Below are positions 1-64,000 of a stretch of DNA of 64,000 bases, one piece after another (within the stretch, counting starts at the first letter, position 1; each line of letters begins with the position of its first letter). Below the pieces are notes generated by a model. It saw only the letters and a program-made list of their open reading frames with translations. It did no database searches and had not been told where the DNA came from. This DNA comes from a virus, in the IMG/VR virus record IMGVR_UViG_3300030060_007200; one strand, 5' to 3'. Both the position numbers and the translations under genes were made by a program.

Positions 1-548
1 GCAACTGTTGCACCACCAATATGTCCAGCAGAACCAAAATCAAAGTAATATTTACCTGTTGAACCATTACCTGTAACAATTGTTGTATTATCTGCAGGTA
101 CTGGAGTATCAACACCAACAAATAAATATTTTTCACCTAGAGATGATGTATATTGGAATAAGGTATGGCCATCAGCTAAAGAGCCTGTTAAAGCTAACGA
201 AGCAGATGGTCTGTTACCAGCAACCACAGTTCTATCTATATGTGTATGTGAGTTTGCATTTCCAGCATCAGTAGGCATAATTCTTACGATAGTAGCAGGG
301 CCACCATGTTTCAAATATTCTTTTGCTGTAATTGATGTTAAGTATTGATAGTAATTACTACCGGACTTGAATGAATCTCCATAAAGAGCTTGATACTCTG
401 AATATGAAAATACCTGCGTAGGTATCAATGCCGGTCCTTTTACGGTTGGTCCTACGATTGCAGCACCGATTTGAGCGACGCCTTGCTGTACAAATGATAA
501 ATCATTTTCTCTTGTAAATACACCAGGGCTAATTATTTTTTCAGCCAT
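1..548 (-). CDS. Tail sheath protein (T4 gp18-like), N-terminal part; runs off the left edge
   Basis: Not in the ORF track. Manual translation from ATG at 548 gives MAEKIISPGVFTRENDLSFVQQGVAQIGAAIVGPTVKGPALIPT, the typical sheath start SPGVxxxExD...GxxxKGP. AGGAG at 557-561. Confidence 0.9.
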   Translation of the reverse strand, partial: MAEKIISPGVFTRENDLSFVQQGVAQIGAAIVGPTVKGPALIPTQVFSYSEYQALYGDSFKSGSNYYQYLTSITAKEYLKHGGPATIVRIMPTDAGNANSHTHIDRTVVAGNRPSASLALTGSLADGHTLFQYTSSLGEKYLFVGVDTPVPADNTTIVTGNGSTGKYYFDFGSAGHIGGATV

Positions 549-604
549 TTATTTATCTCCTATCTTGTATAAGAATTAACCTTCTTAGGTCATGTTATTT
601 CTAA

Positions 605-612
605 TATAAATA
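605..612 (-). promoter_or_regulatory. Putative late promoter TATTTATA (one of about 17 copies)
   Basis: Same octamer at 3509, 4223, 7091, 9844, 11718, 15171, 20688, 24268, 30663, 39094, 48859, 50763, 56793, 59530, 60933 and 61080, nearly always just upstream of a gene start. Confidence 0.75.
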
Positions 613-635
613 TAATGATTAAATCTCAAAATATA

Positions 636-899
636 TTATTTCTCAGGCATAAATACACCTGTTTCAAGATTTAATTGGCCTACACCATATTTATCTGAAA
701 GTTCTTTGACGAAAGCTTTTTCTTCTTTTCTAATTTTGTCGTATTCTTTTTTTATTGTATTTTCGGTTTCTTCGATAACCAATTTATCCATAGCAAGTTG
801 ACCATAACTTACTGTAACAGTATTAAACCGTTGTCTAAAATCGTCTACCTTTTTCATTTCTTCTTCTGTAAACTTTGTGCCTTCTTTAATTTCAGCCAT
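636..899 (-). CDS. Small coiled-coil hypothetical protein
   Basis: 87 aa, charged and helical, with AGGAG RBS at 907-911. Confidence 0.8.
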   Translation of the reverse strand: MAEIKEGTKFTEEEMKKVDDFRQRFNTVTVSYGQLAMDKLVIEETENTIKKEYDKIRKEEKAFVKELSDKYGVGQLNLETGVFMPEK

Positions 900-920
900 T
901 TTTATTCTCCTATAACTTTA

Positions 921-1745
921 TTATGAATCCTTATATTTTTTGAACTGGGATTCGTCAGTTTCTTGATTATTTTGTATATCGTCCATTGTCTGAACTGTTT
1001 CATTACTAACAATTATTTTTACCTTTCCATAATCTTTAGGATTATAGTTAGACATTGCTTTTTGTATACTATCAGGTATAATAAATCCATTCATACTTAA
1101 TGTAAATGTTGATTTAGATATCCTATCCTCTCCTTGATTTGCAACAGATTCGATGTCAAAACTGTCAATTTTAGAAAGAAACTTAAAGGTATTATCCTGT
1201 CCCCAATATTGGTCTGCAGCATAATTTACATCTTCTATTATCTTATTTAGCTGTTCTAGATATTCTGTAAATATAACGCAGTCGTATGATAATTTTACAT
1301 AATCAGGTATTACAACATTGTGAAATTGTGTTTGAGGTTTTCTACCTGTCAATATATCAAATCTATCATATCTATTTCTTTGTGTATATTTTTTCTGAAA
1401 ACCATAGTATAATGGATTTTTTGTATCTACTTTACTTCCTAGGTCTCTACGTCTTTCGACGCTAGTTCTTTTATATACTATTGCAGGAAATTGTATTTTA
1501 CCTTTACTATCTCTATATATTCCTGTTTTCTGTATCGACTTCCATCTTTCTGGTGAGCCATAAACAACAGGTACATTTATACGACTACCATCTTCCATAA
1601 TACCTGGTTGTATCACATTATCGAAATAGTATTTTATTACAGAATCAACATCATATAAATTAACAGATAAATCTTTTATATTGTCGTCTCGTCTAATTTG
1701 ATTAGACCTATCTACGCTTTTATTCAATCTATTTGGATTAGCCAT
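921..1745 (-). CDS. Tail completion / sheath stabiliser (gp15-like)
   Basis: VPVVYGSPERW...FPAI...VVIPDYVKLSY...EQLNKIIE pattern; lies between neck and sheath genes. Start moved to the ATG at 1745, which follows GAGGAGG. Confidence 0.7.
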   Translation of the reverse strand: MANPNRLNKSVDRSNQIRRDDNIKDLSVNLYDVDSVIKYYFDNVIQPGIMEDGSRINVPVVYGSPERWKSIQKTGIYRDSKGKIQFPAIVYKRTSVERRRDLGSKVDTKNPLYYGFQKKYTQRNRYDRFDILTGRKPQTQFHNVVIPDYVKLSYDCVIFTEYLEQLNKIIEDVNYAADQYWGQDNTFKFLSKIDSFDIESVANQGEDRISKSTFTLSMNGFIIPDSIQKAMSNYNPKDYGKVKIIVSNETVQTMDDIQNNQETDESQFKKYKDS

Positions 1746-2340
1746 ATAATCCTCCTCTCTGCTCATCTATTTTTGTACCTGATATATATTCATCGTATCC
1801 TGCTCTTACTTTTTCAAGTGTTGCAATTTTACTTCTTCTCATTTCGTGTGTTTCAACAATTACAGACCACGAAGAACCGTGTGTTCCACTATTAGAATCT
1901 GTAGCAGGATTTTTACCAAACAAATATTGTCCAGATGATACGGTATCTATCTCGTGATAGTTGTTATCCCAATGTATAACATCACCTATCTCTAAAAATA
2001 TATCTGCTTCTTGGTGATTTAGATTTGGATTTGTTGTATTACCAGTACCTGAATTTTCTAAATCAGCTAAATCATCTCGTAAAAATGAAAACTTAACCTG
2101 TCTTGTAAAATCAGCACCAAGTTCTTCTGATGTATATTCTTTACCTTCCTTGTCTATAAGACCTGCAACTCTTACTCCAGGTTTGAAAACCTTATTAAGA
2201 GCCTCGCCATATAGATTCTCTTTACTGTCAAAAATAGAGTACTTGTATATATCACATCGAGTGTCAATGATTTCATTTAACAGCTCTCTGTTTAGATGCC
2301 TGAATAGACTTATATCTCTACTTCCTCCAAATAGTGCCAT
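1738..2340 (-). CDS. Neck / head-closure protein (gp14-like)
   Basis: Follows the gp13-like gene; NLYGEA and IGDVIHW motifs; synteny with T4 13-14-15. Confidence 0.65.
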   Translation of the reverse strand: MALFGGSRDISLFRHLNRELLNEIIDTRCDIYKYSIFDSKENLYGEALNKVFKPGVRVAGLIDKEGKEYTSEELGADFTRQVKFSFLRDDLADLENSGTGNTTNPNLNHQEADIFLEIGDVIHWDNNYHEIDTVSSGQYLFGKNPATDSNSGTHGSSWSVIVETHEMRRSKIATLEKVRAGYDEYISGTKIDEQRGGLYG

Positions 2341-2341
2341 G

Positions 2342-3484
2342 TTATCCTATGTATATATTAAGTGGTACACCATTTAGCATACCTTGTTGAAATTCATTTA
2401 TTTCCTGTTCACGCTCCATCATGTTTCTTCTTGACGTTGCCTCTAGGTCTTCTCTCAATGCAGCTATTAAAGCTTCTGCCTCTGCAATACCTTCTGCTCT
2501 CATAGTATCACCATCTAATGTTGTTTCAGAACCAGGAATTGGTATAGAAGAATATTTACTTCTTACAGAACCAAGTACTTGTTTTACCAATGCCAATGTA
2601 TATTTTCTTATCCATTGTACACCTGGGTCGTTAATCATTGAGTATGCATGAGTGTCATATCCTATATCTGAATAATCTGATACTGACGATGTGTATGATG
2701 ATGTTACAAGTGTATTTCTGTCAGCAGTATTTATATATTGTATATAAAATTTATATCCAGATTGAGGTCTTGGAAATACCTTTATTTTATTATTTATCAA
2801 TTCAAATGTATAATGAGATTTTCTAACAGTGTCGTTAAACTCTGTATGTTGTATTTTTAACATATCATCATATATTGGTAGTGCTAGGTATTGTATACCA
2901 CCTAATGTACTTCCCCAACCAAATGAATTCATTGCATAGTCAGAACCAAATTGTGGGTCATAATGTCTAGTCTCTGCAGGTGTATTATGATGGAAAACTC
3001 TTTTAACTTCTATGTCTGCAGTTTCTACAGTACCTGCTGAACTTGTTAAAACTAGGTCTAGGTCATATTCTTGTACACTAGCAGTTGTAACAAAGTGTCC
3101 TGTTTCCCAATCTACAGTACCACCTGAGCCTGCTTCTGTACCATATTGTTTAGACAGACCTATAATTCTACCTAGACTAGGGTTAATAAGTTTATGTGTA
3201 TATGATACAGTTGATGTACCTTGAGCAGTTAATAAGTTATTTCTAATATTCCATCTATTTACCTGAGCACTATATTCACTTACAGCTTCTTCATAACAAG
3301 CAAAAAATTGCTCGTCTTGTAATTCTATATCTGTTATAGGATAACCTAATCTTCTAGCGCACCAGTCTGCAGTGTTTGCTGATGCTGTTACATAAGTTGT
3401 ATCATTGTCGTACAATCCAAAAGGTGTACTTCCACTTACAGCAGTAATGTCTGCTGAACCATCATATATTGCAATATTTGCCAT
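2342..3484 (-). CDS. Neck protein (gp13-like)
   Basis: RRLGYPITDIEL at the N-terminus, WIRKYTLALVKQVLGSVRSKY, and C-terminal PLNIYIG. Confidence 0.8.
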   Translation of the reverse strand: MANIAIYDGSADITAVSGSTPFGLYDNDTTYVTASANTADWCARRLGYPITDIELQDEQFFACYEEAVSEYSAQVNRWNIRNNLLTAQGTSTVSYTHKLINPSLGRIIGLSKQYGTEAGSGGTVDWETGHFVTTASVQEYDLDLVLTSSAGTVETADIEVKRVFHHNTPAETRHYDPQFGSDYAMNSFGWGSTLGGIQYLALPIYDDMLKIQHTEFNDTVRKSHYTFELINNKIKVFPRPQSGYKFYIQYINTADRNTLVTSSYTSSVSDYSDIGYDTHAYSMINDPGVQWIRKYTLALVKQVLGSVRSKYSSIPIPGSETTLDGDTMRAEGIAEAEALIAALREDLEATSRRNMMEREQEINEFQQGMLNGVPLNIYIG

Positions 3485-3536
3485 TTAAGATTCCCTATTC
3501 TACTTTTATATAAATATCAAGAAGTAAGCTCTTTAA

Positions 3537-4199
3537 TTACATACCCATTAACATTTCAAACACCTCGTCTATTGCTGGATGTCTATGATTATCTAATAAT
3601 ATTCTTTTATATACATATTTAGAATCTGCAACTTTTGCTATATCATGTATTGCAGAATAATTTTTATCTTTCAAATCTATTTGTTGATTATCTCCACAAA
3701 ATATCATTGTCGAACCTTTTCCTAATCTTCCTAATGCCATTCGTAATTGAGACCTAGTTAAATTCTGAAACTCATCTACAATCACAACAGAGTTTTCAAA
3801 TGTTCTACCTCTAAAATGTGCAAGTGAAACAAGTTCTATATCTTCATTGTTTTCCATCTTTTCTAATATAGCAGGTTTATTATATACCTTTCTCATATTA
3901 GAACGAATAGGTACCAACCAAGGTTCCATCTTTTCTTTTTCACTACCAGGTAAAAAACCATTATCTTCTGTAGATACTGTAGGTCTTGTAATAATTATTT
4001 TGTTTATCATTCTTTTGAAAAACATATCTAAAGCAACCTGGCATGCCAACAATGTTTTACCACTACCTGCCTTTCCTACTATAAAATTATAAGGATGATG
4101 TAGTACAGCTTGTTTTGCGGATTTCTGCTCTTCTGATAGTGTTATTGAAAATTTAACATTTCCTTTCGGCGGTGTTTTTTCTATATTCTGCTTTGCCAT
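3537..4199 (-). CDS. phoH: PhoH-family ATPase
   Basis: GKAGSGKT, ITRP, GFLPG, RGRTF, VDEFQN, GDxxQxD and RH motifs. Confidence 0.95.
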   Translation of the reverse strand: MAKQNIEKTPPKGNVKFSITLSEEQKSAKQAVLHHPYNFIVGKAGSGKTLLACQVALDMFFKRMINKIIITRPTVSTEDNGFLPGSEKEKMEPWLVPIRSNMRKVYNKPAILEKMENNEDIELVSLAHFRGRTFENSVVIVDEFQNLTRSQLRMALGRLGKGSTMIFCGDNQQIDLKDKNYSAIHDIAKVADSKYVYKRILLDNHRHPAIDEVFEMLMGM

Positions 4200-4239
4200 A
4201 ATCGAACCTCCATTGTATTTACTATAAATATGCAGACAT

Positions 4240-4264
4240 AAAAAAAGTCCCTCCGAAGAGGGAC
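4240..4264 (-). terminator. Intrinsic terminator after the major capsid gene
   Basis: Minus strand GUCCCUC-UUCG-GAGGGAC followed by a U-run. Confidence 0.9.
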
Positions 4265-4298
4265 CTTTAATAATATAATTCTAATTCTTACTAAGTTA

Positions 4299-5951
4299 TT
4301 AGCTAGAGAAAGAACCAGATATTGAACCAAAGTTTGATACCCAAGCAGCATCGTTGACAATAACTTTACCGTAGAAGTCGTTACGAACAACTTTCTTCGC
4401 GTATCTTGTCATCACACCTTTTCTTGGAGTAAAGTTTGTTGGGTCATATACTAGTGGAGTCATGATTAACGGAATGTATGGAGCAAATACAGCACCAGTT
4501 TCAAGGAATTGAGTTCCTCTAAATCCAGTTAATACAGTTTCACCTGTCCAGTATGGGTTTTTGTAAATTGTAAATCTGTTCGAAAGTGAACCGATTGCAG
4601 TTACACCCATTGCGAATTGTCCTGCAGTACCATCAGTATTTGCAGAATATCCAGCGATAGACTCAAAGTATGTAGCGATTTGTGGTGAACAAACAACAAA
4701 GTTAGCACCGCCACGCATAGTTGACTGGTGAATTGTGTTTGACATTACTTGTAAAGTAACACCTAATCTAGCAAATGCGTCACCGTAAGTTTCTCCAGCA
4801 GCTGGGTCAGCAGCGTTGAATGTTGCAGAGAATGCAGCAGCGTTGTTAAGCATTGCAAGAATTTCCATATCGATTTCCATTGAAATGTATTCAGATAGCA
4901 TAGACGTTAATTCTGCTTCAGCATCAATTGAATGATAAGCATTTAAGTCTTGTGCAAATTCTGGTGACCATTTAACTTTTAATTTTCTAGTCTTAGCAAC
5001 TAAAGCCTCTTGAGTTAATTGAACATCGATTTCAGGAATTTCTAAATCGCCTGAAGTAGCAGTGATTTCTGGTTGTACAGTATCTTCACCTGGCGTAGCT
5101 CTTTTTAATGCATCAGTAGTATTCGTGTAGTAGAATAAAGTACCACCAGTACCTGGAAGAACCATGTTACCACCTGGAGCAACTGCAGAATTACCAACTC
5201 CCTTAAATGTAACAGTAGTAGTACCGTTATAAGCAGAAGCAGTAAATAAACAGTCAGCTTGAGCAGTAGTAAGACCTTCAGTACCATTTGTAAAGTCTGT
5301 TACTGTAGAAGTAGTCGAACCAGAAATTACATAGAATGAAGATGCTAAATCATAGTCTACGTCAGTTGGAGGAGTTCCAAATGAAAGAGTACCTGCAAGG
5401 TTTAATGCACCTGATGATAAATCAGAAGATGCAGAAACTGCAATTTTGTTTTTCATTATAGAATATCCAGCATTAACACCACCCATGTTAGTGTCCCAGT
5501 TACCGTATAAACCGTTGTTAATATTTGGCGCATCTTTGCCAGAACCACCATATAAAGAATCACCAGTTTCGTGACGTCCTTTTGAATGGTCAGCACCTGA
5601 GCCGCCGTATTTGAAGTCTAACCAGAAAACTAAACCTGAAGGCAAGTTCATTGGTTGTACGCTGACAAATTCCTTTGCAGAAATTTCAGCAAAGATTCTT
5701 CTAACTAATGGAAGAGCCACACCATTCCAGTTTTCTCTATTAGTACCAGTATCGATACTGTTAGCTTCTGAAATAAGTTGCTTAGCTTGGTTTTCTAAAA
5801 GAATCGCAGTGTTGTGCTTGTTGTACTCCTCAGAGATTCCTTCTAAAAGACCAGTCTTTTCCCATTTAGTTACAAGACCTCTAGTTTCGTTTCTCTGTGC
5901 TCTGAATTGAGCTTGAGAATCTTGTAATAAATCGTTGATTTGTGTTGACAT
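4299..5951 (-). CDS. Major capsid protein (T4 gp23-like)
   Basis: ILLENQ, PLVRR, VSVQPMNLPSG, TRKLKVKWSPEFAQDLNAYH, YIPL and PRKGVMTRY motifs. Confidence 0.97.
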   Translation of the reverse strand: MSTQINDLLQDSQAQFRAQRNETRGLVTKWEKTGLLEGISEEYNKHNTAILLENQAKQLISEANSIDTGTNRENWNGVALPLVRRIFAEISAKEFVSVQPMNLPSGLVFWLDFKYGGSGADHSKGRHETGDSLYGGSGKDAPNINNGLYGNWDTNMGGVNAGYSIMKNKIAVSASSDLSSGALNLAGTLSFGTPPTDVDYDLASSFYVISGSTTSTVTDFTNGTEGLTTAQADCLFTASAYNGTTTVTFKGVGNSAVAPGGNMVLPGTGGTLFYYTNTTDALKRATPGEDTVQPEITATSGDLEIPEIDVQLTQEALVAKTRKLKVKWSPEFAQDLNAYHSIDAEAELTSMLSEYISMEIDMEILAMLNNAAAFSATFNAADPAAGETYGDAFARLGVTLQVMSNTIHQSTMRGGANFVVCSPQIATYFESIAGYSANTDGTAGQFAMGVTAIGSLSNRFTIYKNPYWTGETVLTGFRGTQFLETGAVFAPYIPLIMTPLVYDPTNFTPRKGVMTRYAKKVVRNDFYGKVIVNDAAWVSNFGSISGSFSS

Positions 5952-5985
5952 TTTTAAGTCTCCTTATTATTTTGTCGTTAAAAAA

Positions 5986-6969
5986 TTATTTTAATCCTGC
6001 CAACCTTTGCATTCTTGACGCGAAGGTGTTTGATTCAACAATAACATCTTTCGATGGTTTTGTAGAACCGATAGTTTTTGATGCGAAGCTTTCGTTAACT
6101 CTTTTCTTTGGAGTATAATTCGTGATTGATTCAGCCAAAGTAGTGTATACTAATTTAACCTCTCTTACAGAATTTGCTCTATCGAAAGTTTCGATAACTT
6201 TCATCTTTTGTGATTCAGACAATGAATTGCTTCTGAATAATTTGTTAGAGTAAAGTAGTTTTGAATTTAACAAATTAACCTCATTGATTTTACCTTTTAA
6301 GTACTTGATTACTTTATAAGCTTCTTCCAATTCAGTTTCTGTTTTTTCATCTTCAGTCTCTTCAACTTCAGTTTCTTCCATTTCGTCTTCTTCTCTTAAT
6401 GCGTTAATTATCTCGTCCAAATCCATTTCGTCCACATCATCTTCTTCGTCCAAAGGTTCTGCATCGTTTTCACCACCGTCTACTGGCTTCTCATTAGCAC
6501 CAGGGTCCTCAGCTCCATCTTTAGAGTTGATATCACCTGTTTCTTGAGAGTCAGCACCTAGGTCAGCGTCAACCTCTGCTTCTTCTTCTTCCAATTCTTT
6601 AATGATTTCTTCCAATTCAGCGTCTGTCTCGTCCATGTCCATTTCATCAGTAGTTTCTTCAACTTCTGTTTCATCGTATGTTTCTTCCATGTCCATTTCT
6701 GTTTTCTCATCTTCAGTTTCTTCAACTTCAGTTTCTTCCACGTCAGTTTCTTCTACCTCAGTTTCATCAGTGGCCATAGCCATTTCTGTTGCTTCAGCAT
6801 CAGTTTCTTCCATGTCGTCTTCATCCATTTCTTCTGCGATTTTGTTAGACAGCATTGATTGTAATTTTGGAGTGAATGCTTCTTCTAGAGCTAATTTAGC
6901 ATTTGCAATTGCAGTTGAACGAACCGCCTTTGCGTCAGCAATAGCCTCTTTTAATAAGTCTTTTGACAT
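5986..6969 (-). CDS. Prohead scaffold/core protein (gp22-like)
   Basis: Very acidic centre, coiled coil and C-terminal RMQRLAGL; directly upstream of the capsid gene. Confidence 0.85.
   Translation of the reverse strand: MSKDLLKEAIADAKAVRSTAIANAKLALEEAFTPKLQSMLSNKIAEEMDEDDMEETDAEATEMAMATDETEVEETDVEETEVEETEDEKTEMDMEETYDETEVEETTDEMDMDETDAELEEIIKELEEEEAEVDADLGADSQETGDINSKDGAEDPGANEKPVDGGENDAEPLDEEDDVDEMDLDEIINALREEDEMEETEVEETEDEKTETELEEAYKVIKYLKGKINEVNLLNSKLLYSNKLFRSNSLSESQKMKVIETFDRANSVREVKLVYTTLAESITNYTPKKRVNESFASKTIGSTKPSKDVIVESNTFASRMQRLAGLK
6340..6830 (-). repeat. Low-complexity acidic E-T-E-V-E-E-T-E repeats in the scaffold gene
   Basis: ETEVEETE/DVEETE units; TEVEETEDEKTE occurs twice (around 6340-6380 and 6695-6735). 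Confidence 0.7.
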
Positions 6970-7120
6970 TATTTTTCTCCTTTAATAAATTGTTCTGGAA
7001 ATAAGGCTATTAGGAGCCTTAATAGGTATTATATACTATATGCTGTATTATATTGAAAATAATACTTTTTGTGCATATCTAATTTTCTTATATAAATATA
7101 TATGTAAATACCGAAAAACT

Positions 7121-7144
7121 AAAAAAGAGCTTAAAAAAGCTCTT
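7121..7144 (-). terminator. Intrinsic terminator after bS21
   Basis: Minus strand AAGAGCUU-UUUU-AAGCUCUU followed by a U-run. Confidence 0.75.
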
Positions 7145-7166
7145 CTTTATTAAAATTTCTTAGATT

Positions 7167-7511
7167 TTATTGGGCACCTCCTTTCGTCATCGCCATCCAT
7201 ACATATCCTTTATCATTCATAGCCTCAATTCTAGAATGATACTGTTGTTTTCTTACAGCATCCTCTTTTTGTTTTCTTCGTATTGCGCTAGGTTTGATAT
7301 ACTCCTTTTTGCTTTTGTATCTCATAATCTTTTCAGAATCTTTTAATTGACGTTTGAGATATTTCATTGCTCTTTCCAATGAATACGTACTTGAATCTGG
7401 TACCTTAACTCCTTCAGGACAGCCTTCTAAATAAAAGTCGTGTCTTCCAAAGCTTTTCTTTCTAAAAGACTTTTTCTTAAAGTCCTTTTTATAGTTCTGT
7501 TTGTGCTTCAT
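7167..7511 (-). CDS. rpsU: Phage-encoded 30S ribosomal protein bS21 with N- and C-terminal extensions
   Basis: Core GVKV...SLERAMKYLKRQLKDSEKIMRYKSKKEYIKPSAIRRKQK matches the bS21 pattern (ExAL+xfKR...YxKPS). Confidence 0.88.
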   Translation of the reverse strand: MKHKQNYKKDFKKKSFRKKSFGRHDFYLEGCPEGVKVPDSSTYSLERAMKYLKRQLKDSEKIMRYKSKKEYIKPSAIRRKQKEDAVRKQQYHSRIEAMNDKGYVWMAMTKGGAQ

Positions 7512-7544
7512 GTAATATTTTTTAGCGTTAAACTTAATTTATAT

Positions 7545-7592
7545 CTAATATAATAAAAAAATCCGATATATAAAAACATATACCGGACTTTT
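7545..7592 (-). promoter_or_regulatory. Terminator hairpin overlapping a host-type promoter in front of bS21
   Basis: Minus strand UCCGGUAUAU/AUAUAUCGGA hairpin plus U-run, then TATTATATTAG. Same TCG...TATATTAG layout as the early-region promoters. Confidence 0.6.
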
Positions 7593-7609
7593 TACAATTT
7601 TATTATTTT

Positions 7610-8689
7610 TTATGATTCTGATGCAGATTTCCAAGCCGCTGCAGATGGTGCGCCTTTTGCTCCTTTCTTTCTCATCTTCTTACCAGATTTTCTTCTTTTA
7701 TGGATATTAGCCCACAATCCAGGATTTTTCTTTTCATCGATAAGACCTTCTCTTACAATATCTCTGAAATTTTTGCTATCGGTAACTATCTTTGATTTTT
7801 TAATTATCTCTTGATAATATCCTTTTACCTCTCCAGCTCTTGATGCAACATAATCTTTTCTCCAATTACCAAGTCTCTCATCACCTTTTGCAGCGTCGAT
7901 TTCTTTTTCGTATTCTGCAGCATCTCTTACATAATTTTCATAAGCTCTAACCATATTACCATAAGCGTTAGCTATTGTTTGGTATGAATCCCAACCGTTA
8001 TTGTATTTACCTTTCTTTAGCATTTGTGTATTATAGTCAAATACTTTAGAAACAATAGTTGTTGCTTCATCTAACAATTTCTTTAGTGCGTCAGGACCTT
8101 TGGCCAATACTTTAGCTTGCAATGCTTTTTTATACCTTTTCATATTTTGGTCAACAACTTCTTTATTTTTCATAAGTGCCGTTGCACCTTGCTTTGCAGC
8201 TACCCTTGCAGCTTGTTTATCTTTTGCTGAAGGTATATCGGATAAAGCAATGCTAATTACTCTGTCAGCTACCTCGTTATATCTCTTGTAATTGTCAAGC
8301 TTTTTACCTTGACTACCAATTTTAGCATTTGCATCTCTCCATCTTTGTTTTGGCCAGTACATAGATTTTTTACCTATTGTAATACCTATAATACCTGGTT
8401 GGAGTGAACCGTATTCATATCCTTGTTTGTATGGATTTTCTTTTCTGGTGTCTACAATAAAAATATTCATGTGGTCATTAGAAGGGTTTGCGCCGTCTTT
8501 TACCATAGAATCTTCTACATCTGACCAAGCCATTCCTTTAGACTTTGCAGTCACATCAAAGAATTTTCTGTCCCTTGAATCCATAAGCTTGAAAAGATTT
8601 GTAATTTTAGATGATGCAAATTTTTCTGAGATTAAAGATTTCATTATCTCTTCTCTAATCATTTTTCTTAATTTAGATTCTTTGCTCAT
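7610..8689 (-). CDS. Probable internal head protein
   Basis: N-terminal KLRKMIREEI...LISE leader, basic C-terminal GLWANIH...KGAP module after LIDE; located in the head cluster. Confidence 0.55.
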   Translation of the reverse strand: MSKESKLRKMIREEIMKSLISEKFASSKITNLFKLMDSRDRKFFDVTAKSKGMAWSDVEDSMVKDGANPSNDHMNIFIVDTRKENPYKQGYEYGSLQPGIIGITIGKKSMYWPKQRWRDANAKIGSQGKKLDNYKRYNEVADRVISIALSDIPSAKDKQAARVAAKQGATALMKNKEVVDQNMKRYKKALQAKVLAKGPDALKKLLDEATTIVSKVFDYNTQMLKKGKYNNGWDSYQTIANAYGNMVRAYENYVRDAAEYEKEIDAAKGDERLGNWRKDYVASRAGEVKGYYQEIIKKSKIVTDSKNFRDIVREGLIDEKKNPGLWANIHKRRKSGKKMRKKGAKGAPSAAAWKSASES

Positions 8690-8691
8690 GT

Positions 8692-9753
8692 TTATACTCC
8701 AATCTTTGAATATGTTAACATATCGTTAATTGCCTTAAGTGCTTTTTTCTTTGCAGATTCAAATTCTTTTCCGTATCTTCCTGAACCTCCACCTTTTTTG
8801 GCATTTGATACCATTTTCATTATATCACCAATTTGCTTTGTTTCTTTAGAAGATTTCATTTTAGGTGCAGCTTCTGTTCTAAGATTAAGTCCTATACCTG
8901 GAGCTGATATAACATTTGATAAACCTTCGAATGCTTCATTTACAAGTTTATTAAATTTATCTGGTCTTTTACCTTCGTATCTTAAATCAAACATTAAATC
9001 TTGTATTTTTTTAGATGTAGCATTACCACCAGCTTTTTCAATTGCACGTCTAGCTTTCACAGCATTTTTAGCCAAAATTACATAATGTCCTTTTTTACCT
9101 TTAACATATCTATCAGCTTGAATTTTAGAGCCAGCTGGCCTTGAATTACCTCTTGGGTCAATTACTACATAAGATTCATTAACCGCTCCTTCATTTTTAC
9201 CTTTGTGTTTTTTATCTATAAGGTTAAAAAATTCTTTTTTCTTTTCGTCATCTAAATCTGCAGGTGAGTCTGCTCCAAATTTAGCCAATACAGCCTTGAA
9301 TAATTTTTGATATTTTTCTTGAGCCTCTGATTCGTCCACAGTTTCTTCTGTATGTCCTGGTTCATGAACTTCTTTTATTTCATAGTACTTACCAAGTTTT
9401 CCACCTATATCTTCAAATACAGATTCTAATCTTTGTTGTAGTGTAGATATTTCTTTGAATGTATTTTCAAATACTTTTACAGATTCTCCTATAGATTTTG
9501 TATCTCTTTTTACAGATACTGCATCGAACCAATCAGCAGTTTCTTCTATTGCCATTCTGCTAGCGTTTTCTGCCAATTTTTTAATATTTTCTACAAGCTC
9601 AGTTATTTCTTGTGTTTTATATACGTTTTGTCCTAACTCGTTAAATTTAGAAACAGCCTCTAGTGTTTGAGCCTTTTCCTCTTCAGTCATTCTTTTATTT
9701 TCAGTTGACTCGTTTAAGGAATGCTTCCAATTTCTAATATCAAATTTACTCAT
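8692..9753 (-). CDS. Probable internal head/core protein
   Basis: Start moved to MSKFDIRN (AGGAG at 9762-9766). Several [LV]NE-type sites separate modules. Confidence 0.55.
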   Translation of the reverse strand: MSKFDIRNWKHSLNESTENKRMTEEEKAQTLEAVSKFNELGQNVYKTQEITELVENIKKLAENASRMAIEETADWFDAVSVKRDTKSIGESVKVFENTFKEISTLQQRLESVFEDIGGKLGKYYEIKEVHEPGHTEETVDESEAQEKYQKLFKAVLAKFGADSPADLDDEKKKEFFNLIDKKHKGKNEGAVNESYVVIDPRGNSRPAGSKIQADRYVKGKKGHYVILAKNAVKARRAIEKAGGNATSKKIQDLMFDLRYEGKRPDKFNKLVNEAFEGLSNVISAPGIGLNLRTEAAPKMKSSKETKQIGDIMKMVSNAKKGGGSGRYGKEFESAKKKALKAINDMLTYSKIGV

Positions 9754-9754
9754 T

Positions 9755-10387
9755 TTATTTGCTCCTTGTTGGTAATGAACATTTGCATGCCAAATCGCAT
9801 AGCATTTCATTTATTATATTATTTACCTTGTCGTATTTATTTATATAAATATCATTGACAGATTCGTTTATTGGTCTCATGAACGCTCCATGCGTAGAAG
9901 GATTTGATACAAAATCCCAACAAACTAATTCAAAATCAGATTGAACTTCCATTGTACCATCCTCTGATAATTGCTTGACAGAACCAAGACCTCTTGAAGA
10001 TATACCAAGCTTAACTCCTGATTTTAATAATTCTTTAAGTATGTTTCCAGCTGGTGTACCTAGTACCTCTACAGTACCCATTACATCGTCACCTTTCCAC
10101 CACACCTTCTTTATATTATGAGATACATTTTGAAGATTAACAACAGACGATTCCGGATGGTCTAGTTCGCCAAGAGCACGATTTTCTGCTATCTGCACTT
10201 GTGAGTATTGTTTAACTTCTCTCATTAAAATTTCTTTTGGATATACTCGACCGTTTTGATTTTTTGCTCCAGCTCTTTGTAGTATACCTGTTACAATTAC
10301 ACGGCCATTATTTTGTTGTTCAGACTCAACTATCATTTGTGGAGAAATATCAAATGTTGTATAGTCTATTAGTACTTGTTTTGACAT
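9755..10387 (-). CDS. Prohead protease (gp21-like)
   Basis: NQNGRVYP, ALGELDHP, GISSRGLGS and WDFVSNPS motifs. Confidence 0.95.
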   Translation of the reverse strand: MSKQVLIDYTTFDISPQMIVESEQQNNGRVIVTGILQRAGAKNQNGRVYPKEILMREVKQYSQVQIAENRALGELDHPESSVVNLQNVSHNIKKVWWKGDDVMGTVEVLGTPAGNILKELLKSGVKLGISSRGLGSVKQLSEDGTMEVQSDFELVCWDFVSNPSTHGAFMRPINESVNDIYINKYDKVNNIINEMLCDLACKCSLPTRSK

Positions 10388-10851
10388 TAGAAGCTCCTTA
10401 ATTTTTCAGACAATCTTTCCATCTTTGCAGAGATTTTTTCTAGATTTTCTCTTGTAGACTTCCAGTATTTCGTTTCGTCTATACCTGTTTCTGTTTTTAA
10501 TTTTATATTTTGACCAATTATTCTTTCAATTCTAAACAGCTTGCTATTAACTTCTTTTATAGCTCTATTTACTTTTTGTTTTGCAGTTGCTGATTCGTCT
10601 TTTTTATAATCATTGTAATTTACTTCGTTCATCAATGTAAGCTTGGCCATTTTCATAAAAGTAGATTCTTCTACAACCTTATATCCCATAAGACCTTTTT
10701 CTAAATCTTTCTTTTTCTTTTTACCAAAAGCATACTTTGTATTATATTCACCACCTGCGTCAACTGTAGTGTTTGCTTCGTCTAATTCTTCTTCTTCGAT
10801 TTTCTTAAAATCAGCCTCAAACATTTTATCTAATTTTTTATTTAACGACAT
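10387..10851 (-). CDS. Head-cluster hypothetical protein
   Basis: Start MSLNKK with AAGGAG at 10859-10864; coiled-coil C-terminus. Confidence 0.7.
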   Translation of the reverse strand: MSLNKKLDKMFEADFKKIEEEELDEANTTVDAGGEYNTKYAFGKKKKKDLEKGLMGYKVVEESTFMKMAKLTLMNEVNYNDYKKDESATAKQKVNRAIKEVNSKLFRIERIIGQNIKLKTETGIDETKYWKSTRENLEKISAKMERLSEKLRSF

Positions 10852-11683
10852 TGTTAATCTCCTTAACCAAATCATATGCACGTAATACAGATATCATATG
10901 TTTATCCTTTACCTTTGGTTCTTTTTTAATTAACTGTAATTGTTCTGCTACTTCATTTAATTTTATAGCCACAATACTATCGTCAACTTTTTTTGATAGC
11001 AATTTTATTCCTGCTGATGTTTTTTTAATTTCAGCGTGTATATATTTTTTAAGCTTTTCAGTATTAGAGATATTGTTAATATATTCTCTTAATAAAGTTT
11101 TTTGGCCTGATGTTAGATTGCCGTATTTTTCATTAAATTTTTCAATCATTATTTTATATGAAAGTGTTCTAACATCTTTATCTTGTTTAGAATACATATT
11201 GTATGTTTCATCTATTCTACTGATTTTTTGTTTTTTATTCATTACAGTTTCAACAAGATTAAATCTAAATCTTATAGACTGAGAAGGGGTAACCTTATTT
11301 TCAAATAAGCAATATATAGATGCGTTTTCAGAATAACTCTCTACTTTTGTTTTGAAAAAGTTTTCAAAATTATATTGCTTTTTTATTTCTTTAATAAGGT
11401 TGTACTTTTGTTTTCTTAATTCTGTTGCAGAAAGCTTTTTTCTTTCTTTTAAGACAGCTGTAATAAAAGCGTCTGCCTTTCTTTCTGTATTAAATTTTTC
11501 TTTAAGAAGTGTTTGATATAGCATGAGTTCTTTTTTAAGAGTTGTATTTTTCTTAAAAAATTCCTTAATGATTCCTATTGCCGGAGACTTACTGACACCG
11601 TTAATTGTATCGTTTGTTATCTGTCTTACCAATAACTCGAATAATATTCCAGTATTCTTGTATTTTGAGTGTTTTGCTTTCAT
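10838..11683 (-). CDS. Head-cluster hypothetical protein
   Basis: 281 aa, basic, KHSKYKNTGILFELL start; between portal and protease. Confidence 0.75.
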   Translation of the reverse strand: MKAKHSKYKNTGILFELLVRQITNDTINGVSKSPAIGIIKEFFKKNTTLKKELMLYQTLLKEKFNTERKADAFITAVLKERKKLSATELRKQKYNLIKEIKKQYNFENFFKTKVESYSENASIYCLFENKVTPSQSIRFRFNLVETVMNKKQKISRIDETYNMYSKQDKDVRTLSYKIMIEKFNEKYGNLTSGQKTLLREYINNISNTEKLKKYIHAEIKKTSAGIKLLSKKVDDSIVAIKLNEVAEQLQLIKKEPKVKDKHMISVLRAYDLVKEINNVVK

Positions 11684-11738
11684 TTATTTTCTTTCCCGCA
11701 TATATCTTTATATATTATATAAATATATCTAAACTCAG

Positions 11739-13571
11739 TTATATATCGTCTTCCATGATATTGCTTTCGTTTAATAAGTTAGATTTTTTATTAGGTTTGT
11801 TTTTGCCAAATAAACTCATAATTCTTCTCGATTCGAATCGTCTTTGAGATTTATTATTTTTTAATTTAGTATCTCTAAACCTCTCCTCTTTACCTACAGT
11901 GTCTCTACCTCTAGCAGAATCCTGAGTTCCGTATTTTGTTGCCTCCTCTGGTCTTCCTTGACCTGGTTCGTTTGTAGGTTCATCACCTTGAGGTTCTTCA
12001 AATCCTCCACCAAATAAACCTGTTGATTGTCCATCTGTATTTTCAGGGTCAAGTGTTGCTAATGTATGTGGAGTACCTAAAGCCTCACCAGATGTTTGTG
12101 GGTCGTTACCTTCCATCTCGATCTGTGATTTTCTAAATTTCTGTTTAATATCAGTTATAACACCTTTTCTTTCACTTTCAATTTCATCATCTGACATGTT
12201 AAATACATTTTTATATATCCAGTCCTCTGATATCATTGCTCCATCTTTAATTGTAGATGCTAGGTCTAATTTACTTGACCACAACTCCATTTTCTCTTGC
12301 TCTGCAATTGATGATGGATTTGTAAGTATAAGTTCAAACTCTACCATATCCTCTTCTGTAAATCCTTGAGAGTATAAATGTACCATTGCAATTTTTGTAA
12401 GTTCTGAAATAAAAATTCTTTGTATTCTTTCTATTGTTCTTGCAAATCTAACATCTTGTGCAGCAAGAGTTGCCTTTCCTTCAACCCCTTCTTCATATCC
12501 TACAAATGCCTTTGGAATTTTAAGTGCAGCAAACATTCTAGCCTTTAGATAATCAACGTCATCAATACCACCAAACTCCATTCCGCTTAATGTATCTATT
12601 TCAGTTCCACTTTGTCCACCTCTTACAGGAAGGTAAACATCTTCAAGCATATTAGACATATTAAACTTAAGATTGTACTGCCCTGTTTTTTCATCGATAT
12701 GAGGTGTCTTTTTCATTTGGTTTATTACACGCTGCATGTATGTATCAACCTCAGCAGGTGGAATATTACCAATGTCTATTTTGTATACTCTTTTTTCTGG
12801 AGCACGCATTATTCTGTGAATCAACATTGCATCTTCCATAAGAGTTAATTGTTTCCAAACCTTTCTTGCAGGTTCTATCATTGCCTTTCCATAAGGGAGG
12901 AAGTTCATGTCATTCAACATTCTAAAATGAGCAACCTCATAGTTTTCATATCTTGTCTGCATTCCTTGTTTTGTATTTCCCATCTGGCCTCCCATAGATG
13001 GGTCATGTGTAAATGATACCATATCAGGATTGTTAGGGTCGTGACCTTCTTCTCTAAACATTTCGTATGAAGACATAGGCATTGCGTTTGTTATACCTAC
13101 CTTTTCTGTTATATCTAATTTTAGATAAAAGTCTCCATATTTACACATATTACGAACCCAAGGCCAAGCATTGAATTCTATATTAAGTACATCATAAAAT
13201 AAATTGTGTAATACCTTTTGTACTTTTTCATTATCTGTTTTTATTTCAAGTACATTTCCAAACTCATTTTTAAGAGTTGATTCGTCAGAGTATATATCTA
13301 ATGCAGATGATATTATAGAATCTTCGTCCATAATTTCATAATCAGAATATAACTGAAGTCTTAGTGTATGAAAATTAACCTGCTGATTATATCCATAAGA
13401 ATTTGTTTGATAAATCCTATTATATCTATCGATTAGTCTATTTGTCGCAAGTTTTGTATTTGCTTGTATTTTACTTAGGTCTGCAACCTTAAGTCCGCTA
13501 TCTGTTCTCCTAACAATTGTACCTGTTGAAAATAGTGTTTTTAGTCTTCCAAAAAATGTTTTGTCTGCCAT
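11739..13571 (-). CDS. Portal protein (gp20-like)
   Basis: LMEDAMLIHRIMRAPEKRVYKIDIGNIP, MLEDVYLPVRGG and ALKIPK motifs. Confidence 0.97.
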   Translation of the reverse strand: MADKTFFGRLKTLFSTGTIVRRTDSGLKVADLSKIQANTKLATNRLIDRYNRIYQTNSYGYNQQVNFHTLRLQLYSDYEIMDEDSIISSALDIYSDESTLKNEFGNVLEIKTDNEKVQKVLHNLFYDVLNIEFNAWPWVRNMCKYGDFYLKLDITEKVGITNAMPMSSYEMFREEGHDPNNPDMVSFTHDPSMGGQMGNTKQGMQTRYENYEVAHFRMLNDMNFLPYGKAMIEPARKVWKQLTLMEDAMLIHRIMRAPEKRVYKIDIGNIPPAEVDTYMQRVINQMKKTPHIDEKTGQYNLKFNMSNMLEDVYLPVRGGQSGTEIDTLSGMEFGGIDDVDYLKARMFAALKIPKAFVGYEEGVEGKATLAAQDVRFARTIERIQRIFISELTKIAMVHLYSQGFTEEDMVEFELILTNPSSIAEQEKMELWSSKLDLASTIKDGAMISEDWIYKNVFNMSDDEIESERKGVITDIKQKFRKSQIEMEGNDPQTSGEALGTPHTLATLDPENTDGQSTGLFGGGFEEPQGDEPTNEPGQGRPEEATKYGTQDSARGRDTVGKEERFRDTKLKNNKSQRRFESRRIMSLFGKNKPNKKSNLLNESNIMEDDI

Positions 13572-13587
13572 CTGTTTTTTACTCCGT

Positions 13588-15165
13588 TTACAATAGCCAG
13601 GTTAGGTCTTCTTCGTCGCCTTTAATCTTCTGCTTCCAAGGGTCCTGTCCGGAAAATCCGTTTGTTGTGTAGGCACCTTTGGTATTAACTATATTATTTA
13701 TTGCGTTTTTGTTCATGCTCAATCCTTCAGTGTGTAAACGAATTGCGTTGTCACGGACAAATAATGCAATAGAGAACGCCATTGTTAAATCATCGTTATA
13801 GCCTCTTTGAGCTTCAGCTCTGTGGCCATTCCATATAAAAACAAATAGTTCATCTATCAGTCTTTTTGATTTGACAATGCACGCTTTTTCCCTAAAATAA
13901 ATATCTAGCTTCGATATCAAAAGAGGTCTAGTTCGTGTTGAAGTAGTAAAACCTGGGGTCATGTTTTCTCTGTTTTTTAAGTCATAACCTTTTGATAATT
14001 GTGTGGCTGCATCATGAACTCCTTCATGTTTGTATGTATAATAAAGATTTCTATAACCTCTATCTATAGCAGGTTGAAGAGCAGCCCAACCTATATTTGC
14101 GTTTTCAACAACCAATAAAGCTTCGTTGTATTCTGTTGCAATATTAACCAATAGATTTCCAAAATCCTTTGTACCTATTTGGTTTTTATATTCAGCAACC
14201 TGTTCCATAGTTTCTATTTCAATTACATGAAATGTCGAATAATCACTACCATCACCTCTAGCAACGTCAGCGACTACCATATATCCTTTTGTATAATCTG
14301 CATAAGACCAAATCCAAAGCTCTTCCTCTGCACCTCTTTTTTCTATAGGCTCACATATCATATTTTCTTGATACCATGTTAAGAGCTCTCCTGATACTAC
14401 TGAATTACCTGATGTAATAAAATCACAGTCACATTCCTGAGCTGCCATTTTAGGACCTAATAACTCATCTTGTGTATCTCTCCATTCCTGGTCTCTTTCT
14501 GGATGTAGTGTCCAGTGAAGTCTTATAGGATTAAATTGTCCTTCACCTCTTTCAGCCTCAGTCCATATTTTGTGAAATAAATTACCTGTACCATTTGGTG
14601 TTGATAATAATATTGCAGAACCACCTGTTGCAAGCGTTTGCTGTGCCGATGTCCATATTTCTGTAACCTTGTCTATAAATGCTGCTTCATCAATTACAAG
14701 TAGAGATAGCGCTTCAGAACGAGCAGCGTCAGGTGCAGATGAAACTGCCTTTATTTGTGAACCGTTTTTGAACCTTAGCGAAAGCCTGTTATCTTCCTCT
14801 GAACCTACCTTTAACCAGGAAGGCAAAAACTCGTGCATTACTCTAACTTTTGTAATTAAATTTTTTGCAGTATCTTGTTTAATTGCAATTACCAATACAT
14901 TAAAGTCTTCTCTAAATATCATATTCCAAACAGCATACCCTGCAGTAAGTGTTGATATACCCATCTGTCTAGATTTCAATATTACATTAAATCTATTTTC
15001 CTTTAATTGTATAAGAGAATCTTCTTGAAAAGGAAACAGGTCAAATTTAATCTTACCTTTTTGAGGATGCTGTATAAAACAATACTTTCTCATAAAGTAT
15101 ACAGGGTTCTGAGAACACTTGATATACTCTTTTACTAAAGCCTCTTTGATTGTATTTTTAGCCAT
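13588..15165 (-). CDS. Terminase large subunit (gp17-like)
   Basis: KSRQMGIS Walker A, IDEAAF Walker B, STPNG, DVARGDGSDYS nuclease motif, DDL. Confidence 0.97.
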   Translation of the reverse strand: MAKNTIKEALVKEYIKCSQNPVYFMRKYCFIQHPQKGKIKFDLFPFQEDSLIQLKENRFNVILKSRQMGISTLTAGYAVWNMIFREDFNVLVIAIKQDTAKNLITKVRVMHEFLPSWLKVGSEEDNRLSLRFKNGSQIKAVSSAPDAARSEALSLLVIDEAAFIDKVTEIWTSAQQTLATGGSAILLSTPNGTGNLFHKIWTEAERGEGQFNPIRLHWTLHPERDQEWRDTQDELLGPKMAAQECDCDFITSGNSVVSGELLTWYQENMICEPIEKRGAEEELWIWSYADYTKGYMVVADVARGDGSDYSTFHVIEIETMEQVAEYKNQIGTKDFGNLLVNIATEYNEALLVVENANIGWAALQPAIDRGYRNLYYTYKHEGVHDAATQLSKGYDLKNRENMTPGFTTSTRTRPLLISKLDIYFREKACIVKSKRLIDELFVFIWNGHRAEAQRGYNDDLTMAFSIALFVRDNAIRLHTEGLSMNKNAINNIVNTKGAYTTNGFSGQDPWKQKIKGDEEDLTWLL

Positions 15166-15199
15166 CTATATATAAATATATATGTATATAAAAGTTATA

Positions 15200-15589
15200 C
15201 TATTTTTTTTGGCGTTTTTCAAAAGAACGGCCACCAAAATAAGCACCTATAACTGTAATTAAAACTAGTTGTAAAAGGTCGGTCCATTTTTGCTCTACTT
15301 CAAAGGCAATTGTTCCTGCATCAATAAAAATCATAAGAACTGTACACACAACCAAGAATATAAGAACAAGAGGTCTTACATTTTTACTTAACCAAGAATC
15401 AGAATTCATATCAGCTTTCCAACGGTCAGTAATATTTTTTTCCATCTCTATTTCATATTGTGCAATAAGCTCCTTAACCTTTTGCTCTGCAGCTAGTTTT
15501 TCTTCTTTGGATGTATGTAAACCATCTATAACACCACCTACACTTTTTACGAGGTCAGCAGCGCCGCCTCCAAATAATTTATCTAACAT
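15200..15589 (-). CDS. Putative holin (3TM / GTA-holin-like)
   Basis: SKEEK...DMNSDSWLSKNVRP followed by two hydrophobic helices and YFGGRSFEK. Confidence 0.7.
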   Translation of the reverse strand: MLDKLFGGGAADLVKSVGGVIDGLHTSKEEKLAAEQKVKELIAQYEIEMEKNITDRWKADMNSDSWLSKNVRPLVLIFLVVCTVLMIFIDAGTIAFEVEQKWTDLLQLVLITVIGAYFGGRSFEKRQKK

Positions 15590-16173
15590 TATTTTTCTCC
15601 ATTTAATAGTTTCTCTGTCAATTCCTTTTCAGAATCAATCCATTCGTTGAAACGTCTTTTTATATCTTTTTTTGTATTTTCTGTTAACTTAGACCAGCTT
15701 TCAACCTCACCTGATTCGGTAATGTAGTGGTTAGAATCTATTGTGTTAAACCACTCGTTAAATCTTCTTTCTTGTTTTGTTGTCCAAGATTCAAAATTAT
15801 TTCTAACCTCTTTTTCAAACCACTCTTTATATTTGCCTTTTGCGTAAAGGTCATGTTCGAATTTAGTTTGACAATGTAAACAATGGCCATATAATCTGTA
15901 CATTTTTTTATGAGCAGGGTTTTTCATTGAGGTATCGCATTTAGGACATGACAAAGGTATTTTAAGAGTTTTTCTTGCCTCACCAAGCTTTGTCTTATTT
16001 TGACGTATTCCGTTTTTTATTGTCCACGTCTTGCCATCTTCCTCCCATACATCGCCTTCATTTCGCTTTTTATTATACTTTCTGTAACCAGAACTCGCTT
16101 TTGTCTTTGCACCATAATCTCCTGATACAATGTTTCTCATTCTCTGGATTTTGTCTTTGCTTAATTGTTTCAT
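15589..16173 (-). CDS. Hypothetical protein with a CxxC...CxxC zinc ribbon
   Basis: CPKC and CLHC; EGDVWEEDGKTWTIKNG motif. Confidence 0.75.
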   Translation of the reverse strand: MKQLSKDKIQRMRNIVSGDYGAKTKASSGYRKYNKKRNEGDVWEEDGKTWTIKNGIRQNKTKLGEARKTLKIPLSCPKCDTSMKNPAHKKMYRLYGHCLHCQTKFEHDLYAKGKYKEWFEKEVRNNFESWTTKQERRFNEWFNTIDSNHYITESGEVESWSKLTENTKKDIKRRFNEWIDSEKELTEKLLNGEK

Positions 16174-16179
16174 AATAAC

Positions 16180-18453
16180 CTAAAAATATATCATACCGGT
16201 AATTTGGTTTATTGGTGCAAATGCTCCAGTTAGCTTGTATGTTTTTCCTTTATATACAAATACTAAACCTTCACTTGGCACAATAGAATTCATACCACCG
16301 ATAGAGTTTAATTTATTTAATTGTTGTGTTAACCTATTTATTTTTTTAATATCGCCGCCTTTTTTAACAACTGATATAGATTGCTGAACTTGTTTTCTTA
16401 TATTTTGTACTGCCTTATCTGGATTTGCTGCCAAGAATCCATCGACATTTTTTAATACCTCTGCACCTAATTCGAAAAATAACAATTCAAATGGTAACAT
16501 GTTTTTCTTTACTTGGTCAGCATGGTTTATTTTGTCAAACTCTTTTGCTTTTTCTAATACTTTTGCATCAGTAATATTTTTCGCATTAAGTCTAAATGAT
16601 TTATCAAAAAATGCCCATCGTTTTACTAACCCCATTTTTATAGTATTATCAATGCCTTTGAATTTTTTATCTACAAAATCTGACCACCAAGCTTGATGAT
16701 ATTCACCAAATGTGTTAGAGTCAGACATATTAAATTTTTTCATTAGACCATTTAGCTTTCCTAAAAAATAAGGTTTTTTTGCAGAATAGTCTTGGTGTTT
16801 TTTAACTTTAAGAAATTGCGGTCCTATTATAGAAAAATTCTTTTGTACATTTTGATTTACCTGAGTTATCATACCTGCAAGCATTCTAGCACCGCCAGAA
16901 ACAGCACCTATAGGTTTACCTTCTTTATATTGTAATACATTATGAAATTGAAGATGTGGTGCGTCATAGTTAATTACATTAGACGATGCAGGGTACATTA
17001 TTTCCATATTAACCCAATTGTTACCATCGTCAAAAACTTTTTTCAATTGCTTGTCGCTTAGAGATTTTATAGCTTTTGTTAAATCACCCATAGCATAATT
17101 AAATGCCTTTTCTATATTACCTCTACCTGAAAACTTTTTTGCTATTGCTTTAGAATCTACACCACCTCGCTTTATATCACCTGCATTTCTTGCTGCTAAT
17201 AATTTATTGTTCCATGTAATAAATAAATTTTGTCCATCTGTTTTTTCAGTTGCCTTTTCATCTATATCTAACTTACCTTGTAATGCTACATCTATTATTT
17301 GTCGAAAATCTCCGAATGTCAAACCTTTGTCATCGAATGGATGAGACATGTGTCCGTATGCGCCGCCTTCTAATAAAAGTCCTTCTGCAAGACTTCCTGG
17401 CTTTTCCATTTTTATAGGTTCATCTTCATTTGAATCTCTAGATATCTCTGCTCCTAAAAAGTTTACAAACTCATATCCAACTCTTGTCGCTATATACTTA
17501 GACCATTTAGCCCAACGGTCATATGCAACACGTCCTTTTTTATCAGCCAATACATTTGTACCTGCTAAAGAACCTGGCAAACCTACTGGCCAATATGATA
17601 CTGCACCTGTAGGTCCTTTTGGAAATTTTGTATCGTGAACAAAAAACTCTTCGTCACCTGAAATATAATTAAGTACCTCCATACCCAAACTTGCAGCCGA
17701 TCGCTTACCGAAAGCTTTCCATGACGCCTGATTTCCCCAATAACCTCTAGGTCCATCATCGACAGGATTTACCACAGATGTTTCTCCTGCGTTTGTATTT
17801 TCTTTAATAAATTTACTTATATCAAAATAACTACAAAAACCTTCCATCACTTCGTTAAGCTTCTCTAATTTATTTACAATTAAATTATAATTTTTTGTAT
17901 GTCCAAATATACCTTTGAATATTTTTAATTTATCTTTCTTTTCTAATGATTTGTCGCCTAATGCATTTCTTATTGCAGTACCACTCATCTCTCCATATCC
18001 TGGTACATTAAGACTGACATGAGGAGCTATTATCGTATAAGCGCCTTCTCTATACCCTACCTCTGCTTTACCTTTCCAAGGGCGGAAAAATTTACCACCT
18101 AATCTTTGTGCGTCTTTTTTACCTACCATAAATACTGCAGCGGTTGTTTCAGGGTCGTACTTCTTTAATATTTCTTCTGCCTTATATGGATTTTTAACCT
18201 GTACAACATTAGATATTCCATGTGAATTTATTATCTTCTTTTTTTCATTAAAACTAAAAGGTGATTTTGGCAAGGCTACTTTACCTGAAGTTGCAACATA
18301 GGCAACATCAAATCCTCTACCTGCCAACCATTGGTATGTCTTTGCGTGATGAGCACCCATAGGTTGAAAGCGTCCAGGATAAATTGCAACAATAACTTTT
18401 ATCTTAGAATCTTGTTCTACTATTTGATTAGCCAACCATTTACCTAAACTCAT
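16180..18453 (-). CDS. Multidomain protein: HIGH-class cytidylyltransferase-like domain plus C-terminal RNA-ligase-like nucleotidyltransferase
   Basis: N-terminal YPGRFQPMGAHH and MSGTAIR; C-terminal TEKTDG (motif I), EGLVF (IV) and YKLTG (V). Confidence 0.7.
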   Translation of the reverse strand: MSLGKWLANQIVEQDSKIKVIVAIYPGRFQPMGAHHAKTYQWLAGRGFDVAYVATSGKVALPKSPFSFNEKKKIINSHGISNVVQVKNPYKAEEILKKYDPETTAAVFMVGKKDAQRLGGKFFRPWKGKAEVGYREGAYTIIAPHVSLNVPGYGEMSGTAIRNALGDKSLEKKDKLKIFKGIFGHTKNYNLIVNKLEKLNEVMEGFCSYFDISKFIKENTNAGETSVVNPVDDGPRGYWGNQASWKAFGKRSAASLGMEVLNYISGDEEFFVHDTKFPKGPTGAVSYWPVGLPGSLAGTNVLADKKGRVAYDRWAKWSKYIATRVGYEFVNFLGAEISRDSNEDEPIKMEKPGSLAEGLLLEGGAYGHMSHPFDDKGLTFGDFRQIIDVALQGKLDIDEKATEKTDGQNLFITWNNKLLAARNAGDIKRGGVDSKAIAKKFSGRGNIEKAFNYAMGDLTKAIKSLSDKQLKKVFDDGNNWVNMEIMYPASSNVINYDAPHLQFHNVLQYKEGKPIGAVSGGARMLAGMITQVNQNVQKNFSIIGPQFLKVKKHQDYSAKKPYFLGKLNGLMKKFNMSDSNTFGEYHQAWWSDFVDKKFKGIDNTIKMGLVKRWAFFDKSFRLNAKNITDAKVLEKAKEFDKINHADQVKKNMLPFELLFFELGAEVLKNVDGFLAANPDKAVQNIRKQVQQSISVVKKGGDIKKINRLTQQLNKLNSIGGMNSIVPSEGLVFVYKGKTYKLTGAFAPINQITGMIYF

Positions 18454-19151
18454 TTCTTTCTCAGCTCCAATTCTTTTTTAATCCACTGTTTTGCTATGTG
18501 ATTTTGTACAGGTCGTTTAACAAATTCTCTTGCACCGCTTTTAATTATTTTAGGAAAGTCTTTATACTCACTGTTATCAACAACAAGCATGTTGCTACTT
18601 CCAAACAAACCTTGAAATTTACCTAAATTATTTTGTACAGCCTTCCAAGATTTTTTTACTAATTCTGTAGGCAGTTTTCTATCTCTCTTAAAATTTCTTT
18701 CAAGTGCAACATCAAGGTCTGTATTTACAAAAATCATAAAACAATCATATCCTACCTCCTGTAGTCGTTTTTTCTGTTTTGCAATTTTTGCATAATCTTT
18801 TCCTGTTCCATCAATCAGCATACCAAGTCTTCCATTGATATAATTTTTTAATGCAGCGTCTCTTACCTTTTTACTTTTATCTCTTAACACCATTGCTTGG
18901 TCCATCTCTTCAGGACTTAGTTTAGAAATATCCTGAGACATTCCTGACATTTGTAAATATGTTTCAAAGTATTTGTCACTATTAACAGATTTTAATCCGT
19001 CTGCAGAAACAAAAGGCATTTTCTCTGGCATACCAAATAATGTTGATGCTGCATATGATTTACCACTACCAGGACCTCCTGCTGTAAATATAGCTTTGAA
19101 TATACCTGGGTCATATACACCTTCGTTTAATATGTCGAATAATTTAATCAC
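18450..19151 (-). CDS. P-loop kinase (zeta-toxin / polynucleotide-kinase-like)
   Basis: GGPGSGKS, VNSD, IDGTG and ALERNxxRxR lid. Probable GTG start at 19151 (MIKLFDILNE). Confidence 0.8.
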   Translation of the reverse strand: MIKLFDILNEGVYDPGIFKAIFTAGGPGSGKSYAASTLFGMPEKMPFVSADGLKSVNSDKYFETYLQMSGMSQDISKLSPEEMDQAMVLRDKSKKVRDAALKNYINGRLGMLIDGTGKDYAKIAKQKKRLQEVGYDCFMIFVNTDLDVALERNFKRDRKLPTELVKKSWKAVQNNLGKFQGLFGSSNMLVVDNSEYKDFPKIIKSGAREFVKRPVQNHIAKQWIKKELELRKK

Positions 19152-19320
19152 CTGACAATGCACTCTTTATTGTATTTACCTCTGCTACCAATTCATCTAT
19201 CTTTTCTTTTAGTAGTTTTATTGTTAATGTTTCTGGTAGCTCGTCATTTGCTATATACGACTTTTCAGTATTATGAGTACCATCATCTAATTCTTGTGTC
19301 AATGTTTTTATATCTGCCAT
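19144..19320 (-). CDS. 58-aa coiled-coil protein (below ORF-track cutoff)
   Basis: Manual translation MADIKTLTQELDDGTHN...IKLLKEKIDELVAEVNTIKSALSGD; fills the gap between its neighbours and has GAGG upstream. Confidence 0.75.
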   Translation of the reverse strand: MADIKTLTQELDDGTHNTEKSYIANDELPETLTIKLLKEKIDELVAEVNTIKSALSGD

Positions 19321-19324
19321 ATTA

Positions 19325-20683
19325 TTACCTCTGAGTTATTATACAGTTTATTAAAGCTGGTGCATTTTTAGCTGCTGTTGAATCTTCTGAGCCTATTCCT
19401 ATAAATATCATGTAGCCTTTACTTAAATTTGCTGTATGTGTAAAATCATTTGTTACAAATTTTCCCTGTACGAATGAAGCATCTTGATGAGCCAACAATG
19501 TTATATCAAGATTTGTGCTAGCATCATTATTAGGTCTGTTTGCTCCATATAAACCTAAAAAGAAATTATCACCTGTACAGGCACCACCAGGTCTACATGA
19601 GACTTGTAATTCAACAGCACTTACATCGAAAGGAAGTATCATCCCCCATCTGAAATTGTCTTCTGCAATTGATATTGTACTAACAGAGCCTAGAGTACCT
19701 CCTGATGCTTGAGCAGTATTCCAGTTAGAGTCCTGATTACTATAATTGTTTCCCATATACACTGCATTTTGTGTAAAAGGATTTGCGTTTATATAAATTA
19801 CACCTGAATACAATAAGTGTTTTGTGCCTGCGTATTTTGTGAATGAAGCATTTGATGCTGTAACATTCATTGACTTTATTGTACCGCTTGATGATACATT
19901 ACCACTTGTATCTAATGTTAGAGTGTTTGTTCCACTTTCATCTCTATCAAATAATAAAGGTCCACCTTCATATGTTATTCTTGATTGATTATCTTGTGCT
20001 TTTAATTTTAATTCTGCACCTGAATTTCTAGCAAGAGCTGCTACAGCATTTGAACCATTTGTATCCACTGTTATTCCGGTTGAGGATACGTTGCCACCAA
20101 ATGAACCACTACCACCAACTGTAAGCCCTCTTGTATTAGGATTGTATTTTAGATTAGCACTTGTTTCTACTGTTTGGCCAGCGCTGGCTCCATCAACTAC
20201 AGTAACAAAAAAGTCTGTATTATCTGTTGTTGCTACTGCCTGTACAGTCTGTGCTGTTGTTGCAGTTGTGCATGTGTTTGCTGAACCAACAGTTAATTCA
20301 CCAATAAGGTCAGACTCTGCTGTTAATACCGCTCCTGCTCCTCCCCATACTCCACTATCAATTGACCGTTTTTGTAACGTACCGTCATCTGCCATTATCA
20401 CAGCTGTATTTGTTGTTCCAGCTGCAAGTGCTGAATTAAGTTTTCCTGCGGTTATTGTACCACTTGCTGTAATATTACCTGTACCTGTATGGCTTCCGTA
20501 GTAACCTTTTATTTTATTAGATGCTGTAATTTCTGAAAAACAGAAACTAGACTTTGTTACATTGCTCGAACCTGAACCATAGTATAAAGAACCTGATGAT
20601 ACATTTATACCTAGCTCACCTTGTTTCAATGCTGCTGGTGCTTGTGAACCTGTTCCGTGTTTTAATATTATTCTCTGTGCCAT
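19325..20683 (-). CDS. Tail fibre / virion appendage protein
   Basis: IILKHGT...LKQGELGIN...LYYG fibre N-terminal module; rich in G/S/T/A. Confidence 0.7.
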   Translation of the reverse strand: MAQRIILKHGTGSQAPAALKQGELGINVSSGSLYYGSGSSNVTKSSFCFSEITASNKIKGYYGSHTGTGNITASGTITAGKLNSALAAGTTNTAVIMADDGTLQKRSIDSGVWGGAGAVLTAESDLIGELTVGSANTCTTATTAQTVQAVATTDNTDFFVTVVDGASAGQTVETSANLKYNPNTRGLTVGGSGSFGGNVSSTGITVDTNGSNAVAALARNSGAELKLKAQDNQSRITYEGGPLLFDRDESGTNTLTLDTSGNVSSSGTIKSMNVTASNASFTKYAGTKHLLYSGVIYINANPFTQNAVYMGNNYSNQDSNWNTAQASGGTLGSVSTISIAEDNFRWGMILPFDVSAVELQVSCRPGGACTGDNFFLGLYGANRPNNDASTNLDITLLAHQDASFVQGKFVTNDFTHTANLSKGYMIFIGIGSEDSTAAKNAPALINCIITQR

Positions 20684-20701
20684 ATTCTATAAATATCTTG
20701 T

Positions 20702-21604
20702 TTAAGAATTATTGAATGTAAGTATGCCACCATATACTCTTGTTGCAGAGGTGTCATCACTTAAGTTTATTTTAATCCATATATAATGTGTACTAGCATT
20801 AAAGCTTTTTGCGTTTGCAGAAAAAGAAAGAGCTTTTCCTAATGGTCCTGTTCCTAATGATAAGGTTGGTGAACCTACGCCATTAAAAGGTACAGCGTAT
20901 GCCGCCAGTGCGTCTGCAACAATTTGACTAGAATAAACTCCTACTGTTTTTCCAACAATACTAGAGCCTACAGGTAGCGATAATTGTGCATGGCACTCAC
21001 CACCTGAAGGTATTGTAATATAGCCTCCAGAATAATTACTTGTTGTGCTCACCATATAAAAATCTTTTGGCATTAACATATATGTTGTATTAGAGCCTTT
21101 ATACCCCTTTGCGTTCAGTGCAGTTGTAGCCGTTCCTGTTGTGTCTTGATTTCCTTTTGTATTAACACCAGGTAAATTTATATTAGCTGTTCCATTAAAG
21201 CTAACACCGCCTATAGTTCTGGCAGTTGCAAGTTTACTTGCTGCTGTTGCTGTTGCTGCATTACCAGTTGTATCTTGATTTCCGGCTATATTAACACCTG
21301 GTAAATCTATATTTGCAGTACCTGGAAACTGTACGCCGCCAATGCTAGGATTTGCTTTAAGCTTTTCTGCGTATGTTGCAACAGATAAGCCGTCACTTGC
21401 GTTAACCTCTAAAAGATTTACAATATCTATAATTTCTTCTGATTTTTTATTGAGGTATTGTATGGCATCATCATAAGGATTGTCATTGTGAGTTGTATCA
21501 TCAAATCTAGTTCTAATATTTTGTTGCTTTTGCGTGGTTGCTAAATTTGAATAGGCACTACCAGTATCATTAGATATATTATTTGATTTTTTAATATTTG
21601 CCAT
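20702..21604 (-). CDS. Tail fibre protein with internal repeat
   Basis: Two IGGVxFxGTANIxLPGVNxxGNQDTTG units and KLATARTI. Confidence 0.75.
   Translation of the reverse strand: MANIKKSNNISNDTGSAYSNLATTQKQQNIRTRFDDTTHNDNPYDDAIQYLNKKSEEIIDIVNLLEVNASDGLSVATYAEKLKANPSIGGVQFPGTANIDLPGVNIAGNQDTTGNAATATAASKLATARTIGGVSFNGTANINLPGVNTKGNQDTTGTATTALNAKGYKGSNTTYMLMPKDFYMVSTTSNYSGGYITIPSGGECHAQLSLPVGSSIVGKTVGVYSSQIVADALAAYAVPFNGVGSPTLSLGTGPLGKALSFSANAKSFNASTHYIWIKINLSDDTSATRVYGGILTFNNS
21130..21345 (-). repeat. Two diverged ~129-nt (43-aa) fibre repeats
   Basis: Seen directly in the translation. Confidence 0.75.
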
Positions 21605-23433
21605 TATTTTATTCTCCTATATTCCAACTGCCACATACCTCTAAAATTACCACTTCCTGTATACGGTGCGCCAAGTCTAATTCTAGGATATAATATACTA
21701 CCTACATCAAATGCACCTGATACAGGACATTGTATTTCATACATTCCATAAACAACAGACATTGTATTAACAAAGTTTGCTGAAAGACCATTTTCAAAAA
21801 GATTGTCGTTGTCAGCAGAAGTCAAAGGATATGTAAAACCTCCACCTGCTTGGCTAAGGTCTGTTTTAGGTTTAACAACAACTGATGCTGTAACTGCTGC
21901 TCCTGTAAAAGGCTTTGTTAAACCTGTTAATATAAATTTAGCCGATACCAATTCGGCCTTGTGCTGTAAGTGGTGGCCACTGTTTAGATATACAATACCA
22001 GTGTGTGGATATGCAGAGTAGTCTCTGTTCCAATAGTAATAATTAGGTCCTTGTGAGTTAGGTCCGTACCAAGTATTTGCATCAGCACCATTCTGTAATT
22101 GAAAGCTATACTGTATTGTTTCTGTATTTGTTGAGTATACATTTCCACTTGAACTTACTACTGAAGCTGTTACGTTTTGTGAGTTAATATCTGGTACTGT
22201 TAACCTTCCATCAGCTGCATTATATGTAAATGTTCCTGTATCGTCTCTTAATCCGTTTACTTCGTTGTGAAAAACTACTGGCGTTTCTGCATCTGCTGTA
22301 GAATTAGTAACTGTAACCGAACCTGCTAATGTTGCATTATCAACTACAGTCGCCGCAATTACATCTGAAAGAGATGTTCCGCCAATTGTTATTGCGTCTG
22401 CTTCTAATGTTCCATCAAAATCACCATCAACTGCATCTATATTTCCAACAAAAGTAGCCGCGGTTATATCACCACTTGCGCTTATATCACCTGAGGCTGT
22501 TATATTACCTGGTATGTTTGTTGGTACATTACCTATACGGATTTCGGCTCCGCTATAGTCTATTATTTGCTGACCTCTTGAATAATAGGCAGTTGCTTCT
22601 ATATCCCCACTTGAGCTTACATCACTTCCTGTTATACCGCCTGTAAGTGTTAGTCTATTTTTGCTTGGGTTGTATCTTATACCACCATCATATTTTATTC
22701 CTTGTGCTCCAGTATCTCCATTGTCCAAAAATGTTATAAACTGGTCTTCGTCTTCTGCGTTACTACCAGCAACAATATTTGTAGCGTTTGTAGCATTGAC
22801 AGCGTTTGTAGCAGATGATGCTATTCCTTCTACATTTCCAACAAATACACCGTCATAATTTACATAAGATGAAACATCTCCATTTGCTTTCCTGAATTCC
22901 AGTGGTAATTCATCGCTAATATTTATTTTTATATTAGAAGCTGTAATACCTGCACTCATACTTATGTGGCCACCTTGTCTAAATTCAATAGGTCTTTCGT
23001 TTCTATTAAAAAGTATGTACATTGAAGATGTAGCTGTAATGTTTTGAAATGCGAACCCAGCTCTACCACTGGCATTTGCAAATGCTGGAGAATCACCATT
23101 TTCTACTGTTGTCGATGCATTCATCTTTGCAAATTGTATAGTATTAGTATTTCCTAGATTCTGTTCTATTGTTGCGAGATTATCCCAGTTAACATTTGTA
23201 ACGTTTGCAAGATATCCCCACTGCGTTGCAGTTATGTTTGCAGAGCCAATAGCTGCTATCTCTGCCCATTCTGTATTTGTTATGTTTGAAGAACCTATCT
23301 CTTGTAGAGATGCCAGCTCAGTCTGACTTAGCACTGTACTTCCTGTACCGTCAAATATAGCTGCACCGTCTGTGTGCAACACTCGCTGGTAAGTATTTTG
23401 TATTAGCGAACCTGATAAATCTGGTAAAGCCAT
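21604..23433 (-). CDS. Tail fibre / virion structural protein
   Basis: GNITASGDISASGDITA beta-repeats; DGDFDGTLEADAIT segment. Confidence 0.7.
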   Translation of the reverse strand: MALPDLSGSLIQNTYQRVLHTDGAAIFDGTGSTVLSQTELASLQEIGSSNITNTEWAEIAAIGSANITATQWGYLANVTNVNWDNLATIEQNLGNTNTIQFAKMNASTTVENGDSPAFANASGRAGFAFQNITATSSMYILFNRNERPIEFRQGGHISMSAGITASNIKINISDELPLEFRKANGDVSSYVNYDGVFVGNVEGIASSATNAVNATNATNIVAGSNAEDEDQFITFLDNGDTGAQGIKYDGGIRYNPSKNRLTLTGGITGSDVSSSGDIEATAYYSRGQQIIDYSGAEIRIGNVPTNIPGNITASGDISASGDITAATFVGNIDAVDGDFDGTLEADAITIGGTSLSDVIAATVVDNATLAGSVTVTNSTADAETPVVFHNEVNGLRDDTGTFTYNAADGRLTVPDINSQNVTASVVSSSGNVYSTNTETIQYSFQLQNGADANTWYGPNSQGPNYYYWNRDYSAYPHTGIVYLNSGHHLQHKAELVSAKFILTGLTKPFTGAAVTASVVVKPKTDLSQAGGGFTYPLTSADNDNLFENGLSANFVNTMSVVYGMYEIQCPVSGAFDVGSILYPRIRLGAPYTGSGNFRGMWQLEYRRIK

Positions 23434-23443
23434 AACCTATTCC

Positions 23444-24004
23444 CTATTTGCGTTTTTCTAAAACTTTAATAACCTTTTCAATAACAGGCACTCTTTGTTT
23501 ACTTGTTATTGGATTTTCTTGTATATATTCTGCAACTATATTATTAAGCTTGTTCTTCTTTATAGTTAAATTTTCTATATTTATTTCTTCTTTAATCAGC
23601 ATTTTAACCAAATTAAAAATATGCTCTTTTTCCGTTAATGTAGGTTGGGATAATATATGTGCTGTACTTTTGGATTCTTGCAGTTTTGGTTTTGACTGTG
23701 ATAAAACCTCAACAGTCACCTTTTTTGATTGCTCTACTTTGAATTTAGATTCCCAAGGTATAAAATATGTGTCCTCTGCTATTACTTCTAATCGTATTTT
23801 ACCTTGTGTATTTTCATCGATTAAACCTCTCAATCTTTTTACTGGTACTTTAACTTTACCTGTATCAGATATTGTTCCCTTAAACATTACATCAAAGCCT
23901 TCTGCTTCTATAACCAATCTAGCTTTTGACTTCTTTATTGACGCACCTTCAAGTTTTATTTTTGCTTCGAAGTTTTCTATTTTATCCGTGTATAATTTGT
24001 ACAT
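23444..24004 (-). CDS. Hypothetical virion-cluster protein
   Basis: 186 aa with GAGGAG RBS. Confidence 0.75.
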   Translation of the reverse strand: MYKLYTDKIENFEAKIKLEGASIKKSKARLVIEAEGFDVMFKGTISDTGKVKVPVKRLRGLIDENTQGKIRLEVIAEDTYFIPWESKFKVEQSKKVTVEVLSQSKPKLQESKSTAHILSQPTLTEKEHIFNLVKMLIKEEINIENLTIKKNKLNNIVAEYIQENPITSKQRVPVIEKVIKVLEKRK

Positions 24005-24266
24005 TTTTCTTTATCTCCTCTGCCATTAGTTTTATATCATCTATGTGCAGCTCGATGTTTTCCACTTCTTTATTTTCGTCGTAAATCTTTATTCCTTTAT
24101 ACCACATTAAAAGACGTATTACTTTCTTTCTTTTCTTTTTATCTTTATCTCGCTTCTTCCAGTTTTTACCGCCTTCTATCTCAGCAATTATCTCCTGTAC
24201 AAGATTCCAATAATGTGGATTGTTGTTCCACTCAAAGTCTGCCGTATTCCATTCAATAAATGCCAT
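23982..24266 (-). CDS. Hypothetical protein
   Basis: 94 aa with Trp-rich N-terminus; late-promoter motif 1 nt upstream of the ATG. Confidence 0.75.
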   Translation of the reverse strand: MAFIEWNTADFEWNNNPHYWNLVQEIIAEIEGGKNWKKRDKDKKKRKKVIRLLMWYKGIKIYDENKEVENIELHIDDIKLMAEEIKKNVQIIHG

Positions 24267-24288
24267 ATATAAATATCAAACTATTTTG

Positions 24289-25728
24289 TTAAATACCAAA
24301 CAGTCCAGGACCAAAGTCTCCACCATCAACCTGCAAATTACTTCCTGTAAAAAACTTATTTGCTGATAATGCCGGACTTCCTGTAAATGCCGAGTTCAAT
24401 GTTAATGAGCTACCTGTAAAAAATTTATTTGCTGATAATGCAGGACTACCTGTAAACATAGAATTTAATGTTAATGAACTACCTGTAAAAAATTTATTTG
24501 CTGCAAGAGCGGCGCTTGCTGTAAATGTAGGTATACCTGTATTGTATAGTTTACCTTGAGAATGTATATTTCCATTTGATGCAATTTCAAAATCATTGTT
24601 TGTTGTAAAAGATGTACCTTGATGTATTGCAAATACAGATTGATTTTCATCTACACCTGCAATCCATCTTTTTGCTGTGGTATTATTCCAAAATATAATT
24701 CTTCTATCAGCATCACCTGGGTTTGCTCTTGTATTACCTATACCTAAATAATTGTTATCTACGGTAAGTACCGCACTGTTTGTTACCATTAAGCTGCCTA
24801 GTGCGAGTTGTAAGTCTTCACTTACTACTGCAGATTCTATACCTCCTATTCCAAATCTCATCGTGGCCTTAATCGAACTTCCATCAGTCGCAACACCATC
24901 AACAACACCTCTTATACGCATTGCTATTGCTTGCTCTCTTGCAACATCGACATCGACTCTTTTACGCAAAGATTCATCTTCCCAAACCAAACTTCCTAAT
25001 ACATCGTTAACAGAAGCTGTCGAAGGTGTATCAAATGTTCCTGGTGAATATGTTAATACAACTTCAGAACCAGATGTCTCAGTTACAACAGCAGCACCAA
25101 CAGCCCTGTTTGCAAATTTCTTTGTTACAAATTTACCATCTGTAAATTCCAATTCTTTAGAGCCATCGTCGCTTCTAAATTTAATACTGTCAGCCTTAAA
25201 ATCTATATCGTCCTTAGGGTTTGTTGTCTTAAATCCTATTCGGCCAGAACGTGAAACAAACATAAATGTTTTTTCTGTTTCTCCAAACTGTCCTTTTTCA
25301 GTAGGTTTGTGTATTCTCCATTCACCACCTTGTGTAAACCCCATCTCCAAAGAGCTTGTATGTGAAGCAACTGCTGAAGATTGCGAGCCGTCAGCCTCAG
25401 TTCTTGTAAATCTGGAATTTGTAAATGCTGTTCTAAAATTAGATGTAGATTCAGATATAGGTACAGGTATTCGAAAAGAACCTGTTGTAGTTGTATTTCC
25501 AAAAAACTCTATTGAGTTCTGTACTGACATTGACTTAAAAGATGCAGTGATAAACGCTACAGACTCTGTTGGTAAACCTCTTGACATCGAAACCATATTT
25601 GCAGGATTAGCGCCTGCGAAGCGTGGGTGGCCTGATGCTATACTACTACCTGTAGTATAAGACGTTATTGTCATACTTGTTGTTGTAAATATAATTGATG
25701 AGGTTGTAAATATGATATTTTTTGACAT
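24289..25728 (-). CDS. Virion structural / fibre-associated protein
   Basis: S/T-rich; GRIGFKTTNP fibre motif; C-terminal tandem repeats. Confidence 0.7.
   Translation of the reverse strand: MSKNIIFTTSSIIFTTTSMTITSYTTGSSIASGHPRFAGANPANMVSMSRGLPTESVAFITASFKSMSVQNSIEFFGNTTTTGSFRIPVPISESTSNFRTAFTNSRFTRTEADGSQSSAVASHTSSLEMGFTQGGEWRIHKPTEKGQFGETEKTFMFVSRSGRIGFKTTNPKDDIDFKADSIKFRSDDGSKELEFTDGKFVTKKFANRAVGAAVVTETSGSEVVLTYSPGTFDTPSTASVNDVLGSLVWEDESLRKRVDVDVAREQAIAMRIRGVVDGVATDGSSIKATMRFGIGGIESAVVSEDLQLALGSLMVTNSAVLTVDNNYLGIGNTRANPGDADRRIIFWNNTTAKRWIAGVDENQSVFAIHQGTSFTTNNDFEIASNGNIHSQGKLYNTGIPTFTASAALAANKFFTGSSLTLNSMFTGSPALSANKFFTGSSLTLNSAFTGSPALSANKFFTGSNLQVDGGDFGPGLFGI
24344..24525 (-). repeat. 69-bp tandem repeat (~2.6 copies) encoding FTGSSLTLNSxFTGSPALSANKF
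   Basis: cctgtaaaaaa recurs at 24344, 24413 and 24482. Confidence 0.9.
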
Positions 25729-28700
25729 TATTTACTCTCCAATTCTTCTATTCTTTTTGTTAGATTTTCTATTACCTCTTGTTGGTCTTGTATAGATTTA
25801 ACAAGTAAAGGTATAAATGCGTTATAGTCCATTACCATCGGTGCTTTTTCTGGTTCAGGGTGTGTTTCTTCGTCACCAACAACAGCATCAGGGAAATGAG
25901 GTTTTACATCTTGAGCAATAAAACCTGAAACTCTAGCACCACCTTCTTCTACAGGGTGGTTCTTCCATTCAAAATCATTAACAGGTATTTTCTTTAATAT
26001 ATCTATACCTAATACAGTTTCACCTATATTTTCTTTTAATCTTTTATCTGATACAGTTTCAAATATAACTTGATTTTTATATGCTAAATGACTTTTTCTT
26101 ATACCACCTGCATAATAACTTGTATATGCAAGGTCGGCAGGCTCTATCTCGTTATGGAAACATGAAAGATAGAAAGCATTTGCCAGACCACAATCTGTAG
26201 GAAGAGAAACATTATTCTTTCCAGGATTTGCACCACTACCTTGAGCCTCTGCACATGTTCTTGCTGGAGCGTTTCCTAAATTAGGCATACCTGAATGTTT
26301 AATAACACCTGGAGATGTTTTAAGCTGTACGTTCCTAGGTATTGTTGATGTTGCAATTTTTATACCATGCCCTGCCCCTGCCTGTAAACAATCAAAGTTT
26401 CCGTCTCCACCGACTGCAAGCATAGGGTCAGCCATCTTATTGAATATAGCTGCATACATATATCCTTGAGTATAAGGACCCGCATCTGTGCCTCCATGTG
26501 CTGCTTCATCCGGACAGTCCATAGAACTAAATCCGTTAACCATAAAGTGACATGTGTCATCGTTTCTTCCGTCATAATGTTTGTATGGAGATGCTATACC
26601 TGTAGGTGTTGCAGGGTTATATAATGGAGGACCTATTGTTGTTCCACAACCTATATAGTACCAAGAGTTGTGATGATTACCAACACCCATACCATAAAAG
26701 GGGTTTACACCTATAAAACCTGCGTCTTGCTTGTCCAAAGCTCCATGAGCTGAACAGTTACCACCGCCTCCTCCTGATGTAGTATCTCTAAAGTACGTTA
26801 TCTCACCTGTGACCTCATTATAATGCAATATATGGTTTGTATCTACATATTTTAACCCATAATACTTCCAATCATTATTTGCAAGTACATGCTGACCACC
26901 GTGGGTTGTGTTAACCTGGCTAGATGGTGGTGTTGCTGGCTGGCCGAATGTTAAACTGCCAGCATCAGGCTTAATCATTATACCATCATTACCATCAGCT
27001 ATATTTATCTGATTGTCTTTAGAGTGCTTGTTCTGAATAATCATTATATCATCAGCACTTCTATAAACCATTCCATAATCTGTAAATTTATTAGAGCCGT
27101 TATTGTTATGCCATACGTGGCCAAATGCATCTGAACTTGTTATCCAGTTTTGGCCCATCTTAAGGTCTTCAGTAGCTGTATGGTTTCCTAAATTGTCTGC
27201 ACCACCACCTCCTGCAGTATTAACAGACATTGTTATCGAGTCTGTACCTGCTTGTGAAGATAGTGTTACGTTTGTACCACCAACAAGTGTCAATGTATCT
27301 TGAGCCATATCAGCAACAACGTTAGCCGGTACCGCAGCTATTGCTGGTTGGCTTGAGTGTGTAGAAGCAATTATTGAAAAGTAATTAAATCCAGCACCAG
27401 GAGGTATTGTACCCCAAGACATACTAATTACTGTTGTACCTGCGCCATCAAATGATGTTGTTATACCACCAGCACCTTGAAACTTCATTGCTTGATTGCA
27501 CGTTGTAGCAGTTTGTGTTGTACCATCATCTACACCAATTGTTCCGTAAGCTGTTTTACAAAAACCAGATACAGACCATGTTACTGCATCTGTTGTAGCA
27601 TTTGATGATAGCGTTACATTGGCACCTCCGACAAGAGACAGAGTATCTGTTGTACTATCCGCTACAACGTTTGATTGCGCAGCTATACCTAATGCGGCGC
27701 TTGAATGAGTTACTGCAATTGTTTCAAATAAATTTTGGTCTGCAGCACCTGGTGAAGAGTTTGTAATTGTTATTGTGTCTGTACCTGCGTTTGTTGTTAT
27801 AGCCATACCAGTACCGGCAACCAATGTCAATGTATCGGTTGGTGAATCGGCTACTACATCAGTCTGTCCAGCTACTGCTATTGTCTTAAATAAGTCTTGG
27901 TCACCAATACCTGTTATACCACCTAAAGAACCCACATTAAATGTTATTCTATCGTTTACTGCATCAGTAGATATTGTTACATTTGTACCACCTAAGAATG
28001 TTACAGTGTCTGTTGTGTTGTCTGCAACAACTGATGACTGAGCACCTAGTGCTGCAGCACCTGCACCTATAGAGTTTGTTACTTGTATTGTTTCAAATAA
28101 ATTTTGGTCAGGGTCTCCACCTCCACCTAGAAGTGCGTGTGAAGATGTTACCTTTAACTGTCCTGTTACAGGGTCCCAATTTACAAGTTTAGATTGAGAA
28201 GCTTCTGGCAAACAAGGAAGATATACAGAACCAGATATAATCCATTCATCTGTACAGCTTACTCCAAAAAGACCTGGTCCGGACATTGTAATAGGTCCTG
28301 TTACAGTAATAGGTCCTGATGCAGAAAAACCTGAGCTAAATGTTACGGGTCCTGTAAATGAAGATGTACCTCCAAATACTTGAGGTCCTGTTGTGTTTAT
28401 AGAACCTGAAAATATAAAAGGACCTGTACTAAATGTTGTTGGTCCGTTAATTATATTAGGACCACTTGCACTAAATCCACCACTAAACGTTGCCGGACCT
28501 GTTACGTTAACAGTGTTTGTAACAACGTTTGTAAATGTTGCTGTTAATTCGTTTTTCCAAGGTACATGAGGTACAACTGCAGTATAATTTGATATGTCAC
28601 CATAGTCATTGTAGAATTCAAACTTAAAGTCTAATGAGTCATAAGCTGCTACATTACATTTTATTGTAGGAAATATTACATCCCAAGTTCCTGGTGTAAA

Positions 28701-30644
28701 TCCTTGTCTATCCCAAGGTTTTATAGATATATCCCACAAATACCAAACACCTGAGTCAATCTTAAATCTTGGAGCTCCACCTTCAGTGCCGTCTGCCTGA
28801 AATACAAATTTCTTACCTATTTCTTTTTGATTTCTTAAATAATCAAAGTCTACTTGTTTTTTCTTTACAGCAGTATCTTCTATAAGTCCTATAAACTTAC
28901 CATAATCATCACCTCCATCTGTAAATGCCGAGCCTGTCATGTATATGGATATTTTAGGTTCTTCTATTGCATTGTCATATATTGTTGTCCATGAAGGTAT
29001 TTGAGTTTTTTGAGATACAGCCTTGAAAGAAAGTTCATACCATTGGTCTCTATAAAACGAAGCTGTTACACCTGGTTGAGGTTCGAACAGCCAATATGAT
29101 GTACCATCTAACTGTAGTGCCTGGTCATTGTCACCTATTACAACACAGTCCTGTACAGGTGGATTTTCATTTGCAGTTTGCTGTTGATATAAACCTATTG
29201 AAGGTAATGGTGTTCCTACACCTGAAGCTGTCCAATATGTTGATAGCGATGCTGTACCATTTGCTCCTACACCGTATTTTGTAAAATTACCTACAGGTGC
29301 TCTATATTTTTGAAAGTCGTCTCTATACAATAATTCATTTGCCTCTACAGCATTATCAGATGCAAGTACCCAATCAAAAGGTGCCTGCTCGTTTTTCATA
29401 TAACATTTAATTCTTGTTACATCACCTGTAAGAGGTTCTAGGTTATTAAATGTTACCCAGGCATATGATGTATTTAGAGGCTCTCCATTTGAACCTGTCG
29501 GACTTGCGCTATAGCTAATAGGCGTTTGTGCCCACATCAATTCAAAGTCAGATGGTCCAAATTCAAAGTGTTCAAAGTTTTGGTATTGTGCCGATGTTGC
29601 ACCTTGTATTGTTGTATGTGGTGAAGATGTTCTTAATTCAAATGGTGATATTACCTCTTCTACAACTGTTACGTATGCACCTGTTACAAATGAGTTTGTT
29701 ACAACTGTTGACGTTGCATGTAAATATGATATATCTTCAAATAACCCGTCACCTTCTTCTTCAGGTGCAAACACAGGGTTTGTTGTAGGTTGATGTTCAG
29801 ATGTATATCCTCTATATGAAGCAGGTCTAGGATTTTGTGGAAAACGAACGATTACAATACCGCCTTCCATATCTTCTGTAAAACCTCCAAAGTCTATAAA
29901 GTTAGAACCTTGAGGCTGTGCTGTTAAAAAGTATTTATCTCCAGATTTCCTATACGATACTTTTGTATTTGTATTTGCAGAACCTATTTCTTTTGCAAAT
30001 CCATCAGATGAAAGTATATAACTTGATGTTGGATTTCCTGTCCAAGAATTTGCAGGTGTCGAGCCTGATAATTCCTGGTTGTGTTCCAATAAGAAAAACG
30101 GCTTCATTATTTCCTGTATTTTAATTACAGGTCTAGAAGAATTGCTGTATAATACAGGAGATTTATTTGATGCTCCAGGTTTACATGTAAATATTCTTGT
30201 CCATCTAAAATTAGGTACGCCTTGCCAAACAGCAGGTATTGGAGCTCCATTAGGTGCTTCTGATGCAACACCGATTATTGTTACAATACATTCTCCAGCT
30301 GGTGTATTAGGTGCTACGTCTATCGATATAGCCTTTGTGTCTAAATCATCACCTATACTATATACCTGTGATTTCATTAGCTGACCGTTTGCGTCAACTA
30401 CCTCAACCAACACCTCAGTATTGGGTACCATAGTGGCACTTGTACCTCTTATACCTATTAGGTTTCTACCGCCTGTAAATGTAAACGACGGGTCGTATTC
30501 TAGTCTAAAGTAATTACTAGACCTGTCATCGAAGTCCTCGAAATACACATTACGGTTATATAAATCCTGAAAGAAGTATTGACCTACTGTTGTTTCGACC
30601 TGGAGTCTTTCGACTCTATTTGTTGCATTTGGATTCTGTGCCAT
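25728..30644 (-). CDS. Long tail fibre/spike with C-terminal intramolecular chaperone (peptidase S74-like)
   Basis: SDKRLKENI...GFIAQD...YNAFIPLLVKSIQ followed by a coiled coil; internal repeats. Confidence 0.88.
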   Translation of the reverse strand: MAQNPNATNRVERLQVETTVGQYFFQDLYNRNVYFEDFDDRSSNYFRLEYDPSFTFTGGRNLIGIRGTSATMVPNTEVLVEVVDANGQLMKSQVYSIGDDLDTKAISIDVAPNTPAGECIVTIIGVASEAPNGAPIPAVWQGVPNFRWTRIFTCKPGASNKSPVLYSNSSRPVIKIQEIMKPFFLLEHNQELSGSTPANSWTGNPTSSYILSSDGFAKEIGSANTNTKVSYRKSGDKYFLTAQPQGSNFIDFGGFTEDMEGGIVIVRFPQNPRPASYRGYTSEHQPTTNPVFAPEEEGDGLFEDISYLHATSTVVTNSFVTGAYVTVVEEVISPFELRTSSPHTTIQGATSAQYQNFEHFEFGPSDFELMWAQTPISYSASPTGSNGEPLNTSYAWVTFNNLEPLTGDVTRIKCYMKNEQAPFDWVLASDNAVEANELLYRDDFQKYRAPVGNFTKYGVGANGTASLSTYWTASGVGTPLPSIGLYQQQTANENPPVQDCVVIGDNDQALQLDGTSYWLFEPQPGVTASFYRDQWYELSFKAVSQKTQIPSWTTIYDNAIEEPKISIYMTGSAFTDGGDDYGKFIGLIEDTAVKKKQVDFDYLRNQKEIGKKFVFQADGTEGGAPRFKIDSGVWYLWDISIKPWDRQGFTPGTWDVIFPTIKCNVAAYDSLDFKFEFYNDYGDISNYTAVVPHVPWKNELTATFTNVVTNTVNVTGPATFSGGFSASGPNIINGPTTFSTGPFIFSGSINTTGPQVFGGTSSFTGPVTFSSGFSASGPITVTGPITMSGPGLFGVSCTDEWIISGSVYLPCLPEASQSKLVNWDPVTGQLKVTSSHALLGGGGDPDQNLFETIQVTNSIGAGAAALGAQSSVVADNTTDTVTFLGGTNVTISTDAVNDRITFNVGSLGGITGIGDQDLFKTIAVAGQTDVVADSPTDTLTLVAGTGMAITTNAGTDTITITNSSPGAADQNLFETIAVTHSSAALGIAAQSNVVADSTTDTLSLVGGANVTLSSNATTDAVTWSVSGFCKTAYGTIGVDDGTTQTATTCNQAMKFQGAGGITTSFDGAGTTVISMSWGTIPPGAGFNYFSIIASTHSSQPAIAAVPANVVADMAQDTLTLVGGTNVTLSSQAGTDSITMSVNTAGGGGADNLGNHTATEDLKMGQNWITSSDAFGHVWHNNNGSNKFTDYGMVYRSADDIMIIQNKHSKDNQINIADGNDGIMIKPDAGSLTFGQPATPPSSQVNTTHGGQHVLANNDWKYYGLKYVDTNHILHYNEVTGEITYFRDTTSGGGGGNCSAHGALDKQDAGFIGVNPFYGMGVGNHHNSWYYIGCGTTIGPPLYNPATPTGIASPYKHYDGRNDDTCHFMVNGFSSMDCPDEAAHGGTDAGPYTQGYMYAAIFNKMADPMLAVGGDGNFDCLQAGAGHGIKIATSTIPRNVQLKTSPGVIKHSGMPNLGNAPARTCAEAQGSGANPGKNNVSLPTDCGLANAFYLSCFHNEIEPADLAYTSYYAGGIRKSHLAYKNQVIFETVSDKRLKENIGETVLGIDILKKIPVNDFEWKNHPVEEGGARVSGFIAQDVKPHFPDAVVGDEETHPEPEKAPMVMDYNAFIPLLVKSIQDQQEVIENLTKRIEELESK
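27230..28115 (-). repeat. About five diverged fibre-shaft repeats
   Basis: DQNLFETI/DQDLFKTI...VVADxxTDTLTLVGGxNVTLS units. Confidence 0.75.
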
Positions 30645-30677
30645 TCATTATTCCCGATATTATATAAATATCAATAA

Positions 30678-33600
30678 TTACACAATAACACGGCTTAAAC
30701 CTTTAGACCTGCTTATTTCTATAAGGCCACCAACCATATCTTTCATTATATCTATATGAGAAATAATTACGACAAAATCAAATTCTGTTTTTAGATAATC
30801 AAACAACATTGAAATTGAATTTATGTTTTCAGAATCCAGATTACCAAAACCTTCATCAATTGCTAGAAAGTTTGGTCTAGGTAAATTAGATATTTTAATA
30901 AGTGCAACTCTAATTGCAAGAGATGAAATAAATTTTTCCATACCTGATGTCAATTCCAATGGCCATTTATTATCATTTCCATATTTTATATAAGTCAAAA
31001 TATTTTTACCGTCAACATCGAATTCTATTTCAAAACCTACAATCTGAGAAAGTGTATTGTTAATCTCCTCTTCAAGATAAGGAAGTGTTTCAGCTATTAT
31101 TTCATAAGGTATACCATCTCTTCTTATTGCATCAAGATAATATTCATATGACTTTAATTTAAGCTCTAATTCATGAGCGTCTGATATAGTTGTTTTTATA
31201 TGAGTTATATTCTGTTGAGTTATAGATACATTACTATACGCCTTTTGTATTTTAGATGATATCTCATCTAATTCTAACTTTATATTTGATTTTTCTATTT
31301 CTAGACTTTCAATTATTGTATTTATCTTTTCATTAGCCTTGATTGTTTCCTTGTTTTTATAGTATTTTTCTATATCTCTTTCCACACCTCTTAAATCAGT
31401 TTTAGAGGCGCGTAGGTCTGACTTTCTCTGTTCTGATTTAATGATAATTTCTGAGTTATATTGGCTTATTTGCACTTTTTCGCTATTAAGCTTATTATAC
31501 GCACCTATAAGTTTTTCTACCTCAATACTTTCAAGTAATATATTGTCAGAAACTGATTTGTCTTGTAAAAGCTTTTTAACTATAACCTTATCCTCTTCCA
31601 ATTCTATCTTTGCCTTATCAGCTGCTTTGACAAACTCGTTATTACAACAATATTTACAATTAGGGTCGTATTCGTGTGTGTCTAATTTTGATATAAGGTC
31701 TAACTTATTTCTTACACTAACTTTTTTTACCTCTATATCTTTAACAAGCCTTGAGTTGTTTTCTTTTTCTAAGTCTAATACAGATTTTTTTATTTTCAAT
31801 TCATCGATATTTATTTTAGACATCTTAGAATTTATATCAGACATTTTAACCTTGTTGTCCTTTTTATATTTTTTGTATTTATCTAATTTTTCATTATTAA
31901 ATACTATCTCTCTTTCACGTCTTATCTTTTTCTGCTCTAAGGTTTCAATATCGTTTTCAACAGTTATATTTTTTAATTCTTTTACCTTGTTATGTATTTG
32001 CTCTTCTTTTTTAGAATACTTTTTTTGTATCTTTATTTTTGTATCATTTAATTGTGCGTATACAGATTCGTATTCTAGCAAATTATCCTCTTCATCTATT
32101 AGCTGTTGAGAATAATCTGTTTTTCCAAAATTCTTAAGAAGTATTTGTACCTCTTTAATCTCTTCGTTTGCAAGTTGATATAGCTCTTCAAATACTGTAA
32201 TATCTAGAAATTGAGATAGTAAATCCTTTTTCTCTACCTGAGACTGGTCTATAAAACCTGTATTGTTATTTTGTACTGACATTGATGTTAAAACAAAGTC
32301 ATTATATAATCCAAGATAGCCTCTTATATTTTTGTCTGTTTGAGTTCTTTGCTCGCCATTAAGTGATATTGGATTATCGTCCTCACCTATCATCCAAAAA
32401 TCTACATCTACACGAACATGACCAGACTTCTCTTTTTTACCTCTACGTTCAATAAAATAATCTACACCGTCTATTTCAAAATTAAGTTTTGAATAAAAAT
32501 TAGATTTCTTATTATTTAATACATCTGATGCAGATTTTGTTCTAGAGCATTTGTGAAATACATTAAACATTATAGCATCGAGTATTGCAGATTTACCTGC
32601 GTGGTTAGGTGCAAATATACCTATAACATCTCTAAGTTTTGAAAAGTCTATTACGTTATCTTCTCCATAACTAAACATATTTGAGAACTCGAATTTTTTA
32701 GGCAGCCACCTAACACCTCTAGAAACTTCTATTGTAGAAAGACTTTTATTTAATTCAGTGTTTATGTTTTTTATACGTCTTATTGTTTCATCGTCGGCAG
32801 GATGGTTTGCACCTATATATTCTTCTAATAATTCATTTTGATATTGTACATCTCTAATATCTCTTGTTATTGACCTTGTTGTTTTATTTTGAGCATTTAG
32901 CTTATCGTTTTTTATTATTACAATATCAGTTGTTCTACATTTACTTTTTATTTCTTTTATTATAGTTTTTAATTGTGCCTGAGTTGTATTTTCTGTTCTT
33001 ATTCTAACTCTAGGATATTTTGGTATATTGTCTATATTAGGCAGCTTTCCATTTTTTACATCTATTGTATAAAATCCATGTACGTTTTCAAAGTCTACAA
33101 AATCTGCTTTTCTGGTATCAACATTCCAAATTGCACATCCGTGATTCTCAAAAGACTCACCAAAATTTTGTTGTATAAGAGAACCTACTTGTAATATAGT
33201 TTTATCTTTATTGTAAAACTGTCTTTTATGTATATCACCTAACATGACCATATCATATCCATCAAACATAGATATTTTAAGGTCGTCGCTTTCAACTTTA
33301 TACCCTGTATCTGTATATGACATATCAAGTGCTCCGTGAAAAAGTGCAACCTTTGTTTCAGCATCGAATGAACTTGCCTTGATAAATGTTTGAGGGTCGT
33401 CAAATATACTAAACACAACAAAGTGAGTGCCTGCTATTTCGTGTACAGCAGAATCCTTAAGATAGTGTAATTGTGGATGCGCTAAAGATTCTATCATAGG
33501 AGACAAAGAGTCTAGTCTAGATGAGTTATTGAGATTCGCATCGTGATTTCCTGTAATTACAATAGTATGTCGCCTATCTGCTAAATTCTTAAGGAATTCT

Positions 33601-33824
33601 GTTGTAAGCTTTATTAGCTCAGGTGATATATCAGTTTTGCTATGTACAATATCACCTCCTACATATACTATCGAGTTTTTAGGCAGCCTATCTACCTGTT
33701 TATATAATTGCCTAAATACTTTTCTATATTCTTTATGTCGCTGATAATTTCTTATATGTATATCCGCAACGTGTAATACTTTTTCTAGCTTTTCAAACCC
33801 TACATCAATTTTATTAAAGTCCAA
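30678..33824 (-). CDS. Fused Mre11/SbcD (gp47) phosphoesterase and Rad50/SbcC (gp46) ATPase
   Basis: DIH, GD, GNHD, HG and GDIH motifs; then PNHAGKS, coiled coil with CKYC hook, TSGME and IDEGFG. Confidence 0.93.
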   Translation of the reverse strand: MDFNKIDVGFEKLEKVLHVADIHIRNYQRHKEYRKVFRQLYKQVDRLPKNSIVYVGGDIVHSKTDISPELIKLTTEFLKNLADRRHTIVITGNHDANLNNSSRLDSLSPMIESLAHPQLHYLKDSAVHEIAGTHFVVFSIFDDPQTFIKASSFDAETKVALFHGALDMSYTDTGYKVESDDLKISMFDGYDMVMLGDIHKRQFYNKDKTILQVGSLIQQNFGESFENHGCAIWNVDTRKADFVDFENVHGFYTIDVKNGKLPNIDNIPKYPRVRIRTENTTQAQLKTIIKEIKSKCRTTDIVIIKNDKLNAQNKTTRSITRDIRDVQYQNELLEEYIGANHPADDETIRRIKNINTELNKSLSTIEVSRGVRWLPKKFEFSNMFSYGEDNVIDFSKLRDVIGIFAPNHAGKSAILDAIMFNVFHKCSRTKSASDVLNNKKSNFYSKLNFEIDGVDYFIERRGKKEKSGHVRVDVDFWMIGEDDNPISLNGEQRTQTDKNIRGYLGLYNDFVLTSMSVQNNNTGFIDQSQVEKKDLLSQFLDITVFEELYQLANEEIKEVQILLKNFGKTDYSQQLIDEEDNLLEYESVYAQLNDTKIKIQKKYSKKEEQIHNKVKELKNITVENDIETLEQKKIRREREIVFNNEKLDKYKKYKKDNKVKMSDINSKMSKINIDELKIKKSVLDLEKENNSRLVKDIEVKKVSVRNKLDLISKLDTHEYDPNCKYCCNNEFVKAADKAKIELEEDKVIVKKLLQDKSVSDNILLESIEVEKLIGAYNKLNSEKVQISQYNSEIIIKSEQRKSDLRASKTDLRGVERDIEKYYKNKETIKANEKINTIIESLEIEKSNIKLELDEISSKIQKAYSNVSITQQNITHIKTTISDAHELELKLKSYEYYLDAIRRDGIPYEIIAETLPYLEEEINNTLSQIVGFEIEFDVDGKNILTYIKYGNDNKWPLELTSGMEKFISSLAIRVALIKISNLPRPNFLAIDEGFGNLDSENINSISMLFDYLKTEFDFVVIISHIDIMKDMVGGLIEISRSKGLSRVIV

Positions 33825-34725
33825 ATTTCATCTCCAACAGCTTTGCAAAATCTACGGTTTTAGAATTAGATATTAAATCATTTATTTTTTTATGACCTAA
33901 TGTACTTGGGTCTTCACCGTCATTCATTTCTATTATTCTTACATCTATATTTTCTGATTGTAAATATTCACATAGTTTCACTGCTTCATTTTTTGCATCA
34001 TTATCTAAAACTATGTTTACTCTTTTTACATTTCTTTCTTTTATTTTCATTTTCAAAGATTTTGGCATAAACTTACCAAATATAGGAATTGAGTTTTCTC
34101 CTATAGCTATTGCATCAAAAACACCTTCGCAAATATTTATATCCTCATTCCAGTTTACCAAAAGCTCAAAACCTATTACGTCTTTAGAAGTTTTAGGATT
34201 TTTATGCTTAAAATCTGTATCGTAATAAGACCTTCCTACAAAATAATTTAGTATACCTCTATCATCATAACTAGGTATTATTACCATACCGCTATATTCT
34301 CCAGATTCACAATATCCTATATTATATCTTAACACATCTGTTTTTGTTATACCTCTTGACCTTAAATATTTTGCTGCATTTCTAAATTCAGGACTGTTTC
34401 TGTTTCCTGATATAAGAGGTATAAAACTCATAGGTAAAGAAACATGCTCCTCAACCTTTGATTTATCTGTATTGTGTCTAACGCCTGTTAATGTATTCAG
34501 CTCTTGTATTTTTCCTAATGCGCCAACCTTTCTAAATATACGTTCAGCACCTATACCTTTAATACCGCAAACCCAACAGTGCCATTTCTGAGTAATTATA
34601 TTTATTACTAATTTCTTTTTATGGTGATTGCAATAAGGACATGAAAACGTTGCCTCATTACCACTTGTCATGGATTTACCTAATACATTCTCAAACAAAT
34701 TGAGTAAACGTCTACTTTTATTCAT
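33814..34725 (-). CDS. DNA primase (Zn ribbon plus TOPRIM)
   Basis: CPYC...HCWVC, YLRSRG, CEGVFD, LDND and EDP motifs. Confidence 0.92.
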   Translation of the reverse strand: MNKSRRLLNLFENVLGKSMTSGNEATFSCPYCNHHKKKLVINIITQKWHCWVCGIKGIGAERIFRKVGALGKIQELNTLTGVRHNTDKSKVEEHVSLPMSFIPLISGNRNSPEFRNAAKYLRSRGITKTDVLRYNIGYCESGEYSGMVIIPSYDDRGILNYFVGRSYYDTDFKHKNPKTSKDVIGFELLVNWNEDINICEGVFDAIAIGENSIPIFGKFMPKSLKMKIKERNVKRVNIVLDNDAKNEAVKLCEYLQSENIDVRIIEMNDGEDPSTLGHKKINDLISNSKTVDFAKLLEMKFGL

Positions 34726-34755
34726 GTATATAATATAACAAATATTTGTGAATTA

Positions 34756-35196
34756 TTAAAACTTTATTTCGTTTATTTTTCTTTCTGTTTCGTCTGTAAA
34801 CTTGACTCTTGCAAACCGTCTTGGTCCTATACAGTCATTATAAAAATCATCTTTTACAGAAACATGATATCTATGGTGTATATTTTCTTCGAGATAATTA
34901 ACCTGGCCTTTTGTTTCTCCCATTATAAGTATTTCAAATTGAAAAGCCTTTTTTCCTAATTTTTTTATATCATTATTTAATACCTTAGAAGAACCAGTAT
35001 ATTCTCTCCAGTTAGAATCTTTTCTTACAACCTTGCGTCGTTTTTTACCAGCTACCTTTACACGCCTTGTTGTACCAAAGTATTTTCGGCCAATATATTT
35101 TTTACCTGACTTTATGTTGGTAATTAGATAAACAAAACCGAAATAATTATCTGGTGCTTCTTCTAGTATTTTTCCTTTATATAACCAATGACTCAT
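34756..35196 (-). CDS. GIY-YIG endonuclease (T4 endonuclease II-like)
   Basis: GFVYLITN...KYIGRK...WREYTGSS...E...YN. Confidence 0.85.
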   Translation of the reverse strand: MSHWLYKGKILEEAPDNYFGFVYLITNIKSGKKYIGRKYFGTTRRVKVAGKKRRKVVRKDSNWREYTGSSKVLNNDIKKLGKKAFQFEILIMGETKGQVNYLEENIHHRYHVSVKDDFYNDCIGPRRFARVKFTDETERKINEIKF

Positions 35197-35199
35197 ATT

Positions 35200-37122
35200 T
35201 TATGTATCGAATCCTACAATAAAAGTTGTATCATAATCTAATGATTTTTTTATAGCTCGTGATAATTTACCTACAGCTAATAACCTAGCATTGTCGTCAT
35301 ACAAACCTATTGTTGTCACATAAGGTGACCAGGCAGAGCCTGTTGTAAATGGGTGTATTGTTCCTAGCTTTGGGTCATCGATTATTGTTGGATTCATTGT
35401 AAAACCGTATTCTCTTTCTTTTATATGACAAGCATATTCATGTTCTATTATTGTATGTGTATTTTTGAATGATAAAGTACATTCTGAAAATATATTATCT
35501 ACTGCAGTTGTATAGTTTGTTGACGGAGCTGTAAATGTTAATATTCCGTGATTGTAAAATACATTACCTACTTTATTTTCCATAGTTGGATATGTAGCTG
35601 TCCAACCAGCCTCTGCAGCTGTTATATTTTTACTAAACATCATTACATTGCTGACAGCACCTTTGAAGTGATTTGTAAATTCTGTTGCAGGTCTAAATTT
35701 TCTAGAATATCTTGTTCTTTTATCTCTAAATCTAAATTTTGTACCTGCATCTCTAGCTCTTGCTCCTACAATGATATCGCTGTCATTATATAGTGAGCCG
35801 GAAGGTATACTTCCGTGAGACTGTAATACACCATTAACATACAAATACGCAAAGCTTCCAGATTTTGTTAGCAGCACGCTATCAAATGCGTTACTCGTAC
35901 TAACAACTGTAGGACTATTAAGATATAGTGTATCAACACCATCGCTTATTGCAGCTTGATATGTACCTGCATTACCTATATTAGCACTACCTGAATTTTG
36001 TATTGCGTGTTTATTGACATATCTTATAGAAAAAGGAAACGAACCTTTTTTATGCGGGTCGTGTTTTGATATTATATGGTTGTGATGATATTGGTCTGTA
36101 AAATCTGCAGATTGAGATTCCTGAAAACGAGAAGAAGATACTCGTACATAAACTGCAAAATCATCAGCCTCAGTATTTCTTCTTGTTGGTCTTGTACGAA
36201 AATCAAATTGATGCCTATGTTTTATTCTCATCATACTTTGGTTTTCTATGTTTATTCGAGACTTAGTTGTTGCAGGTTTTATACCATCTAATTCAATAAA
36301 TGTTTGCTCAGCAACTGAGCTTGTTTGAGGTCTTATATTGTGAGCCTCTACACGATTTGGATATCTCGATCTTTCAAAAAATCTTGTTTTGTTTTTAAGG
36401 TTGAAATATTCCTTTCCATTATCTCTATAATAACTACTACTTGCTAATGCGTTTATACTATGAGCGCTTAATTTACTTCCAGCTTGGTTGTACATATCTA
36501 CAAAGTTAAGAGCTACCAAACTTGTTGTTACAAAACTTATTGATTCTGTAGGATTACCATAAAGCTGTACACTATTATCTATAAGATTTCCAAATCCATC
36601 ATCTGTTATTGTTGTACTACCTGACTGTATTTTTACAGAACCTTTTTTAATTGATTCGCCAAACATTTTTTGTGGTACTGATATTATCTTTGCAGATTTT
36701 CCAAGTGTTCTTATTTCTTTTTCATATCCACTATTATCTAATGTCCAACATGGGTCATCAGGATTTGTATAGTACATACCTTGTAACGAATCGTGTAAAG
36801 CTCTTTTGTAAAAGTGGTTTGTTGTTACTTCATGAGGAGAGGTTGTTAAAGCATTTAGATAAGAGCCGTATTCAGTAGGAGTAAAGTCACTTCCATCATA
36901 TTGTGTCTCATAAGAAAAAACACTTAATGAAACTATTCTTATATCTTGTGGTACATTAAAAGTAGAGCCTGTTATCCACGGGTCGAAAACTCTAAACTGC
37001 TCGTAACCTTTTTCAAAATAACTACCAGTATAATTTGTTAAACGTACTGTATATTCCTTGTTGGCCTCGAACGGAGTAATTTGTATTTCGTCCTTTCTAA
37101 ATTTCCTAAATATGCCGGACAT
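35200..37122 (-). CDS. Baseplate/tail protein with a LamG (concanavalin-like) domain
   Basis: LYVNGV...IIVGAR...FKGAVSNV; C-terminal YVTTIGLYD...LLAVGKLS shared with the next gene. Confidence 0.7.
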   Translation of the reverse strand: MSGIFRKFRKDEIQITPFEANKEYTVRLTNYTGSYFEKGYEQFRVFDPWITGSTFNVPQDIRIVSLSVFSYETQYDGSDFTPTEYGSYLNALTTSPHEVTTNHFYKRALHDSLQGMYYTNPDDPCWTLDNSGYEKEIRTLGKSAKIISVPQKMFGESIKKGSVKIQSGSTTITDDGFGNLIDNSVQLYGNPTESISFVTTSLVALNFVDMYNQAGSKLSAHSINALASSSYYRDNGKEYFNLKNKTRFFERSRYPNRVEAHNIRPQTSSVAEQTFIELDGIKPATTKSRINIENQSMMRIKHRHQFDFRTRPTRRNTEADDFAVYVRVSSSRFQESQSADFTDQYHHNHIISKHDPHKKGSFPFSIRYVNKHAIQNSGSANIGNAGTYQAAISDGVDTLYLNSPTVVSTSNAFDSVLLTKSGSFAYLYVNGVLQSHGSIPSGSLYNDSDIIVGARARDAGTKFRFRDKRTRYSRKFRPATEFTNHFKGAVSNVMMFSKNITAAEAGWTATYPTMENKVGNVFYNHGILTFTAPSTNYTTAVDNIFSECTLSFKNTHTIIEHEYACHIKEREYGFTMNPTIIDDPKLGTIHPFTTGSAWSPYVTTIGLYDDNARLLAVGKLSRAIKKSLDYDTTFIVGFDT

Positions 37123-37139
37123 ATTATACTCCTATTTTT

Positions 37140-38372
37140 TTAGAACTCAAGTTTAATTCGTATCAATGCTTCTCGTGTAAATGATTTCAATAGCGGTTTA
37201 CTTAATTTTGCTGTTGCCAATAATTCGTTATTGTCATTGTACATACCAACTGTTGTAATATAAACCTTAGGGTCTCTATACATTGATGGGTGTGCAAACT
37301 GTCCTTGTGAACCTGATGTAAATGTTGGATTATTACTAAAATTATATTCAGCGTTTTTAAGTCTACAGAAATAATGAGTTGCAAAAACTCTTTCAGAGCT
37401 ACGTGCTGCAAATGAACTAGATGTTTGTCCTTGTGGTATTAGTGAGTTAGAGCCTGTAAAGAATCCAACAACTCTATTTAATGTAGGGTTAACGTTTGTA
37501 CTACCTACGTTATTAGCATTACCAGGACACCAACAGTAATTTGTTTCTACTATATCCATTTGTAAAAGTCTAGGTGAAAGCATGATAACTCCCATATCTG
37601 GATAAAACCATCCATATTGAGTTGGGTTTGTTATTGATGCGCCTCCTGCATCTGTGATTCCTATAGAACCTGTTACTACTTTATATAGCTGTCCATAATC
37701 TCCAAGAGTTGCCAAGTTAGCTGCACTGTCATCTGTAAGTGTAATTTGAGAACCTACCGTTGGATTTGGTGAGTGACCTGCATGTATATAAGAACTAGAT
37801 ATTGTAAGCTCCCAATTACCTGGGTCAATTCTTTCCTTAAACCTTTGTCTGTTAACGTTAATAAAAATAGATGATGTTTCATTAACACTGTTTATTGTAA
37901 ATTGCTCATCACCTGGAGCTAAAAGTAAATTTGAATATTGAGAGTAAACAGCCTTCGTAGGTGTTTTACCAGATGAAGCATATTGACTAATAGGTGCCGA
38001 GCCTGAACCAAAATAATGTCCATAAGCAATTGCAAATTGAGGTTCTGCATCTGCAGTTACCTGTGGTTCGTCTCTATAAAATTCTTTGTAATATAATCCT
38101 GATGCTGCGTCTTGAACTGATGATGTGAATATTTCAGACTGTGACATCTTTAATTCACCATCATTGTTTGACCACATTGCTGCAGTAATAATATCAGCTT
38201 GTGCGTTTTCTACAATATCGCCAGGCTCAAATTGTGTATATAATGGTGTTATAGGTCTTCTATAAGGTCTAGATAATCTTCGATTACTTCGTCCTACTCG
38301 TGTAGAAAAGTTTCTTGATAATGCGCCTTCTCTTTCAAAACGCGGTGATGTGCCTCTATCGTATGTTGCCAT
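37140..38372 (-). CDS. Baseplate/tail structural protein (paralogous C-terminus)
   Basis: YITTVGMYNDNNELLATAKLSKP. Confidence 0.7.
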   Translation of the reverse strand: MATYDRGTSPRFEREGALSRNFSTRVGRSNRRLSRPYRRPITPLYTQFEPGDIVENAQADIITAAMWSNNDGELKMSQSEIFTSSVQDAASGLYYKEFYRDEPQVTADAEPQFAIAYGHYFGSGSAPISQYASSGKTPTKAVYSQYSNLLLAPGDEQFTINSVNETSSIFINVNRQRFKERIDPGNWELTISSSYIHAGHSPNPTVGSQITLTDDSAANLATLGDYGQLYKVVTGSIGITDAGGASITNPTQYGWFYPDMGVIMLSPRLLQMDIVETNYCWCPGNANNVGSTNVNPTLNRVVGFFTGSNSLIPQGQTSSSFAARSSERVFATHYFCRLKNAEYNFSNNPTFTSGSQGQFAHPSMYRDPKVYITTVGMYNDNNELLATAKLSKPLLKSFTREALIRIKLEF

Positions 38373-38384
38373 TTTTATTCCCTA

Positions 38385-39062
38385 TTATTTTTCAAAGTAA
38401 TAATCTTCTACTAAATTGGTAGCTGTAGCTTCCTTCTTAACAGTTACATTAAGCGTAACATATCCACCAGTTTCATTACCGATTATAGTAAGAGTTGTTG
38501 TTAAATCTGCTGTAGGTTGTGGTTTAGCAACTAACTCGAATCTTGTACCTACAGATGTTACAGAATTACCAGTATCTCCAATATAATCTGCAGTTGTAGG
38601 AGCCATTCGTGAAGCTATTTTTCCACCAGGTGCAACATTAAGATATGCAGCATCTGAATTAGCTAATATTGCTGTATATCCATAAGTTCTATTACCATTT
38701 GCAAAGTTTGCAGTGTTAGGCGTTACAGGTGCTTTATCTCCACCGTATGTTAACGTTATATCAGTAACACCAACAGTTACCTGTGGCATTCTTGAAATAT
38801 TTTTTGGTAATGTTACCAATTTGTGTTTCATTACGTAATTTTCGTTTGGTACAGCTTCTACTAACGGCATAGCCTCTATTGCTTGTCCATAATAATTTGT
38901 ACCTAGTTGATGATTAACATCCCATAAACCATAATCGATTTCGTCATCTGCTAGTGCAAATTGAGTGATATTAAAAAACTCACTTCCTTTTGCCAACAAT
39001 TCTCTACCCTTCTTTGTAAGAATTGCATCGACTGTGATTGTTGTTTTATCTAAATATCCCAT
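38385..39062 (-). CDS. Baseplate/tail structural protein
   Basis: MGYLD...VDAILTKKGRELLA...ITQFALADDEIDY. Confidence 0.7.
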   Translation of the reverse strand: MGYLDKTTITVDAILTKKGRELLAKGSEFFNITQFALADDEIDYGLWDVNHQLGTNYYGQAIEAMPLVEAVPNENYVMKHKLVTLPKNISRMPQVTVGVTDITLTYGGDKAPVTPNTANFANGNRTYGYTAILANSDAAYLNVAPGGKIASRMAPTTADYIGDTGNSVTSVGTRFELVAKPQPTADLTTTLTIIGNETGGYVTLNVTVKKEATATNLVEDYYFEK

Positions 39063-39116
39063 AGTATTTTACTCCAAAATCTTTTTTATTATATATAAAT
39101 ATATAGTTCTCAGTTT

Positions 39117-42100
39117 TTATCTTATGCTACTATCAGCGTTTACTGCCTGTATCTGACTTTGTCCAGCAGCAGGTGTTGATATTACAAGTTGATTAGGATT
39201 TGTATCTGTAATTTCAACAACAGGACCTCCATCTATTGTATCTGTAACTGGCATGTTAAAGTCAGAACCTACAAGTTTACAACCTCCATATAACACATTA
39301 TTTTTTGCAAGTGAAATATAGTCTTGATGTTCAGCTCTTTTTAACGATCGGCTAACAGGTCTTATACCTGAACGATAAAATCCTTTTGAAAGTTCAGTTC
39401 CTGGATATCCACTCATACTAACTGATGAAAATTTACCACCTGTACTTCCACTATTACTCATGTTGTTTAACAATCCCATATAATGATATTCATAATCCCA
39501 ATATATTCTTGAAGCTCGTTGGTGATGGAAATATTTTATATTACCTCTATCATTCCATCTAGCTATTTTTACAGGACGTCGCACATGTCCATAAGCTGGG
39601 TGGTCGAATGCAAACTGCTTGTTCTTAAATGTGTCTGCCGAAAGTACCGATTGCGATGTATGTCTGTGCTGAAGATTGTCAAATCCAAAATACGTATCAG
39701 GTACAGTTTGTGCTGTAGTATCTGGTCCATAACCTATTGAAGCAGATAATGTACCATCAGATATATTAGATAAAAAGTCACCAGCATTTTCATAACTAGC
39801 TCCACCAATAACAACACTAGCGTTTGGATTATTATCCGGTAATGGCCCTCCGTTTGATGATGAGGGTACGTACCAAACCATGTTATCCCAATAATATCTT
39901 GAGCCATCTATATCTAAATCATGACCGTGGTGTTTTCTTGCATCTATATGCGCCTCGACCTCACCCGACGACTGGTCAGTTACAACAACACCATAACTAG
40001 AACCTGATTCAAGTGTTTGATATCCTGTGTGCGCTTGTATTGCCTTTGTTCCTGCTTGGTCTGAACCTGTTGACCATGCAAGATTTTTAGGGTTCTGCCA
40101 CTGGTGAAAAGGTCCACCTAGTGTTGTTGTATTTGCAGTAACTCTATATTTGCTTATATCAAGTGTACCTCCATAGTGGTTTTCCTCTACATATTCCTGT
40201 AAATTTTCAACCTTAGGTCTTTCCAATAAGTTTGCCTTAACCAAAAGTCCTACTTGAGCATTTGCTCTTGCAGGTATTAACATCTCTATCTGTCTAAATA
40301 ATGTATGGTCAATAAATTTAAGAATTCTTAAAAATTCAAAAAAGTTATATGGATTTGTGTGTTTTTTCCAATAAAAATTACGAAGTACTCTAAGTCTTTT
40401 ATATTCATCGTCTCTATAATCTAAAGGATTACCTACATAATTATGAAAATCAGCTCCACCTAATTCGTGAGCAATATCTAAATCTATTTCAAAGTGAGGT
40501 GCAAAATATACACCAAGTCTATTTGAGTCTAAAGGAGCTTTATCAAACTGGCTTCTTTCAACCTTCATTTTATCACTTAATCTACCTTGAAGCTTAGCAC
40601 TTTCTATTCTAACCTTGTCACTTATTTCTCTTGTTCTTACAAGGTCAGGCATTGCAGTATAATGTCTCTCTTCTTCGGTTGGCCAATCCTTGTTAACATC
40701 ACCATAAAACCTAGATGCGGTAGCATGTGTTTGATGATGAGGGAAAGAAGGCGTAAGACTTGAATATTGGTCGTATAATGTATTTACAGCCTGGTACTCA
40801 TCACCTGTGCTTGTCATATAGCGATGATTTACTTGAGGTGCTGATGATGGTAATACAACTCCATTTATCATACCTGCAGCGTGCCAGTTTGAAGATGTAA
40901 AGAAGTTAGCATTTGCTCTATTAAGGTCTAAACCTAAACTATGTCTTGCAGCTAATTGAGCGAACGACGATGTTGCAGAAACACCTTCTATAGAAAGCGG
41001 CGCTCTAACATGATTCCAAAATGGAGAAGGGTCACTACTTGTAGCATTATGATTGACGTGGTTAGGGTTCCAATAATTAAAGTGATATTGATGAGGTGGT
41101 ACATACCAAAATCTTATTTCTTGTAAAGAACCTGTATAACCTTGAGTAGGATTTCCAAGCGAGCTATTTAACTGGCCTGAACCCCATTGTATTTTTGTTA
41201 TAGCATCGTAAGACTCTTCATTAGAAACTGACAAGCTAAACGAACCTGTATGTGTTATTCTCGAATCTGAATGGTCGGGTGACTTTGCAACTGTTAATTC
41301 AAATATCTGTGCACCGGCTTGAAAGTTTGCCTTGTCTTTATTTCTACAAATCATTACTGTCCACCAATCATTATCATATAAAGGTAGATGTTCAGTACTT
41401 GCTGTTACATTTGTATTTGTAAATACATTGTTATTTATATCAACATATTCTAATCTTCCATATTTGTAATATGCTGATTTTGGATTTGTTGCTGATGGAT
41501 GAGGTATAATTCTAAGATTTGTTCTAGGGTTGACAGCACCGCTTTCATCATATCCTACAAATATAGATTGAGATACAGGGTGCCAGGTGTTGAACCTAAA
41601 TTCAATTGCATCAGCTGCTCTATCACCAGCACTAACTGTTTGGTATGGATGTACAGCCAATCTTGGCATTGGTGTTTCTAATATTGTTTGGTTATCCTTT
41701 CCAAATTCTAGTGAATAAGAAAACTTATCATATTTAACATAAGAATCTGTTTTCTTGGCTTTTTGCGGACCTCCATACTCAAATATTCTTAAAAGCGTTG
41801 GAGGCAAACCGTATGTTGTTGTTAGTGCACGTATACCTCTTTCACCACCTTTTGTTTTCATAAGATATGGAAGGTTGTTAAGCATTCTCTTCCAAGTCTC
41901 TCTAGATAAATCCTCGCGATTATTTAATTTTTTAGTTTGGTCTAAAGATGCGGTTATGTATTTAACAGAACCTGAGCGTACTACGTGCGCACCAGAACCT
42001 GATATATGTACGGCAAATGACTGGCTTGAATTTGCGTATGTGCCATCTTCATTTTGACCAAGCGCGTATTCCCAAAGGTCTGTAAAATGAAAACCTTGAT

Positions 42101-43544
42101 ATGATTCCCAACCAAATGACGATAATACATTGTATACAAGGTCTTTTGATAGTCCTTCATATAATGGATTACTACGCTTGTGTATTTGCATTGTGTAGTC
42201 AAGATAATTATATACAGTATCGAAATGGTGAGCTACCATATTTACAAATAATAAATAATTTTTATTATCCTCTCCATCACCTGCCTCTCTAATATGGAAA
42301 GGTATTGTATTTTCTAAATTGTGAGGATTATGTACATCATAATCTAATGCAACTGTTGATTGAGATGCAAACCAATTAACTGCTATAACATCATCTATTT
42401 TTCTATTTGTATATGGTTCAATGTCGTTAGATTTCGGCCACGTTCTTTCTACTCTTGAACCTTCACCCTGGTCAGGTTCGAACGAAGATGATTGAAAATA
42501 AAGATAACTTTCATATCCGTCAAATCCTTGAATAACCTCTTCTTTCTTTATTTTATACGAACCTAAATTTTGTTTTGTATGATAACCTGTATTAGACATT
42601 GCATTTATAGTTGCAATCTGACCATCATAATATTCAATCAGTCCTAATTTATACTTAAAGTTTTCTAATCTTTCTTTTGCAGAGCTAAAATGTACAAAGT
42701 TTTTATAGTTGTAATAATCTATATTTAGATGTGCTTGTTCATAAGCAGAGCCTGATGTGTATTTATTCATCAAGCTTTGTTTTGTTGTAGGGTTAGTACC
42801 TAATATAGAATTCCAAGTTTCCCAACCAGTCTCTCCACCAACACCTTTTGTTATATCCAATGTAAAATTAGGACCAGCAATAGCTTCTCCTACTGCAGGT
42901 TTTTCTTCAGGTATTAGTTTAATCATCTCAGTGTGAGATGTTACAACCTCTTTAACAATCCAAACTTGTTTCTTTAATTGTACGTCGCTAGGAAGAGGTT
43001 TGTATAATTTAAGAAGTATTCCATCATCATCATCTGACTGCCAGTTTGTTATAAGATATACATTGTTATCGCCACAATTAAGTAACAAATCCTGCCAATT
43101 ATCATCTACAAAATCTTCTATATTTTTACTTTGTAGTTCTTCAAACTGTTGTAAAAATTCTTCATCTGCAGAAGTTGTTCGTAATCTAATCTCTGTTCTA
43201 GAATCCGAAATTTCTGCCACATGCAATCCATTGTTTTCATTGTATGAGCCTAATACATCTCTAAAGAAATTATAGTGTACCTTATATAAACCTGAACTAA
43301 AACCTAAGTCCCTTATATCATTATGTATATCTAATTCTACTCTAGGTCTTCTTCTTTTTCTTCCTCTCTTTATATATCTATCAATTCTAAACGTATCGAT
43401 ATCATATTCTGTTGCCAGTAATGTTTCACCACCATATACATGAAGTTCGCACAGGTCAATCTCACCTTGTCCAAAGTTTGTAAACACCTTTTTTGAAGGT
43501 AGATTTTTTAAGTCCTCTATGTCGTATCTTTCTATTCTATCCAT
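39117..43544 (-). CDS. Large baseplate wedge protein (gp7-like)
   Basis: NNLPYLMKTKGGERGIRAL...YG...IFEYGG signature; located in the baseplate block. Confidence 0.7.
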   Translation of the reverse strand: MDRIERYDIEDLKNLPSKKVFTNFGQGEIDLCELHVYGGETLLATEYDIDTFRIDRYIKRGRKRRRPRVELDIHNDIRDLGFSSGLYKVHYNFFRDVLGSYNENNGLHVAEISDSRTEIRLRTTSADEEFLQQFEELQSKNIEDFVDDNWQDLLLNCGDNNVYLITNWQSDDDDGILLKLYKPLPSDVQLKKQVWIVKEVVTSHTEMIKLIPEEKPAVGEAIAGPNFTLDITKGVGGETGWETWNSILGTNPTTKQSLMNKYTSGSAYEQAHLNIDYYNYKNFVHFSSAKERLENFKYKLGLIEYYDGQIATINAMSNTGYHTKQNLGSYKIKKEEVIQGFDGYESYLYFQSSSFEPDQGEGSRVERTWPKSNDIEPYTNRKIDDVIAVNWFASQSTVALDYDVHNPHNLENTIPFHIREAGDGEDNKNYLLFVNMVAHHFDTVYNYLDYTMQIHKRSNPLYEGLSKDLVYNVLSSFGWESYQGFHFTDLWEYALGQNEDGTYANSSQSFAVHISGSGAHVVRSGSVKYITASLDQTKKLNNREDLSRETWKRMLNNLPYLMKTKGGERGIRALTTTYGLPPTLLRIFEYGGPQKAKKTDSYVKYDKFSYSLEFGKDNQTILETPMPRLAVHPYQTVSAGDRAADAIEFRFNTWHPVSQSIFVGYDESGAVNPRTNLRIIPHPSATNPKSAYYKYGRLEYVDINNNVFTNTNVTASTEHLPLYDNDWWTVMICRNKDKANFQAGAQIFELTVAKSPDHSDSRITHTGSFSLSVSNEESYDAITKIQWGSGQLNSSLGNPTQGYTGSLQEIRFWYVPPHQYHFNYWNPNHVNHNATSSDPSPFWNHVRAPLSIEGVSATSSFAQLAARHSLGLDLNRANANFFTSSNWHAAGMINGVVLPSSAPQVNHRYMTSTGDEYQAVNTLYDQYSSLTPSFPHHQTHATASRFYGDVNKDWPTEEERHYTAMPDLVRTREISDKVRIESAKLQGRLSDKMKVERSQFDKAPLDSNRLGVYFAPHFEIDLDIAHELGGADFHNYVGNPLDYRDDEYKRLRVLRNFYWKKHTNPYNFFEFLRILKFIDHTLFRQIEMLIPARANAQVGLLVKANLLERPKVENLQEYVEENHYGGTLDISKYRVTANTTTLGGPFHQWQNPKNLAWSTGSDQAGTKAIQAHTGYQTLESGSSYGVVVTDQSSGEVEAHIDARKHHGHDLDIDGSRYYWDNMVWYVPSSSNGGPLPDNNPNASVVIGGASYENAGDFLSNISDGTLSASIGYGPDTTAQTVPDTYFGFDNLQHRHTSQSVLSADTFKNKQFAFDHPAYGHVRRPVKIARWNDRGNIKYFHHQRASRIYWDYEYHYMGLLNNMSNSGSTGGKFSSVSMSGYPGTELSKGFYRSGIRPVSRSLKRAEHQDYISLAKNNVLYGGCKLVGSDFNMPVTDTIDGGPVVEITDTNPNQLVISTPAAGQSQIQAVNADSSIR

Positions 43545-44817
43545 TGTAAACCGGTATGTTATTATCGCCTTGTATCAAATAAGGATTTTTACTATTTTCA
43601 TTTAATATTTCTATATCTGAAAAATCTCTAGGATATTCCATATCTTCTCTATGGTCATAGTATACATTCGCATTAGGGAATGAATATACATCATTAGAAT
43701 CAGACCAATATACTGTAGGACTATTATTATATTTCCAGTAGCCCATCTTTCTTTGTAGGTTAGATTGTATTGTATTTCCTTTCATAGAATTATCTTTAAT
43801 CCATTTGATTTTTGGATTTATATTCCAAGGTCGTTTTGTTATACCTCGTCCTGACCTAGCCTGTTGTCTTTCGAAAGATCGAGTTTGAGGATTATATCTC
43901 ATCTGCACCCATTGTTCTTCTTCTATAAAATAATCTTTATATGGTCTATTTTTTGGATGTCGTTTATCATATCCTTTTGTAGTACTTATAGGTGTCCACT
44001 CAAATCTTCCTGTAGGAATGTCGTTGTCACTACCTCCCATAATCTCTTTTATTCTTCCGTCTCTATATACATTGACATAGTGAGCAATTGTATTTGTTGT
44101 ACCTTTGTCGTTCTTTACTTCACAGTAATATCTACCAGTAGTCGATCGTTGTACATCATTAAGTACTAGTTTTCTTCCTTTACCTATAACTTTATTTTGT
44201 ACATCTGTATCAAAATTACGTTTTGTGTCTGCTGAAAAATACCAGGTAAATTGCAATAGGTCTCTATTTTTATTTCCTTTTTTATCTATATAGTTATATG
44301 CATTACATACAAATACAATTATTCCATTTGCCCAGCTAGATAATACATGTGTTTCTCCTATGTTATATGCTAGTCTTCTTGCACCTGCAATACCTTTGTC
44401 TGCTTTGTGGTATGTTACGTTTTCATATTCAAACTGGTCAACTATAGGTGTTCCATAATCTGGCTTTGCGGCTTTTGTTAGTTCTGTAAATTTTGTATCA
44501 GAAAATCTTTCTGTAGTGTCTCTATCAAATACATATCTTGCAGATGCTATTTCTAATTTCCACATATCTATATTTTCTCTAGATATAATTACACCAGCAC
44601 CGTTTCTTTCGTTTTCTTTTTTATCAATGTCGAATTCAAATTTTTCTCGTAGTACATAATTTTTATCGCTATGAAAATCATCGCCTTTTATTGATGTTGC
44701 GGCTCTAATAGGACTTACAGGCTTGCCTCTAACAATTATTTGACGTCCAGGAGTTTTAGTAACTCTTGCGTCTCTAACAAACTTTCTTTTATTACTTTTG
44801 TTTTTATTATGTGGCAT
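43537..44817 (-). CDS. Virion protein with an immunoglobulin-like domain
   Basis: FVC...FTWY...LVLNDVQRSTTGRYYCEVKNDKG matches the I-set Ig pattern. Confidence 0.65.
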   Translation of the reverse strand: MPHNKNKSNKRKFVRDARVTKTPGRQIIVRGKPVSPIRAATSIKGDDFHSDKNYVLREKFEFDIDKKENERNGAGVIISRENIDMWKLEIASARYVFDRDTTERFSDTKFTELTKAAKPDYGTPIVDQFEYENVTYHKADKGIAGARRLAYNIGETHVLSSWANGIIVFVCNAYNYIDKKGNKNRDLLQFTWYFSADTKRNFDTDVQNKVIGKGRKLVLNDVQRSTTGRYYCEVKNDKGTTNTIAHYVNVYRDGRIKEIMGGSDNDIPTGRFEWTPISTTKGYDKRHPKNRPYKDYFIEEEQWVQMRYNPQTRSFERQQARSGRGITKRPWNINPKIKWIKDNSMKGNTIQSNLQRKMGYWKYNNSPTVYWSDSNDVYSFPNANVYYDHREDMEYPRDFSDIEILNENSKNPYLIQGDNNIPVYNG

Positions 44818-45992
44818 TATCTTACAACCTTAAATACATCTTTGATAGGATAGTAACCAATTGTATTTGTACTACTTCCACTTTCAAATAATTTTATTTC
44901 TAATTGATAATATCTTTCAGGACTTAAATTTGTTGAAAATATCTCAAAATAATTACCTTGCGTATCTAGACTTATTTTTGTAAATGTAGTGTCATAAGGT
45001 ATAACGGTTTCTCCTGTTTTAAGGTCTTTAACTGAATAGAATGCTGAACCAGAAGGTAAGTACTTTATTGATAAATCTGCTGATGTATTCGAATATGTTT
45101 TTGTAGGATATTTTTCTCTACCTACAATTCTAAATTTAATTTTTTCACCAAATTTATAACTACCTCTATTGTTTCTTAGATATATAAAAATCCTATCTGG
45201 ATAAGTTGTATCTAATTCTGATAATGATGATGCTGTCCATTTAGAATCATCCCAACAAAACTCTAATCTAGGTTGATATATTGTATGAGTATCAGATGAG
45301 TAAAATGAGAACGAGCCTAATTTTGAATTATCAACCTCAGCTCCTGTATCTCTTTTAATCATAAACCCTTGATTTGTTATTTTTGTAAGCCCGTTTACTC
45401 CGGCAGATGCCGTCATTTTTGCAATCCAATATGATACATCAAATTTTATATCTGTTCTTAAAGTATGACCTACATCATATAAATGAAAAGGTGTGTGTGC
45501 AGCAGTACTATCTATTGAGTGAGTTGAACCACCATACTGTATTATATTATCACTGTTTTTCCAAAAATTGCCACCATGCTCATCTAGATAATTCCAACTA
45601 CAACCTTCTGTTGTTATTGGCGTATTACTTCTTCTACCTATACCTGGTGACCATGATTGAGATATAGCCTTTACCTCTAAATAATCTGATGTACCTAATA
45701 ATTTATCTTGATTAGCAGAATAAAATTTTAGAAATGTAGTAGGTGGTGAAAACTCTGTACCATCTGGATTTGTAAATGTATTTAATGTATCTGAGCCGGA
45801 TTTTATAGAATCTGGCAAATCAAATTTAATTAAAAATCTAGAATTAAAAGGTCCAAATCCTAGTGAGCTAGACATCTCTTTTTTAATTTCAAGTATCTCA
45901 TCGATTCCTGTATTTGCGCTTGCAGAAAACACTCCATCTTTTACCTTTTCGTAAAGTGTTGCATCAACTGAAGATGTAATTGAATAAATCAT
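44817..45992 (-). CDS. Baseplate-associated structural protein
   Basis: DATLY...NTGIDEILEI...SRFLIKFDL...FYSSDTHTIYQPRLE (DNRLRE-like). Confidence 0.65.
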   Translation of the reverse strand: MIYSITSSVDATLYEKVKDGVFSASANTGIDEILEIKKEMSSSLGFGPFNSRFLIKFDLPDSIKSGSDTLNTFTNPDGTEFSPPTTFLKFYSANQDKLLGTSDYLEVKAISQSWSPGIGRRSNTPITTEGCSWNYLDEHGGNFWKNSDNIIQYGGSTHSIDSTAAHTPFHLYDVGHTLRTDIKFDVSYWIAKMTASAGVNGLTKITNQGFMIKRDTGAEVDNSKLGSFSFYSSDTHTIYQPRLEFCWDDSKWTASSLSELDTTYPDRIFIYLRNNRGSYKFGEKIKFRIVGREKYPTKTYSNTSADLSIKYLPSGSAFYSVKDLKTGETVIPYDTTFTKISLDTQGNYFEIFSTNLSPERYYQLEIKLFESGSSTNTIGYYPIKDVFKVVR

Positions 45993-45994
45993 TT

Positions 45995-47920
45995 TTAGTA
46001 CCCTACAATTCTACCTTTAATATCGGTGTCTAAATTTTTAACTTCAAATATACATGGGTCCATTGAAGGATATACAACTCCGTCCCTCGTAGCGCCTTTT
46101 ATATCATATATGTTTCCACTATAACCTGATTCTCTATCAAAAAGATTAAATATTCTCAAGCTTTTAACAGTTTGTACTCCTTCTACTTTATCTAATTCTG
46201 TAGCTATTTTAGGAAGTATTATTGGTTCGTTTATTGACCAGTTATCCGGGTCAAATATACATCGTAATTTTTTAATGCATCGAAGCAACACATCTTTATT
46301 TTGATAACCTGGTCTAGGTAAAACACCAAAATCTACACCTATGTTTATTATGTGTGCGTCTTTAATGTTTATTGCATCAGTTAACATTCTATATTGAGAA
46401 AGATATGTTTGCATATTCTTCTTTGCCAACGGTGTTAAAGGTACATAATTTTTATTATCATTATATGCCAATGCGTATAGGTTAATAGCAAGAGGATTTT
46501 TTATTTCATGAGTACCTACAGTCTGAATCCAATACTGCTCATCTTTATCTAAATATGCCTTAGCTATAGAACCGAATTTTGCTGGCATCGCATATATTCT
46601 TGCAATATAATCTTCTCTTGTTACAGCTCTGTTTTGAGATGCGAAGTGAGCAAGTGCATTATATTTTATATCGTCTGTTGTTTCAGCAGAACGACCTCCT
46701 ACTGCAGGTTTTAGATTTATTGTAGCAAGGGACTCTTTAACTGTTTTTACAGTTGATGATGGCAACCCATCTTCTTCTAAAAACACTGAGCTTTCTATAA
46801 TTGTATCTATTGTTCTTGCAGCTACATTTGATATTATTCCACCACCTGCAATATATTTTATTGTCAATGTTGTATCTCTAGGTGCTTCACCATATTGTCT
46901 TGTAAACATTGTGTTTGCCGGGTCAAAAGCTATATCAACATAAGTTGTACCGTTCATATAGTTCTGTGTAGTATTACCATAAGGTAAAGCAAGACCTACG
47001 TTTGAAGGACTAGGAACGATTACCTCATCCGGCTGAGAAGAAACACCAGAACCAAACCACAGCTGTGTCATGTTATTTGCTTTTGTGTGAGTTGTAAATC
47101 TACGAGCAGTCCTTCTTAATTTAAGAATATAAGGTGCGTCATAATTATAAGCAGACATTGACGGGTCAGATGTCCAATTATTTATTACGTCTTCAAATAT
47201 ATTATCCTGTGCAAGGTAGTCAACCTCGTACCATTTATTGCCATCGCTATCTCTACAATCAACTATTGCAACAACATCATCTTTTGCAAGTGTTATTTTA
47301 TCGAATTTTTTAGGGTCAGTAAATACAAATTCTTCTGTTTCAATTTTACCTGCCATAGCACTTACTTCTTTCTTAAGAAGATAATATGTAGGTTCTCCTG
47401 TCGTGTCATCAATTTGGTATACTGATATTTCTGTTGGATTTGCAGAACTACTTGCCTTGAAGTCTACCTTGTCTTGTGTAATAAATTCAGAATCACCTCC
47501 ACTTAATACCATACCTTCTGCAACTTCCATTGCATATCTCATATCTGGTTTTACAACACCACCTCCTGGAAATATTGCAGGTACAATTTGATATACAGAT
47601 ATTTCTGCCAATGAAGGTACAGATGCATTTGTTTTATATCCAAGAGCTCTAGCTAAATCTACAACATTTGCTCTTTCTTCTGCATGCATTAACATGCTTT
47701 CTTTAAGTTGGTCATCGACGTAATATGATAAAGAGTCACCAACATAAGATGCCATTTCTATAAACATCATACCTGGTGATGATTCGTTAAAATCGTTATA
47801 TGTTTCAGGGAAATAAGATTTTGCAAACTTTATTAAATCATTTCTAAAGCCACTAAAATCTTTATTAAGATACTTTATATCCTTTACCTGTCTTTTATCT
47901 AAATTACAATCATTTGCCAT
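45995..47920 (-). CDS. Baseplate wedge subunit (gp6-like)
   Basis: DFNESSPGMMFIEMASYVGD, LARALGYK and QNRAVTREDY motifs. Confidence 0.92.
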   Translation of the reverse strand: MANDCNLDKRQVKDIKYLNKDFSGFRNDLIKFAKSYFPETYNDFNESSPGMMFIEMASYVGDSLSYYVDDQLKESMLMHAEERANVVDLARALGYKTNASVPSLAEISVYQIVPAIFPGGGVVKPDMRYAMEVAEGMVLSGGDSEFITQDKVDFKASSSANPTEISVYQIDDTTGEPTYYLLKKEVSAMAGKIETEEFVFTDPKKFDKITLAKDDVVAIVDCRDSDGNKWYEVDYLAQDNIFEDVINNWTSDPSMSAYNYDAPYILKLRRTARRFTTHTKANNMTQLWFGSGVSSQPDEVIVPSPSNVGLALPYGNTTQNYMNGTTYVDIAFDPANTMFTRQYGEAPRDTTLTIKYIAGGGIISNVAARTIDTIIESSVFLEEDGLPSSTVKTVKESLATINLKPAVGGRSAETTDDIKYNALAHFASQNRAVTREDYIARIYAMPAKFGSIAKAYLDKDEQYWIQTVGTHEIKNPLAINLYALAYNDNKNYVPLTPLAKKNMQTYLSQYRMLTDAINIKDAHIINIGVDFGVLPRPGYQNKDVLLRCIKKLRCIFDPDNWSINEPIILPKIATELDKVEGVQTVKSLRIFNLFDRESGYSGNIYDIKGATRDGVVYPSMDPCIFEVKNLDTDIKGRIVGY

Positions 47921-48444
47921 TATAAGTCACCTATTTCTAATGCAATTGTTTGAGTGTCCATAGCATTACCTTTGAACATCGACCAATCTATTTTTATATT
48001 CATTCTGTTACCATTTGTAGGAGGTTGTTCTACATTAACAGACTTTAGGTCTACATAAGGAAGCCATATAGCTACCTGCTCCTTAATCAATTCTTCTAAA
48101 CCTTCTCTTAAATCTGGTGTATTATTTTCAAAAAGAGATTTCCATACATCGCAACCAAATTGAGGATGCATAGGTCTTTCACCTCTGTTTGTAAGTACAA
48201 GATTTATTAGATTAGATTTTGTTTGCTCTACTGTTGTATAAGATTGTTGAAAATCACCTCCATCTTTACCTTTACTACTTTCGTTTCTAGGTATTACAGC
48301 CGTGTTACTTCCAGAAGGTGCCAATATTTCATAGCTATATCTTCTTTCAGCACTTGCATTATTTGTAAGAGGTAGTGTTAAACCTATTGCTACATCTCTT
48401 TCAAAATCAAGCGGGTTGTATTTATATTGAGGTCTTTTTCTCAT
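47920..48444 (-). CDS. Baseplate wedge / sheath initiator (gp25-like)
   Basis: NLINLVLTNRGERPMHPQFGC...LFE...WLPYV. Confidence 0.92.
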   Translation of the reverse strand: MRKRPQYKYNPLDFERDVAIGLTLPLTNNASAERRYSYEILAPSGSNTAVIPRNESSKGKDGGDFQQSYTTVEQTKSNLINLVLTNRGERPMHPQFGCDVWKSLFENNTPDLREGLEELIKEQVAIWLPYVDLKSVNVEQPPTNGNRMNIKIDWSMFKGNAMDTQTIALEIGDL

Positions 48445-48836
48445 TACTTAAATCTTTTTACTAACTCTGAATAATCTCTTGTTAATGCTTTATCTAAACC
48501 ATCACCTAAATTAGATACGTCTACAGGTCTGTTGTTTATATCTGTCATTTGAGTTGCAGGACTTGCATTACCTTGCATTGCCATAAATTGACTTCTCATG
48601 TCACTCTTAAAATTACCCATTGTAGGATAATCTTCAAATTCACCTATTGATGTATCGTTTAATACCTCGTTTAGCATAGGGTTGTTAGTGTAATTTTTTG
48701 TAACCTTTTTTGCTTTTGTTTTTGATACCTGCTTCTCCATCACATTCATCGCCTCATTAAGCTCTCGCTTAACTTGACTTTTTATTTCAATTTTTACAAC
48801 CTCTCGAATAAGTTTTACCAATTCTTTTTTTGTCAT
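48444..48836 (-). CDS. Hypothetical protein (late-expressed)
   Basis: Start moved to MTKKELVKLIREVV; AGGAG at 48844-48848; late motif at 48859. Confidence 0.75.
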   Translation of the reverse strand: MTKKELVKLIREVVKIEIKSQVKRELNEAMNVMEKQVSKTKAKKVTKNYTNNPMLNEVLNDTSIGEFEDYPTMGNFKSDMRSQFMAMQGNASPATQMTDINNRPVDVSNLGDGLDKALTRDYSELVKRFK

Positions 48837-48882
48837 GTGTACACTCCTTAGCTTTATATATAAATATCTTAAAGAATTGTTT

Positions 48883-49365
48883 TTACACCCAAGGACCGGT
48901 TGCACCGTTAGATGTTTGTGTCCAAGTACCTTGTTGTAACCAGTTTGCTATTACCTGTCCACAATTCATAGCCCATTGTGTATGAGGCAAACCACCCATT
49001 CCTGATGGGAATGTATTTTCTATAGGGCATTGAGTTGGTGGTATTGCTGCAAATGCAGGTAAACAACCTGGTGCGTATGTAGCATAGAATGCGTCTATAC
49101 CTGCCTTTATTATATTACCTTGTGTATCGGCAACATGACTTGTTCCGGATATTACACCAAACGCTGCTGCTTCTGCAGCTGCTATTGTTGCTGATGGTGG
49201 AAATATAGAAGGCGACGCAAGTTTTAGAGATTCTGCCCAAGCTTTTGCAGTTCCTGGTGAAGCCACACCTGATACGTCTCCAGCTGGAGGACCTTGAAAC
49301 AAAGGTGATTCGGCATCAAAATATTTTGCCATGTTGTTTGCAAATATCGGCACTAAAAAAGGCAT
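48883..49365 (-). CDS. Baseplate-cluster hypothetical protein
   Basis: 160 aa, A/G/P-rich; downstream of the spike-like gene. Confidence 0.7.
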   Translation of the reverse strand: MPFLVPIFANNMAKYFDAESPLFQGPPAGDVSGVASPGTAKAWAESLKLASPSIFPPSATIAAAEAAAFGVISGTSHVADTQGNIIKAGIDAFYATYAPGCLPAFAAIPPTQCPIENTFPSGMGGLPHTQWAMNCGQVIANWLQQGTWTQTSNGATGPWV

Positions 49366-50405
49366 TATTGTTTCATCAGCTCCATTTGTCCTTTAAGTAA
49401 TGTGTATATCGGTGCTTGAACTGGAGGTCCTGATAGACCACATGATGTTGGATGCGTTTCCTGAGCCAGCTGTGTTAACATTTCCAAAACAATATCTGCA
49501 AGTGCACTAACATTTAATTTCCAGGTTGCAGTAGAAAGACCTATTTCTTTTTTCGCTGAAAGTATTATATTTTCATTTTTTGCATTAAATATAAGTCTGT
49601 CTGAATTTATTATTACCTGAGATTTTCCCATATATGCATTTATTGGTAACATAGGTATTGCAGGTCCTGTAGGTACTGGTACTGTTTGAGCTGCAGGTGC
49701 GTTTGCAGGCTTTAGGTCTATTTTTTGTTTACTTGTTAATAGTACTGTAGAGTCATTGTCGTTAACATCTTCTATATGAGTATCACCTGTGTCAGCATGT
49801 CCATTTGTTATATACATTATAGGGTCACCATCAGCAGAACCTATTGACCATGTATTACCAGGCTTACCTAAAAGCTGAGTAGAGCCTAGTCTTATACTAT
49901 TATCAAACCTACCTTGTATTATTGTATCACCTTCATAATGCTGTACAGGCTTTATATCTTTTTCTGGAAATGTTTCACCTAATACATCATTGGTAAATTC
50001 AGTATTGTTAAACGCCATATTAGGTACCGCGTTGACATTTGTGTCACCAAACATCTGTATAGTATCAACCCAATAAAATTGAGTCTGTCCAGGTCTTATC
50101 TGACCACCTAATGAAGGACCTCTTACCAAAAGTACAATCTCTCCTTTAAGAGGATATGAAGCTATATTTTTATTTAGAGGCGGAATCCAAGCACCTATCT
50201 CTTCCAAATTTTGTGTAGGTCTTTGTCTGTCTTCTCCCAAAAACTTAACCTTAACATATCCTATTTCAGCACCTCCAAATTCCGAGTAAAGCCATTCGTG
50301 AGAATCGTTCATTACAACATCTACAACCTCACCTGCTGATACAAGAGTGTTTGCATTAGAATCATTATTTGTAAAACTTGCTGCTCTTCCTTTATTTCCA
50401 AACAT
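49365..50405 (-). CDS. Baseplate hub/spike protein (gp5/VgrG-like, no lysozyme domain)
   Basis: OB-fold-like YPLKGEIVLL, EGDTIIQGRFDNSIRLGS, INSDRLIFNAK and terminal THPT. Confidence 0.65.
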   Translation of the reverse strand: MFGNKGRAASFTNNDSNANTLVSAGEVVDVVMNDSHEWLYSEFGGAEIGYVKVKFLGEDRQRPTQNLEEIGAWIPPLNKNIASYPLKGEIVLLVRGPSLGGQIRPGQTQFYWVDTIQMFGDTNVNAVPNMAFNNTEFTNDVLGETFPEKDIKPVQHYEGDTIIQGRFDNSIRLGSTQLLGKPGNTWSIGSADGDPIMYITNGHADTGDTHIEDVNDNDSTVLLTSKQKIDLKPANAPAAQTVPVPTGPAIPMLPINAYMGKSQVIINSDRLIFNAKNENIILSAKKEIGLSTATWKLNVSALADIVLEMLTQLAQETHPTSCGLSGPPVQAPIYTLLKGQMELMKQ

Positions 50406-50743
50406 TATTTATTGTCCTCTAAATCTTGTACAGAATCTAATAACTGTCTTTTTTCCGCCTCAGTTAATAAACCTTCTGTGTTATTACCAGTATCTCTTGT
50501 CATTGCTCTTTGTACAATTGCTGCCATTTTAATTAAATGCTCATCATTTTTTACACTGACTTCTAAATATTCTTTTATTATAGGTACAAGTATTGTTGCG
50601 TCTCCCATGTTTTTAATCATAGGCTGTAATTGTAATATAAGGTCATTTATCTGCTTTTCTTTTTTAGCAGAATTGTCGTATATATCTTTCAGTAAACCTT
50701 CAAAAGATTTACCTTCAAATATTTCGTCTTCGTTTATTGCCAT
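50405..50743 (-). CDS. Helical hypothetical protein
   Basis: 112 aa; AGGAG at 50751-50755 and late motif at 50763. Confidence 0.75.
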   Translation of the reverse strand: MAINEDEIFEGKSFEGLLKDIYDNSAKKEKQINDLILQLQPMIKNMGDATILVPIIKEYLEVSVKNDEHLIKMAAIVQRAMTRDTGNNTEGLLTEAEKRQLLDSVQDLEDNK

Positions 50744-50778
50744 GCTAACACTCCTATTTATATATAAATATACAAAAG

Positions 50779-50804
50779 AAAAAACCTGGAGCTTTCACCC
50801 CAGG
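50779..50804 (-). terminator. Intrinsic terminator
   Basis: Minus strand CCUGGGG-UGAAAG-CUCCAGG followed by a U-run. Confidence 0.8.
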
Positions 50805-50832
50805 CTTCTTATTATATAACAATTGTAATTAC

Positions 50833-51057
50833 TTACTTCTTAATAAAGAATGACATCACAACTACTAATACTATCAATCCTACAAATCCACCATTACCTA
50901 GTGAATTTACAAGTGCAGTTAAATTAGCAATTACGTCCATTCCAAATACAGTACCGCCAGTTAAGACAGTCCATAGGATTGTTACAGGAAGAACTGCCAT
51001 CATGATTGATAGAAGTCCACCGAAAAATCCATTTACGTATTTGATTGCTGAATCCAT
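50833..51057 (-). CDS. Small multi-pass membrane protein
   Basis: Start MDSAIK with AGGAG at 51064-51068; almost entirely hydrophobic. Confidence 0.75.
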   Translation of the reverse strand: MDSAIKYVNGFFGGLLSIMMAVLPVTILWTVLTGGTVFGMDVIANLTALVNSLGNGGFVGLIVLVVVMSFFIKK

Positions 51058-51129
51058 AATTCTCTCCTTGTTTTTAATTTTGTTTTGTGGCATTATTGCC
51101 AGCGCGCATTTTTGTTAATTTCTAGTTAA

Positions 51130-51540
51130 TTAAAATTTAAGACCAAATCCTAAAGTAAGATTTGTAGTCTTAAGACCTGTATTGTATACAACTTTAGGGT
51201 CAACATAAATACCCTTATGAATTGTAAATAATTTACCTGCACCGATTGCCATATTATCAGTACTTAAACCATCAGTCGCTACGTAAGCGAAATATCCTTT
51301 CCAGAAATATCTTGCATGAAAGTCTAACTCCATGTCAACTGTTGAGTCTGCTTGAGCAACTGAACAACCTATCATTAGATTTTCGGTTACACCATACCCT
51401 ACAGTAGGGCTAACTGACCATTCAGTCCAAGCAACGTTTGCAACATCACCAGTACCTACGTACCAGTCACCTTTGTTTTGCGCTTGAGATGCGAAAGCAA
51501 ATCCACATACTAAAGCGATTGTTAAAATTAAATTTTTCAT
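51130..51540 (-). CDS. Small outer-membrane beta-barrel protein
   Basis: Sec signal peptide (..AFASQA), alternating beta-strands and C-terminal LGFGLKF beta-signal. Confidence 0.7.
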   Translation of the reverse strand: MKNLILTIALVCGFAFASQAQNKGDWYVGTGDVANVAWTEWSVSPTVGYGVTENLMIGCSVAQADSTVDMELDFHARYFWKGYFAYVATDGLSTDNMAIGAGKLFTIHKGIYVDPKVVYNTGLKTTNLTLGFGLKF

Positions 51541-51579
51541 ATTAAATTCTCCTTCTTGTTTTGGTTAGCTGCGCGCTAT

Positions 51580-52350
51580 TTAATTACGAGATATACTCTC
51601 ATAAATTTTGTACTTCTCTTTGAAGTCACGTTTTATTACATTTACAACTCGAGATATATCCTGTGTCTTTTCATTTGTCATTTCTCGAATTAAAACGTAT
51701 AAAGCCTTTTTATTATATTTTTCTATATTATCTCTACGTCTAAATAATTCCAATACTGCATAAGCTATTTTCTTATCTGCATCTTTATTAAATTTTTCAT
51801 CTACGCTATTATCATATTTTTCAACAAATAAATCTGTAAAATCTTTTAGCGATTCTTTTCTTGCAGCTTGGTGTTCTTCATTTGTAACATCTCTTTGCCT
51901 GTCGACTGCTAGTAAATTGTCTTTTGATTTTAGTAATTTATATGCTTTGTTATTTGTTTGTATACAATAGTTTTTTGCTACAATACTAAAATATGAAAAT
52001 GCTCTACCTTTATCCTCTGTGTATTTTGGAAGTTTTTGTAATAAAAATCCTATTACCTCATATTGCTTATCCTCTGTTGTACCATTCATATAAGGAAACT
52101 TAAATCTGTTAATTATATTTTGTGATAATTTCCATATAGGATAATGTATGTGTTCAGAATAAACCTTGTTTCGTTTATGCTGGCTTTTTTCAGCATTGTA
52201 AGCTACAATAGCTTTTTCTGTAACAGGTGTAAAATACATTTTGTTTTTTCTTTTTCTACCTCTCTTACTCTTGCTGTTCATGTACTCAAGAAAATCCTGC
52301 TCATATTTTTCAGCGTTTTCGTAAAATATATCTACAGGACTCTTACTCAT
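51580..52350 (-). CDS. Late-transcription sigma factor (gp55-like)
   Basis: YF...AIVAYN...SQNIINRFKF...KGRAFSYFSIVAKNY resembles the gp55 region-2 signature; start moved to MSKSPV. Confidence 0.7.
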   Translation of the reverse strand: MSKSPVDIFYENAEKYEQDFLEYMNSKSKRGRKRKNKMYFTPVTEKAIVAYNAEKSQHKRNKVYSEHIHYPIWKLSQNIINRFKFPYMNGTTEDKQYEVIGFLLQKLPKYTEDKGRAFSYFSIVAKNYCIQTNNKAYKLLKSKDNLLAVDRQRDVTNEEHQAARKESLKDFTDLFVEKYDNSVDEKFNKDADKKIAYAVLELFRRRDNIEKYNKKALYVLIREMTNEKTQDISRVVNVIKRDFKEKYKIYESISRN

Positions 52351-52621
52351 CTTTTTTCTCCAAATCATTTTTAAGGTCTTCAATAATTCCTTTTAGTTGA
52401 CTGAATACTTGTCCTATCTCATCGTCAGATTCAAATCCGCCTTTTTGGTCTGCTGACTTCATTTGCGTATACGCATCATCAAATCTTTTATATAAATTTA
52501 TTATTATATCTTCTTGCTCTAATACAATGTCCTCTAACTTATCATGCTTTCTTAGCATGTTAACAATAATATAAGTAGATATTAAAATAACAGGTAGTGT
52601 TGTATATAATATCCATTCCAT
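52343..52621 (-). CDS. Membrane-anchored coiled-coil protein
   Basis: N-terminal TM helix; FESDDEIG motif. Confidence 0.7.
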   Translation of the reverse strand: MEWILYTTLPVILISTYIIVNMLRKHDKLEDIVLEQEDIIINLYKRFDDAYTQMKSADQKGGFESDDEIGQVFSQLKGIIEDLKNDLEKKDE

Positions 52622-53376
52622 TATTTAGCCTCTCCAAATAATCCTGAAAATATATCATCAACTGATTTATTTGCTGTTGCTGTATCTAAAGATTTTTTCT
52701 TGTATGTTTTCTTTGCAGCCTTTTTAACTTCGCCTTCTACCTTGTTAATCTCACCTTCTATTTTAGAAGCCATTAAATCTGCTTGATGTAATACCAAAGG
52801 CATATTTGTTTTGAAATTTCTATCTGAATTATAGTGTTTGAAGTATTGTGTGTTTGCGTCATCATATAAACCGTCGTGAACCATAATAGTTATCATTTCG
52901 TTTTCAGAAAACTCAATACCAAATTTTTGTAGCAACCATAAACTTCTATGTTGTACTGGCATCCAGTTTAGTTCTGAATTTAGATTCCAAAGTGAGCCTT
53001 GATTTTTTCTATGCCATTCGCTTGGGTTAGGTACATATAAGTCTTTTTCTAAATCACCGTACTTACCTAAGTCGTGATTAAGTGCACAAAACATTAATTC
53101 TTCTAATGTATAACCTTCCATACTTGAGCCCATGTGTTTCCAAAGGTCATATGTATGCTTTGCTGCTTTACAAACTCTAATTACATGTTCTACATATCCA
53201 CCTACAAATGCGTTGTGGTAGTTTATGTTACCTGATGCAGGTGTAAACATCATTCTTTCTTGGAATGACTTATACATAGTTACAAGTTTTTCTTTTCTTT
53301 CACCATCAAAATTTTCCTCGATAATATCCATCAAGGAATTCCAGTTTTGTAGTAATTGTTCTTCTGTTAAATTCAT
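52621..53376 (-). CDS. HD-domain phosphohydrolase
   Basis: HNAFVGGYVEH...HDLGK...H...HDG...HQAD. Confidence 0.88.
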   Translation of the reverse strand: MNLTEEQLLQNWNSLMDIIEENFDGERKEKLVTMYKSFQERMMFTPASGNINYHNAFVGGYVEHVIRVCKAAKHTYDLWKHMGSSMEGYTLEELMFCALNHDLGKYGDLEKDLYVPNPSEWHRKNQGSLWNLNSELNWMPVQHRSLWLLQKFGIEFSENEMITIMVHDGLYDDANTQYFKHYNSDRNFKTNMPLVLHQADLMASKIEGEINKVEGEVKKAAKKTYKKKSLDTATANKSVDDIFSGLFGEAK

Positions 53377-53906
53377 GAATTCTCCTCCATTTTGTTTTTA
53401 ACTCTACTCCAATAATTAACTGTTTGTGGTTTTGCCAATCCTCTTGGTCCACCATTCCAGCATCGAGCTATGTGCTCCGGAGTGTTGAGGTTATAGTGAT
53501 TACAATATATTTTTAACATCTCTATGGATTTTGTACGACTCCATCTATCGTTGTATGTATATATTTTATTTTTTAATATTCTGTTAACATCGTCTACCAT
53601 AGTCTTTCTTATTTGTAAACAACCAACAGCGTCTTCGCTTGCATTATATGCGGAATCGTTACCAGAGCTTTCAACAAAAATAAGAGCAGATATCATATTT
53701 GTTTCCATATCTACAAAATCATATATTTCCAATCTATTATTTAGAGTGTCTATTTCTTTATATAAACTATCTATAATATTTTCATACGATTCTAACTCTT
53801 TATGCATTTGCTTAATCTGGTTTTCTGAATCAAGCTGCATCATAAGTAACAATGCCATTGCCGAAACAATGAACAATACATATAATATATTTTTCATATT
53901 AGTCAA
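53373..53906 (-). CDS. Membrane-anchored lysozyme (i-type/destabilase- or SLT-like)
   Basis: N-terminal TM, coiled coil, then VESSGN...AVGCLQI...IARCWNGGP...YW. Confidence 0.75.
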   Translation of the reverse strand: MTNMKNILYVLFIVSAMALLLMMQLDSENQIKQMHKELESYENIIDSLYKEIDTLNNRLEIYDFVDMETNMISALIFVESSGNDSAYNASEDAVGCLQIRKTMVDDVNRILKNKIYTYNDRWSRTKSIEMLKIYCNHYNLNTPEHIARCWNGGPRGLAKPQTVNYWSRVKNKMEENS

Positions 53907-54117
53907 ATAAAATTTTTAATTGTGCAGGGTCTCCGGTTTTTGTGTCTTTACCGAAATGCTCTTCGACTTGGTTGTTAGAATATCCTAACGCTTGAGCCAT
54001 ACGCTTGCAGGTTCTCTTAAATTCTTCAATAGTTAAATTGTTATTTACTTTGAATTCTATAATCTGTGGTTCTTTAGATATCAATGTGCGATGATATGTT
54101 AATTTATCTAATGCCAT
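53899..54117 (-). CDS. Hypothetical protein
   Basis: 72 aa with GGAG RBS. Confidence 0.7.
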   Translation of the reverse strand: MALDKLTYHRTLISKEPQIIEFKVNNNLTIEEFKRTCKRMAQALGYSNNQVEEHFGKDTKTGDPAQLKILFD

Positions 54118-54181
54118 TCATTTACTCCAATAGTTTTTATTATATACTAATATAACAAATTTTTATGAATTATGAAAACAA

Positions 54182-54685
54182 TTAGCTGAATAATTTTGTA
54201 ACTAGTGATTCTGTAAATTTACCGTTTATTATTTTTGTGTAGTTTTTAATTTTTCTTGTAACTTCCTTCTTGTCTTTTTTCCAACGAAGGCCTTTTAGTT
54301 CTTTTTTAAGGTTTGCTATTTGCAAAGCCGCTTTATCTTTATATTCTTGTTTTTCTTTCTTAGAAAGTCTTTTCTTCTTTTCAATTTTTGTTGGTTGTAG
54401 AGTACCTTTCAGCTTAGGTTGTTCTACTCCTTTATGGTATACATTACCATTCCTATCAACAAATTCTTTCATAAAGTGCCAGCCTGATGGTTTACCTGTA
54501 TTACCTCTAACATTTATTACAGGCGGCTCGGTCATTTCCATTACGCATTCGTGACATACAGTAGATGTTGTATCTTCTGAAACAGGTGAAAACTGTCCAC
54601 ATATTTTACATTCCATGTATTTATACAATCTATCTGGATTCTGATTCCATTTATGTCCTTTTCTATATTCTATTGCGTATTCCAT
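54182..54685 (-). CDS. Hypothetical Zn-ribbon protein
   Basis: CKIC...CHEC; GWHFMKEFVD...G motif; basic tail. Confidence 0.75.
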   Translation of the reverse strand: MEYAIEYRKGHKWNQNPDRLYKYMECKICGQFSPVSEDTTSTVCHECVMEMTEPPVINVRGNTGKPSGWHFMKEFVDRNGNVYHKGVEQPKLKGTLQPTKIEKKKRLSKKEKQEYKDKAALQIANLKKELKGLRWKKDKKEVTRKIKNYTKIINGKFTESLVTKLFS

Positions 54686-54689
54686 ATTC

Positions 54690-55670
54690 TTATTTTTTAC
54701 CTTTTACTTTATTTCTTATATTATTAAGTATACCGCTTACAGAGTTTATTTTATCCTCAAAGTCCTTAATTTTACGTAAACCATTGGCTACCTCACCATT
54801 AAGTGTTTCAACTTTTTCTAAGCGATTCATTCCAGACATGTCCAAACCTAAATCTTCCATCTCGTCTTTAGTTGTTATTCTACTAAATGCAAAGTTTGCT
54901 GTTACAACTAATGCTATTGCTAATGGGTCAAATACAAAAACTATTAAAAGTAAAAACCAATTAACAACCTTATCCATAGTTGCGCCTGTCATGTCTGATA
55001 AATATTTTAGAGGACCTAGCTCTCTTTGTTCTTCATTGCCTATTTCCAATTTTAATAAATCAGTATCTAATTTCATTATAGAATCTTGTACAGCTTCTAA
55101 TTTTAGATTTATATTATTTCTATCATCGATTGTTGTATTTAATTCTGACTGCAAAGCTTTTCTAGCAGATGATGAAGTGGTTGTTATTAACTGGCCAGAT
55201 TCTCTATCAACATATTGTACCTGTGCTGGATTTGATAGTGAAACCCTTAATTCTTTTATAGTATTATTTAATTGAGTTTTTTCTATTATTAGGTCGTTTT
55301 TATTATCCTCAAATCTATCCTGCTTTACTTGTAATACTGCCAATGACTTGTCTAAAAACTCAGACTTTGTTGCAGTCTCTTGATATGCTCCTGATAAAAA
55401 TCCGTATATACCACCTGATGTAATTACCATTAAAACAAATACTGCAATTGATAAATATATTTTTAGAGCCTTGCTTATTTCTTTCCAGTATTGGTAAAGC
55501 AGGGATGCGGTGACTAACTTTGCAAACTCTAAACTACCAGCCATTATTATTACCTGGGTACTTGCGCCTGCAAACAGTTTGCTCAAACCAAATACAGAAT
55601 AAAATGCTGCTGACGCTGAAACTGACAATGCACTAAACGCTATTAAATAAGGAAGGATTTTTGTTTTCAT
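54690..55670 (-). CDS. Membrane protein with a long coiled coil
   Basis: Three N-terminal TM helices, coiled coil, ELGPLKYL and FVFDPLAI TM. Confidence 0.8.
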   Translation of the reverse strand: MKTKILPYLIAFSALSVSASAAFYSVFGLSKLFAGASTQVIIMAGSLEFAKLVTASLLYQYWKEISKALKIYLSIAVFVLMVITSGGIYGFLSGAYQETATKSEFLDKSLAVLQVKQDRFEDNKNDLIIEKTQLNNTIKELRVSLSNPAQVQYVDRESGQLITTTSSSARKALQSELNTTIDDRNNINLKLEAVQDSIMKLDTDLLKLEIGNEEQRELGPLKYLSDMTGATMDKVVNWFLLLIVFVFDPLAIALVVTANFAFSRITTKDEMEDLGLDMSGMNRLEKVETLNGEVANGLRKIKDFEDKINSVSGILNNIRNKVKGKK

Positions 55671-56536
55671 GATTTGCTTGGTGGTTGGTTAGAACTATAT
55701 ACCAATGTATATATTACCTTGCCATCTAAATCTTCTTTGATTCTTATTTCAGAATCCACAATTCCTAGTTTTTCTATAATTGTTTGAAGCCTAGATATTT
55801 TTTCAGAATCATAATTGCTTATACAAATATATTCACCAATAATTGTTACAACCATATTGTTGTAGTCATATCTTTTTTCGAATAAATTATATACCTCTTC
55901 ATCTAAAACAGGTACTAAAGGTAAATCATGTATAAGTCTTTCTGAATAATATTTTTGATTTTTTATGTCTAAATTTTCAAACCACTTTTTGAATGATGTA
56001 TAATCACCTTCAAAAATATTTTTGTCATTGTCTTTCATTAACGACCACATCTCTACAGTTGTTAATGCCTCGGGTATATATTTTTTATCTTTACCCATTT
56101 TCCAAGTACCATCTTTATTCGATTCGAAGTTTGTTCTATATTGCTTAAATAAATTTATTAAATTATCTATAGAATTCAACCCCTGTCTATTTGTATCTTT
56201 TATTTTAGGTGGCACATAATCTGAGTATGTATTGTCTAACGTTATTTCCTTAATAAGTTTTGTTAAACCTTTTTTACCAGAATCTAATAAATTTTTTAGT
56301 TCCTGGCATTTTTCGTATTCTTCTGTTTCAATAAAATAATCTATGATGTCATTTAGAATATCAGTAAGTTCTTTTACATCTAGACTAAATGGGTCGTATA
56401 ATATATAATGCGTTTCATTACCTGCTACGGCGAAGTTATCGATTTTTGATTTACCGGTAACTAACCTATAGGTATTTAGAAATGCTACATCCAAACCTTC
56501 AGTGTTTAATTCTTGTGATTCATACGATTCCATCAT
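55667..56536 (-). CDS. Hypothetical protein with a UVR-like motif
   Basis: IETEEYEKCQELKN. Confidence 0.7.
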   Translation of the reverse strand: MMESYESQELNTEGLDVAFLNTYRLVTGKSKIDNFAVAGNETHYILYDPFSLDVKELTDILNDIIDYFIETEEYEKCQELKNLLDSGKKGLTKLIKEITLDNTYSDYVPPKIKDTNRQGLNSIDNLINLFKQYRTNFESNKDGTWKMGKDKKYIPEALTTVEMWSLMKDNDKNIFEGDYTSFKKWFENLDIKNQKYYSERLIHDLPLVPVLDEEVYNLFEKRYDYNNMVVTIIGEYICISNYDSEKISRLQTIIEKLGIVDSEIRIKEDLDGKVIYTLVYSSNQPPSKS

Positions 56537-56558
56537 ACTCCAATTATTTATTTTGTTA

Positions 56559-56792
56559 CCTCTAACCTCCGAAGCTTATACGGTGTGCTTCTTCTACCGT
56601 TGGTTTAGGGTGCCTTATCAGGCAGCCATCGCCATTTCAACTTGTGCGCCAGTTATGCGTTGAACTTCCTTATATCCTTTTCACCGTGTCAAATCCAGTC
56701 ACCCCCATGTTTTAACCTAAATCTTCTTGTGGAGGTGGAGGGTATCGAACCCTCGTCCAACAATGCAGCTAATATAAGTAATAGCGTTCAAA
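56559..56792 (-). ncRNA. ssrA: Circularly permuted (two-piece) tmRNA; tag (A)GAQVEMAMAA
   Basis: Acceptor piece GGAC-GAGGG-UUCGAUA-CCCUC-CACCUCC-A (56758-56730) lies upstream of the 5' strand GGGGGUG-ACUGGAUUUGAC (from 56706). G3-U70 pair present; tag ORF at 56650-56618. Confidence 0.92.
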
Positions 56793-56800
56793 TATAAATA

Positions 56801-57028
56801 TCACTTCTCTACCTGTTTTTTAGGTTTTCTTCTATAAGTTCTGCGATTATTTTTAGGTGCAGATTTCCTAGAATTTTTTCCAAGTGATTTGATTTCGTTT
56901 TTTAGTAATTCATTTACTAGAATTTTATCTTCTAATAATTGTTTAACTGTAACGAATCTTTTGTTTAGATATAGTACTGTTCCTAATATACCTAAACCAA
57001 ATGCTAGTATTACTGATAATGTTATCAT
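56801..57028 (-). CDS. Small membrane-anchored basic protein
   Basis: N-terminal TM helix; K/R-rich tail. Confidence 0.7.
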   Translation of the reverse strand: MITLSVILAFGLGILGTVLYLNKRFVTVKQLLEDKILVNELLKNEIKSLGKNSRKSAPKNNRRTYRRKPKKQVEK

Positions 57029-57300
57029 TTCTTATACCCTTTCCATGTTCCTGTTCCCTCTTCAAGCATGCCAAGTCTTTGTCCTACTTTATACATTTTC
57101 TGCATATCATACATAGTCTCTATAACTCTATTTGTTTCAGAGAATGTTAATTCAATTCTCTTACCATCTATAAAGAATGTACCGATTAAAGGTTGATTAG
57201 CATCTCCTTGCGGACGTAATGCTTTAGCTCCTTTCATTAACTCACAGTCAATTGTTGACCAAACTTTCCCATACTTTTGGGGATTAAATTTCTTTGCCAT
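57025..57300 (-). CDS. Hypothetical protein
   Basis: 91 aa; A-rich leader with no SD. Confidence 0.7.
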   Translation of the reverse strand: MAKKFNPQKYGKVWSTIDCELMKGAKALRPQGDANQPLIGTFFIDGKRIELTFSETNRVIETMYDMQKMYKVGQRLGMLEEGTGTWKGYKK

Positions 57301-57461
57301 GTTTTATTTTTTTTAGCAAATTATGTCTACTCTTTTACATTTAGGATTTTCGACTTTCTCCTTAGAATTATCTAATATATTATTTTAATTTATTAGTTAA
57401 TTATTATATTAGTATACTAATTATTAGTATTATTAGTAATTACTATTATTAGTTTTTTACT

Positions 57462-57500
57462 ACTAATATATTAAAAATTTCCGACAAATAAAAATATTTT
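57462..57500 (-). promoter_or_regulatory. Host-type (early/middle) promoter
   Basis: Minus strand TTTTATTTGTCGG...TATATTAG, resembling the Bacteroidota -33/-7 (TAnnTTTG) layout. Confidence 0.55.
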
Positions 57501-57511
57501 CAGAACTTTTT

Positions 57512-57748
57512 TTATTTTAATGGATATAAACCTTCTAGTAATTGTATCATATATACATTTATCAGGTTTTGTTTATATTCCAATGATTCGTTTTTAGACA
57601 TTATCTTTTCTATATAATGACATACAGGACTATCAGTCGGCTGTATTATAGCGTCGGCTCTATATAAATCAGTGACGCCTTCTGCACCATTATACTTAAA
57701 TGCAGATATAATTCTATCTTTGTCCAAATATCTTTTATTGAACCCCAT
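57512..57748 (-). CDS. Hypothetical protein
   Basis: 78 aa starting MGFNKRYL. Confidence 0.7.
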   Translation of the reverse strand: MGFNKRYLDKDRIISAFKYNGAEGVTDLYRADAIIQPTDSPVCHYIEKIMSKNESLEYKQNLINVYMIQLLEGLYPLK

Positions 57749-58484
57749 GCTTTTCCTCTTTCAATCTTTTGTTAAATAATCTATTTGATTCGTAATTATA
57801 TGTATACAAATGAATCACAGATGCCTGGCTCTTACTAGCAGTGCCTGTAAGTACACCTCCATTGAATATTGAAGACATAATTTTATTTCCTTTTGGTATG
57901 TGTCCTCCCTCGCCATCAGCTGTCCAAGTTATATCTTTATAATGAGCAACAATTTTTCCTTTGCATCTTACAAGTATTTCATTAGCCATAGTTTTATATG
58001 GCTTGTTTTTATATCCTCTACAATAGTCTATCCAGTCTTTATCGCCGTATGGGTCTAGCTTTGTAGATTTTCTAACATTTAATACAACTATTTTTCTATC
58101 TGTATTTCTTAATTCTTTTTTCAGTCCCCATAGGTCAATGTTTATACCTGTGTTTAGCTCGTCTTCAAGCCTATCAAATTTCTTAAAATAATGCTTACCT
58201 CCATGACCGCGTTTTATATTTAACAGTCCTTCAGGTATACAAATCTGAGGATACTTCCAACAAGTTTCTATCAACATTGTTTCGGCATTTGTAGCGTCCT
58301 CTTCTGTCTTAAATCTTCCAAGAAGTCTAAACGAATATTCGTTGTTTCTTAACCAATCGACTTTTTTACCTGTATCGTTTTCTTGTATATGTTGAGTAAC
58401 TCTATCTGTCTGGCCTTTACCTACGTAAGCATGTAAACCTTTTTTAGAGAAATAACCATATACATAATATTTATATGCTTCCAT
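57735..58484 (-). CDS. GIY-YIG (LEM-3-like) nuclease-domain protein
   Basis: YYVYGY...YVGKG..R...E..LI...LLN..G. Confidence 0.7.
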   Translation of the reverse strand: MEAYKYYVYGYFSKKGLHAYVGKGQTDRVTQHIQENDTGKKVDWLRNNEYSFRLLGRFKTEEDATNAETMLIETCWKYPQICIPEGLLNIKRGHGGKHYFKKFDRLEDELNTGINIDLWGLKKELRNTDRKIVVLNVRKSTKLDPYGDKDWIDYCRGYKNKPYKTMANEILVRCKGKIVAHYKDITWTADGEGGHIPKGNKIMSSIFNGGVLTGTASKSQASVIHLYTYNYESNRLFNKRLKEEKHGVQ

Positions 58485-58800
58485 TTAGAAAATCTTTTTG
58501 GTCTTTAAGAGCCTGCTTAAGTTCATCTGACTTAATTTTTTTAGACTTTTTCTTACCTCCTTCACTAGCTTTCATTACAGCTAAAGCAGTTTTATCTCTT
58601 CGTATAATCCTTTCGTGTGTCATACAAGGATATATTGTAAAACCTACTCTTGATTTAGAGTTTTCATCTACTTGTATTTTATAGTCAGGAGTACCGTTAT
58701 CCTTAAATGTTAATTCTTTAATTTTACCAGTAAGTATTTCGCCGGTTAGAAATTTGAATGTGACTATGTCACCAACGTTGTATAAATGTTTTTTTGCCAT
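58471..58800 (-). CDS. Hypothetical protein (SH3/Tudor-like N-terminus)
   Basis: YNVGDIVTF...GKI...Y pattern. Confidence 0.7.
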   Translation of the reverse strand: MAKKHLYNVGDIVTFKFLTGEILTGKIKELTFKDNGTPDYKIQVDENSKSRVGFTIYPCMTHERIIRRDKTALAVMKASEGGKKKSKKIKSDELKQALKDQKDFLNGSI

Positions 58801-58801
58801 A

Positions 58802-59263
58802 TTATTTATTTAAGTTATTTAATAAGTTTTCTACAGGTGTTAACAATTCTATTGTGTTAACTGTTGTTGGCCAGTCAAATCCGTTTTGGCCAAAATGAAT
58901 CCAAGTACCTTTGAAGTCAGATTGACCTCTGGTATTTGTATCGTCGATTAGTATGTCTCCAATCAACAAATCTTTTCTATGTGTTAAGAACATTTTTCTA
59001 GACAGTTCAGGTAGATGTTTTGCAATCCAGTTTCTTTTCTGTCCCCAAGAATCCGGGTGGTTCCAGGGTGGAGTTGTAGCAATGAATACCTCATGACCCA
59101 TATCCAATATTTTTTTAACTGCATCTATTGCACCAGGCATTGGCTCGAACTTTGAAAAGTCCAGTACCTCATCAGGATTTTTTACGTGTGGTATTTCGTT
59201 AGCTGCCTTTTGAAAGTTGGCAAGTACACCATCCATATCTATATAAATTCTTAATTTTTCCAT
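58802..59263 (-). CDS. 5'(3')-deoxyribonucleotidase (HAD, NT5C family)
   Basis: DMDGVLANF, PMPGA, K..W and GDILIDD motifs. Confidence 0.92.
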   Translation of the reverse strand: MEKLRIYIDMDGVLANFQKAANEIPHVKNPDEVLDFSKFEPMPGAIDAVKKILDMGHEVFIATTPPWNHPDSWGQKRNWIAKHLPELSRKMFLTHRKDLLIGDILIDDTNTRGQSDFKGTWIHFGQNGFDWPTTVNTIELLTPVENLLNNLNK

Positions 59264-59266
59264 ATA

Positions 59267-59506
59267 TTAAATTGATTCGTTATACCATTCATTGTCTAAT
59301 TCTTTAGAGCAAGGAACGCTGTCATTAGAAAGTGCTGATACAAAACAAAATACAGCAATTAGTAAATTGCAAATACAAAATGCCATTTCGTTAAGTGGGT
59401 CAGCAAAGTTAATGTAATTTAGAATATCGCCAGTACCAGTAATGTATGCGATGTATAGGGCGGCCAAACCTAGTGTAGCGTAGCCAAATTTTTTAATCTT
59501 ATTCAT
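59267..59506 (-). CDS. Small two-TM membrane protein
   Basis: Two hydrophobic helices. Confidence 0.7.
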   Translation of the reverse strand: MNKIKKFGYATLGLAALYIAYITGTGDILNYINFADPLNEMAFCICNLLIAVFCFVSALSNDSVPCSKELDNEWYNESI

Positions 59507-59529
59507 GTTTCAATTGTTATTATTTATAC

Positions 59530-59570
59530 TATAAATATACGCAAAATTTCCGAGATATAAAAGGATTTTG
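59530..59570 (-). promoter_or_regulatory. Early-type promoter
   Basis: Minus strand AAATCCTTTTATATCTCGG...TATATTTA; near-copies at 60933-60970 and 62709-62747. Confidence 0.6.
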
Positions 59571-59602
59571 CTGCCTTTTTTTTAATTTTATTAACAAAGT
59601 TA

Positions 59603-60913
59603 TTAACAATCTCTTTGTGCATTGTAGACGTGTTTTAGTACAGGGAATCGCAATGAGTATTCTCCTTGTTTGTTTTGTGACTCTTCAAAGTATTGAACTG
59701 TAACAATTTTTCCAAGAATTTTGGTATGGTCTTTGTAGTATTCTTTTCTTTGTTCTAGTGTAAAACCAGAACCTACACCAACCTTATTACCTTTGTGCTC
59801 TATTACGATATTACTTAAACAAGGTATTGTTTTTTCTACACCGTCCTCTATAATCCTTATATCTCCATTGACAGCACCGATAACTTTGTATTCAGCATCA
59901 TGCATTTGTTTTACCTTGAGAATATCCTTAGAACGTTTACCTTTATATCCTGAGTTTTTACGAATCATAATACCTTCATGACCGGCAGCTATAGCCTCGT
60001 CGTTTATGTGGTTGAAGTATTTTACATTAGGTATAAAATCCTGGTCAAGTACATCGATAATATTATCGTTACAGTTAGATATATGTAGTTGGTGTATGGA
60101 ATTTTCATATCGAACATATAGTGGCGTATCGCCTTCTTGTTTCGCAAATTCCTGAAGTGTAAGCATATCGAATACAAACATCTTAGGGTTATCAATGGTG
60201 TGGTTTTTACGTCTTATTTGTTTCATAATATCTTGGAAGTTTTCGTTTCCATTATCATCTACAATACATACCTCACCGTCAAGAACAAAGTCGCCTTCGA
60301 TTTTATTAACCTCGTCAATTAAATTACCTAGTGTTTCAAACTCCTTGCCTTGTCTAGAATAAGCCTTTGTGATACCGTTTTCTTTAAGTATAATACATCT
60401 TACGCCATCTAGTTTCCTAGAACCAAACCATTCCTCGTTTTCAAAATCCGGCATGTCCTTAATAGCTTCAGCCAATGCAACCTTGAACTGTGGTATAAGT
60501 CCAGGTATTGACTTGTTAATTAAACTAGCGCCAGCACGTGTTTTTAAGTCCTTGTCAATTATATTGTATATGATATCCTCATATTCTTTATTTGCCAATA
60601 CAAAACCATTAACCGCAGATATTGCAGCATGGCCAGTAAGTACCTTGTTGTCCAAGTCGTCAAGTAAATCGAATAGTAAATAAAGGTCGTCGCTATCGCA
60701 TAGGTCATGACGCTTTTTACAATTGTCTGATGTTACACCAAACTGTATATAAGGACTATATACATATTGTAGTACTTGGCAAAGCCATTTGTTTTGAGAA
60801 TATGATTTGATTATTTCTTTCTTTTCGTTGGAGCTTGATGTAGCTTGTAATTCCTGTGAAAAGTTTTTGACCGCCTGAAGGGTCCTTTGTGTTTCTAGTT
60901 TGTTCCAGTTCAT
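59603..60913 (-). CDS. ATP-dependent DNA ligase
   Basis: KLDGVR, LDGE, FD, EGIMIR, LKVK, VGSG and SLRFP motifs. Confidence 0.96.
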   Translation of the reverse strand: MNWNKLETQRTLQAVKNFSQELQATSSSNEKKEIIKSYSQNKWLCQVLQYVYSPYIQFGVTSDNCKKRHDLCDSDDLYLLFDLLDDLDNKVLTGHAAISAVNGFVLANKEYEDIIYNIIDKDLKTRAGASLINKSIPGLIPQFKVALAEAIKDMPDFENEEWFGSRKLDGVRCIILKENGITKAYSRQGKEFETLGNLIDEVNKIEGDFVLDGEVCIVDDNGNENFQDIMKQIRRKNHTIDNPKMFVFDMLTLQEFAKQEGDTPLYVRYENSIHQLHISNCNDNIIDVLDQDFIPNVKYFNHINDEAIAAGHEGIMIRKNSGYKGKRSKDILKVKQMHDAEYKVIGAVNGDIRIIEDGVEKTIPCLSNIVIEHKGNKVGVGSGFTLEQRKEYYKDHTKILGKIVTVQYFEESQNKQGEYSLRFPVLKHVYNAQRDC

Positions 60914-60932
60914 TTGTTAATTATTATTTATA

Positions 60933-60970
60933 TATAAATATAATAAAAATATACGACATATGAAAGGATT
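60933..60970 (-). promoter_or_regulatory. Early-type promoter of the DNA ligase gene
   Basis: Minus strand AATCCTTTCATATGTCG...TATTATATTTA. Confidence 0.6.
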
Positions 60971-61001
60971 ATAGCAACTATTTTAGAAAAGTTATTAACA
61001 A

Positions 61002-61076
61002 TTATATTCCTAGAAGAAATACAATTACCATAATTGCTATATACATAAACGGTGTTATATCTATTTTGTTTTCCAT
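61002..61076 (-). CDS. 24-aa single-TM micropeptide
   Basis: MENKIDITPFMYIAIMVIVFLLGI; TATTTATA motif 3 nt upstream. Confidence 0.5.
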   Translation of the reverse strand: MENKIDITPFMYIAIMVIVFLLGI

Positions 61077-61131
61077 ATCTATAAATATTTTACTACAATC
61101 CCAAGTATGTTAACAAATTATTAACAAATTG

Positions 61132-61476
61132 TTATTTAACTTGCCATTTATACTCAGTAATATACCAGACCTCATCTGCATAGTATTTGTTTCTCGTGAA
61201 ATATATTCTTCTTTCGGCCTCCCATTTATTAGAAGACCAATAAACAATGTTGTTTTTAGCCTCCGATTTTCGATCGGTGTAATACACAATCTTGTCAGCC
61301 TGCCATTTGTTCTTTGTTTCATAAACCTTTACAACATCTTTCTCCCATTTATATTCGGTAGCATATAACACCTGAGCATTACATGACTCTGCAAATATTA
61401 CAAAGAAAACCATCAGTGCTGTAAGTATTATCAACAGTCTATTGGCATATTGTGCGCCTCTTTCTTCTTCTGTCAT
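61132..61476 (-). CDS. Secreted/periplasmic short-repeat protein
   Basis: Signal peptide, then repeated vY.T..KW.A(D) units. Confidence 0.7.
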   Translation of the reverse strand: MTEEERGAQYANRLLIILTALMVFFVIFAESCNAQVLYATEYKWEKDVVKVYETKNKWQADKIVYYTDRKSEAKNNIVYWSSNKWEAERRIYFTRNKYYADEVWYITEYKWQVK

Positions 61477-61477
61477 T

Positions 61478-61675
61478 TTAATCTAATTCTAAGTATTTTA
61501 ATAAAAAATCTAATTTTGCATCTATAGCATCCATCTTTTTAAGAACCTCGTCCATCGTCTTAATCATGTCGGCCGCCTCACTCTTTCTCGCTTGCCCGTT
61601 CGGGGCGCGGTAGCCATAATTTTTAATTTGGCGTAGTTGGTTAAGGGTTCTTGGTTTTTTTCTTTTTCCGTCCAT
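61478..61675 (-). CDS. Hypothetical basic coiled-coil protein
   Basis: Probable start MDGKRKK. Confidence 0.6.
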   Translation of the reverse strand: MDGKRKKPRTLNQLRQIKNYGYRAPNGQARKSEAADMIKTMDEVLKKMDAIDAKLDFLLKYLELD

Positions 61676-61838
61676 TGTTTTTCTCTTTGTAAATTTCGTA
61701 CGCACGTTCGAACTTGTCTCCCATAGTGCGATATTTGTTAGTATCTAGTGTTTTACTAATCTTCATGACACCTTCGTATACATGTTCGCCTTCGTTATAA
61801 AATTGCATTAACAAATCTTCTACTCTATCAAACCCCAT
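61641..61838 (-). CDS. Hypothetical protein
   Basis: TAATG-coupled to the upstream gene. Confidence 0.6.
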   Translation of the reverse strand: MGFDRVEDLLMQFYNEGEHVYEGVMKISKTLDTNKYRTMGDKFERAYEIYKEKNNGRKKKKTKNP

Positions 61839-62356
61839 TACATCTTCCAATTTCTAAACGCATAAGCTATTTCGTCGTCCACTTTATTATCCTCAGTATA
61901 AGCAATTTTATCAGGTAGAGGTAATAAGGTATTAACAATAGTACGTAGATTAAATACATGGGTAGAACTAATGGTATGACTAGCGTATAAGGATTCTATC
62001 CAATCGATACACCAGTCGCGTCCACGGTCCAGATTAAATTCCAAATCCTTTAGGGTACGCGCATAATCTTCGTCGGTAGGAATGCGAAATACTCGAACAG
62101 AACCTGTAAGCTTTGTATTAGACTTTGGAGATTTACCACCACGTAGTCCACGCATAATACCGTAACCTGCACGCTGCGATAACTTGTTAACCTTGTCTGC
62201 TGTGGCCTTGTCCATAACCTGAATTGTATTACCTGTTTTGTGATAGGTAATATCTACACACGAAACGGCCTCGACGGTACTGCAATCGACACATTCCTTG
62301 TAGCCTAGGTCTACACGACCTTGTGGTATTACTGATTTACACTTTATGCAATGCAT
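61838..62356 (-). CDS. Protein with an N-terminal DksA/TraR-type C4 zinc finger
   Basis: CIKCKSVIPQGR...ECVDC; start moved to MHCIKC. Confidence 0.7.
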   Translation of the reverse strand: MHCIKCKSVIPQGRVDLGYKECVDCSTVEAVSCVDITYHKTGNTIQVMDKATADKVNKLSQRAGYGIMRGLRGGKSPKSNTKLTGSVRVFRIPTDEDYARTLKDLEFNLDRGRDWCIDWIESLYASHTISSTHVFNLRTIVNTLLPLPDKIAYTEDNKVDDEIAYAFRNWKM

Positions 62357-62544
62357 AGCTTTTCCTTTAGTCGACGTATATGTTTGCAGTCCTGATAAGG
62401 TCGGTACATATGACCTATACAATCGCAACTGGCACTAGACGTCTTGTGATTAAGTGTTACTGTATAGTAATTTAGCTTGCCGGTCTTTTTATTACGCGAC
62501 CCCATTTCGCTATAGTCGCTTGTATATGAAAAAGGATTATCCAT
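62344..62544 (-). CDS. SWIM zinc-finger protein
   Basis: YTVTL...CDC...CKH. Confidence 0.8.
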   Translation of the reverse strand: MDNPFSYTSDYSEMGSRNKKTGKLNYYTVTLNHKTSSASCDCIGHMYRPYQDCKHIRRLKEKLCIA

Positions 62545-62683
62545 TTACTGCACGTTTTTTATTGTACGTCCACTCCTTTTCCTCTTTGGTAAGGTGTTTG
62601 CCTTTTACCGGCTCCATAACATAGTAGTATCCGCCGCAACCGTCGGACTTTTCTACTACCTCGTATAACATTTGTTTATCCAT
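62537..62683 (-). CDS. 48-aa hypothetical protein
   Basis: MDKQMLYEVVEKSDGCGGYYYVMEP...; first ORF after the promoter at 62709. Confidence 0.55.
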   Translation of the reverse strand: MDKQMLYEVVEKSDGCGGYYYVMEPVKGKHLTKEEKEWTYNKKRAVNG

Positions 62684-62708
62684 ATTTTTACAATTTTAAT
62701 TTATACTA

Positions 62709-62747
62709 CTAATATAATAAATCTTTTCGACATAGAAAAGGATTTTG
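62709..62747 (-). promoter_or_regulatory. Early-type promoter
   Basis: Minus strand AAATCCTTTTCTATGTCG...TATTATATTAG. Confidence 0.6.
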
Positions 62748-62941
62748 CTGAAAAGTTATTAACAATTTTTGTTGTTTGCTTGTGGTGTACCATCATGTCA
62801 AAAACAGTTGTTTCTAGGGAAAAAATTTCAGCCCCGATGTGGGAGCAGCCTAAAGCGTTATGACAAAATGTCATATTGCACTGCTTACAGTTAATTAGAC
62901 CAGGAACGCATTTTTACGTCCCCAGCCAATTAACCCCCTAA

Positions 62942-64000
62942 TTAAGCTTGTACCTCATCTTCAACGTTAAATAACTCTTCGTTTGAATCTACGTTGTTTG
63001 GGTCATATGACCACTTTTGTACAAGTTGTTTTACGAATGTTCTTTCGGAATCTAGACCTCCAGCGTTGTCGTATTGTGGATAGATACAAACCTCTGCTGC
63101 CTCCTCTAATGAGAAGCCATCGTAAATTAAGCTAGCCATTTCCACCGAGTTCCTGGTAGATATAGCCGTAGATATACGTGGTGTATCTGTACCTATTTCT
63201 ATTCTTGTACCACCTACTATATCCCCTATAGCCTCTATTGATTTGCCATCTAATTTAGGATATAAGTACGTTAGAAGGTCTATCTCTCCTTCCTTATCCA
63301 ATACATCCATTTCCACTATAATGAATCTGTCTAACAGTGCTCTATCCATAACTCTTGTAGCTGTATATTCATTACCTATATTAGCAGTAGCTATGAATGT
63401 AACTCCTTTTGCTACCTCTATAGTTGGCGAATCGTCAGCTTCATCCAATCTTAGGTACCTTTGGCCTTCGTCCAATACCGTCATTAGGATATTGTGGGCA
63501 TCAGGGTGAGCTCTTGATAATTCGTCTAATAGTATAACCGCATCCTCGGTCTGTATAGCTTTGACGAATAGAGCTTCTGAGAAGAACGTTCCATCTTGTT
63601 TATTGAAGTGTGTATTACCTATTAAGGTAGAACGTGGGTCCTGAGTGGCACCTAAGTTGAAATAAAAGCTTGGCCTATCCAGTACTTCAGATACTGATTT
63701 TGCAGCCATTGTCTTACCACATCCAGCCGGACCAGTCATCATGATGTTTTTACCACGAGCTGCCGACCTCATCAAGTATTTCCATTTAAGAGGCTGCATT
63801 TTCAATACCTCTGGTTTAAGGTCCACAGAAGTCTTGATAAAATCCATAAGGGCAACTTGCTCTTCCGGTAAATCTACAACCTCAGCTTTAGCTGCCTTAA
63901 ATTTGGTATCAGGTAGAGGTTGTGACCAGTTAGTGATATTACCACTAGATGAGGTACCAAATGTAGCTCTGCCGTCCCATCCTTGGTCGGCGTCGTCATC
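62942..64000 (-). CDS. AAA+ ATPase (MoxR/CobS/CbbQ-like); 5' end outside the window
   Basis: GPAGCGKT, LLDELSR, ATAN and MDRALLDRF motifs. The frame stays open from 63847 to 64000. Confidence 0.9.
   Translation of the reverse strand, partial: DDDADQGWDGRATFGTSSSGNITNWSQPLPDTKFKAAKAEVVDLPEEQVALMDFIKTSVDLKPEVLKMQPLKWKYLMRSAARGKNIMMTGPAGCGKTMAAKSVSEVLDRPSFYFNLGATQDPRSTLIGNTHFNKQDGTFFSEALFVKAIQTEDAVILLDELSRAHPDAHNILMTVLDEGQRYLRLDEADDSPTIEVAKGVTFIATANIGNEYTATRVMDRALLDRFIIVEMDVLDKEGEIDLLTYLYPKLDGKSIEAIGDIVGGTRIEIGTDTPRISTAISTRNSVEMASLIYDGFSLEEAAEVCIYPQYDNAGGLDSERTFVKQLVQKWSYDPNNVDSNEELFNVEDEVQA

Follow-up and report, generated by a model that had tools for sequence, protein, structure and literature searches.

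Shine-Dalgarno-led and Shine-Dalgarno-less genes in a marine T4-like phage encoding a long bS21 paralogue

Start regions of the window

The window, that is, the entire 64,000-nucleotide stretch of DNA analysed here, belongs to an uncultured T4-like phage of marine origin, whose closest cultured relative, judged by the capsid protein, is Flavobacterium phage immuto. Its genes include a head module, tail and baseplate genes, replication enzymes, a block of small genes and a paralogue of ribosomal protein bS21. Two kinds of start regions coexist among these genes, those with a Shine-Dalgarno (SD) sequence and those without one.

SD sequences were scored as GGAG or GAGG at positions -18 to -4 of starts called blind to SD (n = 67). 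Such a motif precedes 29 of the 67 starts (43%, or about 45%) as against 6% of 1355 other sense-strand ATGs, and shuffled leaders contain it in 5% of cases on average and 13% at most. Anti-SD pairing energies likewise differ between starts and other ATGs (Mann-Whitney p = 5e-10), so that, across all starts, there is a strong excess over background. The spacing between GGAG and the start has its mode at 7-8 nt, with 23 of 27 sites falling within 5-10 nt, and extended forms complementary to the 3' tail of 16S rRNA (TAAGGAG, AAGGAG and GGAGGT) reach pairing energies down to -12 kcal/mol. The SD signal of the window is real and correctly placed; pairing with the ribosome itself is predicted from this complementarity. 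SD-led starts include the following, with five relatives (G001-G005) compared gene by gene.

557..561, minus strand: AGGAG, 8 nt upstream of the sheath start at 548
907..911, minus: AGGAG, 7 nt upstream of start 899, 87-aa gene
1752..1758, minus: GAGGAGG, before start 1745; at -12 kcal/mol, the strongest site of the window
4206..4211, minus: GGAGGT, before the PhoH start at 4199; strong SD on a non-structural gene, SD also in 5 of 5 relatives
5960..5966, minus: TAAGGAG, 8 nt upstream of the major capsid protein start at 5951; SD in 5 of 5 relatives
6977..6982, minus: AAGGAG, 7 nt upstream of the scaffold start at 6969
8697..8700, minus: GGAG, 7 nt upstream of start 8689, prohead core-like gene
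9762..9767, minus: AAGGAG, 8 nt upstream of start 9753
10394..10400, minus: TAAGGAG, 6 nt upstream of the prohead protease start at 10387; SD in 5 of 5 relatives
10859..10865, minus: TAAGGAG, 7 nt upstream of start 10851
13582..13585, minus: GGAG, 10 nt upstream of the portal start at 13571
15597..15600, minus: GGAG, 7 nt upstream of the holin start at 15589
18465..18468, minus: GGAG, 11 nt upstream of start 18453
21614..21618, minus: AGGAG, 9 nt upstream of start 21604, tail-fibre-like gene
25737..25740, minus: GGAG, 8 nt upstream of start 25728
33832..33835, minus: GGAG, 7 nt upstream of the TTG start at 33824, SbcC-SbcD fusion (DNA metabolism); SD kept in G003, G002 and G001
37129..37133, minus: AGGAG, 6 nt upstream of start 37122
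39072..39075, minus: GGAG, 9 nt upstream of start 39062
48844..48850, minus: TAAGGAG, 7 nt upstream of start 48836
50751..50755, minus: AGGAG, 7 nt upstream of start 50743
51064..51069, minus: AAGGAG, 6 nt upstream of the ATG at 51057; ambiguous start, the longest ORF beginning at 51093 without SD
51549..51554, minus: AAGGAG, 8 nt upstream of start 51540
52358..52361, minus: GGAG, 7 nt upstream of start 52350
52632..52635, minus: GGAG, 10 nt upstream of start 52621
53382..53388, minus: GGAGGAG, before the phosphohydrolase start at 53376
54125..54128, minus: GGAG, 7 nt upstream of start 54117; first SD-led gene in transcription order, behind the early/middle-type motif TTTGTTATATTA

A preliminary description of this DNA assigned SD sites to late genes and A/T-rich leaders to early ones. 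The individual sites it named are all in place: GGAG or AGGAG lies 5-10 nt upstream of each of its 12 late starts (548, 899, 1745, 5951, 6969, 9753, 10851, 37122, 48836, 50743, 51057 and 51540), a GGAG-type site precedes portal, holin and PhoH, and none of its 11 early starts, all with A/T-rich leaders (7511 for bS21, 34725 for primase, and 54685, 57300, 58484, 58800, 59263, 59506, 60913, 61476 and 62683), has GGAG or GAGG. Five of the late starts (1745, 9753, 10851, 48836 and 51057) differ from the longest-ORF starts; an SD-blind overlap rule also picks four of these, all except 51057, which is the start in the public gene call. The principal SD-less features are listed below.

7167..7511, minus strand: paralogue of bS21 (114 aa), extended at both the N and the C terminus; SD-less A-rich leader, early-type promoter-like motif, terminator-like hairpins on both flanks
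13588..15165, minus: large terminase, SD-less although late; ATG 5 nt past TATTTATA (15178..15171); SD-less in 5 of 5 relatives
33814..34725, minus: DNA primase, no SD; ATG 5 nt past the TTATATTA motif (34738..34731); SD-less in G003, G002 and G001
54182..62683, minus: early block of 17 consecutive genes, the first in transcription order, with small ORFs and the three genes below; leaders A/T-rich or very short, the sole GAGG lying before 57748
59263..58802, minus: NT5C/HAD-like gene of the early block
60913..59603, minus: ATP-dependent DNA ligase of the early block
61476..61132, minus: DUF6150 gene of the early block

In the early block, SD is found at 1 of the 17 starts at or beyond 54182, which is the level of shuffled leaders, as against 28 of 50 elsewhere in the window (Fisher p = 2e-4, for a boundary set post hoc), and the mean pairing energy is -1.3 kcal/mol compared with -5.3 in the rest (p = 3e-5). 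Eleven consecutive genes make up the longest SD-less run of the window (permutation p = 0.03); calling starts by longest ORF breaks this run up, and the Fisher p is still 0.009. Long blocks of small genes lacking SD behind early-type promoters are found in the window (11 genes), G002 (24) and G001 (37), and it is only in such early small-gene blocks that SD is uniformly absent. Outside the early block, 22 of 50 genes have no SD, including the terminase gene, several baseplate and tail genes and those starting at 24266 and 20683. Promoter-like motifs stand 1-5 nt ahead of the ATG at 34725, 24266, 20683 and 15165, and relatives show this arrangement at their genes for DNA polymerase and exonuclease; the primase start looks like a leaderless start.

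Orthologues sharing about 50% amino-acid identity match in SD status (in the comparison of G002 with G003, 58 of 79 pairs agree, p = 4e-5), and the SD motif is retained across orthologues despite diverged flanks. The assignment of SD is gene-specific and, judging from these comparisons, under selection.

The phage bS21 and its known counterparts

The host of this phage is most probably a member of the Bacteroidota. The type A C-terminal domain characteristic of type IX secretion system (T9SS) cargo (PF18962) is detected in ORFs of about 1000 aa in G001, G002 and G005, scoring 40-44 bits where the cut-off is 27, and the matches end 3 residues short of the stop codon, that is, at the extreme C-terminus; the presence of T9SS cargo in relatives makes a Bacteroidota host probable, although such tags are shared by relatives of the Bacteroidota. 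A capsid relative at equal distance, Microcystis phage Mel-JY01, has a cyanobacterial host. Ribosomes of Bacteroidota normally hide their anti-SD.

The bS21 of the window scores 24.9 bits against Pfam family PF01165 (E = 1.7e-5), under the gathering score of 27; PDB bS21 chains match its residues 37-91 with E values of 0.006-0.009, the KPS motif is retained, and the Atlas clusters nearest to it are 88-95% PF01165. The column of Tyr54-Ile55 is occupied by Arg-Lys, and Arg is found in the Tyr54 column in 21 of the 22 distinct bS21 of the subclade to which the window belongs. Assignment to the Bacteroidota-type, anti-SD-sequestering form was considered and rejected because the signature pair, Tyr54, which stacks on A1534, and Ile55, is replaced. 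Tyr or Phe is found at position 54 in the deeper SD-using branches L183, L184, L190 and L191, and Tyr in L036, whereas in the L130-L137 group this position is non-aromatic and yet there is no SD; therefore, residue 54 alone cannot be the switch. The bS21 gene lacks SD in all five relatives, and a conserved early-type motif precedes it in the subclade of the window.

The closest known systems resemble the window in part. Freshwater Bacteroidota myoviruses encode bS21 proteins hypothesized to enter host ribosomes and favour phage messages, with the anti-SD inferred to stay blocked; the start regions of the phages were outside the analysis (Chen et al. 2022, PMC9723584). The window shares with these phages the location of bS21 within the head module (terminase, portal, protease, capsid) and predicted Bacteroidota hosts. 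However, their bS21 is short and host-like, is encoded on the opposite strand and has Tyr54 or another aromatic residue, whereas that of the window type is 104-123 aa long (114 aa in the window), carries N- and C-terminal extensions and Arg54 and shares its strand with the neighbouring genes.

In Flavobacterium johnsoniae, loss of bS21, deletion of its C-terminus or the Y54A substitution frees the anti-SD (PMC7797042, with the structure; PMC9976891), translation of strong-SD mRNA rises 3-5 fold upon Y54A or bS21 loss, SD-less mRNA is unaffected by Y54A (PMC9976891), and rpsU is autoregulated by bS21-lacking ribosomes (Jha et al. 2021, PMC7797042; McNutt et al. 2023, PMC9976891). The mechanism proposed below follows the same logic, in which an altered bS21 leaves the anti-SD free and strong SDs are favoured. 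The difference is that F. johnsoniae employs host feedback on one gene, whereas the phage would take over translation of dozens of genes, and that the phage gene for bS21 lacks SD, in contrast to host rpsU.

The bS21 of Pelagibacter phage HTVC008M enters ribosomes, and in vitro it impaired those of E. coli (Mizuno et al. 2019, PMC6375957); bS21 swaps can therefore also act otherwise. This phage, like that of the window, is a marine T4-like phage with a bS21, but it belongs to a different lineage, infects SAR11 and carries a host-derived bS21; the first 50 kb of its genome show modest SD use (15% GGAG/GAGG) and, when read by eye, no class pattern. In bacteriophage T4, all gene classes use SD, and the endonuclease RegB destroys the early ones by cutting GGAG. 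The fate of the SD sequence is class-dependent in both T4-type phages, but in the window a whole class lacks SD, instead of early SDs being cut as in the textbook case of T4.

SD use across related phages

SD use is almost confined to one clade, characterized by a long bS21 encoded within the head module. In a first set of long-bS21 loci, every one has SD on 36-83% of its genes, and about 45 further loci are mostly SD-rich alike, the short fragments L187 and L205 scoring none. By contrast, the genome of immuto, which shares the late motif ATATTTATA with the window, has no bS21 and SD at 5 of 225 genes; in the immuto-like clade of Flavobacterium phages, SD precedes 7 of 300 genes and no PF01165 match was found in contigs of 55-122 kb. 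In 33 contigs of the type of Chen et al., whose bS21, short, host-like and mostly with Tyr54, occupies the same head-module position, SD precedes none of 477 genes, compared with about half of the genes in the window. The exception is the L021 lineage inside the SD-rich clade, with SD on 75-82% of genes and no bS21 either in the usual slot or elsewhere in its 38.7-kb contig.

The association of SD use with the long bS21 traces back to roughly one deep branch in the capsid tree, and a very long branch divides the SD-plus from the SD-minus clades. The link is therefore essentially a single evolutionary event that could equally mark a change of host. The earlier suggestion that the two kinds of start regions form the mRNA side of a bS21 switch draws support from the restriction of SD to the long-bS21 clade, to the exclusion of two related groups, and from the lack of SD on the bS21 gene of all five relatives, and is weakened by the roughly single transition and by L021. 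The link between bS21 and SD is plausible but unproven.

A possible bS21-dependent switch and its alternatives

We propose, tentatively and at somewhat less than an even chance, that the long phage bS21 replaces that of the host and frees the anti-SD, turning SD into a translational enhancer private to the phage. Under this scenario, unmodified host ribosomes would translate the SD-less message of the long bS21, which would then displace host bS21, with Arg, in the subclade of the window, taking the place of the anti-SD-stacking Tyr54 of Bacteroidota bS21. From then on, SD would give bulk proteins of the phage an advantage over host messages without SD, and genes that are read ahead of the switch, or whose products are required in low quantity, would remain SD-less.

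A rival explanation to be taken seriously, even if we consider it unlikely, is expression level. The clade could have moved to a host that natively reads SD, such that strong SDs mark bulk proteins, weak or absent ones mark enzymes and small early proteins, and bS21 serves another purpose. Indeed, the SD-led set mostly consists of bulk products (capsid, scaffold, protease, sheath, tube and portal, along with SSB and GroEL in relatives), and the SD-less set, in the window and relatives, is mostly catalytic or low-copy (DNA polymerase, helicase, exonuclease, primase, ligase, terminase and tape-measure protein). Functional classes, set by homology to immuto, do not differ significantly across the six genomes (63 of 132 structural genes, 48%, versus 31 of 74 replication and nucleotide genes, 42%), and the long branch between the clades, the cyanobacterial host of Mel-JY01 and the SD-rich L021 without a bS21 are all compatible with a host change. 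What speaks against such tuning is the T9SS cargo of three relatives, which points to a Bacteroidota-type host, the lack of SD even on capsid genes in two related groups of Bacteroidota phages, and SD use at or below chance across the 17-gene first block and the blocks of 24-37 genes in relatives. Such SD-poor blocks are generally unusual in phages of SD-using hosts.

It is improbable, in our estimation, that SD is used independently of the phage bS21, through depletion or removal of host bS21 by another factor or exploitation of natural bS21-free ribosomes, the phage bS21 being unrelated or secondary. Ribosomes without bS21 that prefer strong SDs do occur naturally in F. johnsoniae (PMC9976891), and both L021 and the variability of residue 54 among SD-using lineages fit this possibility. 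Nevertheless, phages of the same broad group that lack the long bS21 are nearly SD-free, the long bS21 is retained in about 45 of the SD-using loci that cover its slot, phage bS18 and bS6 genes were looked for and not found, and no candidate depletion factor is at hand.

About equally improbable is a strict temporal switch, the original version of the two initiation modes, in which SD marks genes with late promoters, its absence marks genes with early promoters, and the two are read by different ribosome states. The coexistence and conservation of two kinds of start regions stand, as do the SD-poor first block, the long SD-less runs that follow early-type promoters in G001 and G002 and the presence of SD-led genes in most ATATTTATA-led operons. 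These kinds are, however, not simply promoter or temporal classes. Among genes in late positions, the terminase and those at 24266, 20683, 48444, 47920 and 43544, along with several baseplate and tail genes, are SD-less, whereas SD precedes the non-structural SbcCD (33824), PhoH (4199) and phosphohydrolase (53376) genes of the window and, in relatives, those for SSB, RecA and GroEL/ES. Early- or middle-type motifs stand before SD-led genes (SSB in G004 and 54117 in the window), ATATTTATA also lies ahead of the SD-less ligase and 59506, and the test of functional classes is not significant.

That the GGAG motifs are RNA-processing or protein-binding sites, akin to the RegB cleavage sites in early-gene SDs of T4, is highly improbable given their tight distance of 5-10 nt to start codons, the extended complementarity to the 16S tail (TAAGGAG, GGAGGT), the enrichment at true starts (43% versus 6%) and the retention of the motif in orthologues while flanks diverge.

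Returning to replacement of host bS21 by the long phage form, its broader implication, which we advance with more reserve than the replacement itself, is that naturally SD-blind ribosomes have their anti-SD made accessible again by a ribosomal protein supplied by the virus, which would create a private translation channel for dozens of phage genes, with the SD-less early genes and bS21 as the bootstrapping set. If so, the SD sites of the phage would be ignored by host ribosomes until the phage has installed its own long bS21.

Gene order and Shine-Dalgarno sites in the window

All genes of the window lie on the minus strand (G+C ~33%). The major capsid protein (5951..4299) shares 46% identity with its counterpart in Flavobacterium phage vB_FspM_immuto (hereafter immuto), a 160-kb T4-like myovirus, and no close DNA relative of the window was found among 50,697 phage records. 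The gene order was assigned via immuto homology, PHROGs and Pfam, with PHROGs naming few genes and immuto homology being more useful. A public 143-kb contig begins at the ligase, so that it does not extend the early region.

Genes of the window in order of transcription (assigned by immuto homology, PHROGs and Pfam)
Minus strand: AAA ATPase
62683-54182, minus strand: block of small genes including the ligase and an NT5C/HAD-like gene
Minus strand: permuted tmRNA
Minus strand: SLT-domain (lytic transglycosylase-like) gene, phosphohydrolase
Minus strand: baseplate and tail-fibre genes
Minus strand: SegE-like endonuclease, primase, SbcCD fusion
Minus strand: further fibre genes, holin
Minus strand: terminase, portal, protease, bS21 (7511..7167), scaffold, capsid
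Minus strand: PhoH, head completion genes, sheath

Several individual features of this gene array, all on the minus strand, deserve mention. The SegE-like GIY-YIG homing endonuclease (34756-35196; PF19835, E = 1.4e-31) lies between a tail-fibre-like gene and the primase, and SbcD and SbcC are fused in one 1048-aa ORF (30678-33824) that has a TTG start, an 11-nt overlap with the primase stop and a conserved GGAG. The early block includes a DUF6150 gene (61132-61476; PF19647, 42 bits), and the long leader of the gene starting at 57300 contains the Rfam DUF805b RNA motif (57324-57363; 37.8 bits against a threshold of 35.6). The homologue of window gene 2340..1738 maps to immuto 133250-133741, where the record annotates just two tiny reverse-strand ORFs (gp058 and gp059); it is probably a gene missed in annotation.

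Because circularity was to be avoided, starts were set by a rule blind to Shine-Dalgarno (SD) sites, namely, the first ATG overlapping the preceding gene by <=14 nt, and the tests were rerun with longest-ORF starts. With the SD-blind calls, GGAG or GAGG is present within -18..-4 at 29 of the 67 starts, compared to 6% of 1355 other sense-strand ATGs and 5% of shuffled leaders, and GGAG most often stands 7-8 nt ahead of the start codon. The SD sites of the window are real, non-random and conserved, and every site listed in the preliminary description proved to be correctly placed.

SD status, gene classes and promoter motifs

The preliminary description held that SD sites are present on late genes and absent on early ones, a label that is only partly right. 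Among the 17 genes starting at or above 54182, there is one weak site, exactly the shuffle expectation, against 28 SD sites among the remaining 50 genes (Fisher p = 2e-4, with the boundary picked after looking); the anti-SD pairing energies of the two sets also differ (p = 3e-5). The longest SD-less run in the window spans 11 genes (permutation p = 0.03), though one doubtful GTG start affects this result. Long SD-less runs recur among the five long relatives (G001-G005, 86-147 kb), reaching 37 genes in G001 (p = 0.014) and 24 in G002 (p = 3e-4); in G002, they fall on small genes that follow early-type promoter motifs. The exceptions, however, are many: in the window, the terminase, several baseplate and tail genes, and the genes at 24266 and 20683 are SD-less, and SbcCD, PhoH and the phosphohydrolase are SD-led. 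When genes are classed by homology to immuto across six genomes, structural genes (63/132 SD-led) and replication or nucleotide genes (31/74) show no significant difference.

What is conserved is the status of the individual gene. The capsid, protease, sheath, tube and PhoH genes are SD-led in all five relatives, and those for SSB, GroEL/ES and portal in most. In each of these relatives where they were found, the genes for DNA polymerase, helicase, exonuclease, PD-(D/E)XK nuclease, primase, terminase, tape measure and bS21 are without SD. Agreement between reciprocal best hits is far over chance even at ~50% identity (e.g., 58/79, p = 4e-5), and judging by these comparisons, each gene stably keeps its SD status. 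A strong rival to any connection with bS21 is that SD strength serves as expression tuning in an SD-competent host, and the SD-led set indeed resembles a list of abundant proteins.

Promoter class was also considered as the divider between SD-led and SD-less genes and was rejected, given that ATATTTATA and the early-type motifs each precede exceptions. ATATTTATA, the reverse complement of the T4 late promoter TATAAATA, stands before operons and shows a strong strand preference, with 18 sense versus 2 antisense positions in the window (e.g., 50771, 39102, 15179, 11726, 4231 and 613), preceding SD-led operons, the tmRNA and the SD-less ligase. The motif is common to immuto (16 sense versus 1 antisense) and is likely a late promoter of this phage group. 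Early-type motifs are found also upstream of the SD-led SSB and of gene 54117. In many SD-less genes, 1-5 nt separate the ATG from a preceding promoter-like motif (either TTATATTA or TATTTATA), suggesting that their messages are leaderless.

Phage bS21 and SD use across related phages

Of the ribosomal proteins encoded by viruses, phage bS21 is the commonest, and since 2019 its function has stood as an open question. To our knowledge, the standing idea that bS21 redirects ribosomes to phage messages had no message-side feature until now. The preliminary description suggested that the SD split would be the mRNA side of the bS21 switch, a link that is supported by comparison across related phages but unproven. 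Among 69 viral contigs compared around capsid homologues, SD sites precede 36-83% of the genes at every locus where a bS21 homologue lies upstream of the capsid gene. In immuto, a phage lacking bS21, GGAG or GAGG stands before 5 of 225 genes, under its 10% background; the immuto-like clade has 7 SD sites in 300 genes and, in contigs of 55-122 kb, no match to PF01165. A third group, 33 contigs, encodes a short bS21 resembling the F. johnsoniae protein (mostly with Tyr54) on the opposite strand; the gene occupies the same head-module position in 24 contigs and lies beside a baseplate module in 8. This group has no SD site in 477 genes, capsid and portal included. About 45 more loci with the long bS21, from a further scan, are mostly SD-using, with two short fragments scoring none.

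In the capsid tree, the SD-using and immuto-like sets fall on opposite sides of one long branch, and the association rests on about one transition. There is also an exception within the SD-rich clade: the L021 lineage shows no bS21, either in the usual slot or elsewhere in its 38.7-kb contig, the longest of this lineage in the collection. A full-text literature search found no paper linking phage bS21 to SD use in phage genes.

The bS21 of the window (114 aa) is extended at the N-terminus by a basic stretch of ~35 aa, and its C-terminal tail is conserved. In F. johnsoniae, Tyr54 stacks on A1534 at the turn of the 16S tail into the bS21/bS18/bS6 pocket (Jha et al., PMC7797042), and Y54A alone yields ~3-fold more translation of strong-SD messages, with SD-less ones unchanged (McNutt et al., PMC9976891). 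In an alignment with F. johnsoniae bS21 (7jil chain z), the window protein reads Arg-Lys for Tyr54-Ile55; the Tyr54 column is Arg in 21 of the 22 distinct bS21 of the subclade, and Arg or Lys in the two aligned reference chains of non-Bacteroidota type (S. aureus 5nd8, and 8fmw). The freshwater phage bS21 described by Chen et al. retain Tyr54 or another aromatic residue, from which the authors concluded that the anti-SD stays blocked; phage start regions were not part of that analysis (Chen et al., PMC9723584). Arg54 as the switch is weakened and, on these alignments, residue 54 cannot be the whole explanation, because deeper SD-using lineages have Tyr or Phe and one SD-free group is non-aromatic. 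The extensions are equally good candidates; no phage bS18 or bS6 was found as a co-factor.

In the subclade of the window, the bS21 gene itself follows a conserved early-type motif and has an A-rich leader devoid of SD; it is SD-less in 5/5 relatives compared gene by gene. In two deep-branching relatives (L193:1597-1866 and L200:1532-1798), unlike the subclade of the window, it is preceded by GAGG. In the window, terminator-like hairpins flank the gene on both sides, and the "TCGG" of the early-type motif before it forms the 3' arm of a 17-pair hairpin with a T run behind it (7556-7593, minus strand), which may be a terminator-promoter junction or an operator. By eye, a similar arrangement is possible upstream of 62683.

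Host and implications

In three of the relatives (G001, G002 and G005), an ORF of ~1000 aa closes with a T9SS type A C-terminal domain (PF18962, 40-44 bits) with a "YPNP..." motif, 3 residues before the stop, which points to a Bacteroidota-type host. The window encodes a permuted two-piece tmRNA (56618-56791, minus strand; ARAGORN 56527-56821; Rfam RF04321, 67.4 bits against a gathering score of 47) with the ARAGORN-predicted tag GAQVEMAMAA and TATTTATA immediately upstream (56800-56793); G002 and G003 also have a tmRNA of this family. As a host marker, this tmRNA was rejected: many marine phages have two-piece tmRNAs, which are not necessarily of the host's type (PMC9004378), so it is no argument against a Bacteroidota-type host. 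The promoter consensus was uninformative on the host, as TTG-N19-TAnnTTT(G/A), a loose Bacteroidota pattern, is not enriched in the window (4 versus 7); in immuto, it is (30 sense, 8 antisense). A pattern scan of 185,579 species genomes found no relatives of the DUF6150 protein, with controls likewise silent, and the relatives of the outer-membrane-like protein and the bS21 Atlas neighbours are phage or metagenome only. The former, a 136-aa protein (51130-51540, minus strand) that bears a signal peptide and weakly matches an outer-membrane beta-barrel, has >1500 homologues in marine metagenomes, including Tara Oceans (the best 120 at 70-100% identity), and the phage clade is therefore very abundant.

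The conserved SD sites on about half of the genes provide a concrete, testable message-side feature for phage bS21, in contrast to the probable hosts of the clade, which ignore SD, and to the related phages with no or host-like bS21, which are without SD. The bS21-SD link is directly testable in F. johnsoniae. Should it fail, the data still show sharp and heritable differences in SD use among the genes of a single phage; should it hold, this would be the first case of a virus altering the start-site rule of the host ribosome and a natural counterpart to the F. johnsoniae Y54A experiments.

Follow-up and report, generated by a model that had tools for sequence, protein, structure and literature searches.

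Background

Of the ribosomal proteins that phages encode, bS21 is by far the commonest, and the locus analysed here raises the question of why a phage should carry its own copy and whether such a copy can change the way in which the host ribosome chooses its start sites. In Flavobacterium johnsoniae, the proteins bS21, bS18 and bS6 sequester the anti-Shine-Dalgarno (anti-SD) sequence, with Tyr54 of bS21 stacking on A1534 (Jha et al. 2021, PMC7797042). Ribosomes that lack bS21 do read Shine-Dalgarno (SD) sequences, and the host gene rpsU carries an extended SD that these bS21-lacking ribosomes read (McNutt et al. 2023, PMC9976891). Over the last few years, phage copies of the protein have been described as well. 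In freshwater Bacteroidetes myoviruses, bS21 lies in the capsid module and is transcribed with the late genes; 61 of 61 of these proteins have Tyr54 or another aromatic residue at that position, and the authors take this to mean an anti-SD that remains blocked (Chen et al. 2022, ISME Commun, PMC9723584). The bS21 of Pelagibacter phage HTVC008M enters E. coli ribosomes (Mizuno et al. 2019, PMC6375957), and swapping the bS21 paralogues of Francisella changes the messages that are translated (PMC9578407). In our search of the literature, we found no paper linking phage bS21 to SD use.

Here we analyse a 64,000-nucleotide stretch of viral DNA, IMG/VR record IMGVR_UViG_3300030060_007200, which we call the window. 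The phage is T4-like and marine, and it probably infects bacteria of the Flavobacteria type. A preliminary description of it, made from the letters alone, had singled out an insulated bS21 gene without an SD among capsid genes with strong ones, and had proposed that its product frees the anti-SD of the host. We find the insulated gene to be conserved among relatives and SD use to track the presence of bS21. That we are dealing with a self-contained cassette expressing a bS21 variant that unlocks the anti-SD is thus a plausible, unproven reading, in which our confidence falls a little short of even.

Results

The bS21 gene and its surroundings

The window has a G+C content of 33.9%, bears almost every gene on the minus strand, and carries a T4-type head module. 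The genes and protein parts needed here are:

9755-10387, prohead protease
7167-7511, minus strand, bS21 homologue of 114 aa (open reading frame, PF01165 match just under the cut-off, and family profile)
5986-6969, acidic scaffold protein
4299-5951, Gp23 capsid protein
bS21 residues 1-33, basic N-extension
bS21 residues 34-97, core, with the KPS hinge at 73-75 and Arg87
bS21 residues 98-114, C-extension, with invariant Trp105

The order of protease, two genes, bS21, scaffold and capsid is identical in the related loci L004 and L009-L012, and in the window bS21 lies on the strand of its structural neighbours. Three records come nearest by capsid protein, each at about 46% identity: Flavobacterium phage immuto, Microcystis phage Mel-JY01 and an uncultured phage of 484 kb. 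Elsewhere, the window holds a permuted two-piece tmRNA (RF04321, 67 bits) at 56618-56791 on the minus strand, behind a late motif, and near it a DUF805b RNA motif (37.8 bits, 57324-57363, minus strand).

Against the Ribosomal_S21 family PF01165, the window protein scores 24.9 bits (E 1.7e-5; cut-off 27 bits), and against TIGR00030 it scores 25.1 bits (E about 1e-5; cut-off 28.95). Most of its relatives have a precomputed PF01165 match. A profile built from 35 members of the window-type family and run against the chains of the PDB gave only bS21 chains as its top matches, the best being that of P. gingivalis (9i5v, 1.3e-7) and the fifth that of F. johnsoniae (7jil, 3.3e-6). The family comprises 44 metagenomic proteins, mostly of 113-145 aa and in part from Tara Oceans samples. 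Its alignment has 18 invariant positions spread over the N-extension (F16, K18, R23, F26 and G30), the core and the C-extension (Trp105), and it features a DFY-EG-P-GV block that is absent from cellular bS21. An AlphaFold model (pLDDT 78) places helices at 42-66 and 74-100, joined through K73-P74-S75, and adds a small hairpin at the C-terminus; Foldseek returned no match in the PDB, a search that is uninformative for so extended a fold. The phage-type protein occurs in none of the 185,579 bacterial and archaeal genomes scanned, which therefore offered no hint of a prophage or host; PHROGs has no family for it, and tblastn against 50,697 phage records returned nothing at 1e-5 and, at E below 10, weak matches only, adjoining the capsid genes of Mel-JY01 and LR756508.

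In both profile and single-sequence alignments to the F. johnsoniae chain (7jil_z), window residue n+33 pairs with host residue n without a gap, so the tyrosine that masks the anti-SD in F. johnsoniae faces Arg87 of the phage protein, as it does in the ungapped alignment to the P. gingivalis chain (9i5v_9). The loss of Tyr54 given in the preliminary description is therefore confirmed, and across the window-type family the position is Arg or Ala and aromatic in no member. One helical turn past Arg87, Tyr91 of the window lies opposite Leu58 of F. johnsoniae. As for the two extensions, the N-terminal one has the 33 residues expected, and the C-terminal one, put at about 20, comes to 17.

Two further features of this protein and its gene may be recorded. 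The best single-sequence match in the PDB is a GTF2I repeat (1q60_A, E 0.0025; window 7392-7454, residues 20-60), which has DFY-EG-PEGV and the next helix in common with the N-extension where this is conserved, and may be a chance match. In the message, the last bS21 codons (7175-7184) are AAAGGAGGTG, a stretch complementary to the 16S 3' tail at all 10 nt; L004 lacks this stretch, which is therefore probably due to chance.

Anatomy of the cassette

Reading along the minus strand, from the operon upstream of bS21 to the start of the scaffold gene, the elements are:

9844..9852, minus strand, late-promoter motif heading a two-gene operon (8692-9810 and 7610-8689)
7556..7593, minus strand, predicted upstream terminator hairpin (A-run, 17-pair stem, T-run), closing the upstream late operon
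7546..7570, minus strand, recurring promoter-like motif: TATATC (7570-7565), 11 nt, then TTATATTA (7553-7546)
7512..7545, minus strand, A-rich leader of 34 nt without an SD, holding GTTTAAC at 7533-7527
7120..7149, minus strand, predicted downstream terminator hairpin and T-run
7091..7099, minus strand, late-promoter motif ATATTTATA, putative restart into the scaffold and capsid genes
7003..7020, minus strand, scaffold-gene leader stem-loop followed by ATTTCCA, with compensatory changes in five relatives
6977..6980, minus strand, GGAG core of the strong scaffold-gene SD (AAAGGAG)

Both hairpins that had been noticed by eye, at 7562-7588 and 7121-7144, were recovered as minus-strand terminator-like sites (7593..7556 and 7149..7120) in a 3.2-kb region where four such sites were found and 1.3 expected. 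Of the short A/T-rich late motif ATATTTATA there are 20 copies where 4.2 would be expected; 18 stand on the coding strand, and the copies have an intergenic bias, the properties by which T4-type late promoters are recognized. It is found nowhere within 7512-7609, and transcription would restart from it 20 nt past the second terminator. The contrast drawn earlier between the leader of bS21 and those of its neighbours also holds: pairing with the anti-SD has an energy of +1.9 kcal/mol for the bS21 leader against -8.8 for the scaffold gene and -8.2 for the capsid gene. In 9 of the 11 loci with the long type of bS21, GTTTAAC stands in the leader 10-20 nt before the ATG, with near variants in L136 and L010.

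The sequence before bS21 that had been called an early-type promoter (TCGG...TATATTAG) is a real recurring motif; the word early reflects its sharing with replication genes. Its general form is TATRTC-N11-TT(G/A)TTATATTA, in which TTATATTA contains a -10-like TATATT, and the TG of the TGnTATATT of the relatives is replaced by TA in the window. The same spacing is found in L001 before replication and repair genes, namely a DNA polymerase-like gene, UvdE and an Hc1-gp32-recA operon, where the motif often abuts the ATG. In its geometry the motif matches an ordinary promoter of the extended -10 kind and not the Bacteroidota -33/-7 type, which counts against the switch reading. We also tried to read the motif as a Bacteroidota promoter with -33 TTTG and -7 TAnnTTTG and rejected this, the TTTG not being conserved in the window itself; the several copies that abut an ATG fit a -10 geometry with a leaderless start, and not -33/-7. 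Another copy, TTTGTTATATTA, lies at 34731-34742 on the minus strand before the gene at 33814-34725, with others in L001 at 2099 and 5485; its TATATT falls at -12..-7 of the A of the ATG, which implies leaderless messages for several genes.

Conservation of the layout

The cassette layout is retained in 10 loci (the window's relatives being L004, L009, L010, L011, L012, L134, L136, L138 and L143), at protein identities as low as about 46%. The hairpin upstream of bS21 plays a double part, since the TATATC box of the bS21 promoter lies within its 3' arm, and in every conserved locus TATRTC stands in that arm 11 nt before TTATATTA. Over 10 loci, 5 of its 16 pairs show compensatory double changes. 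Downstream of bS21, each of the 11 loci has a predicted terminator at the corresponding place, with a GC-containing stem of its own and a T-run; covariation was counted for the upstream hairpin, the downstream stems being too divergent in sequence to align for a count. In the relatives, a late motif usually comes next after the downstream terminator. In L004, whose bS21 is 70% identical, the flanks are almost base-for-base the same, compared with about 78% identity in the coding sequence. An insulated, SD-less unit behind a non-late type of promoter, as first described from the window alone, is thus a conserved arrangement with covariation.

In L001 a window-type bS21 (58% identical) lies instead inside a recA/DnaB replication module, again without an SD, and the occurrence of bS21 under the non-late motif class in two independent arrangements supports the view that it is not a late-promoter gene. 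Between a DUF4494 gene and bS21 of this locus, at 9866-9937 on the plus strand, there is a sub-threshold match to an HDV-like ribozyme (RF02682, 24.3 bits against a cut-off of 44, over the full model length), so the bS21 message there may start at a self-cleavage site.

The host

The evidence on the host comes from clade-mates and from a tmRNA motif, and together these make it very probable, as far as sequence can tell, that the host belongs to the Bacteroidota. A protein of 967 aa that begins with a signal peptide and has, at its very C-terminus, a T9SS sorting domain scoring 45 bits against a cut-off of 23 is encoded by the 104-kb contig L139, whose bS21 is likewise of the long type; the complete 178-kb relative L155 also has such a protein. 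A search of Mel-JY01 for T9SS domains found nothing. The 3' tRNA-like pattern of the window's tmRNA, with three free positions, falls in Bacteroidota in 62 of the 80 matches listed, and the best matches of its 5' piece are also in Bacteroidota; the exact phage 3' sequence is in no genome scanned, and the comparison is one of taxon enrichment. Finally, a cultured Flavobacterium phage is nested within the capsid tree, and the A-rich, SD-less leader of bS21 resembles leaders of that cultured phage.

Shine-Dalgarno use tracks the presence of bS21

Scoring an SD as a 4-nt core at -18..-4, we found one on 46% of the 65 ORFs of the window compared with 12% at random positions; for the virion module alone the fraction is 60%, and for the remainder of the window 24%. 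To look beyond the window, 80 capsid relatives were fetched from IMG/VR and a bS21 profile was run on their stop-to-stop frames. The median SD fraction was 0.60 in the 47 loci with bS21 and 0.22 in the 20 loci that cover the site and are without it (Mann-Whitney p about 1e-8, uncorrected for kinship), and an SD excess of at least 0.25 was seen in 45 of the 47 and in 6 of the 20. The position of the motif is sharper still: in eleven loci with the long type of bS21, 128 of 235 genes have GGAG or GAGG starting at -14..-9, with a peak at -11, compared with 1 of 169 genes in eight loci without bS21. The equally strong SDs in bS21-less relatives that, according to the preliminary description, would speak against the idea were not found, few or no SD sites being present there. 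Flavobacterium phage immuto, for instance, has no bS21 in its 160 kb, and SD motifs precede 4% of its 46 genes, below its own background of 19%. An SD motif is missing before bS21 in 11 of 11 long-type and 7 of 7 Tyr-type loci scored, while about 60% of the neighbouring genes have one.

On the capsid tree, the bS21 state changes about five times, and SD use moved with bS21 in about three of four to five independent pairs and in the opposite direction in none, pairs so few that the association on the tree cannot reach significance. There are exceptions on either side, namely one bS21-less clade with a modest SD excess of 0.16-0.44, and two SD-poor loci with bS21 (L152 at 0.06 and L140 at 0.24). 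Nor are SDs confined to late genes, as had been supposed: in L001, gp32, recA and other replication genes have strong SDs, and in L139 the fraction is 76% in the virion end and 40% elsewhere. Translation of early operons would therefore hang on the proposed switch too.

The clade of Mel-JY01 (L008), with L173, L183, L190, L193-L195, L198 and L207, has a short bS21 rich in Lys and Arg, and half of the bS21 genes of this type have an SD. In this they are unlike the long-type and Tyr-type genes, which may point to a different host or a different wiring.

Loss of Tyr54 is not the whole mechanism

The preliminary description had placed the unlocking in the loss of Tyr54, and this part did not survive comparison. 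Eight related loci have a short bS21 that keeps Tyr, the signature of Bacteroidota, at position 54, and the SD fraction of their neighbours, 24-69% with a median of about 0.6, is as high as that of the Arg/Ala-type loci, so the loss of the tyrosine cannot be the whole mechanism. The clade of the cultured Flavobacterium phage, which has no bS21 and SD fractions of 0-0.3, is sister to these Tyr-type clades. Within the window's own clade, the basal L140 has Tyr54, a length of 94 aa, no flanking hairpins and an SD fraction of 0.24, compared with 0.46-1.0 in the long Arg-type members, which is a single contrast. Judged from these comparisons, Tyr54 is not the discriminating residue; its loss is real in the window family and does not explain the link with SD use.

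Discussion

The arrangement of the locus suggests how such a switch might run. The predicted terminator would halt the upstream late operon, and a promoter of the non-late type would drive bS21; the second terminator would end the bS21 transcript, after which the late promoter would restart transcription for the SD-led scaffold and capsid genes. The SD-less bS21 message should be readable by unmodified Bacteroidota ribosomes with a hidden anti-SD, and its product, with Arg in place of Tyr54 and additions at both termini, would exchange into 30S subunits. The altered subunits could then use the SD sites found 9-14 nt before most virion genes of the phage lineage. As the switch completes, bS21 synthesis would fall because its own message has no SD, the mirror image of the host's rpsU, with its extended SD for ribosomes that have no bS21. 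In its broadest form, that phage bS21 turns SD-blind Bacteroidota ribosomes into SD-reading ones, that a marine and freshwater T4-like lineage uses this to mark its abundant messages, and that the SD-less cassette is a self-limiting trigger, we put the idea forward tentatively, as possible and on balance doubtful. The phage bS21 of Chen et al. (2022) is transcribed alongside late genes, which counts against a switch of this kind.

Other explanations must be weighed against this. An unlikely one, though essentially the published view, is that the phage protein stands in for the host's bS21, either to keep 30S subunits complete or to bias message choice through its altered N-terminal helix after host shut-off, without any effect on the anti-SD. 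It was proposed by Chen et al. (2022, PMC9723584), and it draws support from the many Tyr54-type phage bS21 proteins in sister clades and from the bS21 of F. johnsoniae, which is essential and readily exchanged; it gives no account, however, of a sharp SD peak in bS21-bearing lineages only, though a cultured member infects an SD-blind host, or of the avoidance of an SD by the bS21 gene alone. Rather unlikely, in our judgement, is an indirect link, in which some other phage function frees the anti-SD (for example by removing or destroying the host's bS21, or by targeting bS18/bS6 or the 16S tail through a separate factor) or in which bS21 and SD use are both inherited markers of a few clades. 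The roughly five state changes on the tree, the failure of the residue at position 54 to predict SD use, and the intermediate SD use in one bS21-less clade agree with such a link, but SD use ran opposite to bS21 in no independent pair, and at least three types of bS21 (long Arg/Ala, short Tyr and short Lys/Arg) all have SD-rich loci.

It is improbable that the host lies outside the Bacteroidota or reads SDs anyway, so that an ordinary basic bS21 unlocks nothing and SD use mirrors the host. Aligned S. aureus chains do show Arg or Lys at position 54, the promoter resembles the extended -10 type, and the relative Mel-JY01, whose bS21 gene has an SD, is recorded on Microcystis; set against these are the T9SS cargo protein encoded by a clade-mate that shares this type of bS21, the Bacteroidota-type 3' end of the tmRNA, the Flavobacterium phage in the capsid tree, P. 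gingivalis as the best solved match of the bS21 profile, and a leader like those of the Flavobacterium phage. We consider it very improbable that the protein acts elsewhere than on the ribosome, for instance as a regulator that binds RNA or as a basic protein associated with the head, with the terminators marking a horizontally inserted moron. The cassette does occur at two different genome positions, and the long extensions, the invariant Trp, the DFY-EG-P-GV block foreign to cellular bS21 and the lack of the phage-type protein in 185,579 bacterial and archaeal genomes could be read in that way, but conservation covers the bS21 core, including the KPS hinge and the two helices, the layout is retained with covariation over deep divergence, and a non-late promoter speaks against a packaged head protein.

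Compared with known systems, the locus is closest to the phages of Chen et al. (2022), with which it shares a T4-like capsid module, a bS21 gene between prohead protease and major capsid protein that forms its own transcription unit, hosts in the Bacteroidota (probable here), and the proposal that the phage protein takes the place of host bS21, to the benefit of phage messages. In their phages, however, bS21 lies on the opposite strand, whereas here it is on the same strand and fenced by two terminators; their aromatic position 54 is here Arg (Ala in a subgroup), in a protein with extensions of 33 aa at the N-terminus and 17 aa at the C-terminus; and SD use, outside the scope of that study, was scored here. 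With the bS21 of F. johnsoniae there is a homologous core that aligns without gaps, and for that host it is established that SD recognition is linked to the occupancy of bS21; Tyr54 and the extended SD of rpsU are opposed by Arg87 and an SD-less gene in the phage, which is the opposite wiring. HTVC008M likewise encodes the bS21 of a marine T4-like myovirus, but that protein resembles its host's (54% identity), gave no tblastn match to the window bS21, and goes with a capsid protein only about 30% identical to that of the window. The Francisella paralogues differ from the window in being chromosomal genes of a Gammaproteobacterium, with no phage and no masking of the anti-SD.

If the link between bS21 and SD use is causal, this would be the first virus to change the start-site rule of its host's ribosome, and the very existence of SD sites in phages whose host phylum ignores them would be accounted for. 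The link would further offer a testable, if unproven, reason for phages to encode bS21. The locus itself adds a bS21 family without the masking tyrosine, a conserved wiring that predicts both order and feedback and runs from a terminator over a non-late promoter and an SD-less leader to a second terminator and a late promoter, and a warning that Tyr54 is not the residue that discriminates.

The scaffold-gene leader

The stem-loop in the leader of the scaffold gene takes the forms AAGGCT/AGCCTT, AAGGTT/AACCTT, AAGGAT/ATCCTT, AAGATT/AATCTT and AAGAAT/ATTCTT among the window, L004, L009, L010, L011 and L012, and these changes are compensatory. After it comes ATTTCCA, which is invariant and stands some 30 nt ahead of the SD. 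The stem-loop may serve the processing, stability or translation of the scaffold and capsid message, the most abundant of the late messages.

Follow-up and report, generated by a model that had tools for sequence, protein, structure and literature searches.

A predicted two-piece tmRNA without pseudoknot 1 in an uncultured phage, most likely of marine Flavobacteriia

The locus and its phage

On the minus strand at 56527-56821 of the window, by which we mean the whole 64,000-nt stretch of viral DNA that was analysed, ARAGORN reports a permuted tmRNA gene (tmRNA*) with the tag GAQVEMAMAA followed by two stops, and this is the only gene that it reports in the whole window. Rfam 15 agrees: the model tmRNA_permuted (RF04321) is matched over its full length (1-213) at 67.4 bits against a gathering score of 47, with E = 7.9e-11 for the window, and in the gene the acceptor 5' half comes downstream of the acceptor 3' half and its T-arm. 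Given this E-value and the tmRNA* call, the signal is far beyond chance. None of the models for the alpha, beta and cyano permuted lineages (RF01849, RF01850, RF01851) reaches its gathering threshold on the window RNA; the best of them, beta_tmRNA, is the sole other tmRNA model to appear at relaxed thresholds, with 47 bits against a gathering score of 84 and a partial match (model positions 76-171) that takes in the tRNA-like domain only. A preliminary description, made from the letters of the sequence, had proposed a permuted two-piece tmRNA at this place and had named these two kinds of search as checks; both find the gene, covariation and cofolding agree with them, and every helix that it named is present where it had been placed. 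The features are as follows, all on the minus strand.

56793-56801: promoter-like motif ATATTTATA, directly upstream of the acceptor piece
56730-56791: acceptor piece (Rfam RF04321 alignment, ARAGORN, covariation, cofold)
56791-56786 with 56665-56660: helix Ha, GUUCAA/UUGAAC (covariation)
56778-56771 with 56676-56669: helix Hb, GAUAUAAG/CUUAUAUU, 8 bp (covariation)
56765-56760 with 56687-56682: helix Hc, ACGGUG/CAUUGU (covariation)
56754-56750 with 56742-56738: T stem GAGGG/CCCUC, T loop UUCGAUA
56737-56731: 3' strand of the acceptor stem, CACCUCC (sequence)
56730: discriminator A; CCA not encoded
56707-56729: intervening segment, 23 nt (sequence)
56560-56706 (3' end approximate): coding piece (ARAGORN, RF04321, alignment, covariation, cofold)
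56706-56700: 5' strand of the acceptor stem, GGGGGUG, with the G3:U pair; start of the coding piece
56660-56687: 3' strands of the inter-piece helices Hc, Hb and Ha; 9 of 20 pairs changed on both sides
56651-56659: linker CGCAUAACU, 9 nt from the last helix to the resume codon, with U(-5) A(-4); no PK1
56615-56650: tag template GGC GCA CAA GUU GAA AUG GCG AUG GCU GCC (GAQVEMAMAA) and UGA UAA (ARAGORN)
56650: first base of the resume codon GGC; ten codons, then UGA UAA at 56620-56615
56608-56627: helix-5-like hairpin (GG..GCC / GGC..CC) around the stop codons; 5 pairs, 100% paired
56571-56600: single H-type pseudoknot; S1 and S2 both covary
56600-56596 with 56584-56580: pseudoknot stem S1, ACGGU/ACCGU; 3 pairs with double changes
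56591-56587 with 56575-56571: pseudoknot stem S2, GAAGC/GCUUC; variants stay complementary

The acceptor piece thus holds the 5' strands of the three inter-piece helices, the T-arm, the 3' strand of the acceptor stem and the discriminator A, and the coding piece holds the acceptor 5' strand, a D-loop analogue, the 3' strands of the helices, the tag template, the hairpin, the pseudoknot and a G-rich tail. Sequence, RF04321 alignment and cofold all give the same tRNA-like domain, with a 7-bp acceptor stem carrying G3:U70, a T-arm with a GUUCGANNC-type loop and the D-loop analogue. RNAcofold places the two predicted pieces at -60.0 kcal/mol together versus -44.2 for the pieces alone, and it reproduces the acceptor stem, all three inter-piece helices and the T-arm. 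All three of these helices had been described before, the second of them with one pair fewer than the 8 bp that it has, and the UGCC/GGCA hairpin of the earlier account is extended by two more outer G-C pairs. The missing CCA is confirmed, and it is likewise absent from the host-type, one-piece genes of Bacteroidota. The intervening segment, which is weakly conserved and about 14-23 nt long in relatives, is expected to be lost when RNase P cuts 5' of G56706 and the acceptor piece is trimmed at its 3' end. The coding piece has no defined 3' end. No terminator lies between the tmRNA and the next ORF at 56536, so that this end would presumably come from processing or read-through. A pairing of the G-rich 3' tail (GGAGG/GGUGG) with the CACC after the hairpin was considered and dropped, being inconsistent between sequences.

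The motif ATATTTATA is found 20 times in the window where 4.2 copies are expected, a 5-fold excess, and 18 of the copies are on the minus, coding strand (3509-3517, 15171-15179, 30663-30671 and 60933-60941 among them). Fifteen of these 18 are intergenic, mostly 18-34 nt before an ATG, and in most relatives the copy upstream of the tmRNA is kept. This is probably a promoter element of the phage's own. The preliminary description had called it a late motif, and while its recurrent, promoter-like character stands, the late class is not justified, because the 18 copies on that strand include ones before the terminase and DNA ligase genes.

What kind of phage is this? All large ORFs of the window are on the minus strand, the G+C content is about 33%, and the PHROGs matches comprise a major head protein, portal, large terminase, baseplate wedge and ATP-dependent DNA ligase. 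The cultured relatives are distant: Microcystis phage Mel-JY01 is the nearest by terminase (61% identity), Flavobacterium phage vB_FspM_immuto shares 53% identity in terminase and 46% in capsid, and further away come Rhodothermus phage RM378 and then the T4-like cyanophages and pelagimyophages; a megablast of the 14 kb around the gene against cultured phages gave no match. Mel-JY01 (PP395634.1, our record L164) itself groups with the flavobacterial and Rhodothermus phages, not with the cyanophages. Most likely, then, the window is part of the genome of a large uncultured myophage of marine Flavobacteriia. The permuted tmRNA is absent from the nearest cultured relatives (the Flavobacterium immuto phages, Mel-JY01 and LR756508), which leaves this exact family without a cultured model; because the immuto phages and Mel-JY01 do without it, the gene is dispensable for phages of this kind. 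As a separate observation, the Rfam motif DUF805b matches at 57324-57363 on the minus strand (37.8 bits versus a gathering score of 35.6, E = 4e-07), within a 211-nt gap upstream of a 91-aa ORF (57025-57300) that has no Pfam match of its own.

Relatives, covariation and the missing pseudoknot

A strict pattern (T-arm and acceptor 3' strand, 10-40 nt, then GGGGGTGA) retrieved 39 IMG/VR contigs and a looser one 41, nine of them new, which makes 48 related viral contigs from many metagenomes, all with the gene order of the window. ARAGORN calls tmRNA* in most of them, and the tags that it reads include GEQVEMAMAA, GEQVELAMAA, GAQVEMAMAA, (G)EHVEMAMAA and GEQVEYAMAA. The constancy of the T-arm and acceptor stem in this set is imposed by the search pattern and is not independent evidence. 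Across an alignment of 30 relatives, the 42 pairs of the structure set out above are paired in 96% of cells and 13 of them are changed on both sides, a degree of covariation that 0 of 500 shuffles reached, and when the 3' partners are slid the pairing falls to 44-50%. Nine of the compensatory pairs lie in the three inter-piece helices (20 bp in total) and three in pseudoknot stem 1, and the stop-codon hairpin shows a switch from C-G to U-A that splits the relatives 11/12. Stem 2 of the pseudoknot, which was extracted sequence by sequence with a script since MAFFT had misaligned it, occurs as GAAGC/GCUUC, GGGC/GCCC, GGGAU/AUCCC, GAGAC/GUCUC and GAGGU/ACCUC, and is always complementary. Two other readings of the same alignment were set aside: RNAalifold, run on the raw alignment, missed the terminal helix and stem 2 through the MAFFT misalignment, and short 'helices' driven by G-U pairs in an all-against-all column scan were treated as noise. 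The check in related phages that had been proposed at the outset therefore comes out in favour of the inter-piece helices, the stop-codon hairpin and the single pseudoknot after the tag, both stems of which covary; the two pieces are joined by pairings that evolution has maintained.

A tag frame of ten codons and a stop, opening on GGC, is present in 30 of 30 relatives; codons 7, 9 and 10 vary among Ala synonyms only, codon 6 is Met or Leu (CUA or UUA), and the stop may be TAA, TAG or TGA. Variation of this sort reads as the signature of a translated frame. There is no start codon, the hydrophobic C-terminus ends in AA, the stop codon sits in a hairpin, and the base at -4 of the resume codon is A in all 30 relatives, mostly after U. 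The counterpart of U(-5) A(-4) in E. coli is U85-A86, of which A86 is essential and chiefly decides the frame (PMC2481249).

Helix Ha, which covaries, is followed after just 9 nt (9-13 in relatives) by the resume codon, and for this reason PK1 is absent, as the preliminary description had said. The distance from the first G of the coding piece to the resume codon bears this out, at 55-59 nt in 30 of 30 relatives versus 93-97 nt in Bacteroidota one-piece tmRNAs and, among alpha-type phage tmRNAs, 81 nt in Melnitz and 75 nt in HTVC008M. PK1 is nearly universal in bacterial tmRNAs, and in a 2005 survey Oenococcus oeni and one plastid were the only cases without pk1 (PMC1168896); the coding piece of known two-piece tmRNAs typically places the tag between an upstream PK1 and a downstream PK2 (PMC3985003). 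In E. coli, PK1 can be replaced by unrelated sequence without loss of activity (PMC2481249), which makes its loss here functionally plausible by analogy. The absence could also signal reduced or altered activity.

Several smaller features of these RNAs deserve a mention in their own right. The internal loops of the acceptor piece (GCUAKUA at 56779-56785 and AGCUR at 56766-56770, minus strand) are nearly invariant in the 30 relatives and hold the complementary segments GCUA/UAGC, whose pairing fits the data with 0 double changes. At 56638-56655 (minus strand), UAACU/AGUUG could form a 5-bp hairpin enclosing the resume codon; it is formable in 30 of 30 relatives, with little variation, and a helix of a similar kind around the resume codon has been discussed for E. 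coli mutants (PMC2481249). Many marine relatives (L014, L016, L018, L029 and L036-L038) carry a conserved hairpin, AGAGGGU ... ACCCUCU with a 12-nt loop, about 40-80 nt downstream of the tmRNA; it is missing in the window, where the next ORF comes straight after the gene. Lastly, two marine IMG/VR contigs (L002:296-605 and L025:431-740) contain a more reduced permuted variant that ARAGORN missed, with the resume codon at 58 nt, the tag GKVINLFSAPVRLAA and, after the tag, no pseudoknot and only a terminator hairpin.

Origin and mode of action

Taking these lines of evidence together, we put the probability that the gene is a functional circularly permuted, two-piece tmRNA of a marine, broadly T4-like myophage, most likely one that infects Flavobacteriia, at about 85%.

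Its ancestry can be approached through the two halves of the tRNA-like domain. The 29-nt T-arm and acceptor 3' half was tried as a tracer of the donor and rejected, since the same 29-mer is found in one-piece tmRNAs of many phyla and is not diagnostic; no genuine permuted copy is among the 119 bacterial contigs listed with it. The first 20 nt of the coding piece, looked up in the same 119 listed genomes of many phyla, are 100% identical only in Cytophagaceae, Porphyromonadaceae and Muribaculaceae and 90% identical only in Rikenellaceae and Porphyromonadaceae, all of them Bacteroidota. The one-piece tmRNAs of this phylum resume at GGC GAA after UAAYU, have tags ending in AA and do not encode CCA, so the preliminary description was right to recognise a Bacteroidota-type Gly resume. 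Because both halves of the tRNA-like domain, the GGC-GAA resume and the missing CCA match the Bacteroidota one-piece genes, and alpha-type controls differ, we think it rather likely that the compact, PK1-less lineage arose from a Bacteroidota one-piece tmRNA, separately from the permuted lineages of alpha, beta and cyano type. The matching sequences are of course short, and convergence on host factors may be an alternative explanation. The separate origin proposed in the preliminary description accordingly finds support as an inference. Its placing of the permutation in this one phage does not, because annotated crAss-like and Chryseobacterium phages have it in common.

Acquisition by transfer from a known permuted lineage (alpha, beta or cyano), with later remodelling for a Bacteroidota host and no independent permutation, is the strongest competing explanation of that ancestry, and we consider it unlikely. 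Being so short and so well conserved across phyla, the tRNA-like domain can hold little phylogenetic signal, the best of the older Rfam models is beta_tmRNA with its partial 47 bits on that very domain, and marine T4-like phages with alpha-type two-piece tmRNAs live in the same environment (PMC9004378), all of which a transfer would accommodate. The beta_tmRNA match, however, is confined to model positions 76-171 and lies far under the gathering score of 84. The alpha-type phage genes of Melnitz and HTVC008M, used as positive controls, match alpha_tmRNA (RF01849) over its full length with passing scores of 107 and 84 bits, have a different T-loop, encode CCA and resume at GCA (tags ANDNY... 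and ANFNEYALAA); the window gene, with both domain halves, GGC-GAA resume, upstream UAAYU and missing CCA, sides with the Bacteroidota one-piece genes instead.

How might a tmRNA of Bacteroidota type, reduced in this way, work? Transcription would start from the phage's promoter-like motif, a few bases before the acceptor piece; host RNase P would cleave 5' of G56706, and host 3' trimming and the CCA-adding enzyme would finish the acceptor piece at A56730. A 5' junction of RNase P type and a 3' end like that of a tRNA suggest processing into two RNAs, and a dependence on RNase P, 3' trimming and CCA addition would follow from the anatomy of the RNA. The resulting acceptor piece of ~65 nt and coding piece of ~150 nt would be held together by the 7-bp acceptor stem and the three helices (20 bp). 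Host AlaRS would charge the molecule by way of G3:U70, and host SmpB and EF-Tu would deliver it to stalled ribosomes, where translation would resume at GGC, placed by the conserved U-A at -5/-4, and add A-GAQVEMAMAA, a degradation-type tag ending in AA. Processing, charging, tagging and any benefit to the phage are deduced from sequence; that benefit probably lies in keeping ribosomes available when mRNAs are cut or the host's RNA synthesis fails.

The reliance on host SmpB is well supported by the genomes at hand, because smpB is found neither in the window nor in complete or near-complete relatives. In the window, which for the source phage covers part of the genome only, tblastn with four SmpB proteins of Bacteroidota/Ignavibacteria gave a best E-value of 0.46, confirming the earlier report that no smpB is present there. 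The SmpB Pfam model has no match in the complete genomes of MA9V-3 and cr114_1 (both compared below), in a relative of 153 kb (87% complete) whose tag belongs to the same family, in a 100%-complete 93-kb relative, or in eight partial gene-carrying relatives (23-69% complete).

It is improbable, in our judgement, that the RNA acts as a decoy instead, its host-identical tRNA-like domain titrating host SmpB, AlaRS or EF-Tu and so inhibiting host trans-translation. The idea has a proposed precedent in the RNA of mycobacteriophage DS6A, which consists of a tRNA-like domain only, and a molecule of that design strongly inhibits tmRNA (Hudson et al. 2014, PMC4131195); both halves of the domain are identical here to host-type tmRNAs, PK1 is missing, and the more reduced relative on L002 and L025 does without any pseudoknot. 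A decoy needs no tag, and yet 30 of 30 relatives keep the 10-codon frame, the stop, A(-4) and the C-terminal AA, three codons changing only synonymously, and covariation is seen in both the stop-codon hairpin and the pseudoknot. An inert remnant (an attachment-site duplicate or host gene fragment), or the assembly artefact joining two tmRNA ends that the preliminary description had warned of, can be dismissed as extremely improbable, for although tmRNA genes are common integration sites with fragments known in prophages (PMC9004378), 48 independent viral contigs show the pieces in this order and at this spacing, as do RefSeq crAss-like genomes and a cultured Chryseobacterium phage, compensatory changes keep every variable helix, the tag frame is kept, the gene stands behind the phage's own recurrent promoter-like motif, and no integrase was found with PHROGs and Pfam among the 19 window ORFs scanned, tmRNA neighbours included.

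Our preferred reading, of a working two-piece tmRNA of Bacteroidota descent, can be widened into a more ambitious proposal, to which we give slightly better than even odds: that there is a fourth, phage-borne lineage of permuted tmRNA, spread over Bacteroidota phages from gut crAss-like podoviruses to marine flavobacterial myoviruses, of Bacteroidota one-piece origin and independent of the alpha, beta and cyano lineages, which works without PK1 (in some members without any pseudoknot) and is, among natural designs of a tag-encoding tmRNA, the smallest. Should these RNAs function as predicted, the minimisation of tmRNA has already been carried out by nature, and trans-translation with host SmpB would need no more than a tRNA-like domain, a helix 2 in three parts, a 9-nt linker with the conserved U-A, a 10-codon tag, a hairpin and one pseudoknot at most. 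That would bear on the purpose of PK1 and on the placement of the resume codon, and would offer a compact natural scaffold for engineering. Permuted tmRNA would also gain one more independent origin, in this case on phages and across unrelated families that infect one host phylum, pointing to strong selection for phage-supplied ribosome rescue in Bacteroidota. The 2025 tmRNA database tabulates 48 instances of 'permuted' matches in Bacteroidota assemblies (PMC11915505), and these may be phage genes and not contamination.

Comparison with known tmRNAs

The closest kin of the gene among cultured and deposited phages came from BLAST of the region, which matched Chryseobacterium phage MA9V-3 (PV245944.1) in a gene annotated as tmRNA; ARAGORN finds it permuted, with the tag GNVIDINKYVAKLEVAA. 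A search with the MA9V-3 gene led on to crAss-like Suoliviridae, namely cr114_1 (NC_055897.1), cr50_1 (MT774375.1), cr125_1 and cr10_1, annotated in RefSeq as 'transfer-messenger RNA, SsrA'; both of the two crAss-like genes that were examined are permuted, and both pass RF04321. These genes and that of MA9V-3 (RF04321 scores of 50.9-64.7 bits) share with the window the permuted gene order, the Gly resume, a resume codon 58-61 nt from the 5' end and the lack of PK1. The likeness to cr114_1, where the resume codon is at 58 nt, extends to the terminal helix (UUGAC/GUCAA in cr114_1), the resume context AUAACU|GGC and a pseudoknot (ACGGC/GUCGU with AGCU/AGCU) of the same design. In contrast, the crAss-like and MA9V-3 tags (GNFYVTDYTRIAA, GNNFVTDYTAIGA, GNVIDINKYVAKLEVAA) are longer and unrelated in sequence, and their spacers, of 57 to about 200 nt, are much longer; the phages also come from other families and habitats, gut podoviruses and a wastewater phage standing against a marine myophage. 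The traits by which we delimit the compact lineage were drawn up in this analysis from the same sequences, and the window RNA has all of them: a Gly resume codon that lies 55-61 nt from the 5' end, absence of PK1, a helix 2 in three parts with UUGAY/RUCAA as its end, and no more than one pseudoknot after the tag.

The crAss-like loci have peculiarities of their own. In cr114_1 (NC_055897.1) a tRNA-His gene (L161:1565-1637) sits inside the intervening segment of the tmRNA, between the acceptor and coding pieces, and a few hundred bases upstream of two crAss-like permuted tmRNA genes there are matches to RAGATH-9 (153.7 bits, L161:1041-1208) and RAGATH-22 (155.6 bits, L162:857-1023).

Permuted tmRNAs have a longer history in bacteria. 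Keiler et al. reportedly described the two-piece tmRNA of Alphaproteobacteria (Caulobacter) in 2000, Sharkady and Williams are said to have added some Betaproteobacteria in 2004, and two-piece tmRNAs also occur in some Cyanobacteria. The window gene resembles all three in being permuted, in having its pieces joined by acceptor stem and helix 2, and in its intervening segment, which tRNA-processing enzymes remove in the bacterial cases and are predicted to remove here. Unlike these bacterial RNAs, for which PK1 before the tag is typical, it has no PK1, and its tRNA-like domain and resume context are of Bacteroidota type.

Phages, too, are known to carry such genes: of 133 distinct phage tmRNAs, 53 come in two pieces, and these are mostly marine (PMC9004378). 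Like the window phage, Methylophilales phage Melnitz and Pelagibacter phage HTVC008M are marine T4-like myophages that encode a permuted tmRNA with no phage smpB reported (Buchholz et al. 2022, PMC9004378), and their genes are likewise found by ARAGORN and RF04321. To the differences in model, resume codon, CCA and T-loop given above, Melnitz adds a glutamine riboswitch at the 3' end of its tmRNA. Cellulophaga phage Calle, in contrast, has an ordinary one-piece tmRNA.

One-piece tmRNAs of Bacteroidota, for example those in MAGs of Cytophagaceae, Muribaculaceae and Porphyromonadaceae (L128, L136, L145, L154), are identical to the window gene in the first 20 nt and in the 29-nt T-arm and acceptor 3' half. 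They differ in design: they are 368-414 nt long, with PK1 and further pseudoknots, and the window RNA is permuted, about 210 nt long and has a single pseudoknot.

The exceptional novelty claimed at first has to be given up, as phage two-piece tmRNAs have been published (Melnitz and the pelagimyophages; PMC9004378), members of the lineage are already annotated in RefSeq, and standard tools detect the gene. The 2025 tmRNA database, which built RF04321, includes 79 phage sequences and discusses three permuted clades only (PMC11915505); within an incomplete coverage of the literature we found no paper on a Bacteroidota-phage or PK1-less permuted lineage, and the RefSeq records carry the label 'tmRNA' only. 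What is new is apparently the lineage as such: undescribed, borne by phages, of Bacteroidota type and naturally without PK1.
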